In this document: one piece after another, positions 1-64,000 of the stretch
Layout of the letters: every line of letters begins with the position of its first letter
How positions within the stretch are numbered: position 1 is the first letter of the stretch
Source: Naegleria gruberi
Taxonomy: Eukaryota
NCBI GenBank assembly: GCA_000004985.1
Contig: GG738867.1
Length of the DNA stretch: 64,000 nucleotides
Reading direction: 5' to 3' (one strand)
Made by a program: the position numbers and the translations under genes
Notes under the pieces: model-generated
The model's database searches: none
Seen by the model: only the letters and a program-made list of their open reading frames with translations
What the model was told of the DNA's origin: nothing

Positions 1-1
1 G

Positions 2-1470
2 AATTGGTACGAACAAATTGTCATGTTGAATACTAGTCTTGCTTCTGGAAGCTGGGGTGGAGCTGATGATGGTGTCATGCATTATCCATTATCATCTATC
101 CAAATCTTGACAAGTGTCTATGAGAATTCACCTGCTTCCATTGCTAATGGATGTGTTCTGGTCGATGATATTTATGCATTGAATTTTAATGGTGTTAATT
201 TGGATACATCCAAGTTTGTTTGGACTCCATTCAAGAATGCCAATGGAACTAATGGTATTGACATGTTGTCAAGAATGGGAGTTGCTCTCCATTACACAAC
301 TAATACTGCCATTCTTGATGCTGTTAAGAATGCTGGTTTCCAATGGATCAGATGTGATTTTTCTGGGGTTGGGTTGAACAAGTTAAGGGTGTTTACGACT
401 TTACAGTTTACGATAATTTCCTTACTCTTCTCCAAGCTCGTGGTTTGAAAGTTTTGTGGATTCTGACCTATTCCAATGATTTGTACAGTCCAGGAACTGC
501 TCCATTGACTGCAACTGCCATTTCTGCCTATGCCAACTATTCCAGAGCTGCTGCCAAGAGATATGCTAGAAAGGGTGTCATGTACGAAGTTTACAATGAG
601 GCTGATATTCAAGGAATTCCAACTGGTACTCAATATGCTAATTTGGCCAAAGCAACCATTTCTGCAATCTATGAAGGTGATCCATCTGCTCTTATTTCCA
701 CAACTGGATTGGGTGGATTCAATTATGCCTATTTGAGAGAGTACATGCAACAAGGAGGATCAAAAGGATATAATTTCATTGGTTTGCATCCGTATGGACC
801 TGGAAAGGCATATGGCTATGGACCATTGTGTGATCAAATGAGAAAATTCCGTTCAGTTATTAATGAATTTACATCCCTTTCAACATTTGGTGTCCATTCC
901 AATTATGGAAGTGTAGTTACAACCTATCCACCAGTCTTGGACACAGAATGGGGATTAAGCTCCACCGATTACAATGGAAATGGTTTGGATGCAACTGCCT
1001 TAAGATTACATGCCTCACTCGTAGCCAACAGAATGTTAGCTGGTTTAGCCATGGGCTTCCCACTATCTGTCTATTACGATATGGTCAATGATGGAACTGA
1101 CGCCACCGAAAGAGAATACAACTTTGGTTTGTTATATGCTGATTTAACTGAGAAACCAGCAATGAAAGCAGTCAAACAATTATTCAACATTGCCAGAAGT
1201 AGAATGTTTGATGGTTATGTTAAGGTTGTGGATTCTCCATCACTTGTGGCCATGAGATTTATGGGACAAAGTGATTATATTGTTGTGATATGGGCAGGTG
1301 ATTTGAATACCTATACTAATGTTTATCTGCCAGGTGTTGTTTCAGTTGTGAACATTTTTGGAAATGCTGTAACTTTGAGTGGTGGAAATTTAAAGATTGG
1401 TGCTGTTGATGGTCCTTATTATGCAACTTATAAGAAGGATTCTGCTACTTTGGCCTCTCAATTCCAATAA
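2..1470 (+). CDS. Glycoside hydrolase, GH5-like (cellulase/mannanase superfamily), 5'-partial. An apparent 1-nt frameshift in a T-run near nt 359-363 shifts the reading frame by one (ORF-track segments 23..448 and 445..1470).
   Basis: Translation contains FSWGWVEQ...GLKVLWILTYSND, a VYNEAD motif (acid/base NE) and a TEWGLSS motif (nucleophile E), which are typical GH5 signatures. The open frame runs off the window start. The two ORF-track pieces are contiguous only if a single T is inserted in the TTTT run at 359-362. Confidence 0.6.
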
Positions 1471-2109
1471 AATGTGATTATTTCAATGATTTTGTTTCTA
1501 GCCGAATCTTTGCGAAAGTAACGGAAACAACTGGCGCCAAAATACAAAAGATTGAAATTGACCTAATTTGTGCAGTGCCGGCAATAATTCCATGTAGTCC
1601 ATTATTTGCATTCCTCTGTGACAATTTTCAAAAACAATTCCACAACATTATTTCACACCTGCCAACCTTCAACCCATCAATCCAATTTTTTACATTTTCC
1701 TTTGTTGAACTTCCTTTTCCACAAAACTCTTTCAACCACCAAAATTAAACGTTAAAACAAATCATCACTATTTTCAAAAAAAAATATGGTCAATTCTGAT
1801 TTGTGAATCTTCATCATACAACAACAATAACAATAAGAATAACAATCTTCAGCATACAACAAGAGAAACGCAAAATTTTCTTTTCAAACACACTCTGAAA
1901 ACCGCACAACAGCAACAACAGCAGCACCAAAATACATTAAATTCCGTTGGGCGGGAAATCTTTTGGATTTTAATTCGCTAATTCACAATTCATCATCATC
2001 ATTATCCATTAACTATATAATTTATATTTATTTCTCTATATATTTGATTATTGTTTTCATAAATAATTCTTCATCATTAGACCGGAAAATAGTAAATAAT
2101 TTTCAAATC

Positions 2110-5100
2110 ATGGCATCAAGTGATGTTCCAATTGAAAACAACCATATATCAACAACAACAACATGGGGAAGTGCTGCTACTAATACAATAACATCAACTC
2201 CAAGACTATTGCCGAAACCTCCAGTAACACCAAGAGGAAGTACAAAGGGAAGTTTGACACCATTAACAACGACAACAACAACCACCACTACTCCAAATAG
2301 TACTATTGCTAATGTTGTTAATGTAGGGAAACAACCTCCTCCAATTACAAATATTATTAGAAATCGAATAGAATTGGAGGAAAGAGAAAAGGAAAATCAA
2401 CAAAATATTCATTTATCATCACCGTTAACATCACCATCATCAATGCATAATAGTAATACTAATAGCTATTCGAATGAATATGAAAATTCCTCATACCTTT
2501 TCCAAGATGAAGTTGAAGAATATAAAACACCACCCAAACAATCGAGCACATCAACTCCCACAACAGAATCTTCATCTGCACTTCCTCCTCCTCCACCTTC
2601 TCTTCCATCATCAATGTCTAAATTGGCTTTAAAGAATGGAAAGATCAATAATAATTATCAGAAAGTAGTGACGACCACCATGATGAGTCCTCCACCTCCT
2701 CCACCAATAACAGTGGTGAGGAATGCACCTATTGCTACAATAGCTAGTACTGCATCACCAACAGTTTCGAATAGTAGTAATACTACACAACCAGAATCAC
2801 CTCGATTGGAAAGATACAAACCACTTCCTTCTGTTGCTAAATATAAGAGAGATTCAGTGGTAATTGCTAATTTGGCCAGTTTACCACCTCCTCAAATAAG
2901 TGATATGAAAGCATTCCTTGATATTTATGACAATAAGATACTAATTGTTGATTCGAGAGCATTTAGTGGCAGTAAAACTGTTAGTGAGCAATTAATATCA
3001 AGATTCACATTACGTACATTGACCATTGACAGCATTTTAGGAAGGGGCTGTTCGGGATGTGTCTATTTATGTAGTGAGAATGGAGAAAAGTTGGCTGTAA
3101 AGATTGTCACTCCAACTGCTACTTTTGCACCTAATGTAAAAGCAGAGTATGAACTAATGAGGTCATTGAATCATGATAGTATCATGAAAGTCCATGATTA
3201 TTTTGAAATGTTAACCTCACTTCAACCTGGATCTTTATTTACAATGAAATATTATGAAAATGGAGATTTGAGAAGATTAATTGAGGATTTTGAAAAGAAG
3301 GAAAAGAAAATCTCTATTCATGTATGTATTTTTTATAATTTTTAATGTAATGTGGATTTACCTTTGAATGAAAATTGAAACAAACAGTTGATTTATGATT
3401 TCATTTATCAAATGGCTAGCTCTTTAAATTTTATTCACACTCAAAAAATAATTCACCGAGATTTGGTATGTTTTAAAATTAATCAATTTCATAACCATTT
3501 CATCAATAGAAAGTAAGTTTCCTCTTTTGTTCCTCTTACTAAATTTGATTAATAGCCTGAAAATATTTTTATGGAAAAACAAACAGATCACACTTGTAAA
3601 ATAGTATTGGGAGATTTTGGATTGGCTAAAACTATACAACAATCACATGGACTCTATTCGATTGTTGGAACAATGAATTACCTTTCTCCTGAAATTGTAA
3701 ATAATTCTGAATACGGAGCAGAAACTGATATATGGAGTTTTGGTGTTGTCTGTTACGAGTTAATGACCTTAAAGAGTAAGCAAGTTGAAAGAGTGGTTAC
3801 ACTCCGCCAACAAGGAGCTCTCGTCAATGACATGCTCAACAGATATCCTCAAGAGGTTACCATGATCGAGTTGATTGTTCAAATGTTGAACAAGAATCCC
3901 TCTGATAGACCATCAGCGGATGAAATTCTCAAACAACCATGCATGAAACACTTTATTGAAATGAAGAAAGTGTGTGAACATATTGTACAGAAGCTTACTG
4001 AAAGTTTGGCTTATTTCCAGAAAAATTACGAGTTTGAAAAATGTGTACAGATCAAAGATCTTCTACAGAGTATTAGTCAACTGAGAGCAGAGTCCTGTGA
4101 TTCGAGTAGACTCAGGATATCACTCTTCAATGCATATACATTCTTGGAAGAAAAATTACCTGAAAATATTGACCTAAAACCAACTAAACCAAAGGTCAAT
4201 TTGGCTTCCTCTCCAGAAAAGCAAATAACTACCAAGAGAAGATCTAATACCAAAGCTGGTGTAACAAGTCCATCTAATCAAAATCCTCCATCATCCAATA
4301 CAACAATAACTACCACCACCAATAATCAACCTAACTTTAGAGTAACCATCTCAGGAGATGAGGAATTTTCACATCATTCTGAGGAATCTGAAAATTCCTC
4401 TGGTTCCACCGATAGTTCAACTGCTGTCAAGAAAAACTCCAATGCAAATAGTTTAGAGCTCGAAGATCCAAATATTATTAGAAAGAGGTCATCCTCTCGT
4501 AATACTATTATAAATCAAATCAAGGGATGGGTTGGTTATGGAACAGAAAAGGAGAAAAGCTTTAGACAAACTGTGGTAATTAAGCCACCAGATCCAAACA
4601 AGTTCCAACACAGCCATCACATTGGAGTGGACGATAGAAATAGAGTGAGTGGAAATTATCCAAAAGATTTTGATTCAGTCTTACAAGACATGCATATGGA
4701 ACCAGTAGAAAGCCCAATTGTTGAAACTCCCACTCCTGTCATTAAAGAAGGAGAAGAGGAAGAAGAAATTAAACCAAGACTACACAGAAGATCAACAAGT
4801 CTATTCGAAAAGCCATCCCTCAATCAATCTCTAGATGAGATTACAACAGTCGCGAGTCCAACCAAACAACGTAGCTCGACTGTGAAAAGTAGTAATAGCC
4901 CTGTACCACCAGTGGAGATTTTAAAAGATCCTCCAAACTCACCACCAAGTACAACAACTCCTTCGACACCCTCTAACTCTGAAATACTCAAAATTTCTCC
5001 ACGATTTGGAAAGGCTGGAAAGTTAGAAGTCAGTCCAACTCCATTCGAAATTACTGGTACTCCTGTAAAATCTCCAAACACACAAAATGGTGTGGAAATT

Positions 5101-5214
5101 CCAAGTATTGGAGGTGCATTCAAACTCATCTCTGACCGAAGACAACAAGATATCATTGAAAAGAATATTGAAGAAGCTTGTAGCTCACCAACAGTTTCAA
5201 GAAGACGAAGGTAA
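2110..5214 (+). CDS. Ser/Thr protein kinase, NEK-like catalytic domain, with long low-complexity N- and C-terminal extensions. Multi-exon model: 2110..3321, 3388..3465, candidate micro-exon 3510..3512, 3556..5214.
   Basis: Kinase motifs are present: GRGCSGCVY...LAVKIV (Gly-loop and VAIK), IIHRDL | K | PENIF, DFGLAK, GTMNYLSPE and DIWSFGVVCYEL. The catalytic domain is split across ORF-track pieces 1963..3345 and 3571..5214. Intron boundaries are GTATGT...CAG (3322..3387), GTATGT...ATAG (3466..3509) and GTAAGT...AATAG (3513..3555). Confidence 0.7.
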
Positions 5215-5321
5215 AATAATAAACTATGATGACTGTTTCCAATAATTGTTAAACAACAATCCAAGAAATTTCAATAATTAAGAAAGGTTTTATTAATTCT
5301 TACATTACTAAAATCCAAGTC

Positions 5322-6209
5322 TTAAATATCATCGTTAGAAATGAGATTCTCCTTATTATTGTCACTCATTATTTCATCGTCTGAATTTTGATCTACAGCA
5401 GCAAAATCCTCATCAGTTGCATACAGTATCTTTTGCATATCTCTCATAAAGGTGAGTTGTTCCTGTGAAGCAGATTGATTATCTTCAATGGCTTGTGTAT
5501 ATAATTCAATGTCTCTGAGTTTTTGGAAGTAAAAGTCTCTTTCTCTCTCTAGGTTTTCAATTCTTAGTTGCATCATTGATAAAGAGGATTTTGGAGGGGC
5601 TGCTATCTTCTTCTCTATTTGAGTTCTAGCTCCTCCCCTTGTTGTGTTTACATTTCTAACGTTATTCATCTTATTGGTTGATGTTGTACTATTTATAGAG
5701 GTATTAAGGTTGTTGGTTGGTTTTCTTTGTGATATTGATGATGATACAGAGAGTGTACTAGTATTTGTTTGTGATGATCCTGCAATGGTTGTTGTTGTTT
5801 TTGTTGTTTGTCTATATTCCTTGATGGCAGCCTTTCTTTTCGAAACGGCATCATATCCAGCGTCTGTGCCTTCATTCAATTTGTCGTCATAGAACTTTTT
5901 AAGCCACTGTAGAAATTCTAAATTATCTTGATATTTTCCTCTAATTAATTTGTTAACTTCTATCACCTTCGGAATGTTCAGCTTGGTGAATACACTCTGT
6001 AGAATTTTATAATTTTTAATATATTCATAATCAAACTTGGCTTCAAAGTTTACTTTGGACATTGGTACAACTCCCGGAAAGAGACTATCTACTATTTGGC
6101 AAGCACAAGCTCCTGTACATGTTTGTTCTATACGTTCATATCCAAAACCGAACGATTCATTGATCCACTGCAGTAACTCCTTTCTTCCCATATGATAAGC
6201 GTCGGTCAT
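5322..6209 (-). CDS. EB1: Microtubule plus-end binding protein, EB1/RP family (calponin-homology domain plus EB1 C-terminal coiled-coil/EBH domain).
   Basis: N-terminal MTDAYHMGRKELLQWINESF...CTGACACQIVDSLFPG is a calponin-homology domain. C-terminal LRIENLERERDFYFQKLRDIELYTQ is the EB1-like signature motif. Single uninterrupted ORF. Confidence 0.85.
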   Translation of the reverse strand: MTDAYHMGRKELLQWINESFGFGYERIEQTCTGACACQIVDSLFPGVVPMSKVNFEAKFDYEYIKNYKILQSVFTKLNIPKVIEVNKLIRGKYQDNLEFLQWLKKFYDDKLNEGTDAGYDAVSKRKAAIKEYRQTTKTTTTIAGSSQTNTSTLSVSSSISQRKPTNNLNTSINSTTSTNKMNNVRNVNTTRGGARTQIEKKIAAPPKSSLSMMQLRIENLERERDFYFQKLRDIELYTQAIEDNQSASQEQLTFMRDMQKILYATDEDFAAVDQNSDDEIMSDNNKENLISNDDI

Positions 6210-6615
6210 GTTGATTGGTAGTTATGATGATATTTTTTTTTTTGAAACTCTTCTTTTGCTAACTGTTCATTTTGGCGCGAAAAGAAGCCTCCCTGTAATT
6301 TCTTCATTCACTTTGTTTGAAAACAATACTAGATGATTATTCTGAAACAGTTTATTACTTATTAATATTTCTTTGTTATTATGAAAGGTCATCTTCTGTG
6401 TGAGAATTTTAAAATTAGAAATGAACGTTAGGAATAACAATTCACCTTATTGCATCTTTTAATTTTTAATTATTTTAAAAAAATTATCGTTAAGAAACGC
6501 CCTAGTGGTATTAAGCCGAGTCGACTTCACACTTTTGAAGACCGTTGTACATATATAATAGTAACATTAATCTAATACAACAATCATTGTATAATAATCT
6601 AGGTAATTAATCATC

Positions 6616-8457
6616 ATGTCTTCGATGCCTCCGTTCGTGAAACAAAATTCAACCTCAAGCGTTTCATCATCTTCAGCTCCTAAAGCCTCAAAGCCATCAT
6701 TTAGGGAAAGATATCAATTGGATTCACCTTCTTCATCCCCTAGGACACCAACAACAATTGGAGAAGATGGATTTAATTCTACTGTTTCTGTTGAAGAAAC
6801 AAGATCGCCTTCCAACATTGTTTCGGCGGTAACATCATCAAAGGCAAGAATTATGGCTTTGCAAGAGGTTTTGCTCTCAAGAAAAGAAAAGGATAGAAGT
6901 GAATCACCAGCTGGTGAACAAAGAAAAACTCCATTTTCTATGGATTTTGAGAATAGATCGTCACCAAGAGTCTCTCCAAGAAATGTCTTTGACAACACTA
7001 AGGAGACAACTCCTACTATTGCCGTAACTTCATCATCGAATGTATTTACAGTACAAGGAGGTGAAGAGGGGAATAAGGTGGAAGTAAGTCAAGATCCAGT
7101 GCAAGCACATTTGGACAGAATTATGAATAGAAGAAAGGAAAGAGTTGTGACACAACCTGAACCAACGCAACCAGTAATGGATACCCCAAAGAGAGAACAA
7201 GAAACAAATGACAAGTTACAAGCAATTTTCGAAAGAAGAAAGAATAGAGAAGATAAATTGGAACAAATATTAATTGGAGAAGATTCTAACTCATCAGAAG
7301 ATGCTTCATCTGCATCAGGAGACATTATGAATGAATTCTTGAAACGAAGTGTTGAGAATAGCAGAGAATCATCACCAGTTCCAACCTCAACTTCTGATCC
7401 ATCAAAGATATCAGATCCAAAAATTCCAATGTCTGAAGCTACTTACAATCAACCAGAACCTAGAGAAAATATTCAACCAAAAATTGTTGAACCACCAGCA
7501 AGAGCAGTGGAAGATAGAAGAGATCTCACACCAACATTGCATCTGGATCATTTGAAATCATCTCCAATGCGTGGATCCCCTAAGATGCTTAGATTCAAGG
7601 AAGAAGATGAAATTTCCAGGCCAATTGAAGCACTTCCACATAATGTATCATTGTGGAGAATAACTGGAGAAAGATGGAAACTCTACAATGTTTCTTCGTT
7701 CCTTTCCAAAGAGTCGATGGCAATATTGTCGAATAGAACAACAGAACAACCAAATAATTTCGATGCCTTCTTTAATGAGACAGACACTGACCAAGGTGAA
7801 AGCTATCCTCACTACCAAAAAGCTCTTCAAAATCCATATCCTTCTTATCCATACGATCCTAAACCTGTCAGCAATCCATTTTCTTCTGAATTGAATTCCC
7901 CACAACCAAGAATGTTCAAATTCAGAAATCTTGATGATTTATTCCAAGCATCTTTTGAAGTTCCAACAGAAAATGGCATTGGAAAGAGACAGGCATTTAG
8001 AGCTGATTTGAATGGTAACTTTTTGAGATGTCTCAAAACTAATCAAGTTTTCAATCAATTTTTATCTATCGAAGAAGAAATTCTGAATAGATTGATAACA
8101 GGAAAGGAAGTTCTTAAAAACACTCCAAAAGGAAAGGTACACAAGAGATACCTTTTTATTGATCCAAAGAATAAGGAATTGGTATGGAGCGAAAATGAAA
8201 AGAAAAAGACTGGACTTGCTCGTGCTTCAAGAAGAATCAAATTGGCCGATATCACCCAATTGAAAGCATTGGAAATGACAATGGATCAAGCAAGAGTTAT
8301 GAAGATTGCAGTTCCATACGATAAGAAGCCATTTGGTTTGGTTATTGTATCACGAACAAGAACTGCTGAATTTATTGCAACAGAGAAACCATCCGAATTC
8401 CTTGCTATAGTAGTTGCCATTGCTTTAGCAGCTCACAAATATGGAACAACAATTTAA
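6616..8457 (+). CDS. Hypothetical Ser/Pro-rich protein with a possible PH-like C-terminal domain.
   Basis: 613-aa uninterrupted ORF. N-terminal two-thirds is low complexity and S/T/P/E-rich. C-terminal about 130 aa (KVHKRYLFIDPKNKELVWSE...FGLVIVSRTRTAEFIA) resembles a PH/GRAM-like fold. No confident family assignment. Confidence 0.5.
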   Translation: MSSMPPFVKQNSTSSVSSSSAPKASKPSFRERYQLDSPSSSPRTPTTIGEDGFNSTVSVEETRSPSNIVSAVTSSKARIMALQEVLLSRKEKDRSESPAGEQRKTPFSMDFENRSSPRVSPRNVFDNTKETTPTIAVTSSSNVFTVQGGEEGNKVEVSQDPVQAHLDRIMNRRKERVVTQPEPTQPVMDTPKREQETNDKLQAIFERRKNREDKLEQILIGEDSNSSEDASSASGDIMNEFLKRSVENSRESSPVPTSTSDPSKISDPKIPMSEATYNQPEPRENIQPKIVEPPARAVEDRRDLTPTLHLDHLKSSPMRGSPKMLRFKEEDEISRPIEALPHNVSLWRITGERWKLYNVSSFLSKESMAILSNRTTEQPNNFDAFFNETDTDQGESYPHYQKALQNPYPSYPYDPKPVSNPFSSELNSPQPRMFKFRNLDDLFQASFEVPTENGIGKRQAFRADLNGNFLRCLKTNQVFNQFLSIEEEILNRLITGKEVLKNTPKGKVHKRYLFIDPKNKELVWSENEKKKTGLARASRRIKLADITQLKALEMTMDQARVMKIAVPYDKKPFGLVIVSRTRTAEFIATEKPSEFLAIVVAIALAAHKYGTTI

Positions 8458-8542
8458 ATAAATTAACAATTATTCATCATTTTCTTCAATTAATTTGTAA
8501 TAATAACGGTCTTATTGTTCCCAAAAAAACTATTAATAAAAA

Positions 8543-9700
8543 ATGATTAATAATCGTGATGATCCTATTCTGAAGGAGGAAGAGATTGAAACTCTCTCTG
8601 ATTTGGATGAATTAGATGAATTGGACAATACACAAATTTTAGAACAATTTCTCTCCTTGTTGGAAGTTTACGAGAATTGTCTGAGTAATATTGCAAAATT
8701 ATTGGAGTACGTTGGAAAGAATAGTGCTGATTCGCTCTCAATTCGGAAGGATATTAAACATGAGAAGGATTTTGCACTCTCGCTCTCAAAGGATCTACAC
8801 GAATTATTATATGTTCATAATTCATACATTACCGAACATCATAATAATCACGTTGTTCGTTACAAGAAGAAAATGCAAGAATTGAATATTCTCTTTCAAA
8901 GATTTAAAGATTTGGAAAAGCAATATCCAGCATCGAACCTACCCGAAACAACCTCATCTACAAGTTACTACTCTCTAACTCCAGTCTATAAGAAATTATC
9001 AGGTTACATTTTCAAACAAGATGAAACTACCCATTTAGAGGAAGAATTGTTAAAACAACATGGAATTCATGATGATATGGAAATGTCTCACGATAAATTA
9101 GATGAATTGAAAAATGATTTGAAAGAATTGGTTTCAGTTTTTGAAACTCTTGAAGAAAGTTCCACAAAGAAGGATAAGAGAAAGAATAATCACTCTTCTT
9201 CTACAAGTATAGATGTAAATAATCACCCACAATCATCAACAAATAACAATAATAACCACTCGAGCAATAATCAAAGCACTGCTTCATCTTCTACTTCTGC
9301 ATCTCAAACCAGTAATGGTGCTTATTATGGAGCTGCTGTTGTAAGCTTGGGATTATTGGCTGGATCTCTAATTGGTGGACCTGTAGGAATGTACGTTGGA
9401 GGAAAATTAGGAGCTAGTATAATGACAACAGCTAGTTTGGGGAGTGGTATTGGTATGATTGGAAGTGGTCTACTCTTAGCAGGAAAGGGATATTTCTCTA
9501 GGCAAGAGAAACAACCACCAACTGAAATTGTAGCCACCACAACTACAAACAATCTTGATGCTTCATCCTCTACTACTATTATTGTGAATGGAACTACTAC
9601 TGAAAATAATGAACATTCTGAAAAGTCAGCAGAAGAAACAACTCCAAACACTCCACAAGATGAAAATTCCACTACTGAGGAAAGCAAAAAAGACAAGTAA
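8543..9700 (+). CDS. Hypothetical acidic helical protein with a C-terminal glycine-zipper double transmembrane hairpin.
   Basis: 385-aa ORF. Acidic N-terminus is DELDELD. Helical and coiled-coil segments follow. C-terminal GAAVVSLGLLAGSLIGGPVGMYVGGKLGASIMTTASLGSGIGMIGSGLLLAG forms GxxxG-rich hydrophobic hairpins. Confidence 0.5.
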   Translation: MINNRDDPILKEEEIETLSDLDELDELDNTQILEQFLSLLEVYENCLSNIAKLLEYVGKNSADSLSIRKDIKHEKDFALSLSKDLHELLYVHNSYITEHHNNHVVRYKKKMQELNILFQRFKDLEKQYPASNLPETTSSTSYYSLTPVYKKLSGYIFKQDETTHLEEELLKQHGIHDDMEMSHDKLDELKNDLKELVSVFETLEESSTKKDKRKNNHSSSTSIDVNNHPQSSTNNNNNHSSNNQSTASSSTSASQTSNGAYYGAAVVSLGLLAGSLIGGPVGMYVGGKLGASIMTTASLGSGIGMIGSGLLLAGKGYFSRQEKQPPTEIVATTTTNNLDASSSTTIIVNGTTTENNEHSEKSAEETTPNTPQDENSTTEESKKDK

Positions 9701-10137
9701 TGTATCATATGTATAGTATGCACCACCTTGTAAATATATTCTAACTATTAATAAACGTTAAATGGCATGTATTGATGAATATTAAGGTAAATATTATATA
9801 ATTATTTGAATAAATTGATTTCCAATGTTGTGAATTTCAATATTGAACTTAAATAGAAAGCAGCTTTTACAATTGTGAGTCATACAGAAGGTATTAAACA
9901 GATGGTGTGCAACTGTTAATATCTTCCAAACTATTAGCACTTTGTTTTCCTTAGTTTCGAATAACATTTCCAAGTTCAATTGTCAATTTAGAACCTTAGG
10001 TCTTGACCTATGAAATTTAGAAACCAAACCAAACTTTCTAAAAATAACAACTTAAAAAAATTCCTTCACTTCTCCCTCAAAATTCCATCACCAATACACT
10101 TTTCCTCAGCACCCTCAGAGAGAGTTTGAGAAAGTAG

Positions 10138-11577
10138 ATGACAACGACAATACTACATACAACAAGCACCACCACCACTGCTGCTAGTAACAACAATAAG
10201 GGTAATATTGATAAAACTGCTAATCTAATAAGTGAGGTTTTGTGTTCAGTTATCGGAGGAGGATCATCGAGAAGTACTATGGGTAATACAATGAAAGAGG
10301 AAGGTTCATCTTCTTCTACATCCTTAGTAGGAGGATCGTCGGTTTATATAAGTGATGAGGGGGTTTCGAATTTGAGCCATTATAAACCCTCATCACAATT
10401 GGATTATTCATTTATTTCAAAGATTTTGAATCCGTATTGGAATTATGTTGCTACATTGTTTCCTGATTGGATGGCACCGAATACAATTACTCTGATTGGA
10501 TTTTTGGCTGTTGTTTTTACATTTCTTGCAACAATTTATACGAATGATAGTGCAGAGCATCGTTGGATTTATCTGATGAATGCAATTGCATTGTTTTGGT
10601 ATCAAACAATGGATGCTTGTGATGGAAAACATGCCAGAAGAACACAAACTTCTTCACCTCTTGGAGAATTATTCGATCATGGTTGTGATTCAATTAATTC
10701 TCTAATGCAAACAGTGTTGGCTTTGGCTGCAATGCAATTATTGAATGTGGATGATGCTTGGATTTGTTTTGTAACATTGTTAACTGTAACTGCCATGTTT
10801 TACATTTCAATTTGGCAACAGTACCATACTGCAGTATTGAATTTTCAAAACTTTTCTGGACCAACCGAGGGTCAATTTGTAGTCATGATTGTCAACTTGG
10901 TTGTATTTGCATTCGGACCTATTGTATTCAATGATAACTTGATTCACTTGATTCTAGGTAATGTGGACGAATCCAGTATGTTGTATAGTTTGTCGAAGAG
11001 CGAGTTTGTCAAATTGAAGTATATTATCATTTTTGGAGTCAATGTGTCTACCATTACTGGAGTATTCCAATGTTTAAGAGATACAATCCAGTCAATTAAC
11101 AATACACATGATTTGGAAAATTCAAATGGACAAGAAAAGAGAATGAACAAAACTCCTGTTTTTAAATCTCTCTGTTCCTACCTAGTGTTTGCTTTGGTAT
11201 TTACCGTTTGGATTCTCATATCTGGTAGTAAGCAAACGTTGGAAAGAAATCTCTTGTCGGTTCTCTATTCCTACGGCATGTTTCATGCATACATAGTAAC
11301 AAGGACCATATTGGCCAGAGTTTGTGATATGACCATTCCAACTCTTATGCCAGTTCTGTATTTCCTAATTGTTGGATTGTTGAACACCCTATTTGGAATT
11401 ATGAAAGGAGGAAATGCCATTCTAGATGAAGGATTATATTTGAATATTTTGGTCATTGTGACCACTATTATGTATACTCATCTGGCCTATGATGTCATTT
11501 CCACATTAACTGCACACTTGGGAATTTATTGTTTTAGTGTGCAAAAAAGGAATCCAATCAATCCAACCTCAAAATAA
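10138..11577 (+). CDS. CDP-alcohol phosphatidyltransferase, choline/ethanolamine-phosphotransferase type (CPT1/EPT1-like).
   Basis: Catalytic motif DGKHARRTQTSSPLGELFDHGCDS matches D-G-x2-A-R-x8-G-x3-G-x3-D of the CPT/EPT family. The protein is polytopic and hydrophobic. The N-terminal 80 aa are low complexity. Confidence 0.8.
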   Translation: MTTTILHTTSTTTTAASNNNKGNIDKTANLISEVLCSVIGGGSSRSTMGNTMKEEGSSSSTSLVGGSSVYISDEGVSNLSHYKPSSQLDYSFISKILNPYWNYVATLFPDWMAPNTITLIGFLAVVFTFLATIYTNDSAEHRWIYLMNAIALFWYQTMDACDGKHARRTQTSSPLGELFDHGCDSINSLMQTVLALAAMQLLNVDDAWICFVTLLTVTAMFYISIWQQYHTAVLNFQNFSGPTEGQFVVMIVNLVVFAFGPIVFNDNLIHLILGNVDESSMLYSLSKSEFVKLKYIIIFGVNVSTITGVFQCLRDTIQSINNTHDLENSNGQEKRMNKTPVFKSLCSYLVFALVFTVWILISGSKQTLERNLLSVLYSYGMFHAYIVTRTILARVCDMTIPTLMPVLYFLIVGLLNTLFGIMKGGNAILDEGLYLNILVIVTTIMYTHLAYDVISTLTAHLGIYCFSVQKRNPINPTSK

Positions 11578-11744
11578 CTTGAATCTGAATTGATTTTGTA
11601 AATAGCAATGTAAAAAAGAAACCAACCTTAATTTATTAAATTCTAAGATTTTTAAAATATATTTTTAATTAAACTTTTTAATTATTGAAAAAATAAGGTG
11701 ATCTAATCGTGCCTTACCTTATCTTAATTGATTTTTACTGTACA

Positions 11745-11817
11745 TCCCCCTTAGCTCAGTCGGTAGAGCGTCAGACTGTTAATCTGCAGGTCGGTGGTTC
11801 GAGCCCACCAGGGGGAG
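11745..11817 (+). tRNA. tRNA-Asn: tRNA-Asn (anticodon GUU).
   Basis: Cloverleaf read by eye. Acceptor TCCCCCT pairs with AGGGGGA. D-arm is GCTC/GAGC. Anticodon loop is CTGTTAA. T-arm is GGTGG-TTCGAGC-CCACC. Discriminator G is followed by a T-run (CTTTTG). Confidence 0.9.
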
Positions 11818-12063
11818 ATACTTTTGTTCCTATTTGAATGGCTGTGCTATGGTTGTTCCTTTTTCCCAATCCTGTATATTCTCCTCGCCTACTTGTACCT
11901 TTGTTTTAAACTTTGATTAAGAATTGTTTTAAAGAATCCAAATTTTTCAACTTTCTTTTCTTTGAGAATATTTGTTAGTGGCATTGAAAAATGTAAAAAG
12001 TAGAATTGCACTTTTTCAAATTCATCCAAACATTTGGAAATTGATTTAATCAAAGTTTAAAAA

Positions 12064-13026
12064 ATGGAGCAACATGGTGGAGGGGAAAATGTTGTGTTTT
12101 GCTTGATCGATTTTTTCAAGACACCTTCATCATCATCATCGGAATCAAACAATAATTCATCACCATTACAAAATTATTTAAAACAAAAATTTAGAGAACC
12201 AACCAAGATGGAATATTCTGGTCGATTTATTATAGAAAAGATCATTGATTTTGAAAATACTTTTTATAATTTTGTAATTGTAAGAGAGTACAATTTATTA
12301 ATGATTATATTTGGTAATGGAGAAGTGAAATTTTTGGATTTGGATTCGTATATTGTGGTTCTTTCTCTTAATGTTGGCAAAGGGTTGAAAACTGTAACTT
12401 TGGAAAGAGCAATACCTTCTCAATTGAGTGTTATACTTGGAGCTTCAAATGACATTCTTCTCAAGTACGATTTAAAGAAAATATTGGAGGAAAAGCTTAC
12501 AAATGATTCACTTTCAACAGCTCTAATTTGGGAAAAAACAATTGATTGTGAATTTCTTTGGGGAATTGGCTCGATGGAAAATCAGATATTTGTAATAGAT
12601 TATAATAATGATGCTATTCGTGTCTATGATTCAAAAACTGGAGACAGTGTGTTGAGAATTTTGCCTGGATTTAATAATTTAGTTGACCTAAAGTTTTTAC
12701 CAAATGGTGATTTGATTGCTTGTGGAAATAAGTTTGTTGGACTATTTAAAAAAGATGAGAATGGAGAATGGAAAGTACACAAAAAAGTTCACTCAACTGA
12801 AAATGAACTTAATCGATGTTTTGCAATCTATTATGAAGAGAAATCAGAAAAGATTTATATCAGTGATGCTGATGGTAGTGTTTGTGTGTTTTCAAAAGAT
12901 TTAGTACAGCTCTCAAAACACAAGCTTGAAGAATTTAATGATAATTATTGCCTAGTCGTTAATGAAAAGAATGGGAAAATGTTAATTTCCAATTCTGGTA
13001 AAATGCAATTACTAATCCTGAATTAA
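12064..13026 (+). CDS. Hypothetical protein, possibly a beta-propeller-like repeat protein.
   Basis: 320-aa ORF. Periodic hydrophobic beta-strand-like segments occur (FVIDYNNDAIRVYD, GDLIACGNKFVGLF, IYISDADGSVCVF). No diagnostic motif. Confidence 0.45.
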   Translation: MEQHGGGENVVFCLIDFFKTPSSSSSESNNNSSPLQNYLKQKFREPTKMEYSGRFIIEKIIDFENTFYNFVIVREYNLLMIIFGNGEVKFLDLDSYIVVLSLNVGKGLKTVTLERAIPSQLSVILGASNDILLKYDLKKILEEKLTNDSLSTALIWEKTIDCEFLWGIGSMENQIFVIDYNNDAIRVYDSKTGDSVLRILPGFNNLVDLKFLPNGDLIACGNKFVGLFKKDENGEWKVHKKVHSTENELNRCFAIYYEEKSEKIYISDADGSVCVFSKDLVQLSKHKLEEFNDNYCLVVNEKNGKMLISNSGKMQLLILN

Positions 13027-13157
13027 ACCTTAATTATGAATTAATAGGAATACTAAATGGAATAAAAATCAAATTGTTGAACTCCTCTTGAATATCATTC
13101 GTGGTTTATTTACTAACTATTTTTAGTAAATCAGACATTTAAATTCTATTGATAACA

Positions 13158-14324
13158 CTATTTTTTAATCATAACGAGTATGTTGACTAGTCCACAATTC
13201 TTGTATTGTTCACAGTGAATTTTAAATTCACATCTTCTAATTTTGGTAATTGGTTGATTGCCATATTGATAGTAAATAGTAACAGAGTTTGAGTTGGCCC
13301 TGTCTTCAGCTCTTAAATACCACGAATAAGCTGAATCGAACTCTTGGCATCTAATATTTATCACCAAGTTTCCATCAAATAATTTAATTATTCCATAATT
13401 ATCCTCATCAGCCACAAGCAAGTAATTGGTAATAGATTGAGAGCTCAGTAATTCTGCATTATTCTCAATCGTTCCATTAATTGGAGACAAATCAATACCT
13501 AATAATTTGGCAATTTCTTCACAATTATGAGAATGATCTATTTGATTTTTGAAGATACTCCTAGCTTGCAAATGTAGTATTGGAAATGACTTTTCAAAAG
13601 GTTTCAAGTGGTCACTGGTAATGGTTGTTACTTGATTATGATATTTAATTTGCTCTCTCAGTAATTTTAGCTTTTTCTCAAGAGGAACAATCTCTTGTTG
13701 ACAAATCAAATCAACCAACTCATTGGTATACGTTTCCCAATCCTGATAATCATTAAATACCATTGCAACAAAGTCTTCTTGTGTAAACTCTCTTTCCAAC
13801 AAGTGTTTAATTTGAAAATATATTCCTGAATATTGCAAATTTTCTTCATTTCCATATATTCTCAATAGATATTCATTCAAACAATCCAAATCAAAGAATC
13901 TGGCCATAAAAACAATTTTCTTGACTCTATCACCATCCAATTCCTCTACTACAATCTCATCAGAATACAAGTATCTCATAACGAGTTCAAAATCCTCTTG
14001 TGTAATCTCACTTCCATCATTGAAAATGGATTTTTCCATTGTTATTAAATTAATAATTGGCTTTCCATCTTGTTTCTCCAAATTCCAAGTTTCATGTGAT
14101 TCTAACATGATTTTAAAAAGACCACTTCTCTTCACAATTAAATCATGTACCTGATAATCCTTGAAAGAGGTTCGGATAATGACATTTGTCATCAAATTCA
14201 ACTGGTTGGCTTGCTTTTTTAATGGTGGTGGAACATCTTCTTGGTCATGATTATTATTGTTAGCACTATTAAAGAGGGAAAGCAAATAATTGGAGAGGGT
14301 ATTTTCCTTTACTTGTGTTGACAT
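13158..14324 (-). CDS. BTB/POZ domain protein.
   Basis: The N-terminal region FKDYQVHDLIVKRSGLFKIMLESHETW...FELVMRYLYSDEIVV is a typical BTB fold signature. 388-aa ORF. Confidence 0.65.
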   Translation of the reverse strand: MSTQVKENTLSNYLLSLFNSANNNNHDQEDVPPPLKKQANQLNLMTNVIIRTSFKDYQVHDLIVKRSGLFKIMLESHETWNLEKQDGKPIINLITMEKSIFNDGSEITQEDFELVMRYLYSDEIVVEELDGDRVKKIVFMARFFDLDCLNEYLLRIYGNEENLQYSGIYFQIKHLLEREFTQEDFVAMVFNDYQDWETYTNELVDLICQQEIVPLEKKLKLLREQIKYHNQVTTITSDHLKPFEKSFPILHLQARSIFKNQIDHSHNCEEIAKLLGIDLSPINGTIENNAELLSSQSITNYLLVADEDNYGIIKLFDGNLVINIRCQEFDSAYSWYLRAEDRANSNSVTIYYQYGNQPITKIRRCEFKIHCEQYKNCGLVNILVMIKK

Positions 14325-14419
14325 TTTTTTAAAGCAAGCTAATCTGAACGAATCTTCACCACAATTGAGAATAAAAGATTACTCTCTTTGGTAATAACAT
14401 CTTTAAATTGTGTGTTTTA

Positions 14420-15934
14420 TTAATCACCAGAAACAGAGCCACATATTTTGGAAAAGAGTGGATTTCCTCTCCTAGGTTTGCTCTCCTTTTCCTTATCTTT
14501 CATATTCTGAATGATGGTTGTTGCCAAGTGAGTGAGAGCCATCTTACACTCATCCTTATCTTCTACATCAATTTCCAAATAACTGATTATCTGTTTCTCT
14601 TTCCACTTATCTACAACACTAATTACTTGAGAGGTATTTACAACACTAGGCATTCTATTCGAATGAGAATAAGTTCCCAAAACTATTGATGGTTTGACAA
14701 AATCATGTACGTCCACATACTTTTTGCTAATGGTCTGTTTGAGTTCATTCCATCCCTCTGAATGAGTAATATTAAACATGAATAATAATCCGTGACAATC
14801 CTTTGCTTCATCTTTCAAAAAATCCATCAAATACCAATTGAATTGTGAATAGAAATTGAAAGTGCACGTGACCTTTTCATTGTTATTCCTCAAAATAAAG
14901 CTAACTTGTCTATTTGATATGTACATTTGACCTCCAGCAGTTTTTAACATTTTGTGAACTAGACAATTATCCAAATCACCAATACAAATCAAATACAATT
15001 CGTAATGTTTGCTAATTTCCAATTCTCCACTATCTGAAACTGAATCATCTATCACTGAATTCTTTCTCATTATCGTCTCATCAACAGAGGCAGTATTATG
15101 ATGTCCATTGAAAAAGTAATTTCCATTTGCATTGGAATTTTGTGCATTTCCATAGAAAGCATTTGGTTTGTTTGGCACTGGAAATGTAATTTCCGAGGCA
15201 CTTGTTTGTGCAGAATTAACTTCCAATCCAAAATCAATCTGTGAAAAATCATCATTTTCCAATGCATACTTGTATTTGGAAAATGATTCATTATTTCCTC
15301 CATTATTCAACGACGAAACTTGACTATTCTTCTGATTATTCGTCAATATTTGAAGTGATTTATAAGCATCACCACTTTTTGATTCAATTTTCGAATAGGA
15401 TGCACTATTCCCACTCTTATTCAATTTCTGTTGTGAAGAAGAAGCAGAAGAACTATTCTTAAGTGCTGCTTTCAGATTATTAGTTGTTGCTATTTTTCTG
15501 TAGGGAGAAACGAGTTCTGGTAATTCTTGTGAACCACGTTTGTGAACGAAATGGGTTGGGACGATATTGATAGTGTTCCTTCGGTTGATTTCTAATTCTT
15601 CTTGGTTTATATTCGAATCTTGGTCAATGATCATGTCGAGAATGCTGGAAGAGGATGGTGATGAGGAGATGATTAGATTATTTTCACTATTTTGTTTGTG
15701 CATTTGTTTTGTGTGAGGAGGAGATTTAATATTCTCATCCTCATAATCATAAGAGGCATCAATTGATGCTTCTTCTTGTTGTGTTATTGGTGTCATGTAA
15801 TTTTTATCCGAAACCGTTTCGAATTTTGTTTCTGATTCTTCTTCAATGTTAGAAGACGAAACTGTTGGTAATATTTCCAAAGAGCTGTTGATTGTATGAA
15901 GTTCTCCCGATGGGTGTTGAGGCGAAAGATTCAT
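14420..15934 (-). CDS. Hypothetical protein. The N-terminal half is low complexity and S/N-rich; the C-terminal half is a globular domain of unknown family.
   Basis: 504-aa uninterrupted ORF. The C-terminal domain (YELYLICIGDLDNCLVHKML...GLLFMFNITHSEGW) has a loosely nucleotide-binding-like alternation but no intact P-loop. Confidence 0.5.
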   Translation of the reverse strand: MNLSPQHPSGELHTINSSLEILPTVSSSNIEEESETKFETVSDKNYMTPITQQEEASIDASYDYEDENIKSPPHTKQMHKQNSENNLIISSSPSSSSILDMIIDQDSNINQEELEINRRNTINIVPTHFVHKRGSQELPELVSPYRKIATTNNLKAALKNSSSASSSQQKLNKSGNSASYSKIESKSGDAYKSLQILTNNQKNSQVSSLNNGGNNESFSKYKYALENDDFSQIDFGLEVNSAQTSASEITFPVPNKPNAFYGNAQNSNANGNYFFNGHHNTASVDETIMRKNSVIDDSVSDSGELEISKHYELYLICIGDLDNCLVHKMLKTAGGQMYISNRQVSFILRNNNEKVTCTFNFYSQFNWYLMDFLKDEAKDCHGLLFMFNITHSEGWNELKQTISKKYVDVHDFVKPSIVLGTYSHSNRMPSVVNTSQVISVVDKWKEKQIISYLEIDVEDKDECKMALTHLATTIIQNMKDKEKESKPRRGNPLFSKICGSVSGD

Positions 15935-16606
15935 TGTGATGAAAATTGACCGTTTTTTTATGTTGTTTTATTTTAATACGAAAGTTCGCCATTCACCGAT
16001 TGTGGAGTTGGAAGTTGATATTCGAAACCCAATTTTTATTGCTCAAATAAGGTCGCACTGAGCATTAATTAAAACAGCGCCTATTTAGAAGGAAGCTATT
16101 TGAAAAATCCTTTATTCGAATGATCCTTAATAAGATCTAACAATCATGTAGTACTTTCTGTTAATATTGTTCTCATAAATTAGATTCTTATAAAAATATC
16201 TTCCAACATGTGAATTCATCATCATCATGTAATCTTAATAATTTTTTAATTTTTTAATACAATTGATGATGAAAATCACTTCCGAGCAGCTCCTATGTGA
16301 AACAAGATAGTAGAATTTGAACAAGTGATGATGAAAAATACAAATCTAGAATTGAAGCAAACTTCATATCAAAACACGTGTTTATCAATTTCCGATGAAT
16401 AAAAATTCTTCTCTAACTCGTCATCATCAAATATAATTTAATTTTTTAAAAATACAAAAAAACAAAATAACTTGTTGCTGATTTGGACTGTTGGCTGTAG
16501 TGGATTTTTCTCTCATCATCATCACTCCATTAACAATAACATCATCATCCATATATACGGAGTTTTTGTACAATAGTAGTTTTATATTGATCAACTATAG
16601 AAAATA

Positions 16607-17356
16607 ATGTCATCGATTGGAGATATGTGGGCAAGTTGGCCTTTTGTTACTAAACATTTGGGTGCCTTTTCGTTTGCCTTGACTTGTGCAGTCTCTTTCA
16701 AAATGATAAATCCATTCAATTTAGTATTATTATTTGATAGAGTGTTTAGTACAGATTTTGAAGTATGGCGTCTGATAACTAATGCTGTATTCTTTGGTGG
16801 ATTCGGAATGAATTTTCTTTTTGCATTCATGTTGTTTATTCAATACAGTTCGGAATTGGAAAAGAGTAGATTTGATGGACGTGTTGCTGATTTTATATTC
16901 TGCATCTTGTTTGGTTTGGTGCCAATGACTGTTTTGGCTTTCTTTTCTGGATCCTATGTCCTGTCCAGTTCATTAATGATGTATATGGTTTATATATGGT
17001 GTAATTATAATCCTGATAGTAATTTGAGATTAATGTTTATTCCTACTCAAATTCCGAGCAGGTGGTTCCCATTTGCTTTGACTGCATTCCATGTTGTTCT
17101 TGGTGGTGGAATTGAAACTGTCATTGAGGATGGTATTGGTATTTTGTGTGGACATTTGTATTATTTCTTGGAGGAAAAGTATCCAGAAGCTAGAGAAACA
17201 AAGATTCTCAATACTCCTTCATTGCTCTATTGGTTATTCCCTCCAGCAGCCATGGGAGGAGCTGTTCACGGTGTTCATGGAAATGCACCACCAAGAGCTG
17301 CTGCTGAACAACAAGGTCGTAGACCATTCCCAGGTCAAGGCAGAACTTTGAATTAA
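16607..17356 (+). CDS. DER1: Derlin (Der1-like ERAD membrane protein).
   Basis: Der1-like family signature: WRLITNAVFFGGFGMNFLFAFMLFIQYSSELE plus four TM segments. A C-terminal SHP-box-like RPFPGQGRTL (p97-binding) is present. Confidence 0.8.
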   Translation: MSSIGDMWASWPFVTKHLGAFSFALTCAVSFKMINPFNLVLLFDRVFSTDFEVWRLITNAVFFGGFGMNFLFAFMLFIQYSSELEKSRFDGRVADFIFCILFGLVPMTVLAFFSGSYVLSSSLMMYMVYIWCNYNPDSNLRLMFIPTQIPSRWFPFALTAFHVVLGGGIETVIEDGIGILCGHLYYFLEEKYPEARETKILNTPSLLYWLFPPAAMGGAVHGVHGNAPPRAAAEQQGRRPFPGQGRTLN

Positions 17357-17372
17357 TTTTCATAAAATAATT

Positions 17373-18434
17373 TTAATTAATATTTGGGTATAATAATTCC
17401 AAAAGTTCAGGATCCGAATTATCGAAATGTTCAGATGATTGTACAGTAGATTTGAACAAGAGCTTGTCACATTCAGATGGATTAGTCTTTCTCATTTCAT
17501 GATATCTCTTGATGAGTGATCTGACATGTTGTTGAACTTTTGATAATCCATCAAGTTTGTAATATTCCTCTAATGGAGTCCATTGACAAAGATCAATCTC
17601 ATTAGGACAAGCAGCGATGGCATCTTTGTGTTCTTGAGATTTAGGTTCCAAGAGACAAATATAATAAATATCTGGAACACCAAATCTGAAATCCTTCTTG
17701 TATCTGAATCCTAAAATTCCTCTAAAATTTGTTTCCACTGAGGTTTCTTCCCAAACTTCTCTCACACAACCTTCCTCAATAAATTCATGTTTCTCCAATT
17801 GACCTCCTGGGATTTTGAATGGCTTGACATGTTTTGGTAAATCAGTTCTAATATTAATCTTTTCAGTAATTAACAAAATTTCCTCTGTTTTAAAATCCAC
17901 AACACATCCACCAGTTCCAATATAATGTTGACAAAATGGTGGATAGGTATTCTTCTCCTCAGTTGCAATCCAACGATGCAAGAAAATATATTCAGGTGTA
18001 CAGTGATGAAATTCAAATCCAAACTTTTTCAAACAAATTGGAATTAATTCACTAAACTTGGCATCAATTTTCAAATGGGCACTTCTCACTCTACTTTGGA
18101 AATCAACCTTCTTAGAAGATCTGCTTTGCCATCCAATCAAGGCTTGTTGCAAAACTTTTTCAAACTCTTCAATATTTACAATTGATGATGAATCAGAGGA
18201 TTCAATATTTACTCGGACTGCTCTATATTGATCAATATGTGCCTTCTCGAATGCTTCATGCAATGACAACCCCGAATGGCTTGATGATTTATTATTCATC
18301 ATCATGGAAGTTGAAAATTGAGAGAATTTTGTGCATGAATTCGGAAGAATTTTCTTGGTTTTCAAGAAGAAACTTGTTTGATTCTTGTTGATCAATAGCA
18401 TTCTTTGAAGGGTTCTAGTTGGAGCTAGCATCAT
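17373..18434 (-). CDS. Nudix hydrolase (NUDT-like, ADP-ribose/NADH pyrophosphatase type) with an N-terminal extension.
   Basis: Nudix box GGQLEKHEFIEEGCVREVWEETSV matches G-x5-E-x7-REVxEExGV. The stop codon lies 16 nt from the Derlin stop, so the two genes converge. Confidence 0.8.
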   Translation of the reverse strand: MMLAPTRTLQRMLLINKNQTSFFLKTKKILPNSCTKFSQFSTSMMMNNKSSSHSGLSLHEAFEKAHIDQYRAVRVNIESSDSSSIVNIEEFEKVLQQALIGWQSRSSKKVDFQSRVRSAHLKIDAKFSELIPICLKKFGFEFHHCTPEYIFLHRWIATEEKNTYPPFCQHYIGTGGCVVDFKTEEILLITEKINIRTDLPKHVKPFKIPGGQLEKHEFIEEGCVREVWEETSVETNFRGILGFRYKKDFRFGVPDIYYICLLEPKSQEHKDAIAACPNEIDLCQWTPLEEYYKLDGLSKVQQHVRSLIKRYHEMRKTNPSECDKLLFKSTVQSSEHFDNSDPELLELLYPNIN

Positions 18435-18561
18435 CTTGTTGAGGATCCTTTGGGTATTTTTTTTTTAAATTTATTTTTAATTTTAATTTTTCAAATTCCA
18501 TAAATGGAAAATTGTAAAAGGATCTGTTGGAATTGATTGAATATTGAGAATTGAATTTGAT

Positions 18562-19467
18562 TTATTTTGAGATTTGGAATGGTTTTCTCTTTAAACAAAT
18601 TCTCTTCTTTTGATACTTTTTGCAAATTTTCTTTTGTTTCCAAATTTTGCAAATTTTCTTCTCAATTTTCCTAATGCACTTTTTGTAAACTTTTCGTTTG
18701 AGACATTTTGGCGGGAAATGTTGTTGTTGGGAACAGTATTTTTCCTTGTGGAATCGTACACATTGGAAGAATCTTCTCTTGTGTTTACAGACTTTCTTAC
18801 ACTTGAATTGGGCACAATATGAGTTTTTCCTAATTTGGAGACACTTCTTGAGGAGAATTCTTAGCTTGCAGAATTTAATTTTTCTGAATTTGACGCATTT
18901 CTTGGCGAAGGATACGATTTTGCACTTTTTCACGTGTTTGCATTTTTGTGGTTGGTAAGAATCGACTGATTTCGAATAAGAATCACAAATCTTTTTGGTT
19001 TCACACTTTCTTATTGGAACCTTCTTGTACTTTCTGCATACCTTTCGTTCTCCATGCTTGACACACTTTGGAATAAAGGTACGCTTTGCACAATAGTGAT
19101 GGAATGCCTTTTTAGTACAGATTCGTCTAGTTCCGTATTGATCACAAGTTGACCATCCTCTTCTATCAGCACATTTAGTTCTTCTGAATCCGAACTTGAT
19201 GCATTTTCTCTTTGGTTTTCCAAGTTTGATGCATTTGCAGAACTTTTTGAATTTGACACATTTGGTGATTTTTGAATGGTGTGCGCAAACTTTGAACTTT
19301 TTGAATTTCAAACACTTTCCTCTGATTATCTTCTTATGTAGACAGTGTTTTCTTCTTGGACTTGGATTATATTGGTCCACATTCGAATAAGAATCGACAG
19401 GAACAGAACAAGAAACTAAACTAATCAATAGAATAATGGCAAGAGTAAGAACCAGATGAGTTTTCAT
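18562..19467 (-). CDS. Secreted, highly basic Lys/Cys-rich repetitive protein.
   Basis: Signal peptide MKTHLVLTLAIILLISLVSCS. The mature protein is made of reiterated C-x-K-F-K-K-F-K-x-C / KKCxKxRK modules, with about 25% Lys and 12% Cys. The ORF could extend to an upstream Met at 19527. Confidence 0.55.
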   Translation of the reverse strand: MKTHLVLTLAIILLISLVSCSVPVDSYSNVDQYNPSPRRKHCLHKKIIRGKCLKFKKFKVCAHHSKITKCVKFKKFCKCIKLGKPKRKCIKFGFRRTKCADRRGWSTCDQYGTRRICTKKAFHHYCAKRTFIPKCVKHGERKVCRKYKKVPIRKCETKKICDSYSKSVDSYQPQKCKHVKKCKIVSFAKKCVKFRKIKFCKLRILLKKCLQIRKNSYCAQFKCKKVCKHKRRFFQCVRFHKEKYCSQQQHFPPKCLKRKVYKKCIRKIEKKICKIWKQKKICKKYQKKRICLKRKPFQISK

Positions 19468-19767
19468 GTTGATGCTGTTTTTTTCTAATAATAATTTGAT
19501 TTTATAATTATGAACGTTATTAATCACATTAAATGAAACTCAAATTCCAAAATACCAAAAATGGTAAGAAAGTTAACAACAATTTATTAAAAATTTACAA
19601 AAAATTAAAGACTGCAACTCAACATATTTCATTCCAATTCAGTATTTAAGCAATATTTATCAATGTAATTTAACCTTGACATGTTCCAATTCATAAATAG
19701 AAAGGAAACGATTGTCAATTAAATGATCTCACAAATTCGAAAGATTCATTTAGCACCAAAGTATTTA

Positions 19768-20553
19768 TTAACATTTTTGGCAATAAGATGGAATAACATA
19801 ATCAGCATCAGTATTAAAAGGTTTGAAATTCCAACTTCCTCCACTATATGAAGAAACACTTATCATTCCTCCATTCGAATCAACAACTTGTGTTTTTCCT
19901 TCCATGGAAATAATAGCACAATCATAAAAACATGGATATGGATCTGGATATGGAAGTGGAGGGGCCTTTCTTTGAATTGGTTGGACAATTAGGGTGTCAA
20001 TTTCAGTAGTATTCGAATTCACCTGCTTTCGTCTAACAAATTTTTGAGCTTTAACATGATCTTCAGTTTCAATTCCAATGGCAATGTCACCTTCAAAGTC
20101 AAAATCAAATTCTACGCATGTGACCATCAACATTTCACCTTGTTTAGTTAACTTTCTACAAGAGCAAGAAGTACCATTGAAAGTATACTCAACACCAAAA
20201 CTGGAAGGATACGGATCCATGAATCCCATAACTGTATTATCAACAACTAGTTGACCATTTATTTCAATACGGGAATCTAAACGATAACGACGATTATAGA
20301 AATCTGGCATGTGTCTTTGACGAAAAACTCCAAAACCAGAATTACAATTCATGCCATTACAATTTTCCAACATGGTTTTACTTCCTTCGAAATGGAAAGT
20401 ATGTTGACGAGGCATGCAACATGTGTGCATTGGCTGTTGTTGTTGATGAGATGATGTTGCAGGATAATTCTTCAATGGCGAGATGGCACATGTGAACGCA
20501 GCAAATGATACAAGAAGTAACAAGACAGAGGTGGCATTAAGGTACTTGACCAT
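19768..20553 (-). CDS. Secreted ependymin-related-like protein.
   Basis: Signal peptide MVKYLNATSVLLLLVSFAAFTCAIS. Conserved-looking Cys framework: CCMPRQHTFHFEG near the N-terminus, TSCSCRKL in the middle, and C-terminal PSYCQKC. These recall the ependymin/EPDR C-x-P-x-Q-W-E-G ... C-x-C ... P-x-x-C pattern. Family assignment from memory, moderate. Confidence 0.5.
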   Translation of the reverse strand: MVKYLNATSVLLLLVSFAAFTCAISPLKNYPATSSHQQQQPMHTCCMPRQHTFHFEGSKTMLENCNGMNCNSGFGVFRQRHMPDFYNRRYRLDSRIEINGQLVVDNTVMGFMDPYPSSFGVEYTFNGTSCSCRKLTKQGEMLMVTCVEFDFDFEGDIAIGIETEDHVKAQKFVRRKQVNSNTTEIDTLIVQPIQRKAPPLPYPDPYPCFYDCAIISMEGKTQVVDSNGGMISVSSYSGGSWNFKPFNTDADYVIPSYCQKC

Positions 20554-20825
20554 TTTTTTTTGGAGATTGAGTGATAATTAGCCGAAAGGAAATTGAAATA
20601 CGGAGATCGGAGACAGATAATTGAGGAGTTGGGCTGAGCTCTATACAATCTATTATCCCTTTTGAATGGCTATTTGGCTAATTAATTCTTGTTCCTTCAA
20701 CTCTGTACTTATACTTGTGAATTCCAAAAATCAATTAATTGCAGCCTCTACATTGCAATTGTAGGAACATAGTGATTTAGACTTACTAATCGATCAGTAT
20801 CTCCCTATTTGAACATAATCACGAA

Positions 20826-20906
20826 GCAGACTTGGCCGAGAGGTTAAGGCGCGAGACTCGAAATCTCGTGGGGAAACCTTCGTAGGTTCGAATCCTGCAG
20901 TCTGCG
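20826..20906 (+). tRNA. tRNA-Ser: tRNA-Ser (anticodon CGA), long variable arm.
   Basis: Acceptor GCAGACT pairs with AGTCTGC, discriminator G. Anticodon loop is CTCGAAA. T-arm is GTAGG-TTCGAAT-CCTGC. 3' flank is TCTGAAATTTTG (Pol III T-run). Confidence 0.9.
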
Positions 20907-21075
20907 TCTGAAATTTTGATTGTATTTTTTCTAATCTCTTTTTTCAGATAACTGACCTTAAATCCATGTTTCTAATGGTGGATCAAAAAACTACAAGGGT
21001 GGTTTGATGAAAATTGTTTAATAAAATTGTTTTAAATAAATTTTTTTTGATTCAAATAGAAAAAAATTTAAGGGA

Positions 21076-21678
21076 ATGGTTTTTGAAAAATCACAATACT
21101 ATTCCACTCTTGTTTGCTCTCCAGCTCCAACGAACAAACTCTCATTTTCGCAATTTGTAAAAGATTTTAGTAGATATACTTGGTCAGCCATTTGCACCGG
21201 ATTTGGACCATTTGCTGGTACTTTATTTGGTGGTTGGTTCATCACTAGACAACAATCAGAGTTTGAATTGAATAGAAAAATGGCCCAAGAAGCCTCTCAT
21301 TTGGAAGGACAAATTATAAAGAAACACACAGCTTATAGTAAATGCATGGGTGAGATTAAGGCCTTTGAATTGAAGGTTGGTCACTTGGATTATGCAGAAG
21401 TATTTTCGAAAAAGATGAAGGAGAGTCCAAGAGATCTAGAAATTACAAGAATTAATGAGTGCAGAGGATTGACAATAGATTGGTGGGAGATGGTTCAAAC
21501 TTTCCACACAAGGTATGGCATAGAGCCTGAATTGAAAAGAGAAAGATATAACGAACGATTTCAACATTTCAAAACACTTGTCGGTCCTCTTGATAGGTTA
21601 TTGGAAGGCAGAAACGATTTATTGAACACAATTTATCACTTTGATCCCTCAAAGCCAAGAAGTGAGCCTCCAAAATAA
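21076..21678 (+). CDS. Hypothetical small membrane-anchored protein.
   Basis: 200-aa ORF with one N-terminal Gly-rich hydrophobic segment (YTWSAICTGFGPFAGTLFGGWFI) and a charged helical remainder. Confidence 0.45.
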   Translation: MVFEKSQYYSTLVCSPAPTNKLSFSQFVKDFSRYTWSAICTGFGPFAGTLFGGWFITRQQSEFELNRKMAQEASHLEGQIIKKHTAYSKCMGEIKAFELKVGHLDYAEVFSKKMKESPRDLEITRINECRGLTIDWWEMVQTFHTRYGIEPELKRERYNERFQHFKTLVGPLDRLLEGRNDLLNTIYHFDPSKPRSEPPK

Positions 21679-21962
21679 TGACATTGGTTCAATTATTTAA
21701 ATAAATGGTGGGAAATTTGGTGCGCTCTGGAAACCCTGCAGTGTGAAATGTTACTGTTGTGATATTCATGGTTGTTAATCTGTACTTTAATTTCATTAGA
21801 ATTTATAGGATTGAAATCCTGACCTTTCTCGGGATTCACTTTCTATAGAAGGTGGTTTCAATCTTCTGATACATTACCAATCATACTAAATGTTAGAGAA
21901 TCATCTTTGATCTCAACTGAACCTTAATTTTATATTTCAAAGTAAATTGATTTTTGAAAGAC

Positions 21963-24900
21963 TTAATGTTTCACTTTATTAACCATTTTTTTATCCTTTT
22001 TCATTTTGAGATCCTCTTTTACCTCTTTTAGCTTCTTAACAAGCTCATCAAAGTCCTTAATTCCATTGGAGAGATCTAAGTTATTGCATTTTCTTCCCTT
22101 TGGAGATTTTTGTTTTTTGCAAGGAGAACCACCACCACTACTTGTTGCATTTCTATTAGGACTACTACTAGTACATGATGCTGTATTGCTATTATTTTGA
22201 ATGGTGATAACTGCTTGTGATGATGGTACCTCATTTCCGCACATTGGGGTTGCTTGTACTGTTAGAGTTTCTTCTGTTTCTTGTCTTGGAGATGAGTCTT
22301 GCTTTGGAATGTCTTGTTCTATCTGGTCTTGAACATCTTTATACAAGGTCAGAGTTTCCATAACTGTTGGAATATTTGGATTAATATAATATGGACCAGT
22401 GGATGTACTGTCGATATTTACACCTAATTTCATGGAATGATTGTTTTCCTCGAATGAAAATTCTTGTGAATTTGAGGAATGTTCAATGTAATCATATGAG
22501 ATGGGTTGATCCAATTGAGTAATAATAATGGTTTCAGTTACATTCTTTTCTTCCTGTTTTGGAATGGTTTCCCATGAAACAAGTTCAAAATTCTCATATG
22601 ATTCTTCGATTTCTTTCGTTTCTACTGTAGGGTCAATTGTTTCATTAATAATATCAGATGAAAAGGCTTCTAATTTGCATAATGCATCATAGAGATGGTC
22701 CTGAACCAACGAAATGTCAAGTTTTAGCATTTGTTCAACATTTCCATTCTCCTCTGTCAATTGATACAAAGCATTAATTTTGTCAATTGTTTCAGTATTT
22801 GCACAAGCGGCTATTTTGTCAACCATTACCCCAGTTTCAGATCTGACTAGTTCTTTGAGAGTTTCGTTTGTTCCGTTTTCAATTTGCTTCTTTGCTATTG
22901 ATTTCACACATGTTGTGGGTTCAATTTCTTGATTCTTATCATTAATCTTTGCTACAAACTTGCAACAAAGTTCATTATTGAATTTCATCACTTCCTCTCT
23001 TGATGGAAGATTATTAAGGGAAGTTTCCAATTTTCCAAGATTAACATTCTCTTTAATAATCTGTGAAATATTATTTTGTAAATCATCCACATATTGTTTA
23101 ATCTTGGTATCCACTTCCTCTTTTGTAGCTATCATCTTGATCTCATCAGTTAATGTTGCTAATTCGGATTGGTTGGTGTCTAATTTGTGAGCTATTTCAT
23201 CTGCAACAAGTTGTTGAAGAGTGTCAAGTGTGCTCTTCATTTCTTTATGGAGATTCTTTTCACTTGAATTAACAAGCTCATTTGTTTCATTGATGGACTT
23301 GCCAAGATGTTCAAAATGTGTTGAAAGGTGATTATCTAGTAAATTCGTTGTTTCAAATTTGGTCGAAATGAAATTCTCCAGATTATCAACTTTGGTGCGG
23401 AGTGCTTCATGTTTTTCTGAAATGATTTGATTTGTTTCACTAATCATTGTTTGAAGTGAATCTTTAAGAGTTTCTACAAATGTTTGCTTAGTTTCGTTAA
23501 GCATTGTTGGAAGATTGTGTAATGGTTTAAGATATGTATTGGATGTTTCTTTTGAAAGATTTTCCAAATCTGAAACATTCTTTGTTAATTTCGAAAGAGT
23601 ATGGCTTGATTCTGTAACTATTTTTGTGGATTCAGTTATAGACTTCTGGTTCTCTTCAACTGTTTTGTTTGTTTTTTCAAGCGTTGTTTGAAGAGTTTCT
23701 AATGGTTGTTTAATCTGGTTGACCACTTCCTCTTCGGTAAGTATCATCTTTACCTCTTCAGTTAATTGATTCAATGCAGAGGTTACAGAGTTATGAGTTT
23801 CTTTGCTATTAGTCAAAATACTATTATTAAATCTTTCCAATTTGGAAACTACCAAATCAGTGGAATCCTTTCCAACACTTGAAATGAATTTCTCAAGATT
23901 ATCAACTTTAGAACAAAGTGCACTGCTGAACTCAGTTATTCTAAAGCGTTCTAAAGTGGTAGTTGCACTAATCAAACCTGTCAATTTTGAGGCGACAGAG
24001 TTCTGGTTCTCTACAATGGCTTGTTTGGATTCATTAAGAAATGTTGGAAGATTTTCCAATGGTTTTAGATATTTCTTGGTAGTTTCTAATTGTTGTTCAG
24101 TAATCTTTCCCATATCTTTTTCTATTATATCCAAACTGGAGTTTACAATTTCCTGATATAGTTTCAAAGTTTCCATTTCTGATTCTAATGTGGAAACTAT
24201 GGTCGAACTTTCTTTGGTAACAATCTGTTGGACACTTTCAAGTTTGCTCTTCATTTCTTTATGAAGCACTTGATTCGTATCATCAATCTTTGCTACAAAC
24301 TTGCAACAAAGTTCATTGTTGAATTTCATCACTTCCTCTCGTGATGGAAGATTATTAAGGGAATTTTCCAATTTTCCAAGATTAACATTCTCTTTAATAA
24401 TCTGTGAAAGATTATTCTGTAAATCATCCACATGTTTTTTAATCTTGTTGACCACTTCCTCTTCGGTAACTATCATCTTGACCTCTTCAGTTAATTGATT
24501 CAATGCAGAGGTTACAGAGTTTTGAGTTTCTTTGCTATTAGTCAAAATACTGTTATTGAATCTTTCCAATTTGGAAACTACCAAATCGGTGGACTCCTTT
24601 GCAATCTTGGTAATTGCTTCAGTTTGACTCTTACCAACCCTTGAAATGGAATTCTCAAGATTATCAACTTTTGAAGAAATTTCAATTATTCTTCTATTGG
24701 TTTCTTCAATCTTTTTCGTTTCAACAAGATTTGACTCTAAATTGGTAGAAATGGATTTCTCAAGATTATCAACTTTAGTGCTGAGTGTTTCGTGTTCTGC
24801 TGAAATGATTTGATTTGTTTCATTAACCATTGTTTGAAGTGAATCTACAAACATTTGCTTAGTTTCGTTAAGCATTGTTGGAAGATTTTCTAATGATTTA

Positions 24901-26273
24901 AGATAGGTACTAGATGTTTCTTTTGAAAGACTTTCCAAATCTGAAACATTCTTTGTTAATTTCGAAAGAGTTTGACTTGATTCTGTAACTATTTTTGTGG
25001 ATTCAGTTATAGACCTATGGTTCTCTTCCACTTTTTTGTTTGTTTTTTCAAGCAGAGTTTCTATTGGTACAAGATATTTCTTGGCTGTTTCTAATTGTTG
25101 TCCAACATCTTTTGCTATTGTATCCAAACTGGAGTTTACAGATTCATGATATAGTTTCAAAGTTTCCATTTCTGATTCTAATCTAGAAGCTATGGTTGAA
25201 CCTTCATTGGTAACAATTTGTTGGACACTTTCAAGTGTGCTCTTCATTTCTGTATGGAAATTCTTTTCACTTGAATCAACAAGCTCCTTTATGAGTTGGG
25301 TAATGTTCTTATCCAAGTCGTCATGTTTTTTTTCAAGCTGGTGACCAAGTTTAACAGCGCCAAGGAAAGAATTGGCAATTTTTTCTTCAAGATATTTCTT
25401 TGTATTTTCTAGTTCTGAACTTTGATTTGTAGTATTCTTATTGACAGTAGAAACTAAGTCTGAAACATAGTTCCCCAATGTTTGTGTTTCTTTCTTAATT
25501 TCTGTTATCCTTTCACATTGGGAGCTATGAAGAGAAGTGACCTCCCATTGGAGTTTGTACCAAAACATTGCGATTGCTATCAAGAGTACTGAGAAGGGTA
25601 CTATTTGCAAACTATTAGATGAATAGTTTGAGGAACTTGATTCAGGGTTACTAAGGAATGAATAAAAGTTAGACAATTCGGCACCAATGAGTGGTAGATT
25701 CTCTGTTTTACCAAATTGACTCTTGATCCAATAAACTATCTCGTCTTTGGAATCTTTTCTCAAAAAGTTGTCAATAACATTTGGTTTTAGTTGATAACTC
25801 TTTGAAAAGTATGAAACTGAAAAGTATTCAAGCAGCTTTCTGACAATTGCTGAAGATTGATCACTTCCAAACTTGGTTGTGATATGATACTCTTTCTCCA
25901 GCACTGACACATTAGCCTTGATCATGAAGGGATTAAAGAACAAGTCCTTCTTGGCCATCTGCTTGTGAACAGTCATGGCATCTTCCTTATTAAGTGAACA
26001 GAAATCCTTAGTGTTGATCACTTGTTGGGAGATGTGATTATCAAAGATTGATGCCGAAAGCTGACCACTCTTGAAACAATCAAAATTGAAGCAGAATTCT
26101 TGAAGGGATCTAATGTTCCTCTCATAGAGAATGTTCTTAATAATTCTGGAGCAACAGGTGCTGTGAGGATTGAAGGTACATTCTGATAGGACGTCCTCCA
26201 CTTTCTTGGCTTGCGAGATTTTGCTGCCGAAAAACAAGATTACAAGCAGTAGGAGAAGGATCTTTGCGATCAT
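21963..26273 (-). CDS. Giant (1436 aa) signal-peptide plus transmembrane coiled-coil protein with internally duplicated modules.
   Basis: N-terminal MIAKILLLLLVILFFGSKISQA (signal or anchor). A Cys-containing about 200-aa domain follows. TM segment LQIVPFSVLLIAIAMFWYKL. Then about 1000 aa of heptad-like E/K/T/S-rich coiled coil containing repeated modules (TDLVVSKLERFNNSILTNSKET..., VDDLQNN.SQIIKENVNLGKLE...CCKFVAKI.D). A basic Cys-containing tail closes the protein. Confidence 0.7.
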   Translation of the reverse strand: MIAKILLLLLVILFFGSKISQAKKVEDVLSECTFNPHSTCCSRIIKNILYERNIRSLQEFCFNFDCFKSGQLSASIFDNHISQQVINTKDFCSLNKEDAMTVHKQMAKKDLFFNPFMIKANVSVLEKEYHITTKFGSDQSSAIVRKLLEYFSVSYFSKSYQLKPNVIDNFLRKDSKDEIVYWIKSQFGKTENLPLIGAELSNFYSFLSNPESSSSNYSSNSLQIVPFSVLLIAIAMFWYKLQWEVTSLHSSQCERITEIKKETQTLGNYVSDLVSTVNKNTTNQSSELENTKKYLEEKIANSFLGAVKLGHQLEKKHDDLDKNITQLIKELVDSSEKNFHTEMKSTLESVQQIVTNEGSTIASRLESEMETLKLYHESVNSSLDTIAKDVGQQLETAKKYLVPIETLLEKTNKKVEENHRSITESTKIVTESSQTLSKLTKNVSDLESLSKETSSTYLKSLENLPTMLNETKQMFVDSLQTMVNETNQIISAEHETLSTKVDNLEKSISTNLESNLVETKKIEETNRRIIEISSKVDNLENSISRVGKSQTEAITKIAKESTDLVVSKLERFNNSILTNSKETQNSVTSALNQLTEEVKMIVTEEEVVNKIKKHVDDLQNNLSQIIKENVNLGKLENSLNNLPSREEVMKFNNELCCKFVAKIDDTNQVLHKEMKSKLESVQQIVTKESSTIVSTLESEMETLKLYQEIVNSSLDIIEKDMGKITEQQLETTKKYLKPLENLPTFLNESKQAIVENQNSVASKLTGLISATTTLERFRITEFSSALCSKVDNLEKFISSVGKDSTDLVVSKLERFNNSILTNSKETHNSVTSALNQLTEEVKMILTEEEVVNQIKQPLETLQTTLEKTNKTVEENQKSITESTKIVTESSHTLSKLTKNVSDLENLSKETSNTYLKPLHNLPTMLNETKQTFVETLKDSLQTMISETNQIISEKHEALRTKVDNLENFISTKFETTNLLDNHLSTHFEHLGKSINETNELVNSSEKNLHKEMKSTLDTLQQLVADEIAHKLDTNQSELATLTDEIKMIATKEEVDTKIKQYVDDLQNNISQIIKENVNLGKLETSLNNLPSREEVMKFNNELCCKFVAKINDKNQEIEPTTCVKSIAKKQIENGTNETLKELVRSETGVMVDKIAACANTETIDKINALYQLTEENGNVEQMLKLDISLVQDHLYDALCKLEAFSSDIINETIDPTVETKEIEESYENFELVSWETIPKQEEKNVTETIIITQLDQPISYDYIEHSSNSQEFSFEENNHSMKLGVNIDSTSTGPYYINPNIPTVMETLTLYKDVQDQIEQDIPKQDSSPRQETEETLTVQATPMCGNEVPSSQAVITIQNNSNTASCTSSSPNRNATSSGGGSPCKKQKSPKGRKCNNLDLSNGIKDFDELVKKLKEVKEDLKMKKDKKMVNKVKH
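22900..25300. repeat. Intragenic mosaic duplications at about 95% nucleotide identity. For example, 22961-23190 and 24301-24530 are near-identical, offset by 1341 bp.
   Basis: Direct comparison of the two stretches shows only scattered substitutions. Antisense ORF-track artefacts 22960..23190 and 24301..24498 encode near-identical peptides. The protein-level modules recur in a different order, so this is not a simple tandem array. Confidence 0.7.
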
Positions 26274-26553
26274 ACTGATGTTGATTTTTTTTGTTGTTGA
26301 AAATTTTGATTAAGGAGCGAAGACTTTTGTCTATTTAAGGAAAAGTAATAGGAATGCAGTTTTGTAAAGTTGTTGCCCTTTTGAGGGACTTTTGGAGGAG
26401 GGTGGAACAAAAATTGCACAATTACAAAGCAAGTTCATTAGCCAATGACAAATGCTCAAATCTCTGTTTTAAATTACAAGCTTTTTTTTTGCCCAATTTA
26501 GGTAATCGAATTCTATACAACAAGAGTAAAGCAGAATTTACTTTGAAGAATAT

Positions 26554-29088
26554 TTATTTTAATAAAGCACTCAACATTGCTTCTTGAGATCCTTTGAGGA
26601 AAAGTAATGAATTACCAATTTTGTAATCAGACTTTTCTTGCAATTTGTGTTCTTCTAAAATGGTAAGGGTATTTTGTTTGGCATCCTTTCCAAGTTTTGA
26701 TGAAGAAACAAGTGATGAAAATCTCTCCACAAATTTTTCAAATGTAAACTTTGATGAATAGCCCTTTCTAGCCAATTTAATCATTTCCAAAATTCCATAA
26801 TTTCTAACTTGTTTTTGGACAAGTTTGTCATTGAAAGCAAGAGAGCTACCAGCACTGCTGTTACGAATGCAAATGACTGGATAGGTATACTTGGTGGAGG
26901 AAATGTGTTTCAATAGGAGTTCAACATTTTTCACATAGATGTCGGAGGCAAACTCTACAGAATTGGAACCTTGCAATAATTCAGAGTAAACTGTTTGAAC
27001 AATGGTATTCTTTGAGTTTTTGGCTAAGAATTCTTTGGATTGTTGAGGAATGGAGCTGATTGGATACACTGCCTGTTGGAACCAATCAATAACCTTATAA
27101 GTGACCTTGCCATTGAAATGTCCTAAAGAGAATTCCATATCAACAAGATTTGGTTTGAAGAGTTTGCTAACTTGTTCAGATTTTCCAGAGAACATTTTTG
27201 TGAGCTCTTGAATTATTGCTCCTTCATCGGATCCCTTGTACATGCTGTTAGTTTCCTTCTTGATAATAGTGAAAACTCCATCATTGGTATCCTCAATGGT
27301 GCTCAACAGAATTGATTTGGAGTTGAATGGAGAGAAATCAATTGGTTTCCAATCAATATTCTCTGATTTGTAAATTTCTTGTTCTTGATTGAATAACTTG
27401 TCGTGAATCAATTCTTTGAATCTTTCATTTGCATAATTGACCAATAATTGTTCCAAACCATTGTATTTTACACCTCTTTGAGCATCTACACCTGTTGCAA
27501 TGCTTTCAAATCCTGTACCAATATCGATGAGTGAAATTTCTCTATTGCACTCTGGATTCTTCAACATGTCATTAATGTTCTTTACAATCCATTCGAATAA
27601 TCCATTATAAAGAGTCATGACCATCAAATCTCTATAGTGAGAAGCTTGCTTGGCATTGACAAAGGTATCAACAAAGCTGTCACCAACAGCAACCGTTGGT
27701 TTTATCATTGTGAATAATAATTCCTTATCATCAACACCCAACAATCTTGTAGCTCTATAGAATGAAGCAAAACTATTTTCACTCAACTTGGTCATTGCAC
27801 TGGTATTTGATTCATTTTCAACAAAGTCACAATTATTTAAATGTAAAAGAGCGCACAAAATCTTGGTAACATCTCCAATATTAGTTTCAGTAAAACCAAC
27901 ATTGAGGAAGAGCTTTTCTACAGCAGATGAAAAACTTGTCTTTTGTTCGAGTTCCTTATTCAACAATTGAGTGAGTTTGAATTTGGTTTTCAATTTTTCA
28001 TCGGCCAACATTTGGTAAAACACTTGGAAATTATTAATAAATCCAGATTTGTAGTCAGTCTCTTCGACTGGAATACCTTCCTTCTCAGAAATCTTTTCCA
28101 TCACCCTCACCACTGCACGACTCATTTCCAAATTGAAACATTCGAAATGAGCACCAGTGAGTGAAGAATTGGTAAATTGCAAACCAATTTTTTTAGAAAC
28201 TCTGCTACTATACTTGGATTGCTCAGTTGATGAACTTGAAAAGAGTTCAATAATTTTCAAAGCATCACTTGCCTTTGAGACAATCTTGCTATTGGTCAAT
28301 TCTCCAAAAGAATCTAATAATAATTTTACAGTAGTTGATTTTCCAGAATTACTATCACCAAGTAGAATAATTGATTGATTTTCACCTGTTGAATTCAATT
28401 TGCTAAAAACTTGATTGGGTAATTTTTGTGAAATTTTTCCATCTCGTAAATTATTAACAGAATTTGAAATGATTGATGCAAATCCACCACAATCAGTAAA
28501 CACCAAAGGATTCCTATTATCTTCTAATCTAGATTTTAAATGATGTAAAATACAAGGTTCATTAACATGAGTCAATTGTGTCAAATCTTCCAACTTGGAC
28601 ATTCCAGGAGGATTCATAAACATGACACCCATCACAGGTACCTGAGCAATTTTCTTTTTAGGATCAGAAATATTCAACAATTCAACATTGACAACATTTC
28701 CATTTCTTTCCATCAACTTTCCCATTTGAAATAATTGATTTTGAACTTGTTGTTGTGGTTTTAAATCAGAACTCAATACCCAAACATGATTATCTCCAAA
28801 TTCTTGATCACTCAAAAGTTGTGAAAATAATTTTGTACTTTTCAATGGTGAAGATGAAGAAGATGAAGCATTGGAACTTGTTTTAAAAATTGGATGAGCT
28901 TTGGAACGTGAACGGAGGTTATTTTCTGAAGAATCCGAGAGTGAATTCTTATCATTGTCGAGACCTTGTGTTTTTTGGAGCAGTTGCTTACGACGAGCTG
29001 ATGAAGAAACTGGAGAGGAATCGTTTGCTGATGACATTTTTTTTGATTGTTGATTGATGAAGGTTTTTAGTCCAATTTTGTAAGACAT
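26554..29088 (-). CDS. Myosin motor (head) domain protein with no neck or tail encoded and with degenerate ATPase motifs.
   Basis: Myosin head signatures: NPPGMSKLEDLTQLTHVNEPCILHHLKSRL, EQLLVNYANERFKELIHDKLFNQEQEIYKSENIDWKPIDF and LIDIGTGFESI (switch II-like). P-loop is GDSNSGKS (consensus GESGAGKT). Switch I is KYSSRVSKK (consensus NSSRFGK). The ORF stops right after the converter-like end, GNSLLFLKGSQEAMLSALLK. Likely start Met at 29037. Confidence 0.7.
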   Translation of the reverse strand: MSYKIGLKTFINQQSKKMSSANDSSPVSSSARRKQLLQKTQGLDNDKNSLSDSSENNLRSRSKAHPIFKTSSNASSSSSSPLKSTKLFSQLLSDQEFGDNHVWVLSSDLKPQQQVQNQLFQMGKLMERNGNVVNVELLNISDPKKKIAQVPVMGVMFMNPPGMSKLEDLTQLTHVNEPCILHHLKSRLEDNRNPLVFTDCGGFASIISNSVNNLRDGKISQKLPNQVFSKLNSTGENQSIILLGDSNSGKSTTVKLLLDSFGELTNSKIVSKASDALKIIELFSSSSTEQSKYSSRVSKKIGLQFTNSSLTGAHFECFNLEMSRAVVRVMEKISEKEGIPVEETDYKSGFINNFQVFYQMLADEKLKTKFKLTQLLNKELEQKTSFSSAVEKLFLNVGFTETNIGDVTKILCALLHLNNCDFVENESNTSAMTKLSENSFASFYRATRLLGVDDKELLFTMIKPTVAVGDSFVDTFVNAKQASHYRDLMVMTLYNGLFEWIVKNINDMLKNPECNREISLIDIGTGFESIATGVDAQRGVKYNGLEQLLVNYANERFKELIHDKLFNQEQEIYKSENIDWKPIDFSPFNSKSILLSTIEDTNDGVFTIIKKETNSMYKGSDEGAIIQELTKMFSGKSEQVSKLFKPNLVDMEFSLGHFNGKVTYKVIDWFQQAVYPISSIPQQSKEFLAKNSKNTIVQTVYSELLQGSNSVEFASDIYVKNVELLLKHISSTKYTYPVICIRNSSAGSSLAFNDKLVQKQVRNYGILEMIKLARKGYSSKFTFEKFVERFSSLVSSSKLGKDAKQNTLTILEEHKLQEKSDYKIGNSLLFLKGSQEAMLSALLK

Positions 29089-29251
29089 TCATCAAATCAA
29101 CTAATTAAATTCTATCAATGAAATCTGGAGAAGAAGAAACTTGCTTTCAATACTGTCCAATTCGATTAATTCTCTTGACAATTGACTCATCATGATTTGT
29201 TATTAAATTTTGCAATTAATTTTAAAATTAAAAACAAGAAAAACAAAAAAA

Positions 29252-29879
29252 ATGAGCTTAAAGTCATCACAGCATCATAACGGATCATCAGCAACATCAT
29301 CTTCTAATAATCAATCATCACAACAACAACGATTATATGTCCGATATGTAGGTTTATAGTCGTTATATTAAATTATTATAATTTAGAAAAAATTAATTTA
29401 ATATTATTTTGATTAGTATGTTGGACATAAGGGAAAATATGGTCATGAATTTTTGGAAATTACTTTTCATCCCGATGGTTTATTAGAATATAAAAATAAT
29501 ACAGATTATAAAGGAGAGGGAGAAATATTGAAAACTGTAAATTTAAATAATATTGTGTTGGAGCAATTAAAGACAATAATTTTGGAATCACGTATTATGG
29601 AGTAAGTTTTGGATGTTAAATTTGGATATTAATCTGATGAATAGAGAAAGTGATCGAAAGTGGCCACTACCAGACAATATTGGAAAATCAGAATTGGAAA
29701 TTGTATTAGATAAGGAACACATTTCATTTGCCACCACTAAAATTCAAACTCTTTCCGAAGTTACCAAATCACATGATCCAGAAGGATTGAAGAACTTTTA
29801 TTATTTAACAGCTGATTTGAAAGATTTTGCACTCAACCTCATCAATATGCATCATAAACTCAAACCAATTCTGTACTAG
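29252..29879 (+). CDS. mago: Mago nashi (exon-junction complex subunit). Three exons: 29252..29347, 29417..29601, 29645..29879.
   Basis: Spliced translation gives ...[27 protein letters not shown]...LKTVNLNNIVLEQLKTIILESRIME-ESDRKWPLPDNIGKSELEIVLDKEHISFATTKIQTLSEVTKSHDPEGLKNFYYLTADLKDFALNLINMHHKLKPI. This matches the Mago nashi family essentially end to end. Introns are GTAGGT..TTAG (69 nt) and GTAAGT..ATAG (43 nt). Confidence 0.85.
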
Positions 29880-29944
29880 TAAAACAACAAATATCAAACA
29901 AATCCTGGTCGAGCATTCTTGCCTTAATTCCATTAATACTCGTA

Positions 29945-30025
29945 GCAGACTTGGCCGAGTGGTTAAGGCGACAGACTTGAAATCTGTTGGGGAAACCTTC
30001 GTAGGTTCGAATCCTGCAGTCTGCG
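29945..30025 (+). tRNA. tRNA-Ser: tRNA-Ser (anticodon UGA).
   Basis: Same scaffold as the Ser-CGA gene at 20826. The acceptor, T-arm, variable arm and 3' flank TCTGAAATTTTG are identical. Differences are confined to the D-loop and the anticodon stem-loop (CTTGAAA). Confidence 0.9.
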
Positions 30026-30157
30026 TCTGAAATTTTGTTTTAAGATATTCTAATATTTGTAACTATTGGTCTTTGTTTTTTACAATCGGGCATTTAAAGG
30101 ATTACAAAATTACTATCCAATTCTCCATCCGAAGCAGAATTGAAAGTATAAAAAAAA

Positions 30158-31200
30158 ATGCAACAAGAACAGGAGGAGGGTGATACATGTTTCGAAAGCG
30201 AACATGAGTACATCACCACACAAGATGGCTACAAAGTGTCTGGTACCTTGTTCTTTCCCATTCAACGTCATCTTGTAATTGATGAACACATGAAGACAAC
30301 TGTCATTTTATTAAGTGGAGCTATGGGAGTTCCTTCTAAATTTTATAGAGAATTTGCTAGATTTCTATGTGGAAAAACAAAATGTGTGATATCTACAATC
30401 GATTATAGANNNNNNNNNNNNNNNNNNNNNNNNNNNNNNNNNNNNNNNNNNNNNNNNNNCCATTCCAGGACTTTATTTATATTGGACACTCAATTGGTGC
30501 TCAAATACTGGCCTATTTCCCACCAGAATACTTGAAAAAACTGAGAGGAACTCTCCTAGTAGCGACACAAAGTGGTGCCCTTAAACATTGGCCATTAATT
30601 CGTCAGAGGGCAGAGTTGTACTTTTATTGGTATGTTTTTCTGCCGAGCATGACCATGCTGTATCCAAGGGAGGTTCCATTATTTGGTGTGGATAATCGAA
30701 TAATTTCAGATTGGTATGGAGCTGGTCGATGCCACAACAAGTATTTATTCGAATATTTTAATATTGGAGATGCAAAGGTTAATTCGAAACATGTATCTTG
30801 GATTTTACAAGACAAACCAGTGGTTGTATATAATGTAGATAATGATAAGTTTGCACCATATGATGCAACCATGTGGCTGACCAGAACATTTACTGAACCA
30901 AGTTTTGTTTCTGATTTGAAAATGGAATATTTCAATGACAAGTCAAAAGCTCTGCAAATAATGGATTTGAAATTTGATGGAAATGATAGAAAATTGGGAA
31001 CATTTGGAGGAAAACAAAAGATATTTTACTGTATTCGTGGCCAAGTTGCTAAAAATATTGGACATTTTAACTTTTTTAGGGAAAAGGAGGGAAAGAATGA
31101 ATGTTGGCCTCACTTGCTATCCCATTGTTTAGATTTATTAAATAATTGTGAAAATGATGATACATTAAATCCACCAACCACAAGACATAGTAAACTTTGA
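30158..31200 (+). CDS. Alpha/beta-hydrolase fold serine hydrolase with C-terminal PTS1 (-SKL), interrupted by an assembly gap.
   Basis: GHSIG nucleophile elbow (YIGHSIGAQ). C-terminal ...TTRHSKL*. Paralogue of 45097..46455. The frame changes across the 50-N gap (ORF-track 30158..30535 and 30532..31200). Confidence 0.65.
30410..30459. other. Assembly gap (50 N).
   Basis: Run of exactly 50 N characters inside the hydrolase CDS. Confidence 1.
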
Positions 31201-31221
31201 AGTGACGAGTTGGGCTTATGG

Positions 31222-31245
31222 TGAAGAAGAAGAAGAAGAAGAAGG
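31222..31245. repeat. (GAA)7 microsatellite.
   Basis: gaagaagaagaagaagaagaagg read directly from the sequence. Confidence 0.9.
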
Positions 31246-31251
31246 AACTGG

Positions 31252-31608
31252 TTGAGTAGGCAAAACTGGAAATACACCAGAATATTATTAGTATTGGAAA
31301 GTATGAAGGTATTGTGTAAAGTTCGCACAAGTAAGGTAAAAACATTAAAAAAAAATATAACCTCAACCAAATCTGTTGAAATGTTAAAGCAACAAGAGGA
31401 AGAAGCTCCAACCAATAATAAAAGAAAGACTGAAGAGCAGGTTTCTTTTGATGACTGGAAAAGAAATTTAGCAAAAGGCGTACCGAATGTATTTTATACC
31501 AACATACCAGGAGATATTGAAAAGTATCACGCAATGGAAAAGAAAGAAAATTTTATTATATTCTGTGATGAAGATGGTGATGATGATTCTGACTATGAAT
31601 ATTTTTAA
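31252..31608 (+). CDS. Hypothetical small protein with an acidic C-terminus.
   Basis: 118-aa ORF ending ...FCDEDGDDDSDYEYF. The true start may be the internal Met at about 31303. No family recognised. Confidence 0.3.
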   Translation: MSRQNWKYTRILLVLESMKVLCKVRTSKVKTLKKNITSTKSVEMLKQQEEEAPTNNKRKTEEQVSFDDWKRNLAKGVPNVFYTNIPGDIEKYHAMEKKENFIIFCDEDGDDDSDYEYF

Positions 31609-31922
31609 ATTATTGTAACTTGGTTGTGTTGATCTTAACGAATATCTGTTGTTTGATTGGCCGTATAATGAGGAGTAAGGGTAGGTCATTTGGATTTGTA
31701 AAATCTTATTAATAAAACAATTTTGTTGTGGATATTCAATCGTCTTATTTACACACAACTTTAAACACTGTTTAGAGTTTTTCAACTTTTTGAAACATCT
31801 TTCACAAACCAAATATTGACACGTTCTGAGAAAACACGTGTTGAACATGAACATTCTCTGACCAAAGAAATGCATTTTCCCAATTTGGATGTTTCCAACA
31901 GTTTTTCATCAGAAATTAAAAA

Positions 31923-33143
31923 ATGAAAAGATCTCCACTCGTACCATTAGTAGAACTTTGCATATTTGCTGTTCTGTTTATTTTCTTGGCACAATTTGCA
32001 GTGGCAGAAATTACCTTTCAAGTTTCGTCTGTTTCTGCAAATGATGTGAAAATTCCAGAGAAACCATTTAGTTTTGAACAGATTCTTCCATTCTCTCCTA
32101 ATTATTTGTATGCTGATGAGGATGATGATCTAATATTGAAAGGAGAAGGCTCCAATTCACAAATTAAATACGAAACTAAACCTATCCAATCAAGTTTCGA
32201 ATCCTCATTCAATAATAATCGATCCATCATTCAACTAGGATCAAATTCATTTGTAATGAGTGGTGTAACATCCTATTCGAATCATCACAATTTAATAATC
32301 AAGCCAGATGATGTATGGCTTGCAATTTCTACTCAATTTTCGAATTACGTAAATGGAAAGTCAGAAGAATTACGAGAGAAATTTGTAGATTTCAAAGGTA
32401 AAAAACAATTAACTGTTTATGGAGGTGGAACATTGTATTCTGCTGATTATGTCACTCTTTCGAATAAGATGACTGAACAAATTGAGATGAATATCAAAGA
32501 TCCAAGTATCCGAAATTGGATTATTCCAAATTTTTCAACAACCACCAAAACTGATAGAATGGTTGGTTCGATAGTATTGATGGCATCGATGAAAAATTAT
32601 TTTGATTATCAGATTAGTTTATCTTGTAATTTACCTAATGTTACCTTATTAGGAAATGTTGAAGATTGGATTGAAATTAGAGAAAGAGCCGAAAGATTAT
32701 TAGAATTTGATACCAAGGAAGGATATATGAGAAAATGGGTAAAAATACTTTTACCAATTTTGGATAAATTTGTTGACTCTGCAAAAGGAAATCCTGATAT
32801 TGAATGGTGGAATAGAATAGCTCATTGGGAAGGTGGAGGATCTGGACCATCGTATATAAGTGGTTGGATTACTGCTTTCTGTGTATTTTCAGAAAAGGGT
32901 CATTGGAAAGGAGACGAAACTTCAGTTAAACTGTTCAACAAGTCAAAGGAAATCACAAGTGAATGGCTAATTATTGACAGCGATGAAATACCAAGAGGTT
33001 ATGTCAATGTACCAATTCAAATAGACGATAATGGGATATTGTATAATACTGAAATGTTTGCTGGACATATGGTTTCTGATATTTTGAAAGATGGAAAGAC
33101 GATTCAACCAAGAGTTGATTGGGCTCTCTTCCTTATTCTATAA
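31923..33143 (+). CDS. Secreted hypothetical protein (406 aa).
   Basis: N-terminal hydrophobic signal [28 protein letters not shown]. Globular remainder with a [21 protein letters not shown] motif. No family assignment. Confidence 0.55.
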
Positions 33144-33906
33144 TATTAAATTCCATAATTTTCAGAATAATCTGTGTAGAATAGTTTACTTTCGTTTATT
33201 TACTCTATTACTAATTAAACAACAGTTTTCATAACATAATATTCATAATCACCATGAGCTTCAACAAAAGGCAAAATTTGGTTATGTAAATAATTGAGGA
33301 GAATGTCATGAACTTGAGTCATTTCTCAACAAATTGTCAACACCATCCTTACAGAATGAATTCCAACACTTTTCGAATGGATTTGTCAATAACTTTTCAG
33401 ATAATTTGAATGCTGTACTTTCAGTACTTCTCTTCTTGGCAGTTTCCCATCCATTTCTTGTTTTGGACATGCCTTCGTCCCACAATTCTCTGTGTGGTTT
33501 CCATGAGAGAACAGTTTGTCTACCTTGTTCAAGGAAGTGACACTAGTTTCGGAGCTTGTTTATGAAACGGTAAGTCTTCTCATCACACCATTGAAGCCTC
33601 TGTTTTCACCCAGCATCACCTGGTCTTGGAGCCAAGTGATCCATGGATGCATGAGAAGCTGCTACTCCTTTGATATCAACAGATTAACAATGTGACATTT
33701 TGTATGTTTTGTTTGTTTGTTTGTGTGTGTTTTTTTGATTTTGTTTTAATATTAGATGCCTTAATCTCTCAGCATTTAAGGAGAATATTGTTGCGAGACT
33801 TTTCTAATTATTAAGGTAAGTCGAACAATTATCAGGGCAGTAAATGAGTTCCGTGTATTTATAAACAAATCAACAAAAATTTTACCAATAATTTATAATA
33901 AATAGT

Positions 33907-36620
33907 TTATTTTAACATGTTTTCAGATTCCTCAGTAAGATACTTGCCAATAATGGATTGAACAATAGTATTCTCGAGTGGGGTTGCTGAAAAACATCTC
34001 TCTGCACAACTGGCCATCACTTCTTGAACCAATGATGGAAGATAGGTCTTATCTTCAATCAGAGTGGCAAGTTTTTGTTGCATAAAAGCAATTTCAACTT
34101 GCAATTGTTGGAAACCATTCTTACCAAAAGTGAGACCTCTAACACATTCTTCCATGGTCTTTAAAACAATCTTGAGAACTTCAGTAACAATTTCATTACC
34201 ACTGAAACTGGAATCACCTGCTCGTTGGAAATATCTTGGTGTCTTGATGGAGAAACTTGAAAGTTTCTTGTTGAAAATTCTCATTACATCCTTCACAGCA
34301 TCAGAATTTTGACTATATTTGAGTGAAGAAGATGAATCCAAACCACCATATGAAAGACTTGACTCACCACCACTTCTTCCACTTCTGCCACTTCTACCAG
34401 AGTCACTCTTTTCTGTTTCAGTGTCATGAATTTGACTAGGTGGGAATAATTCAATCAAGTGAGACCTTATATTGAAAAGATCTGTAACTGTAACTCTGAT
34501 AAAGCTTCTCACGTCACGAGGAACATCGGTATCGAGCCAATTATGTGATTCCATGCTAGTTCTGATTAATTTGGAAACCGATCTGGCTTGAATTTCAATA
34601 TAATATACAATTAAGTGGGAAGTACATTCCTTGATACGAATTTCCATATTTTCAATATTGAAGAAGGTATCTTCATCTTCAAGTTCTGTCATACGACTTC
34701 TTGAGGATGTCTTTCTCACTGATTCGGATGATGAAAACTTTTCACGAAGCATGTGCTTGAAATCTCTCAATGGAAGTTTTGTACAAAGTTTGGTCAATAA
34801 GAGAGCTCCGACACATGTCACCTTACGGAATTTGTATTCTTCTGGTGTTAAAATAGAAACCTTGCTATGAGGAGTACCATAATCCTTACAGAATAACAAG
34901 AGAGAATCAATAAACTCGACACACATGGATCTAATCCAATTCTTGTAAAAGCTTTCTCTTGATGCCATAATGGATCCTAGTGGAGTTTGAGTATCCTCTT
35001 CATTGATAAAAACTCTATAATTATCCAATCCTGATTCCAAATCATTTTTCAAATTTTGAATAGCTCCATCAACTATGGAATATAATTGATTAGCTTTGGT
35101 ATTATCAGGTGTTTCGGCTAGCTTTTGAATATTGGTCTCAGTGTTAATCTTGACCAATTCCATTTGATTCATTAAGAATGTTCTCACAGTGTCACCAACT
35201 AAATTGTAAACCTTTTCTTGAAGCTTGTTGTTTGGAATTTCTACAATATGTGAAACGGATTCATTACAGAATAATCTGAGAGCTAACTTCAAGTCCTCGT
35301 TGGAACTCTTTGAATTGTGAAGTAAACTTCTAATGTGTTCAAAATATCCAATGAATAATTGTTTGGTCCATTCACTGAAATCTTTGGTAAGTTGTTCGTT
35401 GGTGATTTGTTTTCTAATTTTTGGATCATTGGTAAGGAAGGTCATTTGGTAGGTATAATAACATGATTGTACTCTTTTCAAAAATGATGCATTCAGTGAT
35501 TTCACTCTTTCACTGGTGTTTGCTGATTCTGTTTGTTTAATTACCCTTTCCATATCTGCCTTTAAAAATTCTGATCTGACCTTCAGATAGGAATCTCTCA
35601 CTTGTTCAACTGGAACCTCCAAATCTATCAAAATGCCGACATAATCTTGAACCTTTGGATCATCATCATCGGCAATATTTAACAAATCCTTTTCAATATT
35701 GGTCTTCATCTTGTTGATAACATCAGTAGATTCCTTTTCAATGTTTTTAAATCCAGATAAATTAGCATTCTTTTTAAATATTCTACTAGCAATATTGTAA
35801 TACTTGACAGCAATATTATACTTTTTCATTTCTATACAGTCATTCAATCTTGTTGGTAATTCCAACAAGAATTGCATTTTCTTTAAAGTTCTGTTGACAC
35901 TGGAAAGTCTCTCAATCTTGTCTCTCTTGTTTTGAAGATTGGAGTTAATAGTTTCCGAACAAGTAGTAATTTTATCCATATTTTGTAAAAGTGATTTCAT
36001 TTCATCTTCCATTCCTTCCACGTGATGTTTCATCTTCTTGATAGTATCTGTTGCTGTGATAAACTTGTTGTAATTTTGATAGACAAGCATTTGAAGTGAT
36101 GTATCCAAATTCTTAGTTTCTTTTCTCAGTGCCGATTCTTGTTGCAATAAATCCTCCACTGATTTGTTCATCAGAGTCTTTTTTAAAAAGTCATCTGCAT
36201 TAAAGTGACTTCCATCTATTATTAATTTCATGATGATAATGATGATGATGAAGTATTGTTATTATAATAATATATTATAATTCATATTATTGTTGTGAAA
36301 AAGTACATTATATAAATTTCATATTAATCCAAATCAACAATAAAATTATAATTTAACACGAATTCACAAAATCAAAACCTACCAATATCTGTCGTATCAA
36401 AAACTTGACTATTATTTACAACAGGTCTTGAAGGTGTTCCTTCATCTCCTTGGTCTTCCTCATCAGCCATGGCACCATAAAATTGTGCCAACAACAATCG
36501 TGATCTCTCTCTTTCCTTGTCCTCGGTCAAGTCAGCCAATGGAGTAGAGGTAACAACCTCCTCCTCATTATTGTTGTTTTTCATCACAGATCGGGAGGGT
36601 GTTCTTGTTGGTGTACTCAT
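33907..36620 (-). CDS. VPS51: Vps51 (GARP/EARP complex subunit, Vps51/Vps67/Ang2 family). Two exons: 36384..36620 and 33907..36216.
   Basis: Spliced junction gives ...LLLAQFYG...VFDTTDID-GSHFNADDFLKKTLMNKSVEDLLQQESALRKETKNLDTSLQMLVYQNYNKFITATDTIKKMK. This matches the Vps51 N-terminal domain, with LVYENYNKFISATDTIRKM as its hallmark. Intron GTAGGT...AATAG is 167 nt (36217..36383). Confidence 0.75.
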
Positions 36621-36904
36621 TTTTTTACTGTGTATGATAGGAAAGATTTTTGTCCATCAAATTCTGATGAATATCAACACGGAAGGCAATGACATTCTTT
36701 AGGTAAACAATTCTATCTTGATATTTATTGTTATCCCTTCGATACTAAATAGCTGATGCTGATGATCCATACGACCTAAAATCAAGCATGCACATTTGGA
36801 TAATACAAAAAAATTGTTTTTTATTTTTTTTTAAATTTTTCAGTCATCAACAGATCATCACCATCAATAAGGAACGGCTACCTTTATTAAATAATATTAA
36901 AAAA

Positions 36905-39900
36905 ATGAATGTCTTCAATGCCATGTTCCAGACGAGAAAGGCTCCATCGTCGGCCACTGGAACCACTCAAGCCATGCATGTATTTTACATGTTGTCAATG
37001 GAAAAGATTTTGAAGAATTTAGTGAAGAAACAAACCGATTTGAAGAATGCTTGCCAAGAAGTTATGGGTATGTTTTGTTAGGGAGACTTTTTAGTTAATC
37101 AATAATCATTATTGTCATTAATTAAATTAACCTTCATTCACAAATAACAATGGAATAATATATAGATGTTATTAAAAAGTTGGAAAAGAACGAAGCCGAC
37201 GTTCTTAGGGATATTTCTGAAAATCCAAATAGATACTTTAAACCTTTGGAATTAGCTTGTGCAACCAAAAAACCAACAATAGTAGAACCGGCATTGGATT
37301 GTCTTCATAAATTGATGGCTTATGGATATATTGATAGTAAAATACCATATGAAGGGAAAACTGATCTTTTAATTGATGTTGTTGTTGCTACAATTTCTAA
37401 TTGTTTTGATCCAACACAAGACGACAATGTTCAATTACAGATCATCAAGGCCCTTCTTACAGCAGTTACATCATGTGATATCCATGGAAGGAGCTTGAGA
37501 TTAACCGTAAAGACTTGTTTCAATATTCATCTAGTTTCAAAGAATGAAATTAATAGAAAGACAGCACAAGCAACTCTCAACCAAATGTTGAATATTATTT
37601 TCCAAAGAATGGAATCAAAACCACCAAAAGCTAAACAACAAGAAGCTAATCAAGAAAATGTTCAAGATGAGAGTGCTCTTGCACAACTTCAGGAGGAAAA
37701 ACCAACAGAGGATTATATTAATGAATTTGTTGATGGAATAATAGATGACGTTGCCCAACAAATTTTGGAACAACAACAATATGATCTTGAGAATGAGGAG
37801 GATGACGAACCTATGGATGTTATTGAAAGTGAAAATAATGGAGAGTCATCGGATAAAACAAATACACGTAAGAGATCGGTTTCAGATGCTGATCACGAAC
37901 CAAACGCTCCAATTTTTGACAACCAATACCAAAAAGATGCTTTCTTTATATTTAGAGCATTATGTAGATTAGCCATGAAGCAACTCCCTAAGAAGTATGT
38001 TTTTGTTATTACAATTTATTAATTTAAATTAACAATTTAAAAACCTAGTCCAACCCCAGACTCCTTGGAACTTAAAAGTCGTTTACTTTCTCTTGAATTA
38101 ATTCACAACGTTTTGGAAAACAGTGGACCAGTGTTTAGAACATCTGAGACTTTCATTTCGGATATCAAGCAATTTTTGTGTTTATCACTTTTGAGAAATT
38201 GTACAAGTCCAGTTCCACCAATCTTTTCTCTTTCATTGTCCATTTTTAAATCCCTTGTTAAATATTTCAAAGTTAATCTGAAAGGAGAAATTCGTTTGTT
38301 CCTGACAAACTTTTTGCGTATCTTACACAGTGAAAATAGTACATATCACCACAAGATGTTGGTAATTCAGGTTTTGAGTTTTATTGCTCAAGATTCACAA
38401 ACATTATTGGATATTTTCGTTAACTATGATTGTGCTTTGGACTCTTTGAATATTTACGAACAAATTGCTAGTGAATTGTCAAACGTTGTACAAAACTTAC
38501 AAGCTGAAGGAGAATGGATGACACCTACACAAGAACTTAAATTAAAGACAGCATCTTTGAATGCTTTGGTGTCTGTTTTGGAATCACTTGTAAAGTGGAT
38601 GAATGAAAAGCAAGGTGAATCATCAGAGGAACTTAATAATCAATCCGAAGAAATGACTGAAGGTGAATACTTTGAAAAGCAAAGAAACATGAAGATTGGT
38701 CTGAAAGAAGGTATCAAACTTTTCAATAGAAACCCAAAGAAAGGTATCAAGTACCTTGTTGAAATTGGAAAACTTCCAGATCCTGAAAAAGTCGACAAGA
38801 CTGAATATGCTACCTCTGTTGCTAAGCTTTTATATAATACTGAAGATTTTTCAAAGAAGTTGATGGGTGAATTTATGGGTGAACAAGTTAATAGTGATAT
38901 TCTCCATGCCTTTACTGAATTACAATCATTTGCTGGTCTTCCATTCGATAAGGCATTCAGAAATTATTTGAATACATTCAGACTTCCAGGTGAAGGCCAA
39001 CAAATTGACAGAGTTGTCCAAAAGTTTGCTGAAAAGTACTTTAAGGATAACGGAAAGTCACATGTTTTTGCCAATGCTGATGCTTGTTACGTTTTTGCTT
39101 ACTCTGTAATTATGTTGAATACCGAATTGCACAACCCTGCTTTCAACTTCCGTGAAAGAATGTCTCTTGAAGCTTTCATTGCTAACAATAAGGGTATCAA
39201 TGATGGTGGTGATATTGACCACAAGTACCAAGAGTCTATCTATGGAAGTATTAAGAATAATGAAATTAAATTGAAGGGAGATGAAATGGAACAAATTGTG
39301 CAACAATCCCAAGATAAAACTCAACTTACAGCTCAACAAAATCCAAGAAAGAAGCGTATGTTGTTCACTTTGGAAAGCGAAAAGCTCGAAAAGGAAACAA
39401 GAAACTTGTTGAAATCAAGTCAATCACAGAGTGATTCTGATGATCAATTCTTCAGTGCTAATCACATTACTCACGTAAGAAGTATGATGGAAACAACCTG
39501 GGAATTTTTCAAGGAAGGTCTCAAGGCTACTTTGGAAAAGGACAAGTTTGCTGATACTAAGGTCCATGACAATTGTCTCAGAGGTTTGGAATATGCTATT
39601 CACATTACTAGCCGTTTTGATATGCCAACTGAAAGATTGGCTTTTGTTCAAACATTGTGTCACTTTACCAAATTGACCATTTCTGAAAAGGAATATGAAG
39701 CTCAAAATGATCCAAATCATATCCACCAAAATCCAGATACTCTCAAGAACAGATATATTATGCAAGATAGACACATCAAGGCTATCAAGATACTTCTCAA
39801 GATTGCCGAATTAGAAGGTAATTATCTTAAGGACAGTTGGGCCAATATTTTGGAATGTCTTTCTCAATTAGAAAGATTGCAATCTGATGTCCCACAAAAT

Positions 39901-41955
39901 CGTAACAAATCCAAGAGTGCTGCTAGATTAACTATTGAATTGACCCCAGAACAAATCAATTCTAATACCATCTTGAATAATAATATTGACCATCTTGTTA
40001 TTGATAAGATCTTTGTCAAGTCTGGTGAATTGAGTGATGATGCTATTGAAAGCTTTGTTAAGGGCTTGTGTGGCGTTTCTAATGATGAAATTAATCCAAA
40101 AGCTAATAGAATGACATGTACTGGTAACATTAATATTAATCCAGTACCAAGAACTTTCAGTTTGCAAAAGCTTATTGAAGTTGCTCACTATAATATTAAC
40201 AGAATCAAAATTGTTTGGTCCAAGTTGTGGGTTCACATGGGTAAACATTTCATCACTGTTGGTACACATGATGATTTGACTATTGCAATGAATGCTATTG
40301 ACTCTTTGAGACAACTTTCAATGAAATTCTTGGAACAAGACGAATTGGCTAACTATCACTTCCAACGTGACTTCCTCAAGCCATTCTTCCAAATTATTCA
40401 ACAAAGCAACAAGACTGAAATTAGATTACTCACTGTTGAATGTGTTGGTCAAATGATTTTGGGTAGATATAACAATATCAAGTCTGGTTGGAAGACAATT
40501 CTCCAAATCTTTGCTCAAGCAGCTTTGTGTGGATCACCAGTCACTGACGAGGGTTTTAGATATGTCACTGCAATGATGAAGGATGGTGGTGATGTTGATT
40601 ATTTCCATCAAATTCAACAAAACGAATCCTTTGTTGATTGTATCTTGTGTTTGACTGCTTTTGCTCGTAACTTGGCTAATACCAATATTTCCAAAAGTTC
40701 TATTGCACTTTTAAAGCTCTGTGCTCTTCATATTGTTAATAATAGAGTTGATGCTATCAAGAATGTTGACATTTACACTGATGAAGAAGTTCACTTCAAG
40801 TTGTGGTTCCCTATCTTGACTGGTCTCTCGCGATTGGTTAGTGACGATAGAAGAGAAGAAGTTAGAGCTAATGCTTTGAAGACTCTCTTTGAAGAAGTTC
40901 TCATTAACAGAAAGATTGGTGACAGATTCTCTCCAAAGCTTTGGAATTTCGTTTTCACTGGAGTTCTTTTCCCAATATTTGACGAAATCAAGCAAGCCAA
41001 TATCACTGATGAAAGCTGGATCAATACTACTTGTAGAAAATCCTTGAGCTTGATGGTCACATTATTTGCTCAATACTTTACATCCATTCCACAATTATTC
41101 GACAATATTCTCACCTTGATTAGTTCTCATTGTTTCTTTAGAGTTGAAGAGGATCAAGTCAATCAAAATACTGACTCTCCTTTGGTTGTTGAAAAGAAGA
41201 TTAAGAATGAAAAGCTTGCTGAAATTGGTAACGAGTCATTCAAGATTTTTGTTCAATTATGTGGTAAATTATTCAATGACCAACAATGGGATGCTGTTTG
41301 CAGAAGTTTGGAAAGTATTCTCACCATCAACCTTAAACTTAAGTCACCAATCGATAGCAGAATCCGTTTGAAGATTATTGAAACAACTAACGATATTCTC
41401 ACTACTCAATTCGATAACATGAAACTTGTTCACATTGAAAGTATGCTTGATTCATTGTTGAATTGTCATAACACCTCATTGGAATTCAACTCCAAGCAAA
41501 AGGGTAATGCTGAAAATGATTACGAGATTGAAATTGAAATGTTCTCCTGTACTGTTTATGTTAATATCTGTTCCAAGTTGTGCTCATCACCAAAAACAAC
41601 CGAAGAACTCTCTAAACGTCAAGAAGTTGGAGAAAATAGAATTATTGAGATTACCGAAAGAACTTTCATCAGATATTTACAACATATTGGTATTTTACAA
41701 TATTCTGGTAGTAATGCTGATTTAGATATTCAACAAGATACTGTCTTGTGTGGTAATAGATTAATGTCATCATTGGTTCCAACAGTTGTTTCTCTCCTCG
41801 AAGTTTACCTTTCATTCCCTGAAGAACAATTCCTCAAATACTTACCTAAATTCTACCCTCTTTTCACTAAATTATTGCTGACGCAACACAGAGAAATCAG
41901 ATTAGTTCTCCTTGACTTGTTCACTAGATTTGGTAAACAAGTTCTTTTGAAATAA
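36905..41955 (+). CDS. SEC7: Sec7-domain Arf guanine-nucleotide exchange factor, BIG/Sec7p class. Three exons: 36905..37067, 37166..37994, 38049..41955.
   Basis: Sec7 catalytic domain ...FRLPGEGQQIDRVVQKFAEKYFKDN...ADACYVFAYSVIMLNTELHNPAF has the catalytic Glu in the PGE motif. DCB/HUS-like N-terminal helical regions and long HDS-like C-terminal regions are present. Introns are GTATGT..ATAG (98 nt) and GTATGT..CTAG (54 nt). Confidence 0.8.
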
Positions 41956-41994
41956 ATTAATATTATTTATATTGTATTCGTGAAGCTTGCTTAT

Positions 41995-42870
41995 TTAGAA
42001 GAGCTCTCGTTCAATGTTGGAGAAGCTAGCTTTTGAGAAGGTGATTCGAGGAACCTGATTGAAATATCTGTAATTTGTCAATCTCTTGAAGAAATCAAAT
42101 CGAGACGAGTTGGAATAATCCAAAGTAACATCAATTTCCAAATCTCTGTAAACATTCATGACTTCATTCTCAATTAAATTGGTCAGATTTTTCCTACATT
42201 CCTCATGGATAGAATAACTTTCCTCCATTCTCCTTCTCAAATAATAAAACAAGATTACAACACTAATAATTAAAAACCCAACTGTAAATCCAGAAATGAC
42301 TCCAATTCCAGTAAAAACTATGTCCATGTCAAACATCTTATCCACCTTCTTTAAAACTTCATAAAAGGAAAAGAGCAGCACTCCCATCAATCCTATTGCA
42401 CTCAACACTGAAATCAAAACATAAATAGATAAAAACAATAGTGGAATATGAACCTTCCTCAAGTGGCTCTGTACCGTATGTGAGGCTTCTCTCAAAGTTT
42501 GTAAAAAGTGTTGCTCGTACTCTGCCATCAAAACACCATCAACACATTTGAATTCCAAATTCTTACTATCCATCTTGTAAACCACAAAATTAACAACCTC
42601 CCTCTTCATTCTAGTTGACAACAGTAACAATTCAGTAATACCTCCTCCACTCATCGATGAATAGGACGATGATCCTCTATTGAACATCTCGTGATTATAA
42701 AAGGCCTTCAATATCGACTTTCTCTTATCCAATTTACCAACAGAACCTTCCTGATCATGATTACTATAATATAGTGCATTCATACTCTTCCTATTAATAT
42801 CATTCATATTATTATTATACTTCGGGTGATGGTGATGATTTAATTCTTCAATTCCTTGCTCTTCCATCAT
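41995..42870 (-). CDS. Hypothetical membrane protein with two or three TM segments.
   Basis: 291-aa ORF. Hydrophobic segments HIPLLFLSIYVLISVLSAIGLMGVLLFSF and FTGIGVISGFTVGFLIISVVILFYYL. Confidence 0.5.
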   Translation of the reverse strand: MMEEQGIEELNHHHHPKYNNNMNDINRKSMNALYYSNHDQEGSVGKLDKRKSILKAFYNHEMFNRGSSSYSSMSGGGITELLLLSTRMKREVVNFVVYKMDSKNLEFKCVDGVLMAEYEQHFLQTLREASHTVQSHLRKVHIPLLFLSIYVLISVLSAIGLMGVLLFSFYEVLKKVDKMFDMDIVFTGIGVISGFTVGFLIISVVILFYYLRRRMEESYSIHEECRKNLTNLIENEVMNVYRDLEIDVTLDYSNSSRFDFFKRLTNYRYFNQVPRITFSKASFSNIERELF

Positions 42871-43290
42871 CTTATTTTTCCTTAATATAAAAATTCTCCT
42901 TTTGTTCGCTTAACGGCCAAGATTTGCGCCTAATTTTTTTTTCAATAAATTCATGAAACAGTAATCTTTGCAGTAGTAATACTGTTCTAATTTTGAAGAC
43001 GTTACTTTAAAGGAAATGGTTAAAAGCTAGTTAATTGTAATGGATGCGGACCTATATTTTCAGTAAGGTCTGCTTAAAAGAAAAGGACACTTGTAATAAT
43101 TTGTGACATTTGACTCTCATAAATTCATCAACAGTTCAAATTGCTCTCATCTGCCTCCTTGTGGTTGACTTGCTTTGTTTGCCACTCGTTCACCTTTTTA
43201 ATTCTAATATTCTCATATGAACCTTTCATCTCACGACTTGACTGTCATCATCGAGTCTAGACAACTTTAAAAAAAAATAACTAATTAAGA

Positions 43291-44265
43291 ATGCAATTCT
43301 GGATTCAAGACACAAAGCCATCTTGGCTGCCAGAAGGTTTTCAAGTGGTAAGTTTCAAGTAGTCAACTGAAGTATGAAATCCTCTTTTTCACATAGCCAA
43401 ATGAAATGTTAAATAAAGTGCAAGAATTGACCAAGGAAGCAGAGAATGTATATTATCAAGTTGACACTGAACGTAATGGATTTTTGAGAAGAAAGGAATT
43501 CAAGAAGGCAATGAAGAAGTTGGGTATCAACAAGTATGAAGCAAAGTAAGTTGTCTTGTTACAATTGACTGATAAATTTGAAGACACATGTTAATATTTG
43601 TTGATCAAGAACGTCTCAAAGTGGTTAGCATTAAGAATTATGTCAACTCCTACTTGTTCATCCAAAGTGGTGGATTGAATCACATCAATACTGATTATCA
43701 AGGTCCAATCACATCTGTAGTTGACCAAAGAACTCACATGAACAATACTGAGCCAGAAAGAATACCATTCGACATGTCTCAACTCTCCAAACAGCTATCA
43801 AACATCTCATTCCTTACTCAAAATGTCTTCCAATCCATTCCACGTCCAAAAAACATTGTTGGCTACTATCAAACAATGCAAGCAGCCAATGGCATGTACT
43901 TGTGCTCTGAAAATGGAAGACTGATTGCCAATCGTCCAGTTATTGGACCGTGGGAGAAATTCTTCCTACATCACGATTCAAGTTGGGGAGTTGATGGCAG
44001 AGCACTCAAAACTGTTTGGAATAAGTATATATGCTGTGAAATTGATAATACAGCTGTGGATAATAGAACTGCAGTTGGTCCTTGGGAGATTTTCAAACAA
44101 AGTATTCCAGATGATGGTGGACAGAGTATGGAAAGGAATGTTTACAAGTCGTGGACTGGGCGGTATCTCACATCTGATACTACTGGAAATGTTTCATTTG
44201 GTGCAACTTCAATTGGAACAAATGAGATTTGGATATGTAAGGTTGTTAGTGCAGTGTATATTTAA
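43291..44265 (+). CDS. EF-hand plus beta-trefoil (fascin/ricin-B-like) protein. Three-exon model: 43291..43347, 43397..43545, 43584..44265.
   Basis: Exon 2 encodes an EF-hand loop, DTERNGFLRRKE. Exon 3 carries repeated GPWEKF / GPWEIF beta-trefoil-type motifs. Introns are GTAAGT..ATAG (49 nt) and GTAAGT..GAAG (38 nt). The second intron is very short, so the model is tentative. Confidence 0.45.
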
Positions 44266-44441
44266 GATGTTTTGTAAATTAATAGTATTTAAAAATTGTA
44301 TGGTCGATAGTTAAATACTTATAATTTGTAAAGAAGTGTTGAAAATATGTGGAACAAAGGAAATTGAATCAATCATCTCTCTAATAAACTTAATTTCCAA
44401 CTTGTTTCCAATAATCTTTAGGAGTTACTTTCGAATAAAAA

Positions 44442-44918
44442 ATGTCATCAACATACCAAAACGCTGCCTACGATGAAGTTGCTCATCAACCACAACCATC
44501 ACAACCACCACAATATGGTCAATATCCAGTAATTCTCGACGATCATGGTCAACCAATCCACCATCCATCCGCTCAAAATTATCCACAATTATATGTAGAC
44601 GAAACCATGCCACCAAATCCACCTCTCAAAACTGTTCTCCGAGAAGTTTTTTCACCTTTTCCTAAACGTTTCGTCGCTTCTTCTCTTGCTGGTTTAGTTT
44701 TAACTTTGACTAATGTTTTACTTTTCGTATATTTACTTTTCTGGATTATTAATTCATCAGTTAATGCTTTCGAATACAAGACTGGATATGGTGTTTTCGT
44801 CTTGTTATTCACAGGATTAATGTCTGGATTAACATTGGTTTTAGGAAGTTCTTTCATGAGAATGTTGGTTGAATGTTTCTTGTCTGTTTATGCTTTGAGA
44901 GAAAAGAAATCACTTTAA
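44442..44918 (+). CDS. Small Pro/Gln-rich membrane protein (two TM helices).
   Basis: 158-aa ORF. N-terminus is P/Q/Y-rich. Two hydrophobic helices at the C-terminus. Confidence 0.45.
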   Translation: MSSTYQNAAYDEVAHQPQPSQPPQYGQYPVILDDHGQPIHHPSAQNYPQLYVDETMPPNPPLKTVLREVFSPFPKRFVASSLAGLVLTLTNVLLFVYLLFWIINSSVNAFEYKTGYGVFVLLFTGLMSGLTLVLGSSFMRMLVECFLSVYALREKKSL

Positions 44919-45096
44919 ATTAATATTCGAATCCGATTCATCATCATCATCACCAGTATATTAATGTATTATTATTATTGATCAAAAAAGCTAAAATCAA
45001 TAAATGTAAAATTATTGTTTTGTGATCACACAATTTTACAAAGTTGAACTATTTTACAATATAAGATTAATATTCTAAAAGGAATGGTGAAATATT

Positions 45097-46455
45097 TTAC
45101 AACTTGCTTGATCTGGCAGGGAAGGGATTGTTTGGAGAAAGGAGTGGATTGCTGGTTGAGTCAACTTTTGGAGATTCCAATAATTCCAAACAGAGTTTCA
45201 AGAGGTGTGGCCAACATTCGTCCTTTCCTTCCTGTTCTCTGAAGAAATTAAAGTGTCCAATCTTTTTGGCCACCTTTCCATGGATATAGTACATTCTCTT
45301 TTGATTTCCTCCAAATGATTTGATATCTGGTTCGTCATTTTGGAAAGTAATTCGTTTCTTGGTGATGTTTGTTGATTTTCCATTCAAATGTTGGAGTTTC
45401 AGATTTGAGATAAATGTTGGATCAGAGATGGATCTTAATAGCCACAAACTAGCTTGAAATGGAGCATAGAAATCATTCTCAATCACATAGGCAATCATTG
45501 CCTTATTTTGTAGAGCCCAAGAGGGATGTTTAGGATTGATTTTTGCTTCCTCAATTCCAAAATATTCGAAAATATAATTTGTGTTACATCTTCCGGCTGA
45601 GTACCAATCGGTGACCAATTGATTGGCTACATTAATAGGTGGAGTTTCCATTCGATAGAGTGTAGTCATGGTTGGTAGCATGATGTACCAATAAACATAG
45701 AGCAAGAGTCGTGGAATGATCCATGGCCAATGCTGAGCCACACCACTCTGTGAAGCAATCATGATAGTTCCCTTAAATTTACACAAATATTCATTTGGAC
45801 AATAGGCCAATACCTGCCCACCAATTGAATGAGCAATATATACAAATTCATTAATTGGTTTCACTCCATTAACACACTCTCCTCTCAATTTAACATCCAA
45901 ATTATTGCTTTCACATTTCAATAATTTATCCAATGATGAATTTTCCAAATAATCCATCACAGCAGGTAAATCAAATCTTCCCCAATTTACAATCGTTACA
46001 AATTTCTTTTGAATTTCCAAGAATATTTCCCTCTCACTCTTTCCTTCATCAAACTTGACACCATCAATTGAATCTTTTGTAATTCTCGATTTGAAACATC
46101 CTCTAAAATCAAAACTCATTACAATACATTTAGTATTCAAACATAAAAACCTGGCAAATTCTCTATAAAATCGAGATGGTACTCCCATCGCTGATCCTAT
46201 CACAATAGCACACTCTCTCAAATTATCATCTAGTATTATAACTTCTCTCAATGATGATGATGCAGATTTTGTATTTTCCTTTTCGTTATTAGCATTGATT
46301 GAAGTATTTTCCGATGATGAAATTTTCCTAAGGATCGGAAAAAAAATTGTTCCTGAGAGTTTGTATGAATCTCTGGTAATGATTTGGTGATGGCATTCGA
46401 GACAATCCACAGTGGTAGTTGGGAGTGAGGTGGAATCTGTGTCGTGTTGTGACAT
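45097..46455 (-). CDS. Alpha/beta-hydrolase fold serine hydrolase with C-terminal PTS1 (-SKL), paralogue of 30158..31200.
   Basis: AHSIGGQ nucleophile elbow. Shared blocks with the paralogue: GVPSRFYREFARFLC, HWPWII/HWPLI, DWYSAGRC and KIGHFNFFREQEGKDECWPHLL. Ends ...ARSSKL*. Confidence 0.7.
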   Translation of the reverse strand: MSQHDTDSTSLPTTTVDCLECHHQIITRDSYKLSGTIFFPILRKISSSENTSINANNEKENTKSASSSLREVIILDDNLRECAIVIGSAMGVPSRFYREFARFLCLNTKCIVMSFDFRGCFKSRITKDSIDGVKFDEGKSEREIFLEIQKKFVTIVNWGRFDLPAVMDYLENSSLDKLLKCESNNLDVKLRGECVNGVKPINEFVYIAHSIGGQVLAYCPNEYLCKFKGTIMIASQSGVAQHWPWIIPRLLLYVYWYIMLPTMTTLYRMETPPINVANQLVTDWYSAGRCNTNYIFEYFGIEEAKINPKHPSWALQNKAMIAYVIENDFYAPFQASLWLLRSISDPTFISNLKLQHLNGKSTNITKKRITFQNDEPDIKSFGGNQKRMYYIHGKVAKKIGHFNFFREQEGKDECWPHLLKLCLELLESPKVDSTSNPLLSPNNPFPARSSKL

Positions 46456-46596
46456 TTTTTTTAAATTTGTTATATTTAAATATTTATTAAATACTTTACA
46501 AAAGAAGTTTTTGATTAAAGATTTGTTGATTCAGTTTACTGTATCAGGTCTAAAAAGTCAGAGAACCCAAATGTAAAATAAAGTGTGTAAAAAATT

Positions 46597-46677
46597 CGCG
46601 GTCTACAGGATTCGAACCTGTGCGGGTCGCCCCAATTGATTTCTAGTCAATCACCTTAACCACTCGGTCAAGACCGC
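46597..46677 (-). tRNA. tRNA-Ser: tRNA-Ser (anticodon AGA).
   Basis: Reverse complement folds as follows. Acceptor GCGGTCT pairs with AGACCGC, discriminator G. Anticodon loop CTAGAAA. Long variable arm. T-arm CAGG-TTCGAAT-CCTG. 3' T-run. Confidence 0.9.
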
Positions 46678-47881
46678 TTGTTGTTCAATACATTTATTAT
46701 ACCCAATTATTTCTTTATTACAATACAGCTTAATTAACCTTAACTCAATCAAGATCAGTCAAAACAATTCAAGTTCGACAATAGACCTCGCATAAGCGCC
46801 ACCACGACTGCATGAAACTCATGTTCTTGACCACTACCTTTCAATAGTAGTCATTCGCATACCATATATACTTAAATTTTGATCTAAAACCATTGATGAC
46901 TTCATGCATTTTATTCCTTTAGTTAATTACGGAATGTGACCCGATCGAATTGGCAATTAGAACAACCAAATGCTTAACTAGAATCAATGCATCAACACCT
47001 TTCTCATTGAGTGTGTTGTACTTTCAACACCAATTGCATCATCATTCATGTGTTGGTTTTCTAGGTGGAAATCAGTTCACAATCAACAAGATTAAATTTA
47101 CTCAGTGTTCCTGCAAAGTAATAATATCTTTTGTGAGATATTATTCCTCTCAACACAATAAACCAAACTAATTCATTTCACTCCAAACAAAGTATCTCAA
47201 TACCAACACAATATTCTGAAACTGCACTTTATTTTACGCTCCTTCACAATTGGTAAACAAACACAAAGAATAGAAAAAGGGTATTTGTCAAATTTCAACT
47301 CTATACAGTTAATAAATTACACATGTGGGAAAAAATTTAGTTAAAATATCCACCGAATGTTTCGGACTTACATGTTGAATCCAAAAACACAATCTTATCG
47401 ATCTGTCAATGATTGTTTACAAAATGTTATAACTTGTTTGGATTGAAATTCATATAACGCAACTTTGAATGTTAAACTTTATCTCAATGTGTTGAGGAGT
47501 GTGGAATAAACCTGTCGAATGTTATGAGAGGAGTGGCGGCTCTACATACCAAACTAAATGTTATTGACCAATTTTTAGTCGATTCTTTTTTAAAACAAAT
47601 AAAACCACATCAGCTAGCATAGAATAGTTTCGTCTAGAGAATAGTCCAAATTCATAGCTAGAGTACTCTGAAGAGTAATACCAAATTGGATGGATAAACC
47701 TCATCGTCATCATCATCAGTTTCCAGTATCAGTACAACATTAATAGTAGGAATTAGAATATTTACTGTCAGCATCCAACTGTTTCAATGAAGATTAATCT
47801 TTGCAAAAATTACAAAATTTAATATCCATCTACATATTTCAATAATCGCACTGTAAAACAAGACATCTTTTGCTATCATAG

Positions 47882-49501
47882 ATGGATGGAGGTAACCATT
47901 CTCGTAACAATAATGAGAGTATTATTCGAAACTCTCATTCGAATAACATGCTTGATGTTCAGTCCTCTTTACAAGATTCAAAAACAATACATGAATTATC
48001 ATCAGCAACAACACCACAACAACAATTATTTGGAAAAGGTTCCTCTTCTTCTACCAGTTTAGTCTTACCATTGACTGGACTAAACCTTTCCAATAACAAT
48101 ACTACTAGTAATTCTATTAATATTAATAATAATAATACCAATGGTCTGTCTTCTAATAGTAGCAGACAATATGTATCAGATACAACAAGTGTACAAACTA
48201 ATAATCGATCAGATTCGTCCAATAGGAATCGAATAGGATTAGTGGATTACACAATGTCAGATTCTAAAGATGACGATACTCATCTATTGATGCTACAACA
48301 TTCCACTAATAATAATACTAATCCTCAACAAGTTTCGTCTATCCTTTCGAATACAACATCAACAGCTTATCAGCAACAAGTCTTTCACTCTACTGCACCA
48401 ACACAACTGCATGGCAACAACACAGGACACAACAAGATTTTATCATCGAATAACGATTCTTCCATAATATTACCCAACGTTTCGTCCCAACTTTCGAATA
48501 GCAACATGTTTGTTTCTTGCATAAACAAATCAGCAAATTCTGTCCATTTTAATAACAACCAGTCAATGTCTAACATGCAATCTGATACAATGGAGGCATC
48601 AGAAGGAATTTTCATGCCAAACTCGCAAAACTCTAGGAATAGTACAACAACAGGATTGGTTTCGAATAACTCCACGATGATGCATGTAGCATTCTCAACT
48701 CAAAAAAACATGCAAAATGGTCAACCAACATGCTCCTCATCATCGTCATTGGAAAATCAACATCAACCACAACATGCATTACAACAAACGAATGTTGGTA
48801 TAAACTCGACTAATCCAAACTATCAATTCCTAATTAATCAAATGCAACAAACACCATCATCATCATCATCATCCATGAGAATGCTTCCAAATGCAACATT
48901 GAACATGCAATTGAATGCGAACATTTCATCATCTCTACAAATGGTAAACAATCAGACGACGACGACAACAAACTTTTCAAATTCTTCTTCCAACATTCAA
49001 AACATTCCAACGACATTTAATTCAATGATTGTGGAATATCAGACAATGCCACTTTCTGTCAGTAATCAAACAAATCAATTGACATCCATTGGAATGCATG
49101 ATGAAACCATGTTGAAATTGGATTTGGAAGATTTTGTGAATACGTTACATAGTGAGGAATATAGAGTCTATATGGATATGAATAATCTCGTTTCGAATAG
49201 TTACCATTCGAATAGTATTGTAGTGAATCATCCTTCACAACAACATCCTTTAACGTCATCTTCTAATTTACCTCAACAACAAATATCATCACTACATGTA
49301 AATCCACCTCCTAATTTTGTCCCTTCTTCCAATTTATTGAATAATCCCAACCTTTCGAATATTGCAAACAACAATTTGCATATTATCTCTTCTCAACAAC
49401 AGCAATTGCAACCAATCAACATTAACAACATGCAAAGAGTTGTTTCTCTAAATCTAGGTTCCTCCTCTTTAAATCCTACTTCCCATTTCCCATTCGAATA
49501 A
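47882..49501 (+). CDS. Low-complexity Asn/Ser/Thr/Gln-rich nuclear-type protein.
   Basis: 539-aa ORF dominated by N/S/T/Q tracts. One short, more complex patch: ETMLKLDLEDFVNTLHSEEYRVYMDMNN. Confidence 0.4.
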   Translation: MDGGNHSRNNNESIIRNSHSNNMLDVQSSLQDSKTIHELSSATTPQQQLFGKGSSSSTSLVLPLTGLNLSNNNTTSNSININNNNTNGLSSNSSRQYVSDTTSVQTNNRSDSSNRNRIGLVDYTMSDSKDDDTHLLMLQHSTNNNTNPQQVSSILSNTTSTAYQQQVFHSTAPTQLHGNNTGHNKILSSNNDSSIILPNVSSQLSNSNMFVSCINKSANSVHFNNNQSMSNMQSDTMEASEGIFMPNSQNSRNSTTTGLVSNNSTMMHVAFSTQKNMQNGQPTCSSSSSLENQHQPQHALQQTNVGINSTNPNYQFLINQMQQTPSSSSSSMRMLPNATLNMQLNANISSSLQMVNNQTTTTTNFSNSSSNIQNIPTTFNSMIVEYQTMPLSVSNQTNQLTSIGMHDETMLKLDLEDFVNTLHSEEYRVYMDMNNLVSNSYHSNSIVVNHPSQQHPLTSSSNLPQQQISSLHVNPPPNFVPSSNLLNNPNLSNIANNNLHIISSQQQQLQPININNMQRVVSLNLGSSSLNPTSHFPFE

Positions 49502-49574
49502 TAATCAACCTAATATTATTCATCAACCAATTACACCAGCAACCATTGTAAAAATCATCCCAATATCTTCAACA

Positions 49575-50012
49575 ATGAGTAGTAGTAATCAACCAACTCT
49601 CACACCACAACTTGTTTCCAATATTTCCACCACAACTCAAAAGATTATTCCACCACCACCACCAACAAGTGTAAATATTGGAAACAATGCAAATGTTGAT
49701 ACACCCAGAGAATATGTCATTCACGAAAATGAATATGACAGAAAAAAGACTCCAAAATCCAAAAAGAGGCAATCAATTGACTATTGCAATCAAAAGAAGA
49801 TGGAATTTAAGATGGAAATTTCAACAAAGCATCCTCAACCGAATCCTGTGCAAGTAGTTGTTACCTCGTCATCTTCAGTAAGCACACCACAAAGTAATAC
49901 AACACCAACAACAAATTCTTCAAGTATAATGATGGGTCAATATGTCAACAACAACAATAATTCATTTTACAATGAACCACAAATGGATGAGAATCCTGAA
50001 GAAAATAAATGA
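49575..50012 (+). CDS. Low-complexity protein. It may be a downstream exon of, or a frameshifted continuation of, 47882..49501.
   Basis: Same strand and same composition, 73 nt downstream in a different frame. Contains basic KKTPKSKKRQSIDY. Confidence 0.3.
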   Translation: MSSSNQPTLTPQLVSNISTTTQKIIPPPPPTSVNIGNNANVDTPREYVIHENEYDRKKTPKSKKRQSIDYCNQKKMEFKMEISTKHPQPNPVQVVVTSSSSVSTPQSNTTPTTNSSSIMMGQYVNNNNNSFYNEPQMDENPEENK

Positions 50013-50269
50013 TTTTAAAAGGTGGTGTGTGAAATTCATTATTTGGACCATTGAATTATTGAACCAATTTGTAAAGTGGAGAAATAATGGAAAGTCAATT
50101 GCATTTATGTCAGTAAATAGAGGCAATGGTGCAACATTGCAAATCTGACTAATGATCCTTCCGGATGAAAATTTAAAGTATCTTCCAAATAATAATTCAA
50201 CAATTGTAATCAAGTAAAAAACACTGGACGAATTTGTGAATTTATATTAAGCCAATAGATAAAATGAAG

Positions 50270-50340
50270 TGCATTAGCCGGGAGTCGAACCCGGGTCACC
50301 AGCTTGGAAGGCTGGTATGATACCGTTACACTACTAATGC
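50270..50340 (-). tRNA. tRNA-Gly: tRNA-Gly (anticodon UCC).
   Basis: Reverse complement is GCATTAGTAGTGTAACGGTATCATACCAGCCTTCCAAGCTGGTGACCCGGGTTCGACTCCCGGCTAATGCA. The acceptor stem is perfectly paired and the anticodon loop is CTTCCAA. Confidence 0.9.
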
Positions 50341-50581
50341 TTCTTGCTAACAATTTTCAAAATATGGATTTTAAAAACTGCACTTCTTACGAATTTGGAA
50401 TGTTTGTTGAGCATTCTAATTTCTGTCAAAAGTTCGGTTGTAGGCTTACTCTTTGTGATTATGTTTGTTTCATTGTATACGAAATAACTTGGATACTACA
50501 AATAGGCTAAATATGACACAACCTTATCCTACCATTTGTGGAACAGAAATCATCGATTTAACGAACAGATTGGCCTAGCAA

Positions 50582-51568
50582 ATGTCATCTCCATTCAAAA
50601 AAATGAAACAATTAACATTTAAACTATTGATCTGTGCACTCTTTATTCTCTATTGTAGTTGCTCCATGGCTATGGCTGGTCGTGGTAGTGGAGGAAGCTC
50701 AGGTAGAAGTTCTGGAAGTAGTGGTGGTTCTAGAAGTGCTGCCTCAAGAACTACCAGATCAGCTAGTTCTGCTCCAGGGAGAAAGTCAACTACCAAGTCA
50801 AGATCTGGAACTGCAGCTAAAAAGTCCACCAAGCCATCTAAAAAAACAAGAACAACAAAACTGGTCAAAGGAGATGCACTCACTACAGGAAAATCAACAG
50901 TGGTTGTGAAGAAGGGTGACACTGTGAGTGAAATTGCATATAAACTTGCCAAGGAGCGTAATATTCCTTTCAAGGAAATGTATAAGGCAGTATATGAAGC
51001 CAACAGTAAATTACTTGGAGATAGAACTCAATTGTTTAACAAGTATGGTGCCAAGATGAGATTGCATGGTAAATTGGGTGATTTCAAGTTTAGAGATGCT
51101 ATCAAACCAGGTGATGTTTTGAATTTACCAACTTTGGGATTGAAACCAGAAAATCCAAATGGTGACAAACCTGGCAAGGGAGATCAACCAAATAATGGTG
51201 ATAAGCCTAGCAATGATAAGCCAAGCAACAACGTTGATCAGCCAAGTAATGCTGATAAACCAGACAATGGAAACAAACCAGATATTGCTCAGCCTGACAA
51301 TGGCAAGCCAGAAATCATTCCTGAAAAACCAAACAATGGTAACACTCCAGATAGTGGAAATATTCCACCTCACAGAGGTATTCCACCAATCATTGATGTT
51401 ACTCCAAAGATACCAATCTCATATCCAAAGAATCCAACTCCAATCAAACCACTTCCTATCAATAACAATGGTAAGAAACTGGTTCTCAGACATGCTAGAC
51501 TCAGAGGAAGAGGGGTTTTCATTAAGGTCAATGTTAACATTAATGGTCAACCAAATAAACTAGATTAG
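50582..51568 (+). CDS. Secreted LysM-domain protein with a Gly/Ser-rich linker and Pro/Asn/Asp-rich repeats.
   Basis: Signal peptide MKQLTFKLLICALFILYCSCSMA. LysM-like block VVKKGDTVSEIAYKLAKERNIPFKEMYKAVYEAN...IKPGDVLNLP. C-terminal reiterated NGDKP / SNDKP / DNGKP repeats. Confidence 0.6.
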   Translation: MSSPFKKMKQLTFKLLICALFILYCSCSMAMAGRGSGGSSGRSSGSSGGSRSAASRTTRSASSAPGRKSTTKSRSGTAAKKSTKPSKKTRTTKLVKGDALTTGKSTVVVKKGDTVSEIAYKLAKERNIPFKEMYKAVYEANSKLLGDRTQLFNKYGAKMRLHGKLGDFKFRDAIKPGDVLNLPTLGLKPENPNGDKPGKGDQPNNGDKPSNDKPSNNVDQPSNADKPDNGNKPDIAQPDNGKPEIIPEKPNNGNTPDSGNIPPHRGIPPIIDVTPKIPISYPKNPTPIKPLPINNNGKKLVLRHARLRGRGVFIKVNVNINGQPNKLD

Positions 51569-51752
51569 TTTTATTGAAATCTAACACTTATATGTCGTAT
51601 TGTAAATATTTTGAAGTAGGAGCAGAGTTGAAAACATAATATTGTTCCTGCTGCCATACTTGAGCTGAAATTCAATAGAGTTAGATGTTGTTGACTAAGC
51701 ACCGATTCTAGGAAGAATATCAGCATTACTGTATCTGTGACAATTTGAAAGG

Positions 51753-53330
51753 TCAATAAAATCTTCTGAACTTGGAAGGAGGAGCAATCATCCCTCCTCC
51801 ACCGAAGAAATGTGAATGTTGGAGGAATGTGACAGGAATATTCCCATCTTCTCTAATTCTTTTGAATTGTATCGTTTGTTCAGTGTTATGTAGCCCTCTA
51901 ACAGAAACGGTTTGATTTGTAACACTTTGAATATATTGAGCTTTCTTTTCTTCCAATTTTTTCTTATATGCATCCTTTTCATTTGTTGGCAGCTCTTTCC
52001 ACATTTTGCTAACCATTGACACAATCTCTTTTCTGGATTTATCTGGATTTTCTATAAGCATTTTTGGCTTGACAATATTGGTATAATAACTGTAAGCTGT
52101 TTTTTCTGGTTGCTCTATATTTCTGATTTTCTGCCCTTGACTAATTTCGAACATTCGATTCATTATTATGAACATGTCTTCTAGCATTAATGAAATGTCT
52201 TGAGTAATTTCTTTTTCATTGAAACAAGTATTAATATAATGAGTTGTTGAGTCAGTACTGACTGTGGCAGTTGTCAAACCATTTAACAGAGTTTCATTAG
52301 GAGTGGCATTATTATAAAATAATACATTTCCATCATCTTTGAAAATGATGACATTTTCGTAGATTTCTCCAAATATATAATTCTGTGAATCTCTAAACAT
52401 GTTGTATAATTTTGCCTTTCTCAAATTACAACTAACTTCATTATGTTGATAATAGGGAATATAATTTAAACATCTATGAATATTTGAAATAAGTGTTTCC
52501 TTACAACCACTGGTTTGAATTGCCCTTAAACCTGATTCACATAATTCTGATTCCAATTGTTGTAAATCACCTCCAGGGAAGTATTCCTTGTAAGAATTCA
52601 TTAAATCTTCCATTTTAGTCTTGACTTTAAAATTATATCCTTCATAGACAACTAATGCACCACGTAAAATACTCAATAATTGGAAAAAGTTATCAGTAAA
52701 GTTTAGATTAGGATATATCGACAAGTAAGCTCTCCTAATGGCTCTCATGGCAATTTGATTCAAAGTTGCTTGATCCTTAGCATTACTTTTCAAATGCTTC
52801 ATGAAACTTGTACAAGGACTGTCCTCTCCCGTCATTATATAATATTCATCATCAGAAATATCATCATCATCATCTCGGATTCTAAATACAACATGGTTAT
52901 CAGAAAATGTCTTCAAATGAGCTTCTTCATCTTCTTCATCTGAATCGAAATCATCATAATCATTCGTGAATGTATTCAAGCCTTCATCCATAGCAAAATC
53001 CATGTATGGATTAAAGTTGTATCTATTCCTTTTCTTCCTCTTCTCGGGCCGAGTTACTGCAGCTACAATACCTGCATCAGGTGCAAAAGGTAATACAGTA
53101 TCACTACCACCACACAAACAATTTACATAATACAATTTACAAAAACGTTCGGAGAAGAGTAATTCCTTCCACAACTTGTTGACCATCCACAATGGAGCAA
53201 ATTTATAATTCTTTTTTTCTCCTTTACATTCTACAGTATTAAAAAAGACATATTTTGGATGTATAAAGGAAAGTACATTGAGTATGAGTGGTTCTTGTTC
53301 AAACCATTCATAGGAGAGTGAAGAAGACAT
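51753..53330 (-). CDS. HMG-box DNA-binding protein.
   Basis: C-terminal HMG box EKTAYSYYTNIVKPKMLIENPDKSRKEIVSMVSKMWKELPTNEKDAYKKKLEEKKAQY. Preceded by an acidic region (DFDSDEEDEEAH). Confidence 0.6.
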   Translation of the reverse strand: MSSSLSYEWFEQEPLILNVLSFIHPKYVFFNTVECKGEKKNYKFAPLWMVNKLWKELLFSERFCKLYYVNCLCGGSDTVLPFAPDAGIVAAVTRPEKRKKRNRYNFNPYMDFAMDEGLNTFTNDYDDFDSDEEDEEAHLKTFSDNHVVFRIRDDDDDISDDEYYIMTGEDSPCTSFMKHLKSNAKDQATLNQIAMRAIRRAYLSIYPNLNFTDNFFQLLSILRGALVVYEGYNFKVKTKMEDLMNSYKEYFPGGDLQQLESELCESGLRAIQTSGCKETLISNIHRCLNYIPYYQHNEVSCNLRKAKLYNMFRDSQNYIFGEIYENVIIFKDDGNVLFYNNATPNETLLNGLTTATVSTDSTTHYINTCFNEKEITQDISLMLEDMFIIMNRMFEISQGQKIRNIEQPEKTAYSYYTNIVKPKMLIENPDKSRKEIVSMVSKMWKELPTNEKDAYKKKLEEKKAQYIQSVTNQTVSVRGLHNTEQTIQFKRIREDGNIPVTFLQHSHFFGGGGMIAPPSKFRRFY

Positions 53331-53472
53331 TTTTTTTCAATATTTATTTTTAATAAGAAAAATTTCAATTCATTTGCTTATATTCTTAAATCAATTTGCT
53401 TAATCGATTGTAAATAAGCATATTCGATGCACTTTTCCTCATGTTTGCTTTTGATAAAATTAAAATTTCAGA

Positions 53473-53553
53473 CGCAGACTGCAGGATTCGAACCTACGAA
53501 GGTTTCCCCAACAGATTTCAAGTCTGTCGCCTTAACCACTCGGCCAAGAATGA
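53473..53553 (-). tRNA. tRNA-Ser (UGA)-like copy with a degenerate 5' acceptor strand. Probable tRNA pseudogene or duplication breakpoint.
   Basis: Positions 8-81 are identical to the Ser-UGA gene at 29945, including the 3' flank TCTGAAATTTT. The first 7 nt read TCATTCT rather than GCAGACT, so only 4 of 7 acceptor pairs can form. Confidence 0.5.
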
Positions 53554-53647
53554 TAAAGAATAAGTAGAATTTATGAAAGAAAACCAATAGTGTGCATTTT
53601 GTAAAGTGTTCAGCCTTACTGTTCAGCACTATCTTTTCCAAAAAAAA

Positions 53648-54193
53648 ATGTCCAACGATCAATTTTTTGATGAGGATGAAATTTTGCAAAGTCTCTTTAC
53701 CAAATATCATGAAATAACATCATCATATGGAAATGGAACACTCTATCTCGGAAATCAGAGTAGTGTTGGTGCCTTTCCCGATAAATGGAATTATTCCGAG
53801 AAGGATTACCAACAAGTATTGTTAGAATTACAATCACTGAATATAAAATCAATTGTTTGTTGTGCTGATGGCTTGGCAATATTTCCTAATGAATTTGAAT
53901 ATTATCAAGTTGATGCAAGGGATTCTCCATCTTTTGATTATTTACCTATAATTGATGGAGCAGTTGAATTCATTAAAAGAAAACTCAATGAGGGATCTTC
54001 TGTGATCGTTCATTGCAATGCTGGAGTTTCCAGGAGTGCTACAATTGTGGTTGCATTCCTGATGAAAGTAGCCAAAATACCACTAGAGCAGGCTATTAGA
54101 ATGGTTAGGGAGAAGAGGAAATGTATTGATATCTCAAATTTCAAATCTCAATTAGTTCAATATGAAAATCAATTAAAGTTACTTGGAATGTAA
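53648..54193 (+). CDS. Dual-specificity protein phosphatase (DUSP).
   Basis: Catalytic loop VIVHCNAGVSRSAT (HCxxGxxRS). 182 aa from Met 53648. Confidence 0.75.
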   Translation: MSNDQFFDEDEILQSLFTKYHEITSSYGNGTLYLGNQSSVGAFPDKWNYSEKDYQQVLLELQSLNIKSIVCCADGLAIFPNEFEYYQVDARDSPSFDYLPIIDGAVEFIKRKLNEGSSVIVHCNAGVSRSATIVVAFLMKVAKIPLEQAIRMVREKRKCIDISNFKSQLVQYENQLKLLGM

Positions 54194-54319
54194 TGATCTA
54201 TTATCTCAAAGCAAGATGATTATCTTCCATTGCTAAAATTTTGAACAACTTATCGAGATGTTGAATTTCATGGTTCATGTGTATTTACAACAAGATGAAA
54301 GGGTGACACGGATTTTTGA

Positions 54320-56833
54320 TTGTTTTATGGTGTTGGAAGAATTATCCAACAAGACAAAAAAATGGAACTTAAAGATGGTTACTTTCCTTCTTCCAATGGT
54401 TCCGATTTTACATCATTAGCAAAGTTGCAACGTTTTTCACCCATTTCTGTCTCATTCAATGTATTAATTTGCTTTGATTCAAAATATGAGACCGAAGTGA
54501 GTGTAAAGAAACATCAACTATCCGATGAAACAAATTTACTGGTAAGTATTAATCCACACCAAAATAATTTATTATTGATTGACTAATTTATTATTATATT
54601 ATTGAAAATAGGTAGAAACTCTTTCATCCAATCACCATTTAAAAAATTGTGAATATTTACTGCCAATCTATGAGTGCATTCCAGATGATGTTGATTCATA
54701 TTTTACTATTTCTCCCTATTGTAAAGAAGGTGATCTAGAAGAATGGATTCGTAGGAATGAATTTTCTCTGCAAAAACCCATTCCTCCCGAAACTATTCTT
54801 CTCATCCTCTATCAGGTTGGCATTGGTATTGATACGCTCCACCACTCAAATATTATTCACAGAGATTTGAAATTGAAAAACATTTTCGTTAGGGAGTATG
54901 ATCCAAACACAGGATATATCAAAATAATGATTGGAGACTTTGGTGATGCCAAACAAATGGAAAAGAGTTACTATGAATCGTCTGGTACCAAAACTTTTAA
55001 TGATTCACCTCCAGAAATAATAGACCAATGGAAGCAAAACAAGAAGGATGTTAAGTGGACAAAGAAAGCCGACTTATGGGGCATTGGTTGTGTGTTGTTT
55101 AGGTTATTGACATTTGATTTGGTATGTTGAGAATAGTTGTTTCATTAACACAGAAAAGACTTCTCCACTTCATGATATTATTTTCGATGATGCTAATGAC
55201 AATTGGATTGTAAATCTTTGTAACAGATTTGTATGTAGTTTTAATAATCAATTATTTCAAAATAATCATTGACAAGTAGCAACTCGATGACTTGTTTGTG
55301 AAATTACTATACTACACCTTACAACCAATCTACTCACAGAGAGGAGGATCTGCTAGTTTTTTGGAAAGGGTATTATTGGTTTTAACCCAAAAAGGTTGTC
55401 ATATACGTGATGAAAAAAGTGGGCTGATTAATGGTATTAGCAAAGCATTTAACGAAAATACAACTGAATTGATAAAGCAACAAACTCTCGATATTAGCAC
55501 TTTCATGGGAATGAGAGAGGACTATTTGAGAAAATTGGCAATATCAATCATAGACAATGATTTGGAAATATTAGAAGAAGTTCCTCATGCATTGGAAAAA
55601 GGAGATTCTTTTTACCAACAGAAACTAATTATTATGCTTACTACTAATGATTTGAAAGATGAGAAAGGGATGGAAGATATTTTTGAAAAATCAATTCAAT
55701 TATTTCCAAAATGTATTTATCTATCCAAATTATCATGTTCCCTTTTCTTCATGCTTGAAAAATATGAAAAATCATTATTATATATTGAGAAAGTAACATG
55801 TAATTCTGTTTTTAAACTAAATTATGAAGACTGGATTACCTGCTATGACATGAAATCAAATATTTATGCTATTCAGGAAAAATGGGATGAAGCATTATCG
55901 ATTGCAGAATTTATTCTTTTGGAATTGGCAGTTAGGAAAAGTAATTGTATTCCAAAGCACGTTATTGCTTTAAATAGAGCTGAATTGTATTTTAATAAGA
56001 AAGATTATGACCAATGTATTGAATCATGTACATTTGTAATTGACACATTTGAGAACCTTCATTCTGTAGAGGATGAGAAAAATGCCCACCTTGTAGCATA
56101 TACTTTGGCTGCTAAAGCATATGGAGAAAAAGGAGATCAGTATAATTGCTTTAGATTCATCCAGGTAGCTCATTCTACTAATGAAAGAGACTGCACAATT
56201 CTAATTATCAGAGCACAGTTATATATCAAGTTCAATCAGATTGAGTCTGCACTCGATAGTATTTTGAAAGCAATATCTATACAACCTCAAACAAGGGAAT
56301 ACTACGAGCTTGCTTTAACTGTGTTTAAAATGTGCAAAAATGTAAACATGACCACTTTATGTTCTGAACTGATTACCAAATTGGATAATAGAAAAGAGAT
56401 TACCAACTCAGACCTGAGTTTATTACTTAAATTAGAAACAAAATCTACTATTGAAACCATCAAACAAGATTCCTCTCATAATACTGTTTCACCTCTAAAT
56501 GCTATTGTAAAAACCAAAATCACTTTGAGCACTCTACGTGGAACCACTGTTAAGGTGGAATGCACTGACATTGAAGGTATCATCAAAGAATGCAGACATA
56601 AATTATTGAACGATAAGTTGGAAATAATTGTAAACATGAAAGAAAAGACTAGAATTGACTATATCGAAGATTTGGACCCCTCAATTAATTACACAATTTT
56701 AACAGTTGAAGAATTCAAGGATTTAGACGCGAAACAACCTCCTTCCAACACAAATTCAATCCTATTATCCTCCATGGCAGCTCTTTCTTTCCTTGCTGCC
56801 GCAACCTCCTATTTATTCATTGTAAGGAAATAA
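54320..56833 (+). CDS. Protein kinase domain fused to C-terminal TPR-like repeats (paralogue 1, Gly-loop degenerate). Three exons: 54320..54541, 54612..55121, 55280..56833.
   Basis: IIHRDLKLKNIF, IGDFGDAK, SGTKTFNDSPPE and DLWGIGCVLFRLL. Introns are GTAAGT..ATAG (70 nt) and GTATGT..GTAG (158 nt). In exon 1, SPISVSF replaces the GxGxxG loop. Confidence 0.55.
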
Positions 56834-56839
56834 AAAAAA

Positions 56840-59075
56840 ATGTCATTGCTCCTCTCGTCATATTCTCGCTTCCAAAATGTTGAGATGATTGGTGCTGGGT
56901 CTGGTGGGACTGTTTTCCGTGCTTTTGATCAAGAAATTGGAAAACAAGTGGCCATCAAAGTGACTAAAAGTATTCAAGAAATGAAAATTGTAAGTAAATT
57001 CTTGTTACATTGTAATCAATGGACAATAATTTAATATATTATATTAATAGTATAATTATATTAAAACAAACAATATTCAAAATAATTACCTGGTTGAAAT
57101 TTATGATCATTTACAGAGTGGTGACGATGACTCTATTATTGTGATGGAGTATTTTCGAGAGGGAAATTTAGAAAATTGGTTGAAACAAAGAAAGAAACCT
57201 CTCAGTTGGCTCTTAATTTATAGTATCCTATTGCAATTAACATTCGGAATACACTACTTGCATTCCAATAAGATTTTTCATAGAGATTTAAAGTTGAGTA
57301 ATATTTTGGTGGTGGAGGAGGTTTGTGAACACATGGTGAGAGTAAAGATTGCAGATTTGGGATTATCGAAAATAGTGGATCATGATACAATCAAGCACTC
57401 CAAGGTTGGAACTCACTATTATCTTCCACCAGAAGTCAGACAACAAACCACTGAAGAAATTATACCAGAGAAAATTGATATTTGGAGTTTTGGAATTCTG
57501 GTTTTCAGATTATTGTCCAGAGATTTTACGTATGATGTGGCCAGCAAGTTGGTCAATAGTAAGGAGAAGGATTTTTGTGAGGATGTACTGATGAAGATGA
57601 TTCAGAATAATGAAAATGTTGATTGTGGGGTTGTGACTAATTTTGTAACATTTCTCACACCAACACTCAAATTGAAACCAAGCGAAAGGTATAATTCACT
57701 GGATTTATTCGATTTATGTTTCAATATTCCAAATAATGAGTCGTATGTCGATCAAGATACTATTGACCTACTTGTTGATTGTAGAGTTGATCCTTTGATA
57801 ATTGGAATTTGTTACTTTTCTCTCAAACAGACAGAAAAATCAATTCACTATCTCGAAAAAGTATTAGAGAACAAAACAGAAAATAACAATAGTGCAGAGA
57901 AGGGCTTTGCATGTGCAATCATGGCCTTTATAACACTGTTCAATGGTAAAAACAGAACCATTGTTAATTCAGAGAAAGAATACAAAGTCAATCCTGACTT
58001 TTTGAGATATATTGAATATGTGGAGAAATATTCAATTACTTTCAAGCTGTATCATTTGTTAAAATCAAAGCAATATTTTATGAGCCAGCATTATGAAAAA
58101 TCTATAGAACATGCAGACCAATGTATAGAACATATTGGCTCTGCCTCTAGTTTGAAAGCTTGTTGCTTGCATGGTTTAGGTTATTATGATAAAGCACTTG
58201 AGGTTATGAAGAAAATCAACCCAAAAACTGAAATGGATTACAGAAACATGTCATATATTTATTTGGTTGAATATCAAAATTATGAGGAGGCTTTAAAGTG
58301 TGCAAATAGTGCACTAGAACTCAATCCAGGAGTTCCTGATTTTTATTTACTGAAAGTATGCTGCCTCGCAAGTGCTGCTCCAAGTGAGGCTCTTACTTGT
58401 TTGAAGAATGCTCGAAAATTAATTGGAAAAGTAGGTGTATATTACTATCACAAGGGGAGAATCTATTTGAATATGGGGAGATTGGAAATGGCTCTTTCTA
58501 AATTAAATAAGGCCCAAGAATTAGGTGAGGAGAGTATGAATTTGATTGCAGTTTTGGAAATGGCATTGGGTAGATTACCTGAAGCTCTTATTTCAATCAA
58601 TAGATATTTAGAAAAGTATCCAAATAATATTACAGCCCATAACAACAAGTTCAAGATATTAATCATGCAAAATTTGACAGAGGAGGCGAAAATTGAGCTA
58701 GAATTAATTGAACATCTCAAACGTCTCAACATCAAAACTGAAAAAACCATCAAACAACAATTGTATTTTGAAAATGACAAACCTCCCATCTCAAACATCT
58801 CAAACACGAATATTAAGGAGTGTTATTTTGTTTCCAAAAACCATACCTTCAAAAGAAAGATTAAATTTAACTCTGTGGAAGATCTTTTGAAGCAATGCAG
58901 AAAAGAATTTCAAGACGAAACAATCACCACTTTTATTGACGAAAATTCACAAGTATGTGATTTAAAATTTGGAACTTTTATACATGGAAAAACCTATACT
59001 GTTACTGGTGATTTGTATATGGAACAAACTTCATATATGAGCTCGCTAATGAATTATCTTTTCCAAAAACGGTAA
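56840..59075 (+). CDS. Protein kinase plus TPR-like repeat protein (paralogue 2, catalytic motifs intact). Two exons: 56840..56989, 57051..59075.
   Basis: IGAGSGGTVFRAF, VAIKV, LVEIYDH...IIVMEY, IFHRDLKLSNIL, IADLGLSK, THYYLPPE and DIWSFGILVFRLL. Intron GTAAGT..AATAG is 61 nt. The C-terminal about 450 aa are helical TPR-like repeats. Confidence 0.7.
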
Positions 59076-60973
59076 ACAACAAAGGCCAAAATTGAAATAG
59101 TGCCTACTATTACATATGGGCTTATTGAACTCGATTCAGCTACTACACTGTATGTTTCATCTTCAATAATTTCATCAAATGCTTGGCATTTGGTTGCTCC
59201 TAAATGAATGGAAATAATTTTACGTTTGAATAACTTGCTGGCTTTCTCCATTAAATTTTCCATAGAATCTGAACGAATACAATGAATATAAGGGTGTCCC
59301 TCTAATCTCAGCTTTACATCCTTTTCAATAAACTTTCCTACAACGGTTTCTCTGTTGGCATTCTTATCCATTTGTTGAATATTATTGGAAGCCTCCACTA
59401 TATTACCCATTTCAAGTAGAATATTACTTCTTATTTCATTACTAAATTTGCAAGTGGGAATTTTCTGAAGATGATTATTGATTGATGAAAGAGCTTGGTC
59501 ATATCTTTTCAATTTTTGATAACATTGAGCTAGTAGTAAATCAATTTTGTTTTGAGGTATCTTAACCATCAAGAATTCCTCCAAAGCTTGCTCATAACTA
59601 CCAATAGCTCTATAAGTTTTTCCTTTCAAATAGTGGCATCTTGATTTGTCAAATTCTCTTTCAGATTCCTTCAGTACAGTATCGTAAATATCCAAAGCTT
59701 CTCCAAATCTTTTCAAGTGAGCGAGTGTCTTCCCCTTCCCCAATAAAATATTAAAATAATTTTTGTGAATTCTTAAATTGTAATTATCCAATGCAAAATT
59801 AAAATCTTCAAGTGCATTTGCAAATTCTCGAGTCTTATACCTACACTGTCCTCTATTGATATATACAGTATCTTCATCCAATCCATCACGAATAATAGAA
59901 TTGATATCTAATATTGCTTCAGAATATTGCTTACTCATTGCCTTGTAGGAACTCAATAGTATTCTTGGTCTCCTTTCACAAGGCTTTAATTGTGTAACTC
60001 TCTTGAGATATGCTAATACCTTTGCTGTGAATCCAGAATTGACAACTTGAATTTGACCACTAAGGAAATATACCAAATACCCTCCATTTTTCAAGTGTAT
60101 GTCTATTAATCGAATAATATCAGGTTCAAAACTTGATGCCAATTGTTCTGCGTCTATTTCTGGATTTTCAGCTGCATTGAAAACTTTGAAAAGCATTGAA
60201 TATAAAATCATTAAATCAAATATATCACCCTCTCCCAAAAACATTCTCAATTCTCTATTATTGATTACATTGTAAAATATCAAATCTTCTCTACCAACAG
60301 GAATTGAAACGTTCTCTCCACTCTCTGGGTGCAAGAATGCAATAACATTTAATTGTCTACAAATATCCTCAAAAAGTATAGAACTATTCACTCTCAAAGA
60401 TGGTTCAGGTTGAAGAGTTCCTTGTAAAATAATAATGAAAAAATTATCTTGTAGAGGTGTCAGCTTTTCTCTAATGATTTTCAACCATAATCTTTCATCC
60501 TCATCAATAGGAATAAAATTGGTTGACTGTATAATGAAAAGGTTATACACAAATTGATCCAACTATTGAAAACCTACCAATTTCAATAATTTCATGAGTA
60601 TTAAACCGACACACCACACGTCAACCTTCATCAATTGCATCTCTCTAGTCTCCTCATCATTCGTCATATGTAAGAGACCCTCCACTTCCTTTGGCTTGAT
60701 TTGTGAAAATTCTTCAATGGCCAACAAATGACTTTTAATATTTTCTCTCTCGTCCAAAGTGTCAAATTCTAACGAATCAATCAAAGGAATTCCTTCCTCC
60801 TTTTTAATAATTAATTTTAACAAATTCAAGTGTGCCTTTCCAACATTATGATGGTATTTATGTAAAAATAGAATTAATTTATAAATTAAATGGATGATGG
60901 TGATAGGATCATGATTGTTCTCTTTGGCAGTGTTGATAAATTCCTCCAATGTAAATCTTTTCATTTTTTTCAA
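59054..60973 (-). pseudogene. Truncated and degenerate member of the same kinase-TPR family (pseudokinase or pseudogene).
   Basis: Only C-lobe-like sequence is present (HHNVGKAHLNL in place of HRDLKxxN; VDVWCVGLILMKLL). The N-lobe is absent. An in-frame TAG (...KLVGFQ*LDQFVYN...) separates ORF-track pieces 60563..60973 and 59054..60562. The TPR-like tail is conserved with paralogue 2. Confidence 0.5.
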
Positions 60974-61029
60974 TAAAACAATTTCGCATAGAAATATTAG
61001 ATTGCAAGGTTTTCTTCATATTGTAAAGT

Positions 61030-63204
61030 TTATTTCTCTGATTCAAGGAAGGAATTGATGATATCAGTAAACTGAGAAGGAAATTCTCGTCTCTTTGCAA
61101 GTAATTCCAATGTTTCAGGTATTATTTTCTCATGCAATAAATCTAGACTTGGTCCATTAGAAGATTTCACTGTAAAGCACAATTTGGCATTGTATCCTTT
61201 TTCATTAATACATTGTCCAAACAATTGTCGTAATTGGTAGAAATACGTATAATCACAATCCATAAAAGTCATTGAAACTCTGTCAATAATAAATATGGTT
61301 TGCAATCTCTTTTCAGTTATTTCAATAATTTTGCTTTCTTTTCTAGTACCATCGATAGTGATTGAAACTTTGATTTTCTTTCCTGGTCTTTGTAACAATT
61401 CAATAAGTGACTTATTAGACATTTCTTCATAATCTTTGATAAATATTGAGCAAGCACCGAACCAATTCTTAATGGCCTCTTGTTGTATTTCAGGATGTGA
61501 TGTAAGGATATCCATATTAATCCATCTTATAGCCTTTGGTGCATATTTTACAATCTCTAAAGCATAATCCTTATTGCTAGATATAAACTTTGACACTTTT
61601 TGGAGACTTGTAAAAGGATCTTTTTTAAGAATTGCGATAATAATGTCCATTGAGTGTATGTACTCTTTAGGAATTGTGCTAATATTGTCTCCTCCTTTGA
61701 TGGAAGCAAGAACCATTTCTTTATCAATCTCAATACTACTATCAATTTCTGAAATGCTGAAACCTCTCCTCAAACAGTCTAAAATCAGCTCTCTATCGAT
61801 TCCAATGATATCCTTATATTCCTTTTTAAAAAGATACTTGAGAATGGATGGATTGACTCTTAGAGCCTCTTTAAGGAATTCCTTATCATGTCTCAATGAC
61901 TCATCCAATATCTTGAATAATTTTCTTTCCTGACGGCAATATTTCAACAGCCCTCTATTCTTCAAGAATTCACTGTCAACTTTGAGAGAAATATTCTTGG
62001 ATATGAATTCAGTGTCTATGGTAGTACTAACTTCTATTAACTTGCAGAATAAGTCGAAACTATTGAAAAAGCGATCATCCAAACATGCACAAATATCATC
62101 ACTTTCTACATCATGGCACAGGTACGATATGTCATAATCACGGGTTGTGCACGCCTTTACAATTTCCCAAGGCACAAATCCTATTTTTCCCTCAGCTTCT
62201 CCTTGATCCCAAGGGTAATCTGTATACTTTGAATTGGAAACCTTCGCTTTTTTTAATCCAATAATGTCAATGAGATTGCATGCTACTAAATATTCATCAT
62301 CAAATCCCAAATATCCCACCATTTGTTGTAATTGCAACACTAAAATTCCCTTATCACCTGGAACAAGGGAAACCCAATAATCACTTCTATAATTACAATT
62401 TTCAAAACTTGGATATGATAAACCTCCATAAAAAGAGCATAACAATTCCTTCTCCTTCCTTTGGAAACGGATAATATTTCCATTATTAGAAACTAGGAGA
62501 AATCTATTTGAGGATGTTGTGATTTTACACAGCTTCATATTGTCCATCTCAATAAACTCTACACAATTTGATATCTTTTCTCTGGTAATTTGAATTTCCT
62601 TTACCTCCTCATCTTGTTCATCTTTATCATCTTGGTCATTTTCTTCATCCTCTCCTTCATCTTCTTGATCATCTTCTTCATCTTCCTCTTCCTCTTCATC
62701 TTCTTCTTCTTCATCGTCATGTTCCTCTTCGTTTTGCTCTGTTTCATCATCTCCATCATTTTCATCTTTCCCTTGCTCATCTGTGACCATCATTGCATTC
62801 ACTTCCTCATCCATTTTCAATACCTTCAACAATCTTAACCAATATGCCAATGAATGATATTCATTCTCTGGATTACACTCTACAGACCAAGTCCATGTCA
62901 ATTTTCCTGAACAAATCTTGTTATTCCATAGAGTATCAACCCACTCCTTCAGCAAAAGTATGATCTTCTCACGGGAAAAGTACAAATCGTGCCAATCTTT
63001 ACACACCACAGCAAGTGATGGCAAATCCTTTGGTGAACAAAACTTGAATATATGACCCAATACAAATGGATCATATCGACAAACGAGAATATTTAGAGGT
63101 TTCTCCAATAATTGATTGGATTTTTGCTTTTTTGATGATGACAACGAGAGAGAGTTATCTTCCGAAGAGGTTCGCTTCATTTGGTGTTGGGAATTAGTAG
63201 ACAA
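61030..63204 (-). CDS. F-box-like protein with a long poly-acidic (D/E) tract.
   Basis: N-terminal F-box-like FVLGHIFKFCSPKDLPSLAVVCKDWHDL. About 60 aa run of D/E (DDETEQNEEEHDDEEEEDEEEEEDEEDD...). 724-aa uninterrupted ORF. Confidence 0.5.
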   Translation of the reverse strand: MSTNSQHQMKRTSSEDNSLSLSSSKKQKSNQLLEKPLNILVCRYDPFVLGHIFKFCSPKDLPSLAVVCKDWHDLYFSREKIILLLKEWVDTLWNNKICSGKLTWTWSVECNPENEYHSLAYWLRLLKVLKMDEEVNAMMVTDEQGKDENDGDDETEQNEEEHDDEEEEDEEEEEDEEDDQEDEGEDEENDQDDKDEQDEEVKEIQITREKISNCVEFIEMDNMKLCKITTSSNRFLLVSNNGNIIRFQRKEKELLCSFYGGLSYPSFENCNYRSDYWVSLVPGDKGILVLQLQQMVGYLGFDDEYLVACNLIDIIGLKKAKVSNSKYTDYPWDQGEAEGKIGFVPWEIVKACTTRDYDISYLCHDVESDDICACLDDRFFNSFDLFCKLIEVSTTIDTEFISKNISLKVDSEFLKNRGLLKYCRQERKLFKILDESLRHDKEFLKEALRVNPSILKYLFKKEYKDIIGIDRELILDCLRRGFSISEIDSSIEIDKEMVLASIKGGDNISTIPKEYIHSMDIIIAILKKDPFTSLQKVSKFISSNKDYALEIVKYAPKAIRWINMDILTSHPEIQQEAIKNWFGACSIFIKDYEEMSNKSLIELLQRPGKKIKVSITIDGTRKESKIIEITEKRLQTIFIIDRVSMTFMDCDYTYFYQLRQLFGQCINEKGYNAKLCFTVKSSNGPSLDLLHEKIIPETLELLAKRREFPSQFTDIINSFLESEK

Positions 63205-63469
63205 AATCTATGCTTTTTTTTATCAAAACTTTCAAAGTGAACAAACAGCTCTCAATGTTGGTGGTTGTGACTAGAAAGAACATTTTAAAAATCCAAAGAA
63301 AATTGGAAAATGTGGAAAGGTTGTTTGTTACCTTACTCCATGACGGCAAAGCCAAATGACAAAGGCCAATTGGTCAAGTTTACAAATTTCAATTTTTTTT
63401 TGAAAAATTATTAAAAAAAATATTTTGATATTTTTAACGGTTTTTACAGTAATCGACTTTTTTCAAAAG

Positions 63470-64000
63470 ATGGAAAGAAGAGTGAATGCACTACACAATG
63501 ATGACTATGAAGAGGTCAACCAAAAAGGATACGGAAGTGATCAGAGTTTTGATCCTGATGAAGATAAAACAACTTCCAACAAGCAAGAAGAAGAAGAACA
63601 ATTAATTACCAACAATCCATCATCATCCACCACAGATAATAAGAACACAACTGTTGTTGTTGCTGAAGAATCTGCAACGAACGGAAAGCCAAAGAGACAA
63701 AGAAAAAAGAAGAATCCTGCTAAGAAGACTTCTAATAATCAACAACAATCAACAAACAATGAAGATGAAGATGACATTCAATATGTAGAAGTGGAGGAGA
63801 ATGCAGTTGAAGTTATCAGTACAACGGAAGGAACACAAGTCAAAAAGAAGAAGAAAAAGAAGAAGCCAACTCCTCCAACAACTAGTAGCGACAATAACAC
63901 ATCAGCAGATAATTCTTCATCCAATACTAATCCTAAACCAGTAACAACAACAGGTAACCAACAAAGTACTGCTGATAAGAAGAAGAATAATGGAAAGAAT
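63470..64000 (+). CDS. Hypothetical Lys/Glu/Asn-rich protein, 3'-partial (runs off the window).
   Basis: ATG at 63470. Open frame to the window end. Alternating acidic and K-rich blocks (KKKKKKKKPTPP). Confidence 0.35.
   Translation, partial: MERRVNALHNDDYEEVNQKGYGSDQSFDPDEDKTTSNKQEEEEQLITNNPSSSTTDNKNTTVVVAEESATNGKPKRQRKKKNPAKKTSNNQQQSTNNEDEDDIQYVEVEENAVEVISTTEGTQVKKKKKKKKPTPPTTSSDNNTSADNSSSNTNPKPVTTTGNQQSTADKKKNNGKN

Follow-up and report, generated by a model that had tools for sequence, protein, structure and literature searches.

The gene NAEGRDRAFT_58002 lies on the plus strand at positions 2110..5214 of the window, by which we mean the whole 64-kb stretch of nuclear Naegleria gruberi DNA that was analysed. 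It is proposed to encode a Ser/Thr protein kinase in four coding exons, and not two, with a reading frame that is interrupted three times: after KKISIH (3321), after IIHRDL (3465) and after the triplet AAA (3510-3512). Exon 1 (2110..3321), delimited from the map of open reading frames and the translation, extends from the ATG at 2110 to ...KKISIH and comprises an N-terminal low-complexity region followed by the N-lobe of the kinase (GRGCSGCV, AVKIV); its residues are identical to the start of the deposited protein EFC44592.1. Removal of intron 1 (3322..3387; 66 nt, phase 0, GTATGT...AACAG) joins KISIH to LIYDF of exon 2 (3388..3465), an open frame of 78 nt and 26 residues (LIYDFIYQMASSLNFIHTQKIIHRDL) whose 3' end reads ...ATT CAC CGA GAT TTG (IIHRDL). 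Continued from 3466, the reading frame meets a TAA at 3514-3516. Intron 2, hereafter intron A (3466..3509; 44 nt, phase 0), starts with GTATGT and has the form GTATGTTTT...CATAAC...CAATAG; it is followed by the putative micro-exon AAA (3510..3512), bounded canonically by AG before and GT after in the string CAATAG/AAA/GTAAGT at 3504-3518, and then by intron 3, hereafter intron B (3513..3555; 43 nt, phase 0, GTAAGT...TTACTAAA...TTAATAG). The triplet would encode Lys431 of a 983-aa model, the catalytic-loop Lys of HRDLKPEN. Exon 4 (3556..5214) opens with PENIFMEKQTDHTCKIVLGDFGLAK (CCT GAA AAT ATT TTT, PENIF), ends with a stop codon at 5212-5214, and encodes the C-lobe of the kinase (DFG, SPE, DIWSFG, DRPS) and a long C-terminal tail terminating in SPTVSRRRR. 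The initial annotation of this stretch had placed the boundaries in the catalytic loop at 3465, 3466, 3510-3512 and 3556, with introns of 44 and 43 nt, and these coordinates are exact to the base. The neighbouring open reading frame at 6616-8454 is identical, by exact look-up, to EFC44593.1 / XP_002677337.1.

The Pfam Pkinase profile (PF00069) covers residues 306-560 of the 983-aa model with an E-value of 3.5e-53, and its score is 185.7 bits with the Lys as against 173.4 bits without it, a gain of 12.3 bits (cut-off 31.7). The translation contains the motifs GRGCSGCV, AVKIV, AEYELM, HRD, DFG, SPE and DIWSFG, and the 983-aa product is predicted to have every catalytic motif intact. Lys168 of PKA contacts the gamma-phosphate of ATP, and the Lys at this point in the catalytic loop sets the invariant D-x4-N spacing; we take the Lys of the micro-exon to be its equivalent. 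The pattern HRDxKxxN with D-x4-N spacing is obtained only with the micro-exon, the model with a single 90-nt intron giving D-x3-N. A Lys straight after HRD[LIV] (or HKDL) is present in all 13 homologues retrieved, with the loop reading HRD[LIV]K[PS]xN in 12 of them and HKDLKPEN in the solved CDPK; one also has HRDIKPDN.

Beyond the orthologues described below, a word-indexed search with the kinase region recovered matches of 30-39% identity and nothing above 39%, the best relatives being about 33-35% identical; neither the N. gruberi model nor the orthologues themselves were among them. Most of these non-orthologous matches are unnamed, and the named ones are NIMA-related (P0020, P0026, P0101), Nek2-like (P0071) or an unspecific Ser/Thr kinase. 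The top solved structures, namely CDPK, PLK2, NEK1, PLK4, NEK7 and Aurora A, lie within 12 bits of each other. The label "NEK-like", under which the kinase was initially described, is thus loosely supported at best.

Joining KISIH directly to PENIF across one 234-nt intron (3322-3555) yields a protein identical to EFC44592.1 / XP_002677336.1 / UniProt D2VEZ5, the 956-aa product deposited for NAEGRDRAFT_58002. As this model omits exon 2 and the AAA triplet, there is no HRDLK in the deposited protein, and D2VEZ5 / XP_002677336.1 is thus an annotated protein kinase whose catalytic loop is absent as deposited. Judged from the genomic sequence, the public model EFC44592.1 is wrong here and the corrected protein is one of 983 aa; the correction would bring back 27 residues, among them the catalytic lysine and the aspartate of HRD. 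Comparable mistakes may be concealed at other conserved motifs in Naegleria gene models for which no micro-exon-aware method was used. An exact match to the 983-aa or the 982-aa product is absent from a collection of 15 billion proteins, exact look-ups of alternative TTG-start versions, of the exon-1 open reading frame and of a genomic record of N. gruberi for the adjoining gene likewise gave no match, and no transcript contig or second-strain copy of the micro-exon region was returned by exact look-up.

Orthologues and splice models of the catalytic loop

A full HMMER scan of protein representatives, with exon 4 alone as the query, recovered three matches (P0123, P0124 and P0126) with E-values from 1e-137 to 1e-57. 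These lead to three full-length orthologues, namely KAG2393152.1 from Naegleria lovaniensis (P0124), KAL9643260/1 from Willaertia magna (P0271/P0126), and a 750-aa open reading frame on an environmental ENA metagenome contig, L003 (P0123). The alignment of all three to the four-exon model spans the kinase domain and everything downstream of it, up to the ...SPTVSRR(R/K) at the C-terminus, and the gene is collinear with them over about 700 residues. Exon 2 aligns residue by residue with each of them (WIYDFILQMADCLSFMHKRKIIHRDL and equivalents), and K431 is an invariant column in the alignment of the model with the three orthologues. A scan of JGI metagenomes with a profile of the four orthologues yielded no additional orthologous locus, its two hits being distant kinases of 34-37% identity. 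A profile search with the C-terminal tail found P0123 only, probably owing to a candidate list crowded with low-complexity words; a sequence missing from its output cannot be taken as absent, as the full HMMER scan did find the orthologues.

In the genomic DNA of all three relatives the catalytic loop is uninterrupted: ATT CAC AGA GAT TTG AAA CCT GAA AAT in N. lovaniensis, ...GAT TTG AAG CCT GAG AAT on the ENA contig, and ...GAT ATA AAA CCC GAA AAT in W. magna. The N. gruberi sequence, ...CGA GAT TTG [44 nt] AAA [43 nt] CCT GAA AAT, corresponds to the orthologous sequence with the Lys codon preceded by 44 additional nt and followed by another 43. As the Lys codon of the orthologues is uninterrupted at this very place, the AAA is the orthologous Lys codon, set apart either through two insertions or through the loss of two introns in the others, and this uninterrupted orthologous DNA is the strongest DNA-level evidence for the putative micro-exon. 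A three-piece structure conserved among orthologues, for which the initial annotation had proposed to look, was not borne out, both introns A and B being absent from the three orthologous loci (0 of 3 relatives with either intron). Their absence does not weaken the case for the Lys, as the intron-free orthologues give the exact pre- or post-intron sequence. Intron 1, by comparison, has a counterpart at the same position, after KISIH and before WIY, in N. lovaniensis (69 nt) and in W. magna (56 nt), where coding resumes at once with WIYDF/WIYCF; the one locus on the ENA contig lacks it. The two other kinase genes in the window have HRDLKLKN and HRDLKLSN, both uninterrupted, and introns common to paralogous kinases were rejected on the ground that these genes read through the catalytic loop.

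The splice models available to the N. gruberi sequence were enumerated by brute force, taking every combination of GT/GC..AG within 3440-3605. Fifteen models are free of stops, three with a single intron and 12 with two, and only one of the 15, the micro-exon model, yields HRDLKPEN. All three single-intron models lack the Lys; one gives HRDL-PEN, as the initial annotation had stated, and two delete the catalytic Asn. The enumeration over 3440-3605 contains no other donor or acceptor through which the Lys could be recovered if the micro-exon is left out, so that the alternative acceptor, which had been named at the outset as grounds for abandoning the micro-exon, does not exist in this interval. 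With the two strands of the 64-kb window taken together (128 kb), the pattern AG-AAR-GTA[AT]GT has a single occurrence, at 3508. When the interior of the 90-nt interval was shuffled 200,000 times, no shuffle produced it under the criterion that both halves be at least 30 nt long, while the loose form AG-AAR-GT was found in 118 of 200,000. The arrangement AG/AAA/GTAAGT is far beyond chance. The micro-exon reading of the initial annotation is hence upheld as the sole splice model that matches the uninterrupted DNA of three orthologues; in our assessment the codon AAA of the catalytic-loop Lys is very probably a three-base exon between two tiny introns, and we infer its presence in the mature mRNA.

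Introns A and B resemble the usual short introns of this genome and of its relatives, a view supported by comparison with about 10 reference introns of N. gruberi, which were recognized by the joining of open reading frames in the window, are not RNA-verified and permit qualitative comparisons. These introns begin with GTATGTTTT, GTAAGT or GTAGGT and commonly end with (T)TAATAG, ATATAG or ACAG. The window introns at 37068 and 37995 start, like intron A, with GTATGTTTT, and the AATAG at the 3' end of intron A recurs in several further window introns; intron B has the consensus GTAAGT at its 5' end and a 3' end (ATTAATAG) that matches the intron at 56990-57050. Both carry branch-like motifs, ATAAC in intron A, with the A 15 nt from the 3' end, and CTAAA/TACTAA in intron B, with the branch A 13 nt from the 3' end. 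The candidate introns of the window measure 38-70 nt (for instance 49 nt at 43348-43396, 51 nt at 60527-60577 and 54 nt at 37995-38048), with a further one of 98 nt at 37068-37165, and the W. magna orthologue, in the model of its depositors, has two 46-nt introns around a 51-nt exon. Lengths of 43-44 nt thus appear to be ordinary for the clade.

Alternative readings of the locus

The simplest competing reading is a single 90-nt intron (3466-3555) with the AAA unused, in which case the product would have HRDL-PEN and D-x3-N and the gene would encode a pseudokinase or be degenerating. Such an intron is in frame as one of only three stop-free single-intron models, its 5' site (GTATGT), branch motif (TACTAA) and AG are all good, and its length falls within the range seen in the window, given the 98-nt intron at 37068-37165. 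It would however need AG/AAA/GTAAGT to have appeared by chance exactly where the orthologues have the Lys codon, which no shuffle reproduced, and it loses 12 bits against Pfam Pkinase; the intact state of all other catalytic motifs and the collinearity with the orthologues argue against a decaying gene. We consider this reading improbable. The public annotation, in which exon 2 and the AAA are both part of the 234-nt intron and the protein has 956 aa, has in its favor that it is the deposited model, is in frame and has acceptable ends (GTATGT...AATAG). Nevertheless, the 78 nt that it skips are open and their translation, LIYDFIYQMASSLNFIHTQKIIHRDL, aligns with three orthologues, which is unexpected of an intron; in the orthologues with an intron after KISIH, no more than 56-69 nt lie between KISIH and the WIYDF/WIYCF at which coding resumes; and the model deletes the catalytic aspartate of HRD. 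That it is right seems very unlikely. Even less weight can be given to an assembly or sequencing artefact, or a dead duplicate, in which the loop interruptions would lie outside any functional gene. The synteny differs from that of the orthologues, so a relocated copy is conceivable, but inspection of the sequence found no gap or N run near the kinase locus, the proposed splicing gives an intact frame of 983 codons conserved to its last residues, and the interruptions flank a codon precisely with complete splice signals, unlike random insertions; we regard this explanation as extremely unlikely.

A further reading accepts the micro-exon and holds that both forms are made, with alternative inclusion and skipping giving an active kinase and a dead, in-frame isoform minus the Lys. 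Skipping would be in frame and would use good sites, and the 3-nt spacing makes competition between sites plausible. It speaks against this reading that exons are, as a rule, seldom skipped in intron-defined genes with short introns. A survey that includes the transcriptome of N. gruberi reports low-frequency exon skipping there, and intron retention that exceeds exon skipping in all but one species (PMC6142364); RNA-seq data of N. gruberi exist under PRJEB23822. On balance we consider the production of both forms unlikely, albeit with some small claim to be entertained.

The readings predict different sequences in cDNA, where an exon of 3 nt is expected to be soft-clipped by ordinary aligners. 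In the four-exon model the junction that includes the micro-exon would read AATAATTCACCGAGATTTGAAACCTGAAAATATTTTTATGG (also CACCGAGATTTGAAACCTGAAAAT and TTGAAACCT) and that of exon 1 with exon 2 would read AAAATCTCTATTCATTTGATTTATGATTTCATT, and if exon 2 is used, cDNA should contain sequences internal to it such as ATTCATTTGATTTATGATTTC. The 90-nt intron without the Lys predicts AATAATTCACCGAGATTTGCCTGAAAATATTTTTATGG, i.e. ...CACCGAGATTTG/CCTGAAAATATT..., and the annotated 234-nt intron predicts AAAATCTCTATTCATCCTGAAAATATTTTTATGG, i.e. ...ATCTCTATTCAT/CCTGAAAATATT....

Proposed splicing and possible origin of the two short introns

In the micro-exon model, introns A and B would each be recognized as a unit across the intron (intron definition), which is expected where introns are about 40-70 nt long, each having its own strong 5' splice site, branch-like motif and AG. 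The pairing of U1 at a 5' splice site reaches into the last three bases of the exon. With the AG of intron A and the GT of intron B only 3 nt apart, both sites cannot plausibly be engaged together, and this implausibility of joint occupancy suggests that the two introns are removed one after the other, in either order. Removal of the first would fuse the AAA to an exon of normal size and leave an ordinary intron for a second round. The Lys so included would restore the D-x4-N geometry of the catalytic loop and the contact with the gamma-phosphate. As an exon of 3 nt has no room for simultaneous assembly on both sides, some skipping to the form without the Lys is mechanistically possible; the skipping of AAA would be in frame and its product would be catalytically crippled. 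The micro-exon is expected to be constitutive, given that it appears to encode an essential catalytic residue.

The absence of both introns from all three relatives suggests that the three-piece structure is lineage-specific. By identities over the conserved 279 residues, W. magna lies outside a group formed by N. gruberi and the pair of N. lovaniensis and the ENA contig. Introns A and B may either have arisen along the branch leading to N. gruberi or have disappeared on two occasions, and as gain and loss each need two events, the polarity is not settled by an event count. Global alignment of intron A with intron B gives a score of 8.5 against a mean of 8.3 ± 2.5 for shuffled sequences, and no copy of either intron longer than 13 nt is present elsewhere in the 64-kb window. 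An origin of the two introns as duplicates of each other, or as members of a repeated "introner" family, was rejected on these grounds, the alignment being like that of the shuffled controls and copies being absent from the window. A Ras/Roc GTPase gene is situated upstream of the orthologue in N. lovaniensis, W. magna and L003 and not in N. gruberi, and in view of these differing neighbours the copy in N. gruberi is possibly a relocated one or a paralogue. Such relocation or paralogy would affect the argument on gain and loss and not the case for the Lys.

A more specific scenario would have the introns gained recently and in N. gruberi only, flanking one codon at adjacent phase-0 sites, at a local hot spot for intron gain or through a single compound insertion, and/or would have the AAA skipped conditionally. 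We view this scenario as doubtful, with a rather low probability. If true, a compound insertion or hot spot of this kind would be one not yet described in Heterolobosea, and conditional skipping of the AAA would constitute an on/off switch, at the level of splicing, for the catalytic lysine of a kinase. Together with the uninterrupted sequence of its relatives, the locus offers a clean natural test case for the gain or loss of adjacent introns, for the order of their removal and for the minimal size of an exon.

Comparison with other minimal exons and adjacent splice sites

Two classes of compound splicing element resemble this locus in that a 3' and a 5' splice site almost abut, so that removal is stepwise. 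At recursive splice sites, or ratchet points, AG/GTAAGT are juxtaposed and nothing is retained, the exon being of zero length. In the stwintrons of fungi, an inner intron interrupts the donor, acceptor or branch element of an outer intron. The former was rejected for the N. gruberi locus because 3 nt lie between the AG and the GT and are required in the product according to the orthologues, and the latter because each intron has a complete GT, branch-like motif and AG, and removal of either leaves the other unchanged.

Exons of three bases are known from animals, such as micro-Ex8 of Drosophila homothorax (hth) (PMC7392893) and an exon of the human MAP4K5 kinase locus, the codon of which is residue 569, outside the catalytic loop (PMC8632122). 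These resemble the present case in being internal coding exons of one codon with canonical AG and GT, which add one residue in frame and are hard for aligners and annotators to place. They differ in occurring among long introns in exon-definition genomes and in being typically alternative or regulated, whereas the candidate in N. gruberi, a unicellular heterolobosean, lies between near-minimal introns of 44 and 43 nt and would supply an essential catalytic residue.

Still smaller exons, of a single nucleotide, have been described in Arabidopsis (PMC4674806) and in CYP621A of Fusarium, where the exon had been missed by annotation pipelines and was found via an intronless orthologue (PMC12940212). 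In both, as here, an ultra-short exon rebuilds a strictly conserved motif, and the logic of the Fusarium case, comparison with an intronless orthologue, is the same as that used here. The 1-nt exons restore the reading frame and are confirmed by transcripts; the candidate exon of N. gruberi, read from the DNA, is of 3 nt, and with or without it the frame is preserved, so that the motif is all that depends on it. In plants, micro-exons of up to 15 nt are pervasively mis-annotated (PMC8831610; MEPDB, PMC12409088), and the loss of small exons in conserved domains from gene models is paralleled by EFC44592.1, which drops both 78 nt and 3 nt. The plant micro-exons were detected at scale by RNA-seq and are described as evolutionarily conserved, unlike the one in N. 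gruberi, which is absent from the three nearest available relatives. The literature searched contained no report of a micro-exon in Naegleria. Thus, three-base exons are known in animals and one-base exons in plants and fungi, and the N. gruberi case is new and unannotated; if confirmed by RNA, it would mean that an exon of one codon is within reach of the spliceosome of a deeply branching protist with short introns.

Intron turnover and gene order around the kinase gene

The W. magna orthologue of the kinase gene NAEGRDRAFT_58002 contains a pair of lineage-specific 46-nt introns (L004:3847-3989, JBEGDK010000154.1), separated by a 51-nt exon which encodes (E)IANHQEYGSETDIWSLG. This pair is absent from the kinase gene of N. 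gruberi, N. lovaniensis and the ENA metagenome contig carrying a kinase orthologue (L003). With introns that are peculiar to W. magna and lacking in the other three versions, this gene evidently undergoes rapid turnover of intron positions between close relatives.

The upstream regions were also compared (window 1-1470 versus L002:938-2181 of N. lovaniensis, L003:246-929 of the ENA contig and L004:1334-2680 of W. magna). The gene upstream of the kinase encodes a Ras/Roc-type GTPase in the three relatives, whereas in N. gruberi this place is taken by a different ORF (358-1470). Hence, synteny around the kinase gene is not conserved.

A near-identical metagenome contig and the EB1-family gene

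A further metagenome contig (L001; ENA ERZ929261, contig k127_54350) aligns to positions 4872-6452, approximately, and is almost identical to N. gruberi where it covers the EB1-like gene and the kinase gene's 3' end, with a few SNPs and several indels upstream of EB1. Since it diverges abruptly near 4872, it either derives from a different strain which has undergone a rearrangement or has a chimeric contig end there. The EB1-family gene itself (5322-6209, minus strand) combines CH and EB1 domains in a 295-aa single-ORF product. This product is recorded solely from the ENA metagenome contig and under no N. gruberi accession, suggesting that the public N. gruberi model of this gene may also depart from the simple ORF.

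tRNA genes and an assembly gap

The ARAGORN predictions for the window comprise five tRNA genes, one each for Asn and Gly and three for Ser. An additional tRNA-like sequence on the minus strand (53473-53553; Rfam RF00005, 44.4 bits), whose anticodon loop is of the Ser(UGA) type, received no ARAGORN call, and the halves of its acceptor stem are apparently non-complementary. Several GTAGGTTC matches recovered in the splice-donor scan are tRNA T-arms and not donors. A run of Ns marks an assembly gap at about 30409-30460, within overlapping plus-strand ORFs.

Short candidate introns elsewhere in the window

In a second kinase gene of the window (54300-56833, plus strand), the catalytic loop HRDLKLKN is uninterrupted at about 54861-54884; an apparent 70-nt intron is seen at 54542-54611. 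The reading frame is broken at 55121, where LTFDL is followed by GTATGT. Judging from the sequence, the region 55122-55279 may accommodate two very short plus-strand introns, of about 37 nt (55122-55158) and 49 nt (55231-55279), around a candidate 72-nt exon encoding TSPLHDIIFDDANDNWIVNLCNRF. An EF-hand-like gene (43292-44265, plus strand) contains a putative 49-nt intron (43348-43396, GTAAGT...CACATAG) and a 38-nt candidate (43546-43583, GTAAGTTG...TTTGAAG), both on the plus strand; the latter, if real, would be the shortest in the window.

Follow-up and report, generated by a model that had tools for sequence, protein, structure and literature searches.

How four tRNA-Ser sequences came to lie within 33 kb of one another in the nuclear genome of Naegleria gruberi, and what has become of the one whose 5' end looks degenerate, are the questions raised by this locus. 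They were addressed in a 64-kb stretch of nuclear DNA (hereafter the window), by comparison of the four copies that it carries. In our opinion the set is highly probably a lineage-specific local family, transcribed by Pol III and formed by DNA-level duplications in both orientations, in which the copy with the altered 5' end is a pseudogene produced by deletion.

tRNA-Ser sequences in the window

All four sequences were found at the positions given in the original prediction. Three of them, tRNA-Ser(CGA) (20826-20906, plus strand), tRNA-Ser(UGA) (29945-30025, plus strand) and tRNA-Ser(AGA) (46597-46677, minus strand), are intact genes recognised by ARAGORN, with scores of 59.7, 64.3 and 61.1 bits, respectively, against the Rfam tRNA model and with 23/23 tested pairs formed in each. 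The minimum-free-energy fold is a cloverleaf for both Ser-CGA, an intact class II tRNA, and Ser-UGA. The fourth sequence (53473-53553, minus strand) is referred to below as the third copy. As read from the sequence, the genes are 81 nt long, have no encoded CCA, contain an A box TGGCCGAGTGG and a B box GGTTCGAATCC assigned according to the established consensus, and are followed within 12 nt by a run of four or more T residues. The final base is G73 in 4/4 sequences, and the Rfam alignment shows an inserted extra arm of 11 nt, which forms the long variable arm. In the variable arm, G73, boxes and T-run these genes match eukaryotic class II tRNA-Ser genes with type 2 Pol III promoters, and differ from them only in Ser-CGA, where D-loop position 16, inside the A box, is A instead of T. 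When pairing was tabulated for the four copies, 96.7% of cells held a standard pair and seven pairs were altered on both sides. The sole unpaired cells are those of the third copy at pairs 1-72, 4-69 and 5-68 (standard tRNA numbering; alignment columns 1-80, 4-77 and 5-76).

A total of 924 tDNAs has been reported for N. gruberi (PMC2888827). The window contains six, four of which are Ser genes. In a genome of ~41 Mb this number corresponds to ~1.4 expected tDNAs per 64 kb, so that six observed represent an excess (Poisson P ~0.004). No further tRNA-like relics were detected in the window by a permissive Rfam scan, and no other duplicated segments tied to tRNAs were revealed by self-blastn and tblastx of the window. 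Sub-threshold Rfam matches (Plastid-ycf2 antisense to tRNAs, MIR1887, CRISPR-DR2 and others) were discarded as noise. The open reading frames 29827-30030 and 53468-53710 do have in common the peptide ...RVVKATDLKSVGETFVGSNPAVCV, as noted originally, and are artefacts of reading through tRNA genes. Two other open reading frames, of 452 and 525 aa, are 100% identical to N. gruberi proteins, and eukaryotic domains encoded in the window include myosin head, Mago nashi, HMG box and Sec7.

Inverted duplication of a tRNA-Ser gene with its neighbour

Ser-AGA had been regarded as unrelated in sequence to the other copies, a view that does not hold: it is identical to Ser-UGA at 63/81 positions (78%), and among the 18 differences every one located in a stem keeps pairing. 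The relationship extends to the neighbouring genes. A protein gene without assigned function begins 132 nt downstream of Ser-UGA (30158-31200, plus strand; split by a 50-N assembly gap at 30410-30459), and its paralogue, encoding 452 aa, begins 141 nt downstream of Ser-AGA (45097-46455, minus strand), both distances being measured from tRNA to ATG. The product of the latter is 100% identical to an NCBI entry 'predicted protein [Naegleria gruberi]', and no Pfam family was found in it. BLASTP aligned the products of the two genes with 51% identity over 238 aa (E 5e-98), and their N-terminal parts with 38% identity (E 1e-24), while at the nucleotide level blastn aligned 30469-31113 with 45849-45205 (65.6%). 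In addition, three inverted repeats link the Ser-AGA unit with the unit at 29945-31200.

Thus, tRNA and gene are collinear in the two units, with the same order and spacing and in opposite orientation. Because both tRNAs sit just upstream of paralogous genes in mirror orientation, the units Ser-UGA plus gene and Ser-AGA plus gene are the mirror-image products of an old inverted segmental duplication. This event would have copied a unit of ~1.7 kb composed of a tRNA-Ser gene and the protein gene downstream of it, after which the stems of Ser-UGA and Ser-AGA would have diverged only by changes that preserve pairing. Homologues of the 452-aa protein are present in N. lovaniensis, in Willaertia magna and in a Naegleria-like Logan contig, where they have other neighbours and no tRNA-Ser, and therefore no synteny is available to date the duplication. 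Likewise, neither flanking gene has a homologue with an adjacent tRNA-Ser in N. lovaniensis, Willaertia, or Logan and metagenome contigs.

Relationship of Ser-CGA and Ser-UGA

The two genes differ, as had been predicted, only in the D-loop and the anticodon stem-loop, at 6/81 positions (16, 27, 28, 34, 42 and 43). Changes at 27/43 and 28/42 form compensatory pairs of the anticodon stem, and the remaining two are D-loop position 16 and anticodon position 34. As is established (see also PMC9976931), seryl-tRNA synthetase does not read the anticodon, and serine identity resides in the long variable arm and G73. For this reason a gene for one serine isoacceptor becomes a gene for another when position 34 is altered.

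The common 3' flank was also verified. The sequence TCTGAAATTTTG, which includes a T4 run resembling a Pol III terminator, directly follows both Ser-CGA (20907-20918) and Ser-UGA (30026-30037), with 12/12 positions identical. Had the trailer diverged to the same extent as the leader (44%), 0/12 differences would be seen with a probability of ~1e-3. Beyond the trailer, a manual count gave 12/20 identical positions downstream, and the motif TTCTAAT occupies +22 to +28 in both flanks. On the 5' side, a weak in-register similarity was observed between the leaders of Ser-CGA (20790-20825) and Ser-UGA (29909-29944), identical at 20/36 positions against a null mean of 10.0 (sd 2.75; P ~6e-4), which is suggestive of homology. 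A shuffle-based gapped local alignment gave P 0.4 for the same leaders, and P 0.03 for the unrelated control, Ser-UGA against tRNA-Asn. The entire segments 20790-20935 and 29909-30054 were grouped in one direct-repeat family, with 81% identity.

Since the flanks are similar in register, Ser-CGA and Ser-UGA are suggested to be DNA-level paralogues. The proposal of an anticodon shift after duplication is plausible, but the split is not recent, as is evident from the saturation of the leader and from the two compensatory changes in the stem. Shorter duplications, of ~150 bp or less and comprising leader, tRNA and trailer, would have generated Ser-CGA, Ser-UGA and the copy at 53.5 kb. No syntenic tRNA that could serve as an outgroup for the ancestral anticodon was found in N. 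lovaniensis, Willaertia or other contigs, and the anticodon may have changed in either direction.

Identity has been preserved across the tRNA body and 11-12 bases at the start of the trailer, whereas the surrounding flanks diverged by ~40-45%. This contrast points to gene conversion, selection on the trailer and terminator, or both. A related explanation would ascribe the near-identity of Ser-CGA and Ser-UGA to two old isoacceptor families evolving in concert across the genome, with no duplication and shift within the window. A family dispersed over the genome, every member of which had this leader and trailer, would give the same picture as local duplication. Two compensatory stem changes and a D-loop change alongside the anticodon are typical of established families, homogenisation of tRNA paralogues is known (PMC4981973), and the leader similarity is only moderately significant. 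On the other hand, flanks in register both upstream (20/36) and downstream (12/12 in the trailer, TTCTAAT at +22 to +28) indicate common descent of the loci, and four Ser genes in 33 kb are far above expectation. We therefore regard genome-wide concerted evolution as a serious but rather unlikely alternative to local duplication. The two explanations overlap, as the latter already includes conversion.

The third copy and its 9-bp deletion

Positions 7-81 of tRNA-Ser(UGA) are retained in the third copy (53473-53547, minus strand) with 100% identity to the gene at 29945 and with both A box and B box intact; position 6 (53548) is ambiguous. They are followed by the trailer TCTGAAATTTT (53462-53472, minus strand), which agrees with the trailers of Ser-UGA and Ser-CGA over their first 11 nt (11/12 nt). 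Identity to Ser-UGA and the common 3' flank are therefore as predicted, except that identity starts at position 6 and not at position 8. Altogether, 75-76/81 nt are identical to Ser-UGA, and as aligned the two sequences differ only at positions 1, 4 and 5. The statement that the first 7 nt do not pair with the 3' strand of the acceptor is correct in that three pairs are broken, but 4/7 acceptor pairs still form. ARAGORN makes no call for this copy. Its Rfam score of 44.4 bits is above the gathering score of 29 and ~20 bits below that of the intact copy, and its minimum-free-energy fold has no acceptor stem and is not a cloverleaf (z-score -0.8).

The differences are clustered: of 92 aligned positions, the first 5 contain all three (P ~8e-5 under uniform mutation), which is the mark of a breakpoint and not of decay. 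Similarity to the Ser-UGA locus does not stop at the ends of the mature tRNA, a possibility that the original prediction had singled out for checking. Upstream of the break, the leader of the third copy (53554-53581, minus strand) resembles that of Ser-UGA (TTCTTTCATAAATTCTACTTATTCT vs TTCTTGCCTTAATTCCATTAATACT) in a MAFFT alignment, a local alignment and blastn, with 18 of 25-26 aligned nt identical (shuffle P ~0.02; P 0.03 for the control, Ser-UGA against tRNA-Asn). A single gapped blastn match joins 29916-30036 to 53581-53462.

The intact state of the locus was found in contig L004, one short contig from a single sample (Logan ERR1078381), which ends at tRNA position 27, so that positions 1-27 are visible. 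It is identical to the window at 1086/1098 positions (98.9% over 1.1 kb) and probably represents the same locus in another strain, in a sister species or in the second haplotype. Its 5' end is intact, with ...AATCGTA followed directly by GCAGACTTGGCC; that is, it carries GCAGAC at the start of the tRNA and the leader CGTA, the TCGTA leader being the same as in Ser-UGA. Where L004 reads ...CTTTAACAATCGTA and then GCAGACTTGGCCGAGTGGTTAAGGCGA, the window reads ...CTTTATCATTC and then TTGGCCGAG, and 9 nt are missing between 53547 and 53548. In tRNA orientation, the 9-bp deletion at the junction (53547-53549, minus strand) can be written as GTAGCAGAC or, equivalently, as CGTAGCAGA. Leader positions -3 to -1 and tRNA positions 1-6 are lost, and what had been described as the first 7 nt of the third copy is mostly leader. 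In the 8 nt upstream of the junction there are two A-to-T substitutions, and two other 3-bp indels are present in the same 1.1 kb.

Since L004 has the 5' end of the gene intact at this locus, the lesion is taken as derived. Homology to a functional tRNA gene is thereby joined by a lesion that destroys the structure and by an intact counterpart at the locus, and the third copy is, as judged from these comparisons, a recent tRNA pseudogene that arose from a normal tRNA-Ser(UGA) gene by a 9-bp deletion. Between the two readings offered initially, pseudogene or edge of a segmental duplication, the former is favoured and the latter is contradicted by the intact L004 locus and by leader similarity that resumes upstream of the break. 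The deletion would have occurred in the reference lineage or haplotype. A recent event also explains why the 75 nt that remain carry no substitution. With its internal promoter and terminator remaining, the pseudogene may still be transcribed, and an RNA without an acceptor stem should be neither processed nor charged.

It could be argued that the third copy is intact in the organism and that the gap is an assembly error, or a minority haplotype picked in a heterozygous or polyploid strain. The presumed heterozygosity of NEG-M, the intact sequence in another sample at 98.9% identity and at least one assembly gap in the window (30410-30459) are in accordance with this. However, two adjacent substitutions and two 3-bp indels accompany the gap, which looks like real allelic or strain divergence more than a local base-calling error, and dropouts of 9 bp are unusual in Sanger sequencing of good depth, as was used for the reference. 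An intact third copy in the organism is for these reasons improbable.

Still less credit is given to a role for which the third copy would be kept, as a boundary or promoter-proximal regulator bound by TFIIIC or Pol III or as a source of tRNA-derived small RNA, or, more broadly, to a spread of the 924 tDNAs as ~150 bp leader-tRNA-trailer units by some uncharacterised short-patch duplication.

Origin as a truncated edge of a segmental duplication, or as a 5'-truncated retro-copy of a primary Pol III transcript, is hardly credible. Identity to Ser-UGA is indeed perfect between position 6 and the trailer T-run, exactly the point at which Pol III would terminate its transcript, and the 7-nt motif TTTATCA flanks the copy on both sides. 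Nevertheless, positions 1-6 and a Ser-UGA-like TCGTA leader in L004 and the similarity of leaders upstream of the break are contrary to both variants, neither poly(A) nor CCA is present, and a TTTATCA repeat is expected by chance in AT-rich DNA (an estimated ~0.2 per locus). A retro-copy is contradicted by L004.

A functional non-canonical tRNA or tRNA-like RNA, with alternative acceptor pairing or an incomplete acceptor stem, is equally implausible in spite of an Rfam score above the gathering threshold and perfect A box, B box, terminator, anticodon arm, variable arm and T arm, as 3/7 acceptor pairs are broken, the fold and ARAGORN speak against it, recency accounts for the lack of substitutions, and no alternative pairing exists, which accords with the original prediction: the 30 upstream nt are without G, and a 5' acceptor strand of the pattern G[CU][AG]G[AG][CU]U is therefore impossible.

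The deletion pseudogene lies in a 318-bp gap between divergently transcribed HMG-box and dual-specificity phosphatase genes. Searches with the HMG-box protein retrieved N. gruberi itself only, and the spacers upstream of distant DSP homologues (nine loci), 66-108 bp long, contain no tRNA. In a metagenome scan, the tRNA 3' half plus acceptor gave 0 matches and the 5' half gave 17, not one of which came from Naegleria, all being tRNA-Leu(AAG) genes within marine tRNA arrays of no relation to the locus.

Comparison with known tRNA gene families

The cluster fits the known dynamics of tRNA gene families, in which genes are duplicated locally, shift between isoacceptors, evolve in concert and decay to pseudogenes. 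Shifts of the isoacceptor type occur commonly among eukaryotes, with Ser among the affected families and D-loop position 16 among the covarying sites (PMC3923123). The Ser-CGA and Ser-UGA pair shares with described cases of tRNA remolding (Rogers & Griffiths-Jones 2014, PMC3923123) the paralogous Ser genes, near-identical bodies, the difference at position 34 and the change at position 16. Those shifts were established by orthology across close species, whereas in Naegleria paralogy is within a genome and is derived from flank similarity. Furthermore, two compensatory anticodon-stem pairs also differ in Naegleria, which makes the change more than a bare anticodon substitution.

Families of tRNA genes are subject to concerted or birth-death evolution and rapid pseudogenisation (PMC4981973). 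Local copies in both orientations, rapid turnover, absence of synteny with relatives, and paralogues kept identical with one copy recently disabled are shared by the Naegleria genes with systems of tDNA turnover (Bermudez-Santana et al. 2010, PMC2888827; Velandia-Huerto et al. 2016, PMC4981973). In the sense of PMC2888827, where a cluster requires distances below 1 kb, the Naegleria Ser genes would not form clusters, being 7-17 kb apart. In addition, decay is diffuse in those systems, in contrast to the defined 9-bp deletion and intact allele of the third copy.

By these comparisons, local duplication would be the source of tRNA-Ser isoacceptor genes in Naegleria, with an adjacent protein gene copied along in one instance. 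The third copy offers a clean example of the death of a tRNA gene, in which a small deletion at the boundary of leader and acceptor left the internal promoter in place and an intact allele is available for comparison. In annotation it should be flagged as a pseudogene; its significance beyond annotation is small.

Genomic setting of the tRNA-Ser genes

The window carries an ordinary, lineage-specific cluster of tRNA-Ser genes, one member of which has probably been inactivated by a deletion. Two minus-strand ORFs, of 452 aa (45097-46455) and 525 aa (51753-53330), are 100% identical to NCBI entries "predicted protein [Naegleria gruberi]" on a 424-kb scaffold. Eukaryotic domains occur in other ORFs of the window (myosin head, Mago nashi, HMG box, Sec7/BIG, Vps51/Sec5, and DUSP), and its GC content is ~33%. 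This places the tRNAs among the nuclear, Pol III-transcribed genes of a heterolobosean amoeba, and bacterial-type readings, such as integrase att sites, are inapplicable.

ARAGORN predicted five tRNAs in the window (Asn-GTT, Ser-CGA, Ser-TGA, Ser-AGA, and Gly-TCC), and the Rfam tRNA model recovered all of them together with a sixth match. Intact tRNA-Ser genes are located at 20826-20906 (CGA, plus strand), 29945-30025 (UGA, plus strand), and 46597-46677 (AGA, minus strand), while the sixth match, termed copy 3, lies at 53473-53553 (minus strand). Serine thus accounts for 4/6 of the tRNAs. We assume a genome size of ~41 Mb for N. gruberi. At that size and with 924 tDNAs counted in this species (PMC2888827), ~1.4 are expected per 64 kb versus the six seen (Poisson P ~0.004), indicating a real, if modest, enrichment. 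Spacing of the tRNA-Ser genes is 7-17 kb, beyond the <1 kb by which that survey defines tDNA clusters. A permissive Rfam scan and self-comparisons of the window disclosed no additional tRNA relics. Sub-threshold Rfam matches to 'Plastid-ycf2 5'UTR RNA' antisense to tRNA-Ser (20826-20907 and 29945-30026, minus strand; 31-32 bits, gathering score 65.7) are almost certainly spurious, reflecting tRNA-like sequence within that model.

Relationships among intact genes

Of 81 positions, six (16, 27, 28, 34, 42, and 43) distinguish Ser-CGA from Ser-UGA, all within the D-loop and the anticodon stem-loop as the original prediction had it; the common 3' flank it reported is also present, both genes being directly followed by TCTGAAATTTTG. 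Compared in register, the leaders share 20 of 36 nucleotides (null mean 10.0, sd 2.75; P ~6e-4), the trailers are identical (12/12), and TTCTAAT occurs at +22..+28 in both. When leaders were aligned locally with gaps and tested by shuffling, this pair reached P = 0.4 and an unrelated control (UGA vs Asn) P = 0.03. Similarity of the flanks supports, not overwhelmingly, descent of the two genes from one locus including flanks, i.e. DNA-level duplication. The proposed anticodon shift after duplication is plausible to this extent, but the split is not a fresh single-base shift, because it comprises two double compensatory changes (27/43 and 28/42) and a D-loop change. Position 16 in the D-loop is listed among sites covarying with isoacceptor shifts in PMC3923123, which counts 44 such shifts (41 of them eukaryotic) in families that include Ser. 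Given ~44% leader divergence, an unconstrained 12-nt trailer would stay unchanged with a probability of 0.56^12 ~1e-3, which argues that the trailer is either under constraint from 3' processing or termination, or converted together with the gene body.

Ser-AGA, previously regarded as unrelated, is identical to Ser-UGA at 63 of 81 positions. Differences are located in the anticodon, at four variable-arm positions, and otherwise in stems with pairing kept (six pairs altered on both sides, and one U·G changed to C-G). Furthermore, paralogous genes follow the two tRNAs, at 30158-31200 (plus strand), 132 nt after Ser-UGA, and at 45097-46455 (minus strand), 141 nt after Ser-AGA. They share 65.6% nucleotide identity (651 nt) and 51% amino acid identity (238 residues, E 5e-98), and their N-terminal regions also match. 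The two tRNA-plus-gene segments form an inverted duplication with a unit of ~1.7 kb. The 452-aa protein is closer to its N. gruberi paralogue (51% identity) than to its N. lovaniensis homologue (42%); the latter's locus has other neighbours and no tRNA within 10 kb on either side. The N. gruberi lineage is probably where this arrangement originated.

A 50-N assembly gap (30410-30459) breaks the gene at 30158-31200, so that the middle of the gene is absent and the ORF looks split. A Mago nashi homologue has its C-terminal exon at 29613-29879 (plus strand), ending 65 nt upstream of Ser-UGA; the match is limited to Pfam positions 66-142, indicating an intron upstream. The 3' intergenic space holding this tRNA is therefore very short.

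A 9-bp deletion in copy 3

Only positions 1, 4, and 5 distinguish copy 3 from Ser-UGA. Identity starts at position 6, instead of 8 as first described, and continues into the common downstream sequence TCTGAAATTTT. All three differences fall within the first 5 of 92 aligned positions (P ~8e-5 under uniform mutation), a clustering which is a breakpoint signature. Rfam scores it at 44.4 bits versus 64.3 for intact Ser-UGA and marks three acceptor pairs as non-canonical; the reported loss of pairing in the first 7 nt holds for these, yet 4/7 pairs still form.

On a Logan contig (L004, run ERR1078381), the phosphatase gene adjoining copy 3 (53648-54193, plus strand) has a homologue, P0005, at 99% identity. 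Aligned to window 53527-54627, L004 shows 1086/1098 identities and three indels, and represents the same locus, whether from a very close strain, a sister lineage, or a second haplotype. Read in tRNA orientation, it has ...TTATTCTTTAACAATCGTA up to the 5' junction and GCAGACTTGGCCGAGTGGTTAAGGCGA after it, versus ...TTATTCTTTATCATTC and TTGGCCGAG... in the window. The 9 bp absent from the window, GTAGCAGAC or CGTAGCAGA (1-nt ambiguity), are the final three leader bases and tRNA positions 1-6; TCATTCT, formerly read as the "first 7 nt", is leader -10..-4 joined to position 7. L004 terminates at tRNA position 27 (A27, a UGA-type base), probably because multi-copy tRNA sequence causes assemblies to break, and only this 5' part of the intact allele is visible.

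The leader of the intact allele ends with TCGTA, as does that of Ser-UGA. Farther upstream, beyond an 8-nt indel, the two leaders match at 18 of 25 nt, and a gapped blastn match links 29916-30036 with 53581-53462. Similarity to Ser-UGA, which includes the trailer, thus does not stop at the mature tRNA ends. Because homology extends beyond the break, both the edge of a duplication, one of the two origins initially offered, and a 5'-truncated retro-copy are ruled out.

Two A-to-T substitutions lie directly upstream, within 8 nt of the deletion (window 53550-53560, minus strand, TTTATCATTC; L004 31-40, TTTAACAATC), versus only three in the rest of the 94-nt spacer. This suggests that deletion and substitutions may be a single complex mutational event (e.g. 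error-prone repair), and not independent changes.

Functional consequences

Judged by the established consensus, the A box (TGGCCGAGTGG) and B box (GGTTCGAATCC) of copy 3 are unaltered, as is its T4 terminator, so the copy could still be used by TFIIIC and Pol III. Its transcript would be incapable of forming an acceptor stem, since pairing with AGUCUGC requires G at two positions and the 30 nt upstream contain none, leaving no alternative acceptor pairing. Neither the 81-mer nor the leader-to-trailer transcript has a cloverleaf as its minimum-free-energy fold, and z-scores are -0.8 to -1.0 versus -2.5 to -2.75 in the three intact genes. Of the origins initially offered, a pseudogene is retained, and copy 3 is best called a young, putative tRNA-Ser(UGA) pseudogene. 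Zero substitutions in its retained 75 nt and 11-nt trailer point to a recent lesion, or to homogenisation until recently. The two ORFs sharing ...RVVKATDLKSVGETFVGSNPAVCV are indeed read-throughs of tRNA sequence; overall, the original observation is largely correct and its interpretation half right.

All features of this family match the established picture of nuclear tDNA evolution, as outlined in PMC2888827, PMC4981973, and PMC3923123: duplicates arising locally or dispersed and in either orientation, paralogues kept identical by concerted or birth-death evolution, poor interspecies synteny, isoacceptor remolding, and frequent pseudogenisation. No observation here requires a new mechanism.

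Other observations

In the database searched, homologues of copy 3's HMG-box neighbour are confined to N. gruberi. Of two metagenome scans, one gave no match and the other unrelated marine tRNA arrays. In the latter, the tRNA 5'-half pattern matched tRNA-Leu(AAG) genes in extremely dense arrays from marine/polar JGI/TARA metagenomes (e.g. L016 1-5634, L027 1-5018, and L015 1-4147). Gene order is kept across 17 contigs (L011-L027), whose source organism is unrelated to Naegleria; in L016, 5.6 kb hold 34 tRNA genes, among them tRNA-SeC and neighbouring Ser-UGA, Ser-CGA, and Ser-AGA.

Within the window, a 1436-aa ORF (21963-26273, minus strand) has a signal-peptide-like N-terminus and internal repeats of ~75-230 nt (86-94% identity, 0.7-1.4 kb apart), and is probably a coiled-coil or surface protein grown by internal duplication. 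The 321-aa ORF at 18562-19527 (minus strand) has a hydrophobic N-terminus and a repetitive, Lys/Cys-rich sequence (KFKKF..C motifs); the adjacent ORF at 19768-20553 (minus strand), without a Pfam match, is also Cys-rich and secreted-looking. A BIG/Sec7-type ARF-GEF occupies two adjacent ORFs (37180-38022 and 38065-41955, plus strand) ~40 nt apart, most likely split by a short spliceosomal intron. Adjacent genes at 54650-56833 and 57087-59075 (plus strand), with Pfam Pkinase and TPR matches, look like tandem paralogues, tblastx aligning 54654-54896 with 57087-57317 and 55745-55804 with 57813-57872.

Follow-up and report, generated by a model that had tools for sequence, protein, structure and literature searches.

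The window, a stretch of 64,000 nucleotides of Naegleria gruberi DNA (contig GG738867.1), contains a complete, intronless coding sequence at 21,963-26,273 (reverse strand), taken from the list of open reading frames and its translation, which encodes 1436 amino acids followed by a stop codon. The protein is an exact match to a N. gruberi database entry (XP_002677438.1, EFC44694.1, D2VF07, NAEGRDRAFT_67461) labelled "predicted protein", and a literature search with four identifiers found no paper mentioning the gene. D2VF07, as we call it here, is one real, intronless nuclear gene of N. gruberi, catalogued before and uncharacterised. We regard it as a genuine coding sequence because no stop interrupts its 1436 codons although the DNA has only 33% GC (a chance of about e^-109, estimated from base composition), because every offset between its internal repeats is a multiple of 3, i.e., in frame (self-blastn), because dS exceeds dN in the pooled repeat copies (0.137 against 0.078), and, as weak evidence, because its codon usage is close to that of the neighbouring genes. 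The pooled dN/dS is about 0.6, not significantly different from 1 (Fisher p = 0.06), and suggests that the repeat copies may be under weak constraint. An earlier note on this DNA, made from the letters alone, spoke of a giant protein; at 1436 aa, large is the better word.

Two segments of the protein, aa 1-19 and aa 221-241, and none elsewhere, have a Kyte-Doolittle mean above 1.6; they agree with the membrane anchor proposed in the earlier note, which we retain as predicted and probable. The first belongs to a signal-peptide-like segment (aa 1-22; 26,208-26,273, reverse strand; Kyte-Doolittle mean 2.4 over 19 aa), in which n, h, and c regions can be read from the sequence: MIAK, then ILLLLLVILFF, then GSKISQA, with KK after it (the hydrophobic core is aa 5-15). 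A putative cleavage motif, S-Q-A, read by eye, places the small residues S and A at positions -3 and -1. The N-terminal domain that follows (aa 23-222; 25,608-26,207, reverse strand) has six cysteines and a Ser-rich stretch next to the membrane segment, judging from its composition and Cys positions; aa 1-222 have no Pfam match at E ≤ 0.01, and the AF2 single-sequence model of the domain is unusable (pLDDT 40.9). The predicted transmembrane helix, QIVPFSVLLIAIAMFWYKL (aa 223-241; 25,551-25,607, reverse strand), has a Kyte-Doolittle mean of 1.7-1.9 over 19 aa and is helical in the AF2 model; it is the single internal hydrophobic helix, of about 19-21 residues, that a type I single-pass protein requires. 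We infer a type I topology, with the N-terminus luminal or outside and the C-terminus cytoplasmic, since the putative signal peptide precedes a stop-transfer helix (the order is all that this reasoning uses); aa 23-222 would then face the lumen or the cell outside. At the other end lies a non-repeated C-terminal region (aa 1116-1436; 21,966-22,928, reverse strand; from translation and composition) of about 320 aa, which is low-complexity, acidic, and S/T/N/P-rich, ends in the basic clusters SPCKKQKSPKGRKC and KKLKEVKEDLKMKKDKKMVNKVKH, and has neither a Pfam match nor a homologue.

Between the membrane helix and the tail, about 900 aa are predicted to form amphipathic alpha-helix. In the AF2 single-sequence model, DSSP assigns almost all of aa 320-1150 to helices of 20-130 aa, at low confidence (mean pLDDT 48.5, pTM 0.18). 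The hydrophobic spectrum of aa 242-1146 peaks at 3.6 residues (power 5.9, against a shuffled maximum of 0.98), while the 3.5-residue heptad period is not seen in the same interval (power 0.26, equal to shuffles); a minor peak lies near 10.65 (power 1.3), and there is no dominant period of 11 or 22 residues. The segment directly after the membrane helix and before the repeats (aa 242-327; 25,293-25,550, reverse strand) is non-repeated and probably helical too, with a hydrophobic period of 3.65 residues over aa 242-391. Core occupancy in the best register is above that of shuffles for heptad, hendecad, and 18-residue patterns alike; the best register is the 18-residue (7+11) one, with an occupancy of 0.63 vs. 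0.58 for the heptad, and the hendecad is the lowest of the three. Some local self-matches occur at offsets 7 and 21. Of the coiled coil described earlier, the helix is thus predicted, with low confidence, and the heptad part is not borne out, the hydrophobic period being 3.6 rather than 3.5.

Five blocks (A-E) recur in frame in the protein, at 83-94% nucleotide and 63-88% amino-acid identity (the earlier estimate was about 95% at the nucleotide level); self-blastn E-values lie between 1e-25 and 1e-120, well outside what chance would give, every offset is divisible by 3, and a separate repeat search returns the same pairs. The modules are indeed duplicated within the gene, and all four that had been named are present: EMKS..LESVQQ (aa 340, 671, and 1009), TNKKVEEN..NQIIS (aa 411 and 866), TDLVVSKLERFNN (aa 558 and 801), and VDDLQNN..CCKFVAKI (aa 613 and 1060). 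For example, a pair of 230-bp stretches reported as near-identical at 22,961 and 24,301 exists as 22,928-23,154 and 24,269-24,495, with 227 nt at 93% identity. The longest exact repeat is 45 bp, and every block is at most 354 bp long with unique flanks. Values of dS among the block copies range from 0.12 to 0.34, several times the 3% DNA divergence of a wild N. gruberi-like strain at the neighbouring gene; therefore, the duplications are not "very recent", as had been suggested.

The middle of the protein can be read as a tandem array of a super-unit of about 340 aa, in about three copies that are partly deleted. Super-unit 1 (aa 328-668; 24,270-25,292, reverse strand; delimited by self-blastn, block borders, and unit alignments) is complete, with A at 328-357, B at 338-391, C at 405-510, D at 559-613, and E at 593-668. 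Super-unit 2 (aa 669-856; 23,706-24,269, reverse strand; semi-global alignment and MAFFT) runs parallel to unit 1 aa 338-613 and has B2 (669-722) and D2 (802-856), internal deletions (the counterpart of unit 1 aa 404-460 is among the parts gone), and no block E. Super-unit 3, or units 3 and 4 (aa 857-1115; 22,929-23,705, reverse strand; semi-global alignment, self-blastn, and block borders), comprises C2 (862-971), an A/B-like block (997-1041) in place of the D body, a copy of the D tail (1040-1060), and E2 (1040-1115). When the units are aligned colinearly, the scores are 435-767, where shuffled sequences reach at most 113-155, and MAFFT agrees: aa 669-861 are colinear with unit 1 aa 338-618 (semi-global score 528 vs. 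a shuffled maximum of 124), and aa 857-1115 with the last four fifths of unit 1, aa 403-668 (767 vs. 155). The offsets between units 1 and 2 drop monotonically (331, 278, 254, 243). These colinear alignments therefore argue for tandem duplication followed by partial deletions. To fit the A/B-like block at aa 997-1041 into the colinear model, one has to assume a fourth unit that has lost most of its length, and the 30 aa at 997-1026 may be the only block out of order.

We found no homologue of D2VF07 in a word search of 5.8 billion proteins with the full-length sequence, nor in the same collection with the N- and C-terminal parts joined (E ≤ 10), nor by exhaustive phmmer of aa 1-1200 against 1.84 billion representatives. 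The PDB yielded none with the single sequence or a profile (at E = 0.003, a rod fragment of myosin-7 is a marginal match); contigs from metagenomes, viruses, and prokaryote genomes gave none either, there is no second such sequence in the remainder of the window, and no counterpart is present at the loci around the orthologue of the neighbouring myosin gene in N. fowleri and N. lovaniensis. The gene is taxonomically restricted, an orphan, and the absence of homologues is not absolute: the database cluster holding D2VF07 is represented by an unrelated 52-aa fragment, so the collection can hide sequences. The sole Pfam family reported is Apolipoprotein A1/A4/E (PF01442), at aa 286-443 (34.2 bits, E = 2.7e-8). 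Membership is rejected, since the score is far under the curated cutoff of 90 and dominant 11- or 22-residue repeats are missing; the match most likely reflects composition and amphipathicity. Both have amphipathic helical repeats interrupted by Pro or Gly, but D2VF07 is membrane-anchored and much larger, and lacks the dominant 11-/22-residue periodicity.

The architecture recalls other known systems. Streptococcal M proteins are fibrillar, helical proteins whose A, B, C, and D tandem repeat blocks change by intragenic recombination; D2VF07 resembles them in its predicted long alpha-helical rod, anchored to a membrane or wall, and in having blocks that differ in age, are gained or lost in frame, and evolve under weak constraint. 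However, there is no sequence similarity, the protein is eukaryotic, it has a putative signal peptide and an internal transmembrane helix instead of an LPXTG wall anchor, its unit of about 340 aa is very long, its period is 3.6 rather than 3.5, and its repeats would be cytoplasmic and not at the surface. STIM1 and other helical tethers of the ER and Golgi are type I proteins with a luminal domain, one transmembrane helix, cytosolic helices, and a polybasic C-terminus. D2VF07 has a STIM1-like order of parts, i.e., a putative signal peptide, a probably luminal Cys domain of about 200 aa, a transmembrane helix at about aa 220-240, long predicted helices, an S/P-rich segment, and a Lys-rich end; the likeness is one of layout, as sequence similarity and an N-terminal EF-hand, SAM, or other Pfam domain are all missing, and the helical region is several times longer and repetitive. 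A STIM-like sensor between ER and plasma membrane is rejected, the luminal EF-hand and SAM being absent (aa 1-222, same Pfam threshold as above).

How the array arose can be read in more than one way, and the patchiness of its identity bears on each. The strong blocks come first in the order A, B, C, D, E and afterwards as B, D, C, A, E. Their borders are sharp (83-100% identity within, about 30% beyond on the same diagonal), and in a three-unit model the A block (aa 328-357 and 997-1026, at 86% nucleotide identity) is misplaced, since it lies between C2 and E2. All this would be expected if modules had truly been shuffled, i.e., if non-homologous rearrangement had relocated blocks or copied segments had been inserted. 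The earlier note stressed the different order, and for the high-identity blocks that observation stands. As evidence of shuffling it does not, since a colinear array with deletions explains nearly all of it: gapped colinear alignments account for every block but A without transposition, and a four-unit model with deletions puts A in order too. Indels explain part of the apparent drop in identity beyond the blocks: the units still align colinearly, and segments of weaker similarity (47-83% aa) connect the strong ones. We therefore consider shuffling rather unlikely. A somewhat better, if still doubtful, account is an ancient, diverged tandem array in which the 170-350-bp blocks of high identity are recent gene-conversion tracts between paralogous units: identity is a mosaic (76-85% aa in B and D vs. 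47% between them), old copies (37-47% aa identity) are present beside younger ones, the blocks are as long as conversion tracts usually are, and dS is unequal among them (0.12 vs. 0.25-0.30). Conversion, however, requires an initial similarity that the diverged flanks lack, and each block has only 2-12 synonymous differences, so the differences in block age are not robust. It is compatible with our main explanation and may be a component of the history of the array. The remaining possibility here, an error of the reference in how the units are arranged or how many there are, is highly improbable. In its favour, the repeats lie inside the gene, 50 Ns mark a scaffold gap some 4 kb away (30,410-30,459), and no independent sequence of the gene was found in the collections searched. 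Against an artefact, Sanger reads are about 700 bp long, longer than every block in the gene; the copies are 6-17% different, no gap or N run interrupts the gene, and its reading frame stays open through 4.3 kb. The reference was assembled from Sanger reads (PMC9928731, Table 1), to be set beside blocks of at most 354 bp and exact repeats of at most 45 bp; the earlier warning that the region is prone to assembly collapse is not upheld, and collapse is unlikely.

Two further alternatives concern what the protein is. The adjoining gene is the N. gruberi myosin D2VF08 (100% identity), whose open reading frame (26,554-29,088, reverse strand) shares its strand, ends just 280 bp upstream of D2VF07, and has a Pfam match that reaches aa 832 of 844, ending just past the motor domain. 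A motor without a tail followed at once by a long helical protein invites the reading of D2VF07 as the detached tail of that myosin, either a mis-split gene or a membrane-anchored tail acting in trans, and a long helical region, such as D2VF07 is predicted to have, is also found in a myosin II tail. D2VF07 differs from such a tail in being a separate frame with a putative signal peptide and transmembrane helix and in having no IQ motifs, 28-residue charge repeat, or heptads. The myosin stop codon (26,554-26,556) and the AT-rich 280-bp spacer lie between, D2VF07 has its own ATG followed by the putative signal peptide, 320 aa of it are not rod-like, the two are annotated as separate entries, and the orthologous myosins of N. 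fowleri and N. lovaniensis are also short and tail-less (917-932 aa), with unrelated genes next to them. The stop codon, spacer, and ATG reject a heavy-chain tail in one frame or across an intron, and the detached-tail reading as a whole is almost certainly wrong. Less improbable, but still unlikely, is a type II coat protein or adhesin that exposes its helical region at the cell surface, in which the first hydrophobic segment would not be a functional signal peptide, there would be one transmembrane helix, the C-terminus would lie outside, and repeat turnover would amount to surface variation. The helical region is S/T/N-rich with 19 N-x-S/T sequons, the repeats evolve fast under weak constraint, and the gene is lineage-specific, all typical of surface proteins. 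The sequons, however, are not in excess (about 16 are expected from composition), the six N-terminal cysteines suit an oxidising compartment better than the cytosol, and the canonical n/h/c N-terminus, followed by a second hydrophobic helix as stop-transfer, would leave the C-terminus cytoplasmic.

The analysis shows the gene itself, how its repeats are built, that it is an orphan, and its architecture as far as hydropathy and predicted secondary structure reveal it. The picture of duplicated modules in one large, probably membrane-anchored helical protein survives from the earlier note, and its recency, shuffling, and collapse risk do not. We think it probable that D2VF07 is an orphan type I membrane protein whose helical part grew by tandem duplication and partial deletion and which may serve as a helical spacer or tether. 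A cleavable signal peptide would send about 200 aa, with the six cysteines and a Ser-rich stalk, to the lumen or cell surface; the transmembrane helix at aa 223-241 would halt transfer and leave the other ~1195 aa on the cytoplasmic side, as some 900 aa of amphipathic alpha-helices, interrupted wherever NLP(T/S) and Gly sites recur, followed by a disordered acidic tail and a polybasic end. The super-unit of about 340 aa would have been duplicated in frame and in tandem by unequal recombination or slippage, and partial deletions afterwards would have left one complete and two or three partial copies; later re-duplication or gene conversion of 170-350-bp tracts probably adds to the patchy identity.

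Repeat evolution of this kind is ordinary, and D2VF07 is a large, probably membrane-anchored, mostly helical protein without detectable relatives. That it founds a family of Naegleria-specific membrane-to-cytoskeleton or membrane-contact tethers, their reach set by the number of 340-aa units, maybe with the tail-less, motif-divergent upstream myosin served by a "tail in trans", is a very long shot. The tether function itself, the least certain part of our preferred explanation, is suggested by architecture: D2VF07 would act as a helical spacer or tether anchored in the membrane, changing in length and surface as units are added or lost, and acidic lipids or another partner could be bound by its basic C-terminal end.

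The repeat-bearing gene lies at window positions 21963-26273 on the reverse strand and is a single open ORF of 1436 codons (by ORF listing and translation); its product, D2VF07, exactly matches EFC44694.1, XP_002677438.1, and NAEGRDRAFT_67461, and is named only as a "predicted protein". The gene is real, annotated, and lineage-restricted, and had already been catalogued; a literature search for four of its identifiers returned no paper with any of them, and the supplements of two Naegleria papers had no relevant content. We rejected a spurious ORF, since at this base composition (33% GC) about 7% of random triplets would be stops, which puts the estimated chance of so long an ORF near e^-109. 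Codon usage is like that of the neighbouring genes, a comparison that discriminates poorly. Scans for promoters, terminators, and tandem repeats added no information, the gene being eukaryotic. Antisense ORFs of 65-117 aa (forward strand; 22960-23190, 23803-24156, and 24301-24498, two of them themselves duplicated) lie inside the gene; these result from the repeats together with the skewed composition and do not point to additional genes.

The window belongs to the nuclear genome of Naegleria gruberi. At 280 bp upstream of the target gene, an ORF (26554-29088, reverse strand) matches D2VF08 ("myosin [Naegleria gruberi]", on a 424-kb contig) at 100% identity; nearby ORFs are typically eukaryotic (Vps51/Sec5-like, Sec7/BIG GEF, NUDIX, DUF4419, Der1, EB1, HMG box, and protein kinases), and GC content is 30-38% across the whole window. 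A prokaryotic or viral origin is out, because these neighbours (among them the myosin, Vps51/Sec5-like, Sec7 GEF, Der1, and EB1 genes) are eukaryotic. D2VF08 is a tail-less myosin-like gene with non-canonical nucleotide-binding motifs (P-loop GDSxSGK(S/T), switch II DIGTGFE), both variants being kept in all four aligned Naegleria-type sequences; its best PDB match, Dictyostelium myosin II, has only E = 4e-50. Elsewhere in the window, a protein-kinase domain extends over two forward-strand ORFs (1963-3345 and 3571-5214), the N-lobe ending the first and the C-lobe starting the second, which are probably one gene with an intron of about 225 bp. Six tRNA genes, an unusually dense set, are scattered over the 64 kb (11745-11817, 20826-20906, 29945-30025, 46597-46677, 50269-50340, and 53473-53553; Rfam detects the last one, ARAGORN does not), and three of them are tRNA-Ser, with anticodons CGA, UGA, and AGA. 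A 539-aa forward-strand ORF at 47882-49501, with no Pfam match, lies where the GC skew of the window is most negative (-0.32), and in codon usage it correlates least well with the other genes (0.67).

Self-blastn of the target gene gave five strong off-diagonal pairs, with E-values from 1e-25 to 1e-120 and all offsets divisible by three: aa 402-512 and 856-973 (86% nucleotide identity, with gaps), 593-668 and 1040-1115 (92.5%), 557-613 and 800-856 (94%), 340-406 and 671-741 (83%), and 328-357 and 997-1026 (86%). A separate repeat scan recovered the same pairs, and all four modules quoted in the earlier note are present, so the repeats are real; the note was right that this orphan helical membrane protein contains intragenic repeats, and its 230-bp stretches correspond to a 227-nt pair (22928-23154 and 24269-24495) at 93% identity. 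The identity of about 95% given there was too high: the blocks share 83-94% of nucleotides and 63-88% of amino acids. Older, weaker copies are also found at 37-47% amino acid identity (for example, 433-492, 711-770, and 892-934), and short motifs recur, including KVDNLE(K/N)xIS (four times), NLP(T/S) (five times), and LT(E/D)E(V/I)KMI (three times).

The same note had read the modules as shuffled, and blocks picked by high identity alone do differ in order, running A, B, C, D, E (in unit 1, A 328-357, B 338-391, C 405-510, D 559-613, and E 593-668) and then B, D, C, A, E. In gapped semi-global alignments, however, aa 669-861 run in order against aa 338-618 of unit 1 (score 528; shuffled maximum 124), lacking unit 1 residues 404-460, a few shorter stretches, and block E, and aa 857-1115 run in order against aa 403-668 (score 767; shuffled maximum 155); a three-unit MAFFT alignment gives the same arrangement. 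The array therefore consists of successive copies of one helical super-unit: unit 1 (aa 328-668, complete), unit 2 (aa 669-856, end truncated), and unit 3 (aa 857-1115, start truncated). True block shuffling is left with a sole out-of-order piece, an A/B-like block at aa 997-1041 in the place of the block D body of unit 3, and assuming a fourth unit with heavy deletions brings this too into order. With the units colinear, in-frame tandem duplication of the unit, by unequal recombination or slippage, and subsequent partial deletions of the copies are enough for the pattern. Identity is uneven along the colinear units (76-85% of amino acids in B and D, 47% in between) and the block borders are sharp, so tracts of 170-350 bp probably also underwent re-duplication or gene conversion. 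Gene-conversion patches within an old array were considered as an alternative. The helical region of about 900 aa consists of 340-aa units in tandem, parts of which are deleted, with what appears to be weak constraint on them; there is no indication of an unusual mechanism.

Mis-assembly was weighed as well, the region having been called prone to assembly collapse. The NEG-M reference genome was assembled from Sanger data (PMC9928731, Table 1); every block is at most 354 bp long with unique flanks, the copies are 6-17% different, the longest exact repeat inside the gene is 45 bp, and the only N run in the window (50 N at 30410-30459) is about 4 kb away, so that collapse or mis-joining of the array is unlikely, as argued from assembly type and repeat sizes. 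That scaffold gap, which separates the myosin gene from the next gene that can be recognised, breaks an ORF at 30158-30535. Tandem haplotype duplication is out, given the 6-17% divergence and the presence of partial units only. Nei-Gojobori estimates put dS between copies at 0.12-0.34, with dN/dS of 0.43-0.75 in the main blocks and 1.31 for the short 30-codon A block; over 279 pooled core codons, dS is 0.137, dN 0.078, and omega 0.57 (Fisher p against neutrality 0.06). These values point to weak constraint on the copies, and against the claim that the duplications were very recent. For scale, an ENA ERZ929261 contig from a wild N. gruberi-like strain is only 3% off the window at a neighbouring gene. 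This contig (run ERR1078381, PRJEB11402; 1081 bp) is 97% identical to window 19552-20633 and codes for a 95%-identical copy of D2VF05, a secreted Cys-rich neighbour of the target, indicating a close N. gruberi-like strain in that metagenome sample.

D2VF07 begins with a signal-peptide-like segment (aa 1-22: MIAK, a hydrophobic core with a Kyte-Doolittle mean of 2.4, GSKISQA, then KK), followed by a Cys-bearing part (aa 23-222, six Cys, with a Ser-rich stretch at its end) and a second hydrophobic segment (aa 221-241); no further segment exceeds the 1.6 threshold. Hydropathy thus bears out the proposed membrane anchor, as one probable transmembrane helix behind the signal-peptide-like start. The helical region (aa 242-1146) is rich in E, L, T, S, K, and N and poor in Pro and Gly; the C-terminal part (aa 1116-1436) is low-complexity, acidic, and S/T/P-rich, with terminal basic clusters KKQKSPKGRK and KKLKEVKEDLKMKKDKKMVNKVKH. 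A single-sequence AF2 model renders aa 320-1150 as nearly all helix, in segments of 20-130 residues, at low confidence (pLDDT 48.5, pTM 0.18); that of aa 1-260 is unusable (pLDDT 40.9). The hydrophobic period is a coherent 3.6 residues (power 5.9; shuffled maximum 0.98), the spectrum gives no signal at the heptad period of 3.5, and an 18-residue (7+11) register is best, ahead of heptads and hendecads. On this evidence "coiled coil" is not an established label; the region may equally well form straight amphipathic helices or helical bundles.

Nothing significant was found by word-indexed search of 5.8 billion proteins, with the full-length sequence or with the two non-repeated ends joined (E <= 10), by exhaustive phmmer of aa 1-1200 against 1.84 billion cluster representatives, or in the PDB by single sequence and three-unit profile. 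The self-hit is missing because an unrelated 52-aa ENA fragment (MRSEQTARWYQL...) is the representative of the 90% cluster of D2VF07, which makes the protein invisible to cluster-representative searches. Pfam, on the whole protein and both ends, gave only sub-threshold Apolipoprotein, HSBP1, and TetR_C matches; that to Apolipoprotein A1/A4/E (34 bits; cutoff 90) most likely reflects amphipathic helical composition. The target was not found in metagenome contigs (by protein and exact 26-mer) or in viral and prokaryote genome contigs. Myosin orthologues of N. fowleri and N. lovaniensis were found (44-47% identity), so both species are in the searched collections, in which neither has a detectable D2VF07 counterpart; tblastn of the remaining window and of their loci gave no homologue. 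Only the myosin is shared at the locus: the target is absent downstream there, and the genes 3' of those myosins are GTPase-like and unrelated to it.

We infer a type I topology, in which the short Cys-containing domain would be luminal or external and the helical region and basic tail cytoplasmic; a repeat region exposed at the surface was considered as an alternative. We also weighed a link, functional or physical, to the neighbouring tail-less myosin, and D2VF07 as a myosin tail or part of a split gene was rejected. Tentatively, D2VF07 may be a membrane-anchored spacer or tether whose length could change through gain or loss of units.

Intragenic repeats are common in protist genomes, and this case is of little importance outside Naegleria biology. 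A practical lesson is that an unrelated fragment as cluster representative hides such a protein from representative-only searches. D2VF07 is a well-delimited case in which a lineage-restricted membrane protein lengthens its helical region by in-frame tandem duplication, the copies then being eroded by deletion, and in which a seemingly shuffled block order can come from a colinear array. Should it prove an abundant structural component (for example, of the cortex, contractile-vacuole or ER contacts, or the cyst), strains could be told apart by the number of its repeats.

Follow-up and report, generated by a model that had tools for sequence, protein, structure and literature searches.

Gene content of the locus

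The window, by which we mean the whole 64,000-nucleotide stretch of Naegleria gruberi DNA that was analysed, carries a myosin gene and a gene for a long coiled-coil protein next to each other, both on the minus strand (Table 1). The myosin is annotated in N. gruberi as "myosin" (XP_002677439.1 / EFC44695.1 / D2VF08). Its open reading frame occupies 26554-29088 of the minus strand (844 codons), with an alternative upstream ATG at 29088 that gives a frame of 844 aa. The annotated start is Met18 of this frame (29037), and it lines up with the MSS... start of the orthologues. The interval originally singled out, 26274-29088, takes in the spacer at 26274-26553 besides the reading frame.

Neither the myosin, in its 827- and 844-aa forms, nor the coiled-coil protein retrieved any contig in exact-sequence look-ups, and no paper naming the motor-only myosin came up when the literature library was searched by accession number. 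A scan for bacterial promoters and terminators, which has no bearing on a eukaryotic genome, found nothing.

Table 1. Positions of the genes, motifs and predicted segments in the window
Feature	Position	Strand	Detail
Motor-only myosin CDS	26554..29037	minus	827 aa + stop; 100% identity to annotated protein
Myosin TAA stop codon	26554..26556	minus	Overlapped by an AATAAA hexamer; sequence read directly
N-terminal extension, residues 1-82	28792..29037	minus	Ser/Thr-rich, predicted disordered (pLDDT <50), before SH3-like subdomain
Short linear motif RK[KQ][IL]LQKT[QE], residues 16-24	28966..28992	minus	Within disordered N-terminal extension
LFSQL..EQEF motif, residues 70-80	28798..28830	minus	Family-conserved
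Region in place of purine-binding loop (FTDCGGFASIISNS)	28459..28500	minus	Canonical NP[FY]K..IY missing
P-loop GDSNSGKS (canonical GESGAGKT)	28336..28359	minus	Walker A GxxxxGK[ST] kept
Switch I YSSRVSK (canonical NSSRFGK)	28192..28212	minus	Ser-Ser-Arg kept; upstream Asn residues, Phe and Gly replaced
Switch II DIGTGFES	27502..27525	minus	One-residue insertion relative to canonical DIxGFE, from alignment
Family-specific loop IATGVDAQRGVKY, switch II to start of relay helix	27463..27501	minus	pLDDT <50, residues 509-524
SH2/SH1 helix region VRNYGILEMIKLARKGY	26758..26808	minus	LEGIRI pivot glycine replaced by Met
Converter end YKIGNSLLFLK and last 12 residues GSQEAMLSALLK	26557..26625	minus	Without lever helix, IQ motif or tail
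Intergenic spacer, myosin stop to coiled-coil gene start	26274..26553	minus	280 bp
Neighbour gene XP_002677438.1 / D2VF07 / NAEGRDRAFT_67461	21963..26273	minus	1436-aa predicted protein
Signal peptide of coiled-coil protein	26208-26273	minus	Hydrophobic N-terminal segment, predicted
Transmembrane segment of coiled-coil protein	25545-25604	minus	Predicted

A family of myosins that end at the converter

The N. gruberi protein has relatives in N. fowleri, N. lovaniensis and Willaertia magna, and one more from a metagenome. When 1.84 billion representatives were searched with a profile, these family members alone came up as close relatives, and two metagenome scans for more of them found none. What these searches delineate is a small family of orphan myosins, to date known from vahlkampfiid amoebae only. 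The lineages are only ~31% identical overall, and all the orthologues have the pocket features described below and the motor-only architecture.

The fold is that of a myosin head. Pfam Myosin_head (PF00063) matches residues 167-832 of the 844-codon ORF over profile positions 2-679 of 679 (E=7e-73), and a phmmer search of the PDB gave an end-to-end alignment with the motor domain of Dictyostelium myosin II (E=4e-50). The Myosin_head score is low, at 246 bits against 643-922 bits in the other 14 myosins scanned. The AlphaFold model (pLDDT 66, pTM 0.67), which was built on a 7-sequence alignment and is of only moderate confidence, matches solved myosin motor domains in Foldseek with TM 0.63-0.79, and the relay, SH1/SH2 and converter elements are each present in the modelled fold. 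Model beta strands at residues 84-134 correspond to an SH3-like N-terminal domain, and there are precomputed Myosin_N hits for orthologue P0004, marked weak in one listing.

Ahead of this domain, the disordered extension contains the family's second most conserved 9-residue window, RK[KQ][IL]LQKT[QE], 6 of whose 9 positions are invariant, Willaertia included. It is a candidate partner-binding or regulatory handle. The LFSQL..EQEF motif that follows is partly common to heterolobosean class II myosins, where it reads LFSKLVDAQ or FFQRLLEQQ.

After the last converter strand, YKIGNSLLFLK, 12 residues precede the stop. As an IQ motif requires ~23 residues, none can be accommodated there. The argument is made by counting residues past the converter because IQ regular expressions are insensitive, having missed the IQ motifs of heterolobosean Myo2 as well. 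All family members have 10-16 residues past the converter motif, as against 1139-1173 in heterolobosean Myo2. The class II neck with two IQ motifs is absent, as is the class II coiled-coil rod. The C-terminal ends differ among family members (..LLK, ..YHQ, ..LRQ, ..LAK, ..LNK), an LL.K-stop ending is common to three lineages, and no member has a C-terminal Cys or CAAX. The original prediction of a complete myosin head that simply stops, with neither IQ motifs nor tail, is borne out by the full-length profile match and the residue count. The motor-only state is common to Naegleria and Willaertia and, because Willaertia has the same architecture, it predates the split between the two. We are highly confident that the N. 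gruberi gene is a stand-alone, motor-only myosin conserved in its lineage.

An altered nucleotide pocket under selection

The original prediction read GDSNSGKS, SSRVSKK and DIGTGFE as the nucleotide-binding motifs, and these letters are correct. All three deviate from consensus as claimed, but to call them degenerate overstates the change, as Walker A, the Ser-Ser-Arg of switch I, and the Asp and Gly-Phe-Glu of switch II are kept. The alignment of SSRVSKK with NSSRFGK was off by one: it is YSSRVSK that aligns, with Ser-Ser-Arg intact. In Dictyostelium numbering, S236, S237 and R238 of switch I are kept, and N233, N235, F239 and G240 are replaced. The P-loop varies within the family (GDSSSGKS, GDSASGKS, GDSGSGKT, GDPKSGKS), following the pattern GD[SP]xSGK[ST].

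Switch II, DIGxGFE across the family, differs in its Asp-to-Gly spacing. The extra residue is found in 6/6 family members and in 0/149 other myosins examined; to our knowledge, the DxxG spacing is invariant across myosins, kinesins and G proteins. Directly past switch II comes a loop of 10-14 residues. The purine-binding loop, NP[FY]K..IY, is absent or unalignable in all family members, as judged by motif alignment against Dictyostelium and heterolobosean Myo2 in a region of low model confidence (residues 175-202). The SH1 glycine acts as a pivot in myosins; in the orthologues a Val or Met takes its place. Divergence is also seen in loop 2 and the helix-loop-helix region, as it is in functional heterolobosean Myo2. 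Overall, the protein keeps the Dictyostelium-equivalent catalytic residues K185, T186 (as Ser), S236, S237, R238, D454, G457 and E459, and has lost N233 and N235, the strut DPL, the SH1 glycine and the purine loop. As judged from the alignments, the real anomalies are the switch II insertion and the loss of the purine-binding loop and of the SH1 glycine. Loss of the purine-binding loop could result in weak or lost nucleotide binding.

Since the six family sequences share the pocket motif changes and the 149 other myosins lack them, they reflect neither chance nor sequencing error, an explanation that had been left open at the outset. DIGxGFES ranks first in conservation within the family, the N-terminal motif second, and the P-loop is among the next windows. 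Between N. fowleri and N. lovaniensis, dN/dS is 0.24-0.29. These values, together with the features shared by the orthologues and the first rank of switch II, argue against both a sequencing error and a decaying gene. A pseudogene, or an assembly or sequencing artefact, would explain the motif deviations and the very low family score, but the ORFs are intact, the same motif changes recur in five independent genomes or contigs, and dN/dS is well under 1. We consider this explanation effectively refuted. The suggestion of a catalytically altered motor or pseudo-motor survives in part: the pocket is unusual in its switch II insertion, but pseudo-motor says too much for a protein in which the catalytic residues are kept and the motifs are highly conserved.

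The coiled-coil neighbour

A 1436-aa coiled-coil ORF with a hydrophobic, signal-like start does begin 280 bp past the myosin TAA on the same strand, as first described. The ORF is annotated as XP_002677438.1. The predicted protein consists of the signal peptide, a Cys-containing N-terminal domain, the transmembrane segment and a long, internally duplicated helical/coiled-coil region. Homologue searches with the full-length protein and with residues 1-358 returned nothing, itself included, and its own cluster is represented by a 52-aa fragment. There is no match to Myosin_tail_1 at the E<=0.01 reporting threshold, and blastp against a 155-sequence database gave only generic, weak coiled-coil matches (E>=0.006).

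The same-strand gap is ordinary for this genome region, because the gaps in the window have a median of 296 bp and 16/34 neighbour pairs are on the same strand. Other species have other neighbours at this position. In N. fowleri and N. lovaniensis the orthologue is followed by a small GTPase-like gene, in Willaertia by an RCC1-like one, and in the metagenomic contig by a gene in convergent orientation. No coiled-coil coding capacity was found downstream of the orthologues, and tblastn detected no synteny between the N. lovaniensis flanking genes and the 64-kb window.

Could the two ORFs nevertheless belong together? The original prediction considered gene fission or a functional motor/tail pairing. 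Strand and spacing allow for such a split myosin heavy chain, and the nearest canonical relatives of the head are the rod-bearing class II myosins. However, the motor-only state also occurs in Willaertia, the neighbours differ in every other species, and the coiled-coil protein is missing from the orthologue loci, has no homologue and lacks a myosin tail match. Its signal peptide and transmembrane segment imply that the N-terminus enters the secretory pathway, which also argues against pairing. A comparison of fused and split architectures had been proposed as a check, and adjacency to or fusion with a coiled-coil partner was seen in no relative examined. We regard fission or pairing as very improbable.

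Even less weight can be given to a single conventional heavy chain with the two ORFs as exons and the TAA removed by an intron. It had been stated that no GT..AG pair removes the stop. In fact, 643 in-frame combinations, present by chance, do so, but all require introns of at least 406 nt. The sole donor that matches at least 5 of the 6 positions of GTAAGT, GGTAAT at 26615, would on use delete conserved residues of the converter strand. N. gruberi orphan myosins with coiled-coil tails were mentioned in a 2007 survey (PMC2375034) and would be in keeping with a fused product; if one of those orphans is the present gene, manual annotation once joined it to a coiled coil. Against one chain stand the LL.K-stop ending conserved in three lineages, the absence of coiled-coil coding capacity behind the orthologues, and a downstream ORF that has a signal peptide and an ATG of its own, the latter preceded at 39 nt by an in-frame stop. 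In agreement with the original view that these are two genes, GenBank annotates two adjoining ones, EFC44695 and EFC44694. The adjacency of the myosin and coiled-coil genes is very probably incidental, and the coiled-coil gene encodes a predicted N. gruberi-specific membrane protein unrelated to the myosin.

Relationship to class II and other myosins

Heterolobosean class II myosins (Naegleria Myo2A-C, Acrasis kona MHC and ENA P0008) are the top canonical relatives of the family in both the profile search and blastp. The best non-family matches are ENA P0008, which has a Myosin_tail_1 match, the Acrasis MHC, N. gruberi Myo2 and Dictyostelium Myo2, all of class II. The third-best match, P0010, a class XI sequence of plant-like type, has triplicated segments; as a probable assembly artefact it was set aside. 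Like the motor-only family, the heterolobosean class II myosins have an N-terminal SH3-like subdomain. Further shared signatures are the N-terminal LFSxL, the YK.G....FLK.SQEA converter end and the S[DE]EG (SDEG/SEEG) of the lower 50K. The differences are nevertheless considerable. Class II myosins keep GESGAGKT, NSSRFGK, DIAGFE, the NP[FY]K purine loop and the LEGIRI glycine, and the motor-only family does not. The motor-only myosin is 25-28% identical to them and lacks their neck and rod, which in class II comprise two IQ motifs and a filament-forming rod of ~1100 residues (bioRxiv 10.1101/2025.05.16.654244).

Class-specific HMMs place class II above the next group by just 1-14 bits and do not clearly set it apart from that IQ-bearing group. 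The lead is 1-7 bits in 4/5 family sequences tested, and 10 and 14 bits in the other two comparisons. In a neighbour-joining tree of 141 motor domains the family is monophyletic and sits on a long branch beside a class XVII chitin-synthase myosin, a placement that is unstable and was rejected as unreliable, since it looks like long-branch attraction. Loss of the neck and rod from a class II paralogue may have given rise to the family.

Other myosins have been reduced in comparable ways. An amoebozoan class-1 variant has lost its entire C-terminal tail (supplement of PMC5583752). Among the top 150 matches, the labelled clusters include none of class I. We take the amoebozoan variant to be Dictyostelium MyoK, a class I myosin without IQ motifs and tail, and the likeness is that of a natural myosin cut down essentially to its motor domain. 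The active site of MyoK, a class I motor, is canonical; one of its surface loops carries a large Gly/Pro/Arg-rich insert, and its C-terminus bears a prenylation signal. In the Naegleria family, in contrast, the active site is modified, the N-terminal domain is SH3-like, and the C-terminus lacks a Cys or CAAX.

The 'tail-less' class XIV myosins of apicomplexans (MyoA-type) are ~800-830 residues long and also lack a cargo-binding tail. MyoA is a fast motor with canonical ATPase motifs and a two-light-chain neck that serves as lever and anchor. Both groups are thus short and tail-less, but the Naegleria family has just 10-16 residues where MyoA has its neck. Class XVIII and other myosins with low or no ATPase activity use their actin-binding heads as tethers or scaffolds rather than as motors. 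Class XVIII is a precedent for a non-motor actin-binding head, with a coiled-coil tail, N-terminal KE/PDZ modules, a distribution in Holozoa and other active-site changes; it is absent among the close matches of the family.

Discussion

So, is the motor-only myosin still a motor? We modestly favour, as the best explanation overall, two independent genes, with the orphan head acting as a lever-less, nucleotide-gated actin-binding head. The specific mechanism, nucleotide gating without translocation, is plausible on the strength of the conserved motifs, and we put it forward tentatively. Nucleotide binding is likely kept because the phosphate-binding and catalytic residues are under selection; the head would most likely still bind nucleotide and probably turn it over. 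The coupling between pocket and output would be weakened or retuned by the extra residue in switch II and by the loop before the relay helix. The absence of an adenine-binding loop, an SH1 glycine and a lever would weaken or retune it further. The protein may then work as a monomer that binds actin under nucleotide control, as a tether, clamp or regulator and not as a filament-forming or cargo-walking motor, with the conserved N-terminal motif as its putative handle to partners.

Alternatively, the protein could be a working but slow actin motor that hydrolyses ATP and makes a small, converter-only stroke while anchored by its N-terminal extension, similar to engineered lever-less motor-domain constructs. 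The phosphate-binding and hydrolysis residues are all kept, in motifs that are the best conserved in the protein, the relay, SH1/SH2 and converter are in the modelled fold, and the N-terminal motif is a possible anchor. We nonetheless think this unlikely. The insertion breaks a DxxG spacing that is intact in 149 other myosins, there is an extra loop before the relay helix, the SH1 glycine and purine loop are lost, and the Myosin_head score falls far below that of the 14 others. A lever arm is required to amplify converter rotation, and the protein has none.

At the other extreme is the pseudo-motor of the original prediction, a dead myosin that neither binds nor hydrolyses nucleotide and serves as a static actin-binding or scaffolding module. 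The loss of the adenine-binding loop and of N233/N235, the altered switch II spacing, the changed strut and the very low motor-domain score are all in line with this. A dead pocket should drift, however, and conservation is among the highest at the P-loop, SSR and DIGxGFES in proteins that share so little sequence overall. The Walker A Lys/Ser is kept, as is the salt-bridge pair R238-E459, and the dN/dS values also speak against a dead protein, which we therefore consider improbable.

The gene was already annotated as a myosin, orphan Naegleria myosins already appear in myosin surveys, and no long-standing question is opened here. The motor and coiled-coil genes appear to lie side by side by chance in a compact genome, rather than as halves of a split heavy chain. 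Naegleria is among the few organisms outside Amorphea that have class II myosin and contractile actin networks, and N. fowleri is a lethal pathogen with actin-dependent motility. The family bears on what a bare myosin head can do in a cell, and a head that retains the catalytic residues with an altered switch II spacing is a natural experiment on the rewiring of the chemomechanical core. It is possible, though at present doubtful, that the family represents a new myosin class confined to vahlkampfiid amoebae, its motor domain converted into an actin-binding switch under nucleotide control and linked to a partner by the N-terminal motif. If true, this would be a natural case in which a cytoskeletal motor has become a switch for signalling or regulation.

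Motor architecture and coordinates

The protein encoded by the motor-only myosin gene is 100% identical to an annotated 827-aa N. gruberi "myosin" (XP_002677439.1 / EFC44695.1 / D2VF08). The mechanical ORF begins at an upstream ATG at 29088 and has 844 codons, and the annotated start, Met18 of this ORF, lines up with the MSS... start of the orthologues. Pfam Myosin_head matches the ORF over profile positions 2-679 of 679 (E=7e-73, 246 bits), and alignment with the Dictyostelium myosin II motor domain (query 158-839 to chain 80-754, E=4e-50) spans the N-terminal subdomain through the converter's end. The AlphaFold model, based on a 7-sequence alignment, is of moderate confidence (pLDDT 66, pTM 0.67), and Foldseek matched it to solved myosin motors at TM 0.63-0.79. 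Just 12 residues separate the last converter strand, YKIGNSLLFLK, from the stop, so no lever helix, IQ motif or tail is possible. The original prediction was thus right about a complete head that ends without IQ motifs or tail. Its interval, 26274-29088, does hold the myosin ORF, but it also takes in a 280-bp spacer, and the genes are on the minus strand.

Coordinates of features in the N. gruberi window
Feature	Position	Strand	Remark
Motor-only myosin CDS	26554-29037	minus	XP_002677439.1
N-terminal motif RK[KQ][IL]LQKT[QE]	28966-28992	minus	basic
P-loop GDSNSGKS	28336-28359	minus	
Switch I YSSRVSK	28192-28212	minus	
Switch II DIGTGFES	27502-27525	minus	
Coiled-coil ORF	21963-26273	minus	1436 aa
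tRNA genes (six)	11745-11817, 20826-20906, 29945-30025, 46597-46677, 50269-50340, 53473-53553		
Two ORFs, 42 bp apart	37180-38022 and 38065-41955	plus	probably one ARF-GEF gene
GC-skewed segment	48001-50000		
ORF overlapped by skewed segment	47882-49501	plus	539 aa
9/33-nt tandem repeat (TCATCTTCT-like)	62609-62748		within minus-strand ORF 61030-63204

A conserved family of motor-only myosins

Orthologues turned up by word-indexed search are a 917-aa protein of N. fowleri (47% identity), a 932-aa protein of N. lovaniensis (44%) and, on a metagenomic contig, a 744-aa protein with an 815-aa variant (44%). Exhaustive profile comparison with 1.84 billion representative proteins brought in a single further member, Willaertia magna KAL9643298.1 (772 aa, 28-31% identity), and scores beneath the family fall to canonical myosins. 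All six sequences stop 10-16 residues past the converter motif, whereas heterolobosean class II myosins (Myo2) run on for 1139-1173 residues. None of the six has the fused architecture that the original prediction suggested looking for. N. gruberi, Willaertia and the metagenomic sequence all end in LL.K-stop; this speaks for a genuine stop and against read-through into an intron. The Willaertia gene (contig L005, 8001-10359) occupies 2359 nt for 772 codons and its translation is not colinear; it must therefore carry a short intron (~40 nt) that is absent from the Naegleria genes.

When five family sequences are aligned, switch II ranks first in conservation among the 9-residue windows (7/9 invariant). 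The second is the basic N-terminal motif RK[KQ][IL]LQKT[QE], inside an otherwise disordered extension, and the P-loop is among the next-ranked windows. Six of the nine motif residues are invariant across Naegleria and Willaertia, a conservation equal to that of the catalytic motifs. A further motif, LRSRSKAHPIFKT, is kept within the Naegleria clade only, and neither matched known motif classes. Comparing the N. fowleri gene with that of N. lovaniensis gives a dN/dS of 0.24-0.29. The common motif changes, this low dN/dS and the conserved segments exclude sequencing error and pseudogene decay, and the unusual nucleotide pocket is under purifying selection.

An altered nucleotide site with its catalytic residues kept

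We aligned the family to class II myosins of Dictyostelium, N. gruberi and other heteroloboseans. Walker A GxxxxGK[ST] is kept (equivalents of K185 and T186, the latter here Ser), as are S236, S237 and R238 of switch I and D454, G457, F458 and E459 of switch II. Nothing corresponds to the purine-binding loop NP[FY]K..IY. Substitutions affect the strut DPL, switch I (N233 and N235) and the SH1 helix, whose pivot glycine is replaced (LEGIRI to LEMIKL). The Asp-Gly interval of switch II is one residue longer (DIGTGFE vs DIxGFE), and an inserted loop of 10-14 residues (IATGVDAQRGVKY) separates switch II from the relay helix. Family-wide, the motifs read GD[SP]xSGK[ST], SSRV and DIG[TVS]GFES, the last followed by the inserted loop.

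Judged from the alignments, the striking change is the switch II spacing. The DxxG spacing is an established constant of myosins, kinesins and G proteins, and among the 155 myosins collected the extra residue occurs only in the six family members. The three altered motifs of the original prediction (GDSNSGKS, SSRVSKK, DIGTGFE) are present, with switch I placed one residue out of register, and the concern that consensus motifs might reappear on re-sequencing is answered by the same changes in all six sequences. "Degenerate" nevertheless misdescribes the P-loop and switch I, because the phosphate-binding and catalytic residues are all kept; it is the switch II spacing that is altered. With these residues in place, a nucleotide-dead scaffold seems improbable, for all the changes around the pocket.

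Class placement

The best non-family matches are class II myosins, heterolobosean ones first: a 1946-aa ENA protein whose motifs are canonical and which carries a Myosin_tail_1 rod (376 bits), Acrasis kona myosin heavy chain, N. gruberi Myo2 D2V5C1 and Dictyostelium myosin II. The third-best profile match, P0010, is a plant-like class XI myosin whose ~330-residue motor segment is present in two to three tandem copies; the source database probably holds a mis-assembled or mis-predicted entry. The family and heterolobosean Myo2 have local signatures in common: LFSxL before the SH3-like domain, FLK.SQEA where the converter ends and S[DE]EG in the lower 50K region. Class-specific HMMs place class II ahead by only a few bits in most family sequences, and in a neighbor-joining tree the family is monophyletic, on a long branch beside a class XVII sequence. 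On these sequence comparisons the family is best called orphan, and descent from a heterolobosean class II paralogue is a reasonable hypothesis.

The three studied Naegleria Myo2 have motors 47-51% identical to Dictyostelium (bioRxiv 10.1101/2025.05.16.654244); at ~25%, the motor-only myosin is ruled out as one of them. N. gruberi orphan myosins are mentioned without detail in surveys (PMC2375034; PMC5583752), and two of these orphans are class XIII-like and have different accession numbers (PMC5778035). Literature searches by accession found no paper naming the motor-only myosin.

The coiled-coil neighbour is a separate gene

As originally described, the coiled-coil ORF shares the strand, begins 280 bp downstream and has a hydrophobic segment at its N-terminus. 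GenBank annotates it separately (XP_002677438.1 / D2VF07 / NAEGRDRAFT_67461). The original prediction could find no GT..AG pair that removes the TAA; 643 in-frame combinations do exist by chance. A joining intron would, however, need at least 406 nt, the only donor with at least 5/6 GTAAGT positions would remove the conserved converter strand, and the coiled-coil ATG is preceded, at a distance of 39 nt, by an in-frame stop. The locus holds two genes.

The coiled-coil protein had no Myosin_tail_1 match at E≤0.01, and its similarity to myosin rods is weak and generic (E of at least 0.006, 155-sequence database); a genuine heterolobosean Myo2 rod does match Myosin_tail_1. Ahead of the helical region it has a signal-like segment at residues 1-22, read as a signal peptide, and another hydrophobic one at ~219-243, read as a transmembrane segment; its N-terminal part should therefore enter the secretory pathway. 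No homologues were found with the full length or the N-terminal 358 residues. Several large internal direct repeats (116-227 nt, 86-94% DNA identity, spaced 729-1383 nt) point to recent segmental duplication, and with the lack of homologues make this look like a fast-evolving, N. gruberi-specific gene.

In N. lovaniensis (L001 8607-13986) and N. fowleri (L002 611-6029) the myosin lies between an upstream HlyIII-family gene and a downstream same-strand small GTPase-like gene (MMR_HSR1 match in N. fowleri). The downstream gene is RCC1-like in Willaertia and convergent on the metagenomic contig, and none of these four loci encodes a sequence like the coiled-coil protein. The N. gruberi window has no match to any of the ten N. 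lovaniensis flanking genes tested; the species therefore differ by a rearrangement at this locus. A 280-bp same-strand gap is ordinary in the window: gaps have a median of 296 bp, and 16 of the 34 pairs of neighbours are same-strand. The suggested gene fission or motor-tail pairing thus loses its footing to the separate gene, missing tail match, differing neighbours and ordinary gap. Fission in situ is untenable: Willaertia also has the motor-only form, and only in N. gruberi do the two genes sit side by side.

Other features of the window

The window is ~33% G+C and dense in ORFs. Three of its six tRNA genes are tRNA-Ser with different anticodons, one of them, tRNA-Ser(TGA), ~900 bp upstream of the motor-only myosin start; the last of the six was found by Rfam and missed by ARAGORN. 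The two adjacent plus-strand ORFs are probably one BIG/Sec7-type ARF-GEF gene, split by a frame change or a short intron. Because the second ORF begins at HUS-domain profile position 31 of 161, the N-terminal part of the gene should lie upstream. The skewed segment has a strongly negative GC skew (-0.32), far beyond the range elsewhere in the window, and the tandem repeat would encode an acidic Glu/Asp-rich stretch.

A possible nucleotide-gated actin-binding head

So, what might a myosin reduced to its motor do? By analogy, it would work most like reduced or low-activity myosins: Dictyostelium MyoK, apicomplexan MyoA and class XVIII. It differs in lacking the CAAX signal and class I motor of MyoK, the light-chain-binding neck of MyoA and the tail of class XVIII, and its architecture also excludes it from class II as defined. 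Within the myosin superfamily it stands as an uncharacterised variant, and its existing annotation is the generic "myosin".

Through its phosphate-binding elements the head probably still binds nucleotide, and probably hydrolyses it. Pocket-to-converter coupling would be retuned, with nothing present to amplify a stroke, which makes cargo translocation or contractile filaments unlikely. A still-working slow motor would fit the retained catalytic residues and is hampered by the same features; we consider it rather unlikely. The most economical reading, offered tentatively, is a monomeric, nucleotide-gated head with putative actin binding that would serve as a tether, clamp or regulator, with the N-terminal motif perhaps its connection to partners.

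Follow-up and report, generated by a model that had tools for sequence, protein, structure and literature searches.

In a 64,000-nt stretch of Naegleria gruberi DNA (hereafter, the window) two paralogous genes for predicted SKL-ending serine hydrolases, here called A and B, are each preceded by a tRNA-Ser gene. The best reading of this arrangement is a tRNA-associated duplication or rearrangement, to which we give an even chance of being right. Under this reading, A and B would be ancient, locally duplicated copies of a gene for a peroxisome-targeted serine hydrolase, and the tRNA-Ser before each copy would be a by-product of how the copies arose.

A tRNA-Ser gene lies upstream of each of two paralogous hydrolase genes

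The original prediction of a tRNA-Ser gene upstream of each hydrolase was confirmed by using ARAGORN and Rfam, and both tRNAs are co-oriented with the gene that follows. The features are listed by their positions in the window.

29945–30025, plus strand: tRNA-Ser(UGA), class II, 81 nt (ARAGORN and Rfam, 64.3 bits)
30158–31200, plus strand: gene A (whole), ending in TTRHSKL
30158–30409, plus strand: N-terminal part of gene A, 84 codons, 38% identity to B residues 18–118
30410–30459: assembly gap of 50 N within gene A, hiding the counterpart of B residues ~119–199
30460–31200, plus strand: C-terminal part of gene A, 246 codons and stop
30490–30492, plus strand: codon of the gene A nucleophile Ser, in GHSIG
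31189–31197, plus strand: SKL codons of gene A, with the stop codon at 31198–31200
45097–46455, minus strand: gene B, intact ORF, 452 aa, identical to N. gruberi XP_002677441 / NAEGRDRAFT_67469
45826–45828, minus strand: Ser210 codon of gene B (putative triad Ser210, Asp328, His401)
45100–45108, minus strand: SKL codons of gene B, which ends in PARSSKL
46597–46677, minus strand: tRNA-Ser(AGA), 81 nt (ARAGORN and Rfam, 61.1 bits)

The tRNA-Ser(UGA) gene starts 65 nt past the Mago nashi stop codon, and the gene A ATG lies 132 nt further 3' of the tRNA. On the other strand, 141 nt separate the gene B ATG (46455) from the upstream tRNA-Ser(AGA), which is followed by AATTTTTT. The arrangement stands as first described, with measured distances of 132 and 141 nt in place of the 133 and 142 nt given then. 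A T-run is found directly 3' of each tRNA, that of tRNA-Ser(UGA), a Pol III T-run, being in the trailer TCTGAAATTTTGTTTT. The orientation of tRNA relative to gene is identical in both pairs (UGA with gene A on the plus strand, AGA with gene B on the minus strand).

Gene A is not one continuous ORF, as the reading frame differs on the two sides of the assembly gap, which stands opposite about 80 residues of B. The proposed paralogy of A and B held: the proteins are 51% identical over 237 aa in a gap-free alignment (E 4e-97) and 38% identical over the N-terminal 100 aa, and no third family copy was detected in the window by tblastn. The two genes lie 14 kb apart in mirror orientation. Their synonymous divergence is saturated (dS 1.67, i.e., ~1.7) and the duplication is, judged on sequence divergence, ancient. 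The dN/dS ratio is about 0.22, which therefore indicates purifying selection on both genes. Whether A and B split before or after the divergence from N. fowleri/N. lovaniensis was left undecided by a neighbour-joining tree (61% versus 35% bootstrap); N. fowleri has one orthologue.

The gene products are predicted alpha/beta-hydrolases

The alpha/beta-hydrolase assignment made originally was borne out by profile search and structure, not by Pfam score: against Pfam, A and B gave alpha/beta-hydrolase matches below threshold only (E 0.027–0.27), while their bacterial-type homologues exceed the thresholds for Hydrolase_4 and Abhydrolase_6. The AF2 model of the gene B product reached a pLDDT of 87.3 and a pTM of 0.89 and superseded an earlier model built from a 5-sequence input (pLDDT 51.8). 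A Foldseek search with this model returned 650 PDB matches at E <= 1e-3, and the best 50 of the 650 all have the alpha/beta-hydrolase fold. The nucleophile elbow (small-x-Ser-x-small) reads GHSIG in A and AHSIG in B; the shared GxSxG elbow claimed earlier is thus present in A, while that of B is not a strict GxSxG. In the model, S210 sits at the junction of strand 204–209 and helix 210–218. This residue is invariant across 83 sequences, in which conservation of D328 and H401 is 90% or more, and the three residues occur in the canonical order Ser-Asp-His. The A/B product thus has the alpha/beta-hydrolase fold and, with the putative triad Ser210-Asp328-His401 (B numbering), would be a serine hydrolase. 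It probably acts on a lipid or some other carboxyl- or thio-ester.

Sequence searches yielded 260 representatives of true homologues of the bacterial type at E <= 1e-10. The nearest relatives outside the SKL group are these short enzymes of ~285 aa (Hydrolase_4/Abhydrolase_6), which have GHSIGGQ, QSGYW, DDxxAP and IGHFGFF in common with the Naegleria proteins, but neither the SKL tail nor the insertions of the latter; they have no assigned function, and NCBIfam matches are far below threshold only. A second homologue search, with a 12-sequence alignment, revealed no further Naegleria paralogues, its word-index step being incomplete (P0005 and P0154 were missed). The peroxisomal alpha/beta-hydrolases Lpx1 of S. 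cerevisiae (PDB 2y6u/2y6v) and MpaH' of Penicillium (PDB 7dbi) are only 8–13% identical to the A/B protein and are not its nearest structural neighbours, and no family relationship to them was detected at the sequence level. Acid (gastric/lysosomal) lipases (PDB 1k8q and 6v7n) have at most 14% identity to it and give no Pfam match at threshold; they are secretory/lysosomal glycoproteins with signal peptides and not PTS1 proteins.

The SKL tail is conserved in eukaryote-type relatives

As predicted originally, both proteins end in SKL. The PTS1 pattern [SAC][KRH][LM] is satisfied by A (RHSKL) and by B (RSSKL), with a basic residue before SKL in both. The same terminus is found in 14 of 14 eukaryote-type relatives, SRL in one further relative, and SKL in none of the bacterial-type ones. 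The identified members of the SKL-ending family belong to Heterolobosea (Naegleria, Willaertia), and the remaining SKL relatives come from metagenome and read-archive assemblies. Judging by these alignments, the tail is a genuine conserved feature of the eukaryote-type relatives. Peroxins, PEX5 among them, and peroxisomes are reported from Naegleria, and -SKL dominates among the PTS1 signals predicted for N. gruberi (PMC7549135). The A and B proteins are accordingly named here as predicted peroxisomal imports, whose SKL would be read by PEX5. A search for the accessions in the papers covered, with supplements to the organelle proteome of N. gruberi among them, found no experimental localisation of either protein. 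We also considered, and dropped, a connection with the Gcp proteins of the miT2SS-peroxisome pathway, as the source paper contains no mention of a hydrolase and none of the A/B accessions.

tRNA-Ser genes have been copied locally

Two further tRNA-Ser elements are present in the window, each before a gene unrelated to the hydrolases.

20826–20906, plus strand: tRNA-Ser(CGA) (ARAGORN), 169 nt upstream of the co-oriented ORF 21076–21678, which codes for ~200 aa
53473–53553, minus strand: broken tRNA-Ser(UGA) copy (Rfam, 44.4 bits), co-oriented with the HMG-box gene that begins 142 nt downstream
51753–53330, minus strand: HMG-box gene

Thus, four tRNA-Ser-derived elements with three different anticodons lie within 33 kb, and the distance to a co-oriented ATG is 132–169 nt for all four. 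The UGA (29945) and CGA (20826) genes differ at 6 of 81 positions and have a common 12-nt trailer, followed by ~74% similarity over the next 35 nt. The segment 53462–53548 is identical over 87 nt to 29950–30036, which covers most of the tRNA-Ser(UGA) body and 11 nt of trailer. In this copy TCATT stands for GCAGA at tRNA positions 1–5, and with its 5' acceptor strand changed in this way it escaped ARAGORN. It came to light, together with internal repeats in another gene, when the window was compared with itself by tblastx. The near-identity of the UGA and CGA genes, their common 3' flank and the 87-nt copy therefore establish local tRNA-Ser duplication with anticodon change; recent copying of this kind has demonstrably taken place in the window.

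The relation between the two tRNAs that precede the hydrolases is more distant. The UGA (29945) and AGA (46597) genes differ at 18 of 81 positions, several paired stem changes included, which is as expected for isoacceptor lineages that would have long been separate, and the AGA trailer differs from that of the UGA and CGA copies. The UGA gene groups with CGA and the broken copy, so UGA and AGA are not each other's closest relatives. An anticodon shift or gene conversion could mask a common origin of the two. Two metagenome scans with the Ser tRNA sequences gave no match.

The paired arrangement is nominally unusual relative to chance

Chance would account for the pairing if two tRNAs of a tRNA-Ser-rich stretch simply fell in the 5' spacers of the paralogues, in a genome with many tRNA genes in short intergenic spacers; the similar distances would reflect a general constraint on how a tRNA fits between its neighbour and a Pol II promoter. 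We regard this as a serious possibility, though a less than even one. The median intergenic spacer in the window is indeed short (284 nt), two of the four elements that stand 132–169 nt upstream of co-oriented ATGs precede unrelated genes, the tRNAs before A and B are of different isoacceptor lineages, and the observation was picked post hoc out of the whole window. However, when 4–6 tRNA elements were placed at random in the intergenic DNA of the window, a co-oriented tRNA fell in the 5' spacer of both paralogues in 0.3–1.5% of trials (a post hoc test), so the arrangement is nominally unusual even at the local tRNA density. The N. gruberi genome is about 41 Mb in size. It holds 924 tDNAs (PMC2888827), and the genome average predicts ~1.4 tDNAs per 64 kb, against 5–6 observed in the window; at the average density the probability would drop well below this. 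Under chance, the Ser isotype and the co-orientation common to the two tRNAs are an added coincidence, and the hydrolase pair and the tRNA-Ser cluster both come from local duplication in the same 33 kb.

For the tRNA-associated duplication speak the same isotype, the same relative orientation and the spacing (132 vs 141 nt) in both copies. Against it, similar spacing needs no co-duplication, because unrelated genes follow the remaining two tRNA-Ser elements at 142 and 169 nt.

The two loci lack flank similarity, and five related loci lack an adjacent tRNA

Comparison of the A and B loci with 1-kb flanks (dot-plot and blastn) showed similarity confined to the CDS and the tRNA bodies. This absence of flank similarity, which was named beforehand as counting against a shared origin and which also agrees with chance, is uninformative either way because dS is saturated. 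The tblastx self-comparison found no other flanking paralogue pair that would indicate a larger duplicated block. The tRNA-associated duplication proposed originally is still plausible, although it lacks flank similarity and a closest-relative relationship between the UGA and AGA genes.

The second expectation set in advance, tRNAs at other family members, was not borne out. No adjacent tRNA is present at any of five family loci (N. lovaniensis, two of N. fowleri and two of Willaertia, the latter two species each covering two subfamilies), all from other species, in which gene order is different; by parsimony, the ancestral gene was therefore without a tRNA, as would also fit chance. The sole tRNAs in these loci lie ~4 kb (L005) and 5.4 kb (L003) upstream, past other called genes. 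The window has no neighbours in common with the family loci of these species, and gene order is wholly different. Around the BIG/Sec7 orthologue, the Vps51-like/BIG pair is kept in N. fowleri and Willaertia, and a homologue of one small DUF4282 gene was detected in the N. fowleri locus and not in that of Willaertia, but neither hydrolase nor tRNA-Ser is near the orthologue in either species. Because the neighbours differ and these loci lack both genes, the ancestral gene order cannot be reconstructed.

The same loci bear on a functional coupling, in which the tRNAs would be retained because they form a boundary or insulator close to the promoter or otherwise control how the hydrolases are expressed. 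In yeast, tRNA genes can act as chromatin barriers and can influence Pol II neighbours, as in the HMR tDNA barrier and tRNA-gene-mediated silencing, where likewise no more than ~150 nt separate a Pol III gene from the start of a Pol II gene; placement relative to the downstream gene is also alike in all four tRNA-Ser elements of the window. Nevertheless, such a coupling is most unlikely. The association is not conserved at the N. lovaniensis, N. fowleri and Willaertia homologues; the same placement before the HMG-box gene and the 200-aa ORF shows that it is not family-specific, and the four elements include a broken tRNA. An alignment of the tRNA–ATG spacers of five tRNAs revealed no common motif beyond A-richness before the ATG. 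Moreover, a nearby active tRNA gene in yeast represses, rather than promotes, Pol II transcription from a close promoter. The family-specific boundary element put forward originally is thus not supported.

Very unlikely, too, are mobile or retroposed Ser tRNA units that insert ~130–170 nt upstream of Pol II start codons, e.g., in nucleosome-free promoter DNA, and hit the two hydrolases independently. The common distance of the four elements would fit, the UGA, CGA and broken UGA elements share the tRNA body and a trailer ending at the T-run, and the identical run of the broken copy ends 11 nt beyond the tRNA. But the UGA/CGA similarity runs past the terminator, which points to copying at the level of DNA and not of RNA, neither target-site duplications nor poly-A tails were seen, the trailer of the AGA gene is different, the Willaertia loci hold four tRNAs that break the pattern, and the sample is four elements. 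A broader form, in which N. gruberi tRNA genes, at least those for serine, have a preferred site ~130–170 nt upstream of co-oriented Pol II genes, appears unlikely as well; tRNA copies could integrate preferentially into promoter DNA or be kept as promoter-proximal elements. If so, a positional rule would hold across the genome, with the hydrolase pair as just two cases of it.

Possible course of a tRNA-associated duplication

For the tRNA-associated duplication we infer one of two courses, in a region that is a local cluster of serine tRNA genes, themselves duplicated. Either the hydrolase gene and its upstream tRNA-Ser were copied jointly, after which an anticodon shift or gene conversion would have turned one tRNA into another isoacceptor, or a hydrolase copy landed beside another tRNA-Ser by recombination or breakage at tRNA genes. 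In both cases the tRNAs would be ordinary Pol III genes and not a regulatory device of the hydrolase family.

Yeast offers a precedent, in which gene gains, segmental duplications and breakpoints are found beside tRNA genes (Gordon, Byrne & Wolfe 2009, PMC2675101; Di Rienzi et al. 2009, PMC2817429). [quoted passage not shown] Ectopic recombination between near-identical tRNA copies and replication that is fragile at tRNA genes have been proposed as causes (PMC2675101; PMC2817429). The yeast cases, like A and B, concern duplicated or gained protein-coding genes next to tRNA genes. In contrast to them, A and B belong to a heterolobosean amoeba, Ty-like elements were not seen, the two tRNAs share their isotype and sit at nearly equal distance and orientation, and the event is too old for its junctions to be read.

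Meaning for Naegleria

The tRNA-Ser genes beside the hydrolase pair are most likely a further example of known tRNA-associated gene duplication, or chance. Neither this point nor the hydrolase family alters current understanding. If the tRNA-associated duplication is true, gene duplicates and gains beside tRNA genes, known up to now chiefly from yeasts, would have a further case in a free-living amoeba that branches deeply; this would suggest that tRNA genes are general rearrangement hotspots in eukaryotes. A and B also define an uncharacterised alpha/beta-hydrolase family, strictly conserved in its SKL tail and a candidate for lipid or ester hydrolysis in the Naegleria peroxisome. Such a candidate matters as N. 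gruberi, which is related to the pathogen N. fowleri, is reported to prefer lipids as growth substrate (PMC6205838).

Genes A and B are long-diverged paralogues under purifying selection

The two hydrolase genes, A (30158-31200, +) and B (45097-46455, -), had been described as clear paralogues, and this relationship was borne out, as their products share 51% identity over 237 residues without gaps (E 4e-97). In the N-terminal 100 residues, identity is 38% and B carries a 28-residue insertion. The product of gene B is 100% identical to XP_002677441 (NAEGRDRAFT_67469), an N. gruberi predicted protein on a 424-kb scaffold. No third copy of the hydrolase was found in the window (G+C content 33.6%) by using tblastn. 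The original prediction overlooked, however, an assembly gap of exactly 50 N at 30410-30459, the only run of N in the window, which interrupts the A coding sequence. The reading frame shifts across this gap and about 80 residues of B are missing from the known part of A. The gene A product was not among the matches of either protein search.

Comparison of A and B over 283 aligned codons gave pS of 0.67, dS of 1.67 (saturated) and dN of 0.37, with dN/dS of about 0.22. Thus, purifying selection has acted on both copies over a very long period. In an NJ tree, the duplication falls near the split of N. gruberi from the N. fowleri/N. lovaniensis lineage, with the order of the two events not settled (bootstrap 61% for B with N. 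lovaniensis and N. fowleri versus 35% for A with B). Beyond the coding sequences and the tRNA bodies no nucleotide similarity of the A and B loci was found; since synonymous sites are saturated, this result does not allow copying of the flanks to be judged.

A and B are serine hydrolases with a conserved PTS1

Pfam matches of A and B were to alpha/beta-hydrolases, all of them sub-threshold. A profile was built from the five closest relatives and searched against 1.84 billion representative proteins, yielding 1119 proteins with E <= 1e-3, of which 260 had E <= 1e-10; the majority measure about 285 aa. Sampled members of this set score above the Pfam cut-offs for Hydrolase_4, Abhydrolase_6 or Abhydrolase_1, and NCBIfam assigned them no specific function. 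The shared GxSxG elbow noticed earlier is present in A (GHSIG), while B has AHSIG instead. Ser210 (gene B numbering) does not vary in an 83-sequence alignment, where conservation of both Asp328 and His401 is at least 90%. The AlphaFold2 model of B from this alignment reached pLDDT 87.3 and pTM 0.89, a 5-sequence model made earlier being poor. Foldseek with the B model returned 650 PDB matches at E <= 1e-3, and 50 of the 50 matches listed have the alpha/beta-hydrolase fold; the best E for PDB chains by sequence comparison was only 0.0016. Taken together, the sub- and supra-threshold Pfam matches, the alignment, the model and the Foldseek results lead us to conclude that A and B are serine hydrolases of an uncharacterised alpha/beta-hydrolase subfamily. 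With structural neighbours as the only guide, the substrate would most plausibly be a lipid or another ester. Heterolobosea hold two subfamilies, the first comprising A, B and their counterparts in N. lovaniensis, N. fowleri and Willaertia, and the second N. fowleri FDP41_002465 and Willaertia ABK040_011941.

The SKL C-terminus claimed for both A and B was confirmed. The same tail ends 14 of the 14 closest, eukaryote-type relatives, namely B itself, N. lovaniensis, two N. fowleri, two Willaertia magna and several metagenome/Logan proteins; one additional relative ends in SRL, and about 140 bacterial-type relatives are without an SKL-type tail. Eukaryote proteins from metagenomes and read archives (P0005-P0008, P0026, P0091) are included in the SKL-bearing clade. 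The nearest relatives outside it are bacterial-type enzymes of about 285 aa, and this sequence relationship may reflect an old bacterial ancestry of a peroxisomal enzyme. Peroxisomes and peroxins occur in Naegleria, and among the PTS1 signals predicted for N. gruberi -SKL predominates (PMC7549135). In the literature we found no experimental localisation of A/B family proteins.

Serine tRNA genes lie upstream of both paralogues and of unrelated genes

ARAGORN detected five tRNA genes in the window, among them the UGA and AGA tRNA-Ser genes, which were confirmed by Rfam. The elements considered here, together with the gene preceding tRNA-Ser(UGA), are as follows:

20826-20906, + strand, tRNA-Ser(CGA), differing from the UGA gene at 6 of 81 positions
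29210-29879, + strand, Mago nashi gene containing one or more introns (two exon ORFs, with Pfam E of 4.7e-30 and 3.1e-11)
29945-30025, + strand, tRNA-Ser(UGA) (Rfam 64.3 bits)
46597-46677, - strand, tRNA-Ser(AGA) (Rfam 61.1 bits)
53473-53553, - strand, broken tRNA-Ser(UGA) copy, a sixth tRNA-like element (window self-comparison and Rfam, 44.4 bits)

A tRNA-Ser gene does precede each start codon, as had been claimed: 132 nt separate the UGA gene from the ATG of A (30158), and 141 nt the AGA gene from the ATG of B (46455). Both are oriented as the downstream hydrolase gene, and each is followed by a T-run. The Mago nashi gene ends 65 nt before tRNA-Ser(UGA), and upstream of tRNA-Ser(AGA) lies an unusually long stretch (46678-47881), 1.2 kb without an ORF of at least 100 aa. 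An unrelated 200-aa ORF starts 169 nt downstream of the CGA gene, and an HMG-box gene 142 nt downstream of the broken copy, each in the orientation of the tRNA element before it. For all four tRNA-Ser elements, the ATG of a co-oriented gene follows at a distance of 132-169 nt. The tRNA-Asn gene is co-oriented with the WD-repeat gene that follows it at 246 nt; the sole exception in the window is tRNA-Gly, which stands tail to tail with the gene downstream. Intergenic spacers in the window have a median length of 284 nt. Since the spacers are short and unrelated genes show like placement, the similarity of the 132 and 141 nt distances needs no co-duplication. The 132-169 nt placement of these four elements of one window may reflect a preferred position of N. 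gruberi tRNA genes; four tRNAs at Willaertia loci depart from the upstream co-oriented pattern. That a tRNA insertion preference accounts for the neighbours of A and B we consider improbable.

The element at 53473-53553 was missed by ARAGORN. It includes most of an 87-nt run (53462-53548) identical to 29950-30036, a stretch that takes in the greater part of the UGA tRNA body plus 11 trailer nt, and is called broken because its 5' acceptor strand has been replaced. The CGA and UGA genes have a 12-nt trailer in common, and their next 35 nt are about 74% alike. Between the AGA and UGA genes, 18 of 81 positions differ, some of them as paired changes in stems (acceptor, D and anticodon), and the trailers are different as well. 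Copying far more recent than the A/B duplication links the UGA and CGA genes and the broken copy, at the least. The four serine elements, with three anticodons (CGA, UGA, AGA and broken UGA), fall within 33 kb in the order + + - -. The N. gruberi genome is about 41 Mb in size. With 924 tDNAs (PMC2888827), about 1.4 are expected per 64 kb versus 5-6 observed, a local excess (Poisson P ~0.02).

The tRNA neighbour is not conserved in the hydrolase family

No tRNA adjoins the family members of N. lovaniensis, an N. fowleri-type contig and Willaertia (L001-L003), nor those of subfamily 2 in N. fowleri (L004) and Willaertia (L005). Within this hydrolase family, proximity to a tRNA gene is not a conserved feature. 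As 0 of 5 other loci have an adjacent tRNA and identical placements occur before unrelated genes, the suggestion that the tRNA genes serve as boundary elements for the family is unsupported, and any functional coupling of tRNA and hydrolase seems to us very doubtful.

No neighbouring gene is common to L001-L005 and the window; in N. lovaniensis and N. fowleri the hydrolase stands in the order PSME4-hydrolase-adh_short-IPK. The region between and beside the paralogues contains the following genes:

33907-36231, - strand, Vps51/Sec5-like gene
37180-41955, + strand, BIG-type Sec7 ArfGEF gene, with an apparent intron or frame break near 38022-38065
44442-44918, + strand, small DUF4282-like gene beside B

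The first two form a conserved divergent pair, also present in N. fowleri and Willaertia magna (L006, L007). In N. gruberi the BIG/Sec7 gene sits between A and B, the rest of the nearby order is mostly different elsewhere, and neither a hydrolase nor a tRNA-Ser was found around the BIG/Sec7 orthologues of N. fowleri and Willaertia. In N. fowleri, a homologue of the DUF4282-like gene follows BIG at a distance of about 7 kb (L006, 21819-22190); none was detected at the Willaertia BIG locus. The N. fowleri homologue is followed by an AAA_28 gene in place of the hydrolase and tRNA-Ser(AGA), and the comparison points to a putative rearrangement boundary at the DUF4282/B spot. Gene order is too reshuffled to rebuild the ancestral state.

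Elsewhere in the window, a 1436-aa ORF (21963-26273, -) contains large internal repeats, its segments at 22.8-23.9 kb matching those at 24.2-25.3 kb with 64-88% amino-acid identity (tblastx); Pfam gave only weak coiled-coil-type matches.

Possible origin of the arrangement

The most parsimonious explanation, which we hold to be about as likely as not, is that one local history of duplication and rearrangement produced both the hydrolase pair and the cluster of serine tRNAs. This could have followed either of two routes. An ancestral hydrolase gene would have been copied with its upstream tRNA-Ser, after which an anticodon shift or conversion would have turned one tRNA into a different isoacceptor; an anticodon shift of tRNA-Ser is documented in the window for UGA versus CGA. 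Alternatively, breakage or recombination at tRNA genes would have placed a hydrolase copy beside a tRNA-Ser already present.

Chance alone, in a region that is compact and rich in tRNA genes, is a less probable explanation, yet one to be taken seriously. We simulated it by assigning random places and orientations to 4-6 tRNA-sized elements in the intergenic DNA of the window. In 0.3-1.5% of trials co-oriented elements fell in the 5' spacers of both paralogues, which makes the arrangement nominally unusual. However, the A/B pattern was picked post hoc from the window, and the paralogue pairs of N. gruberi number in the thousands.

In yeasts, rearrangements are reported to be often bounded by tRNAs (PMC2817429). 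Nothing found here lies outside known kinds, and its significance is modest: A and B add uncharacterised proteins with a conserved PTS1 to the known alpha/beta-hydrolase superfamily, and the gene pair may be a new instance of tRNA-adjacent duplication, a pattern known in yeasts.
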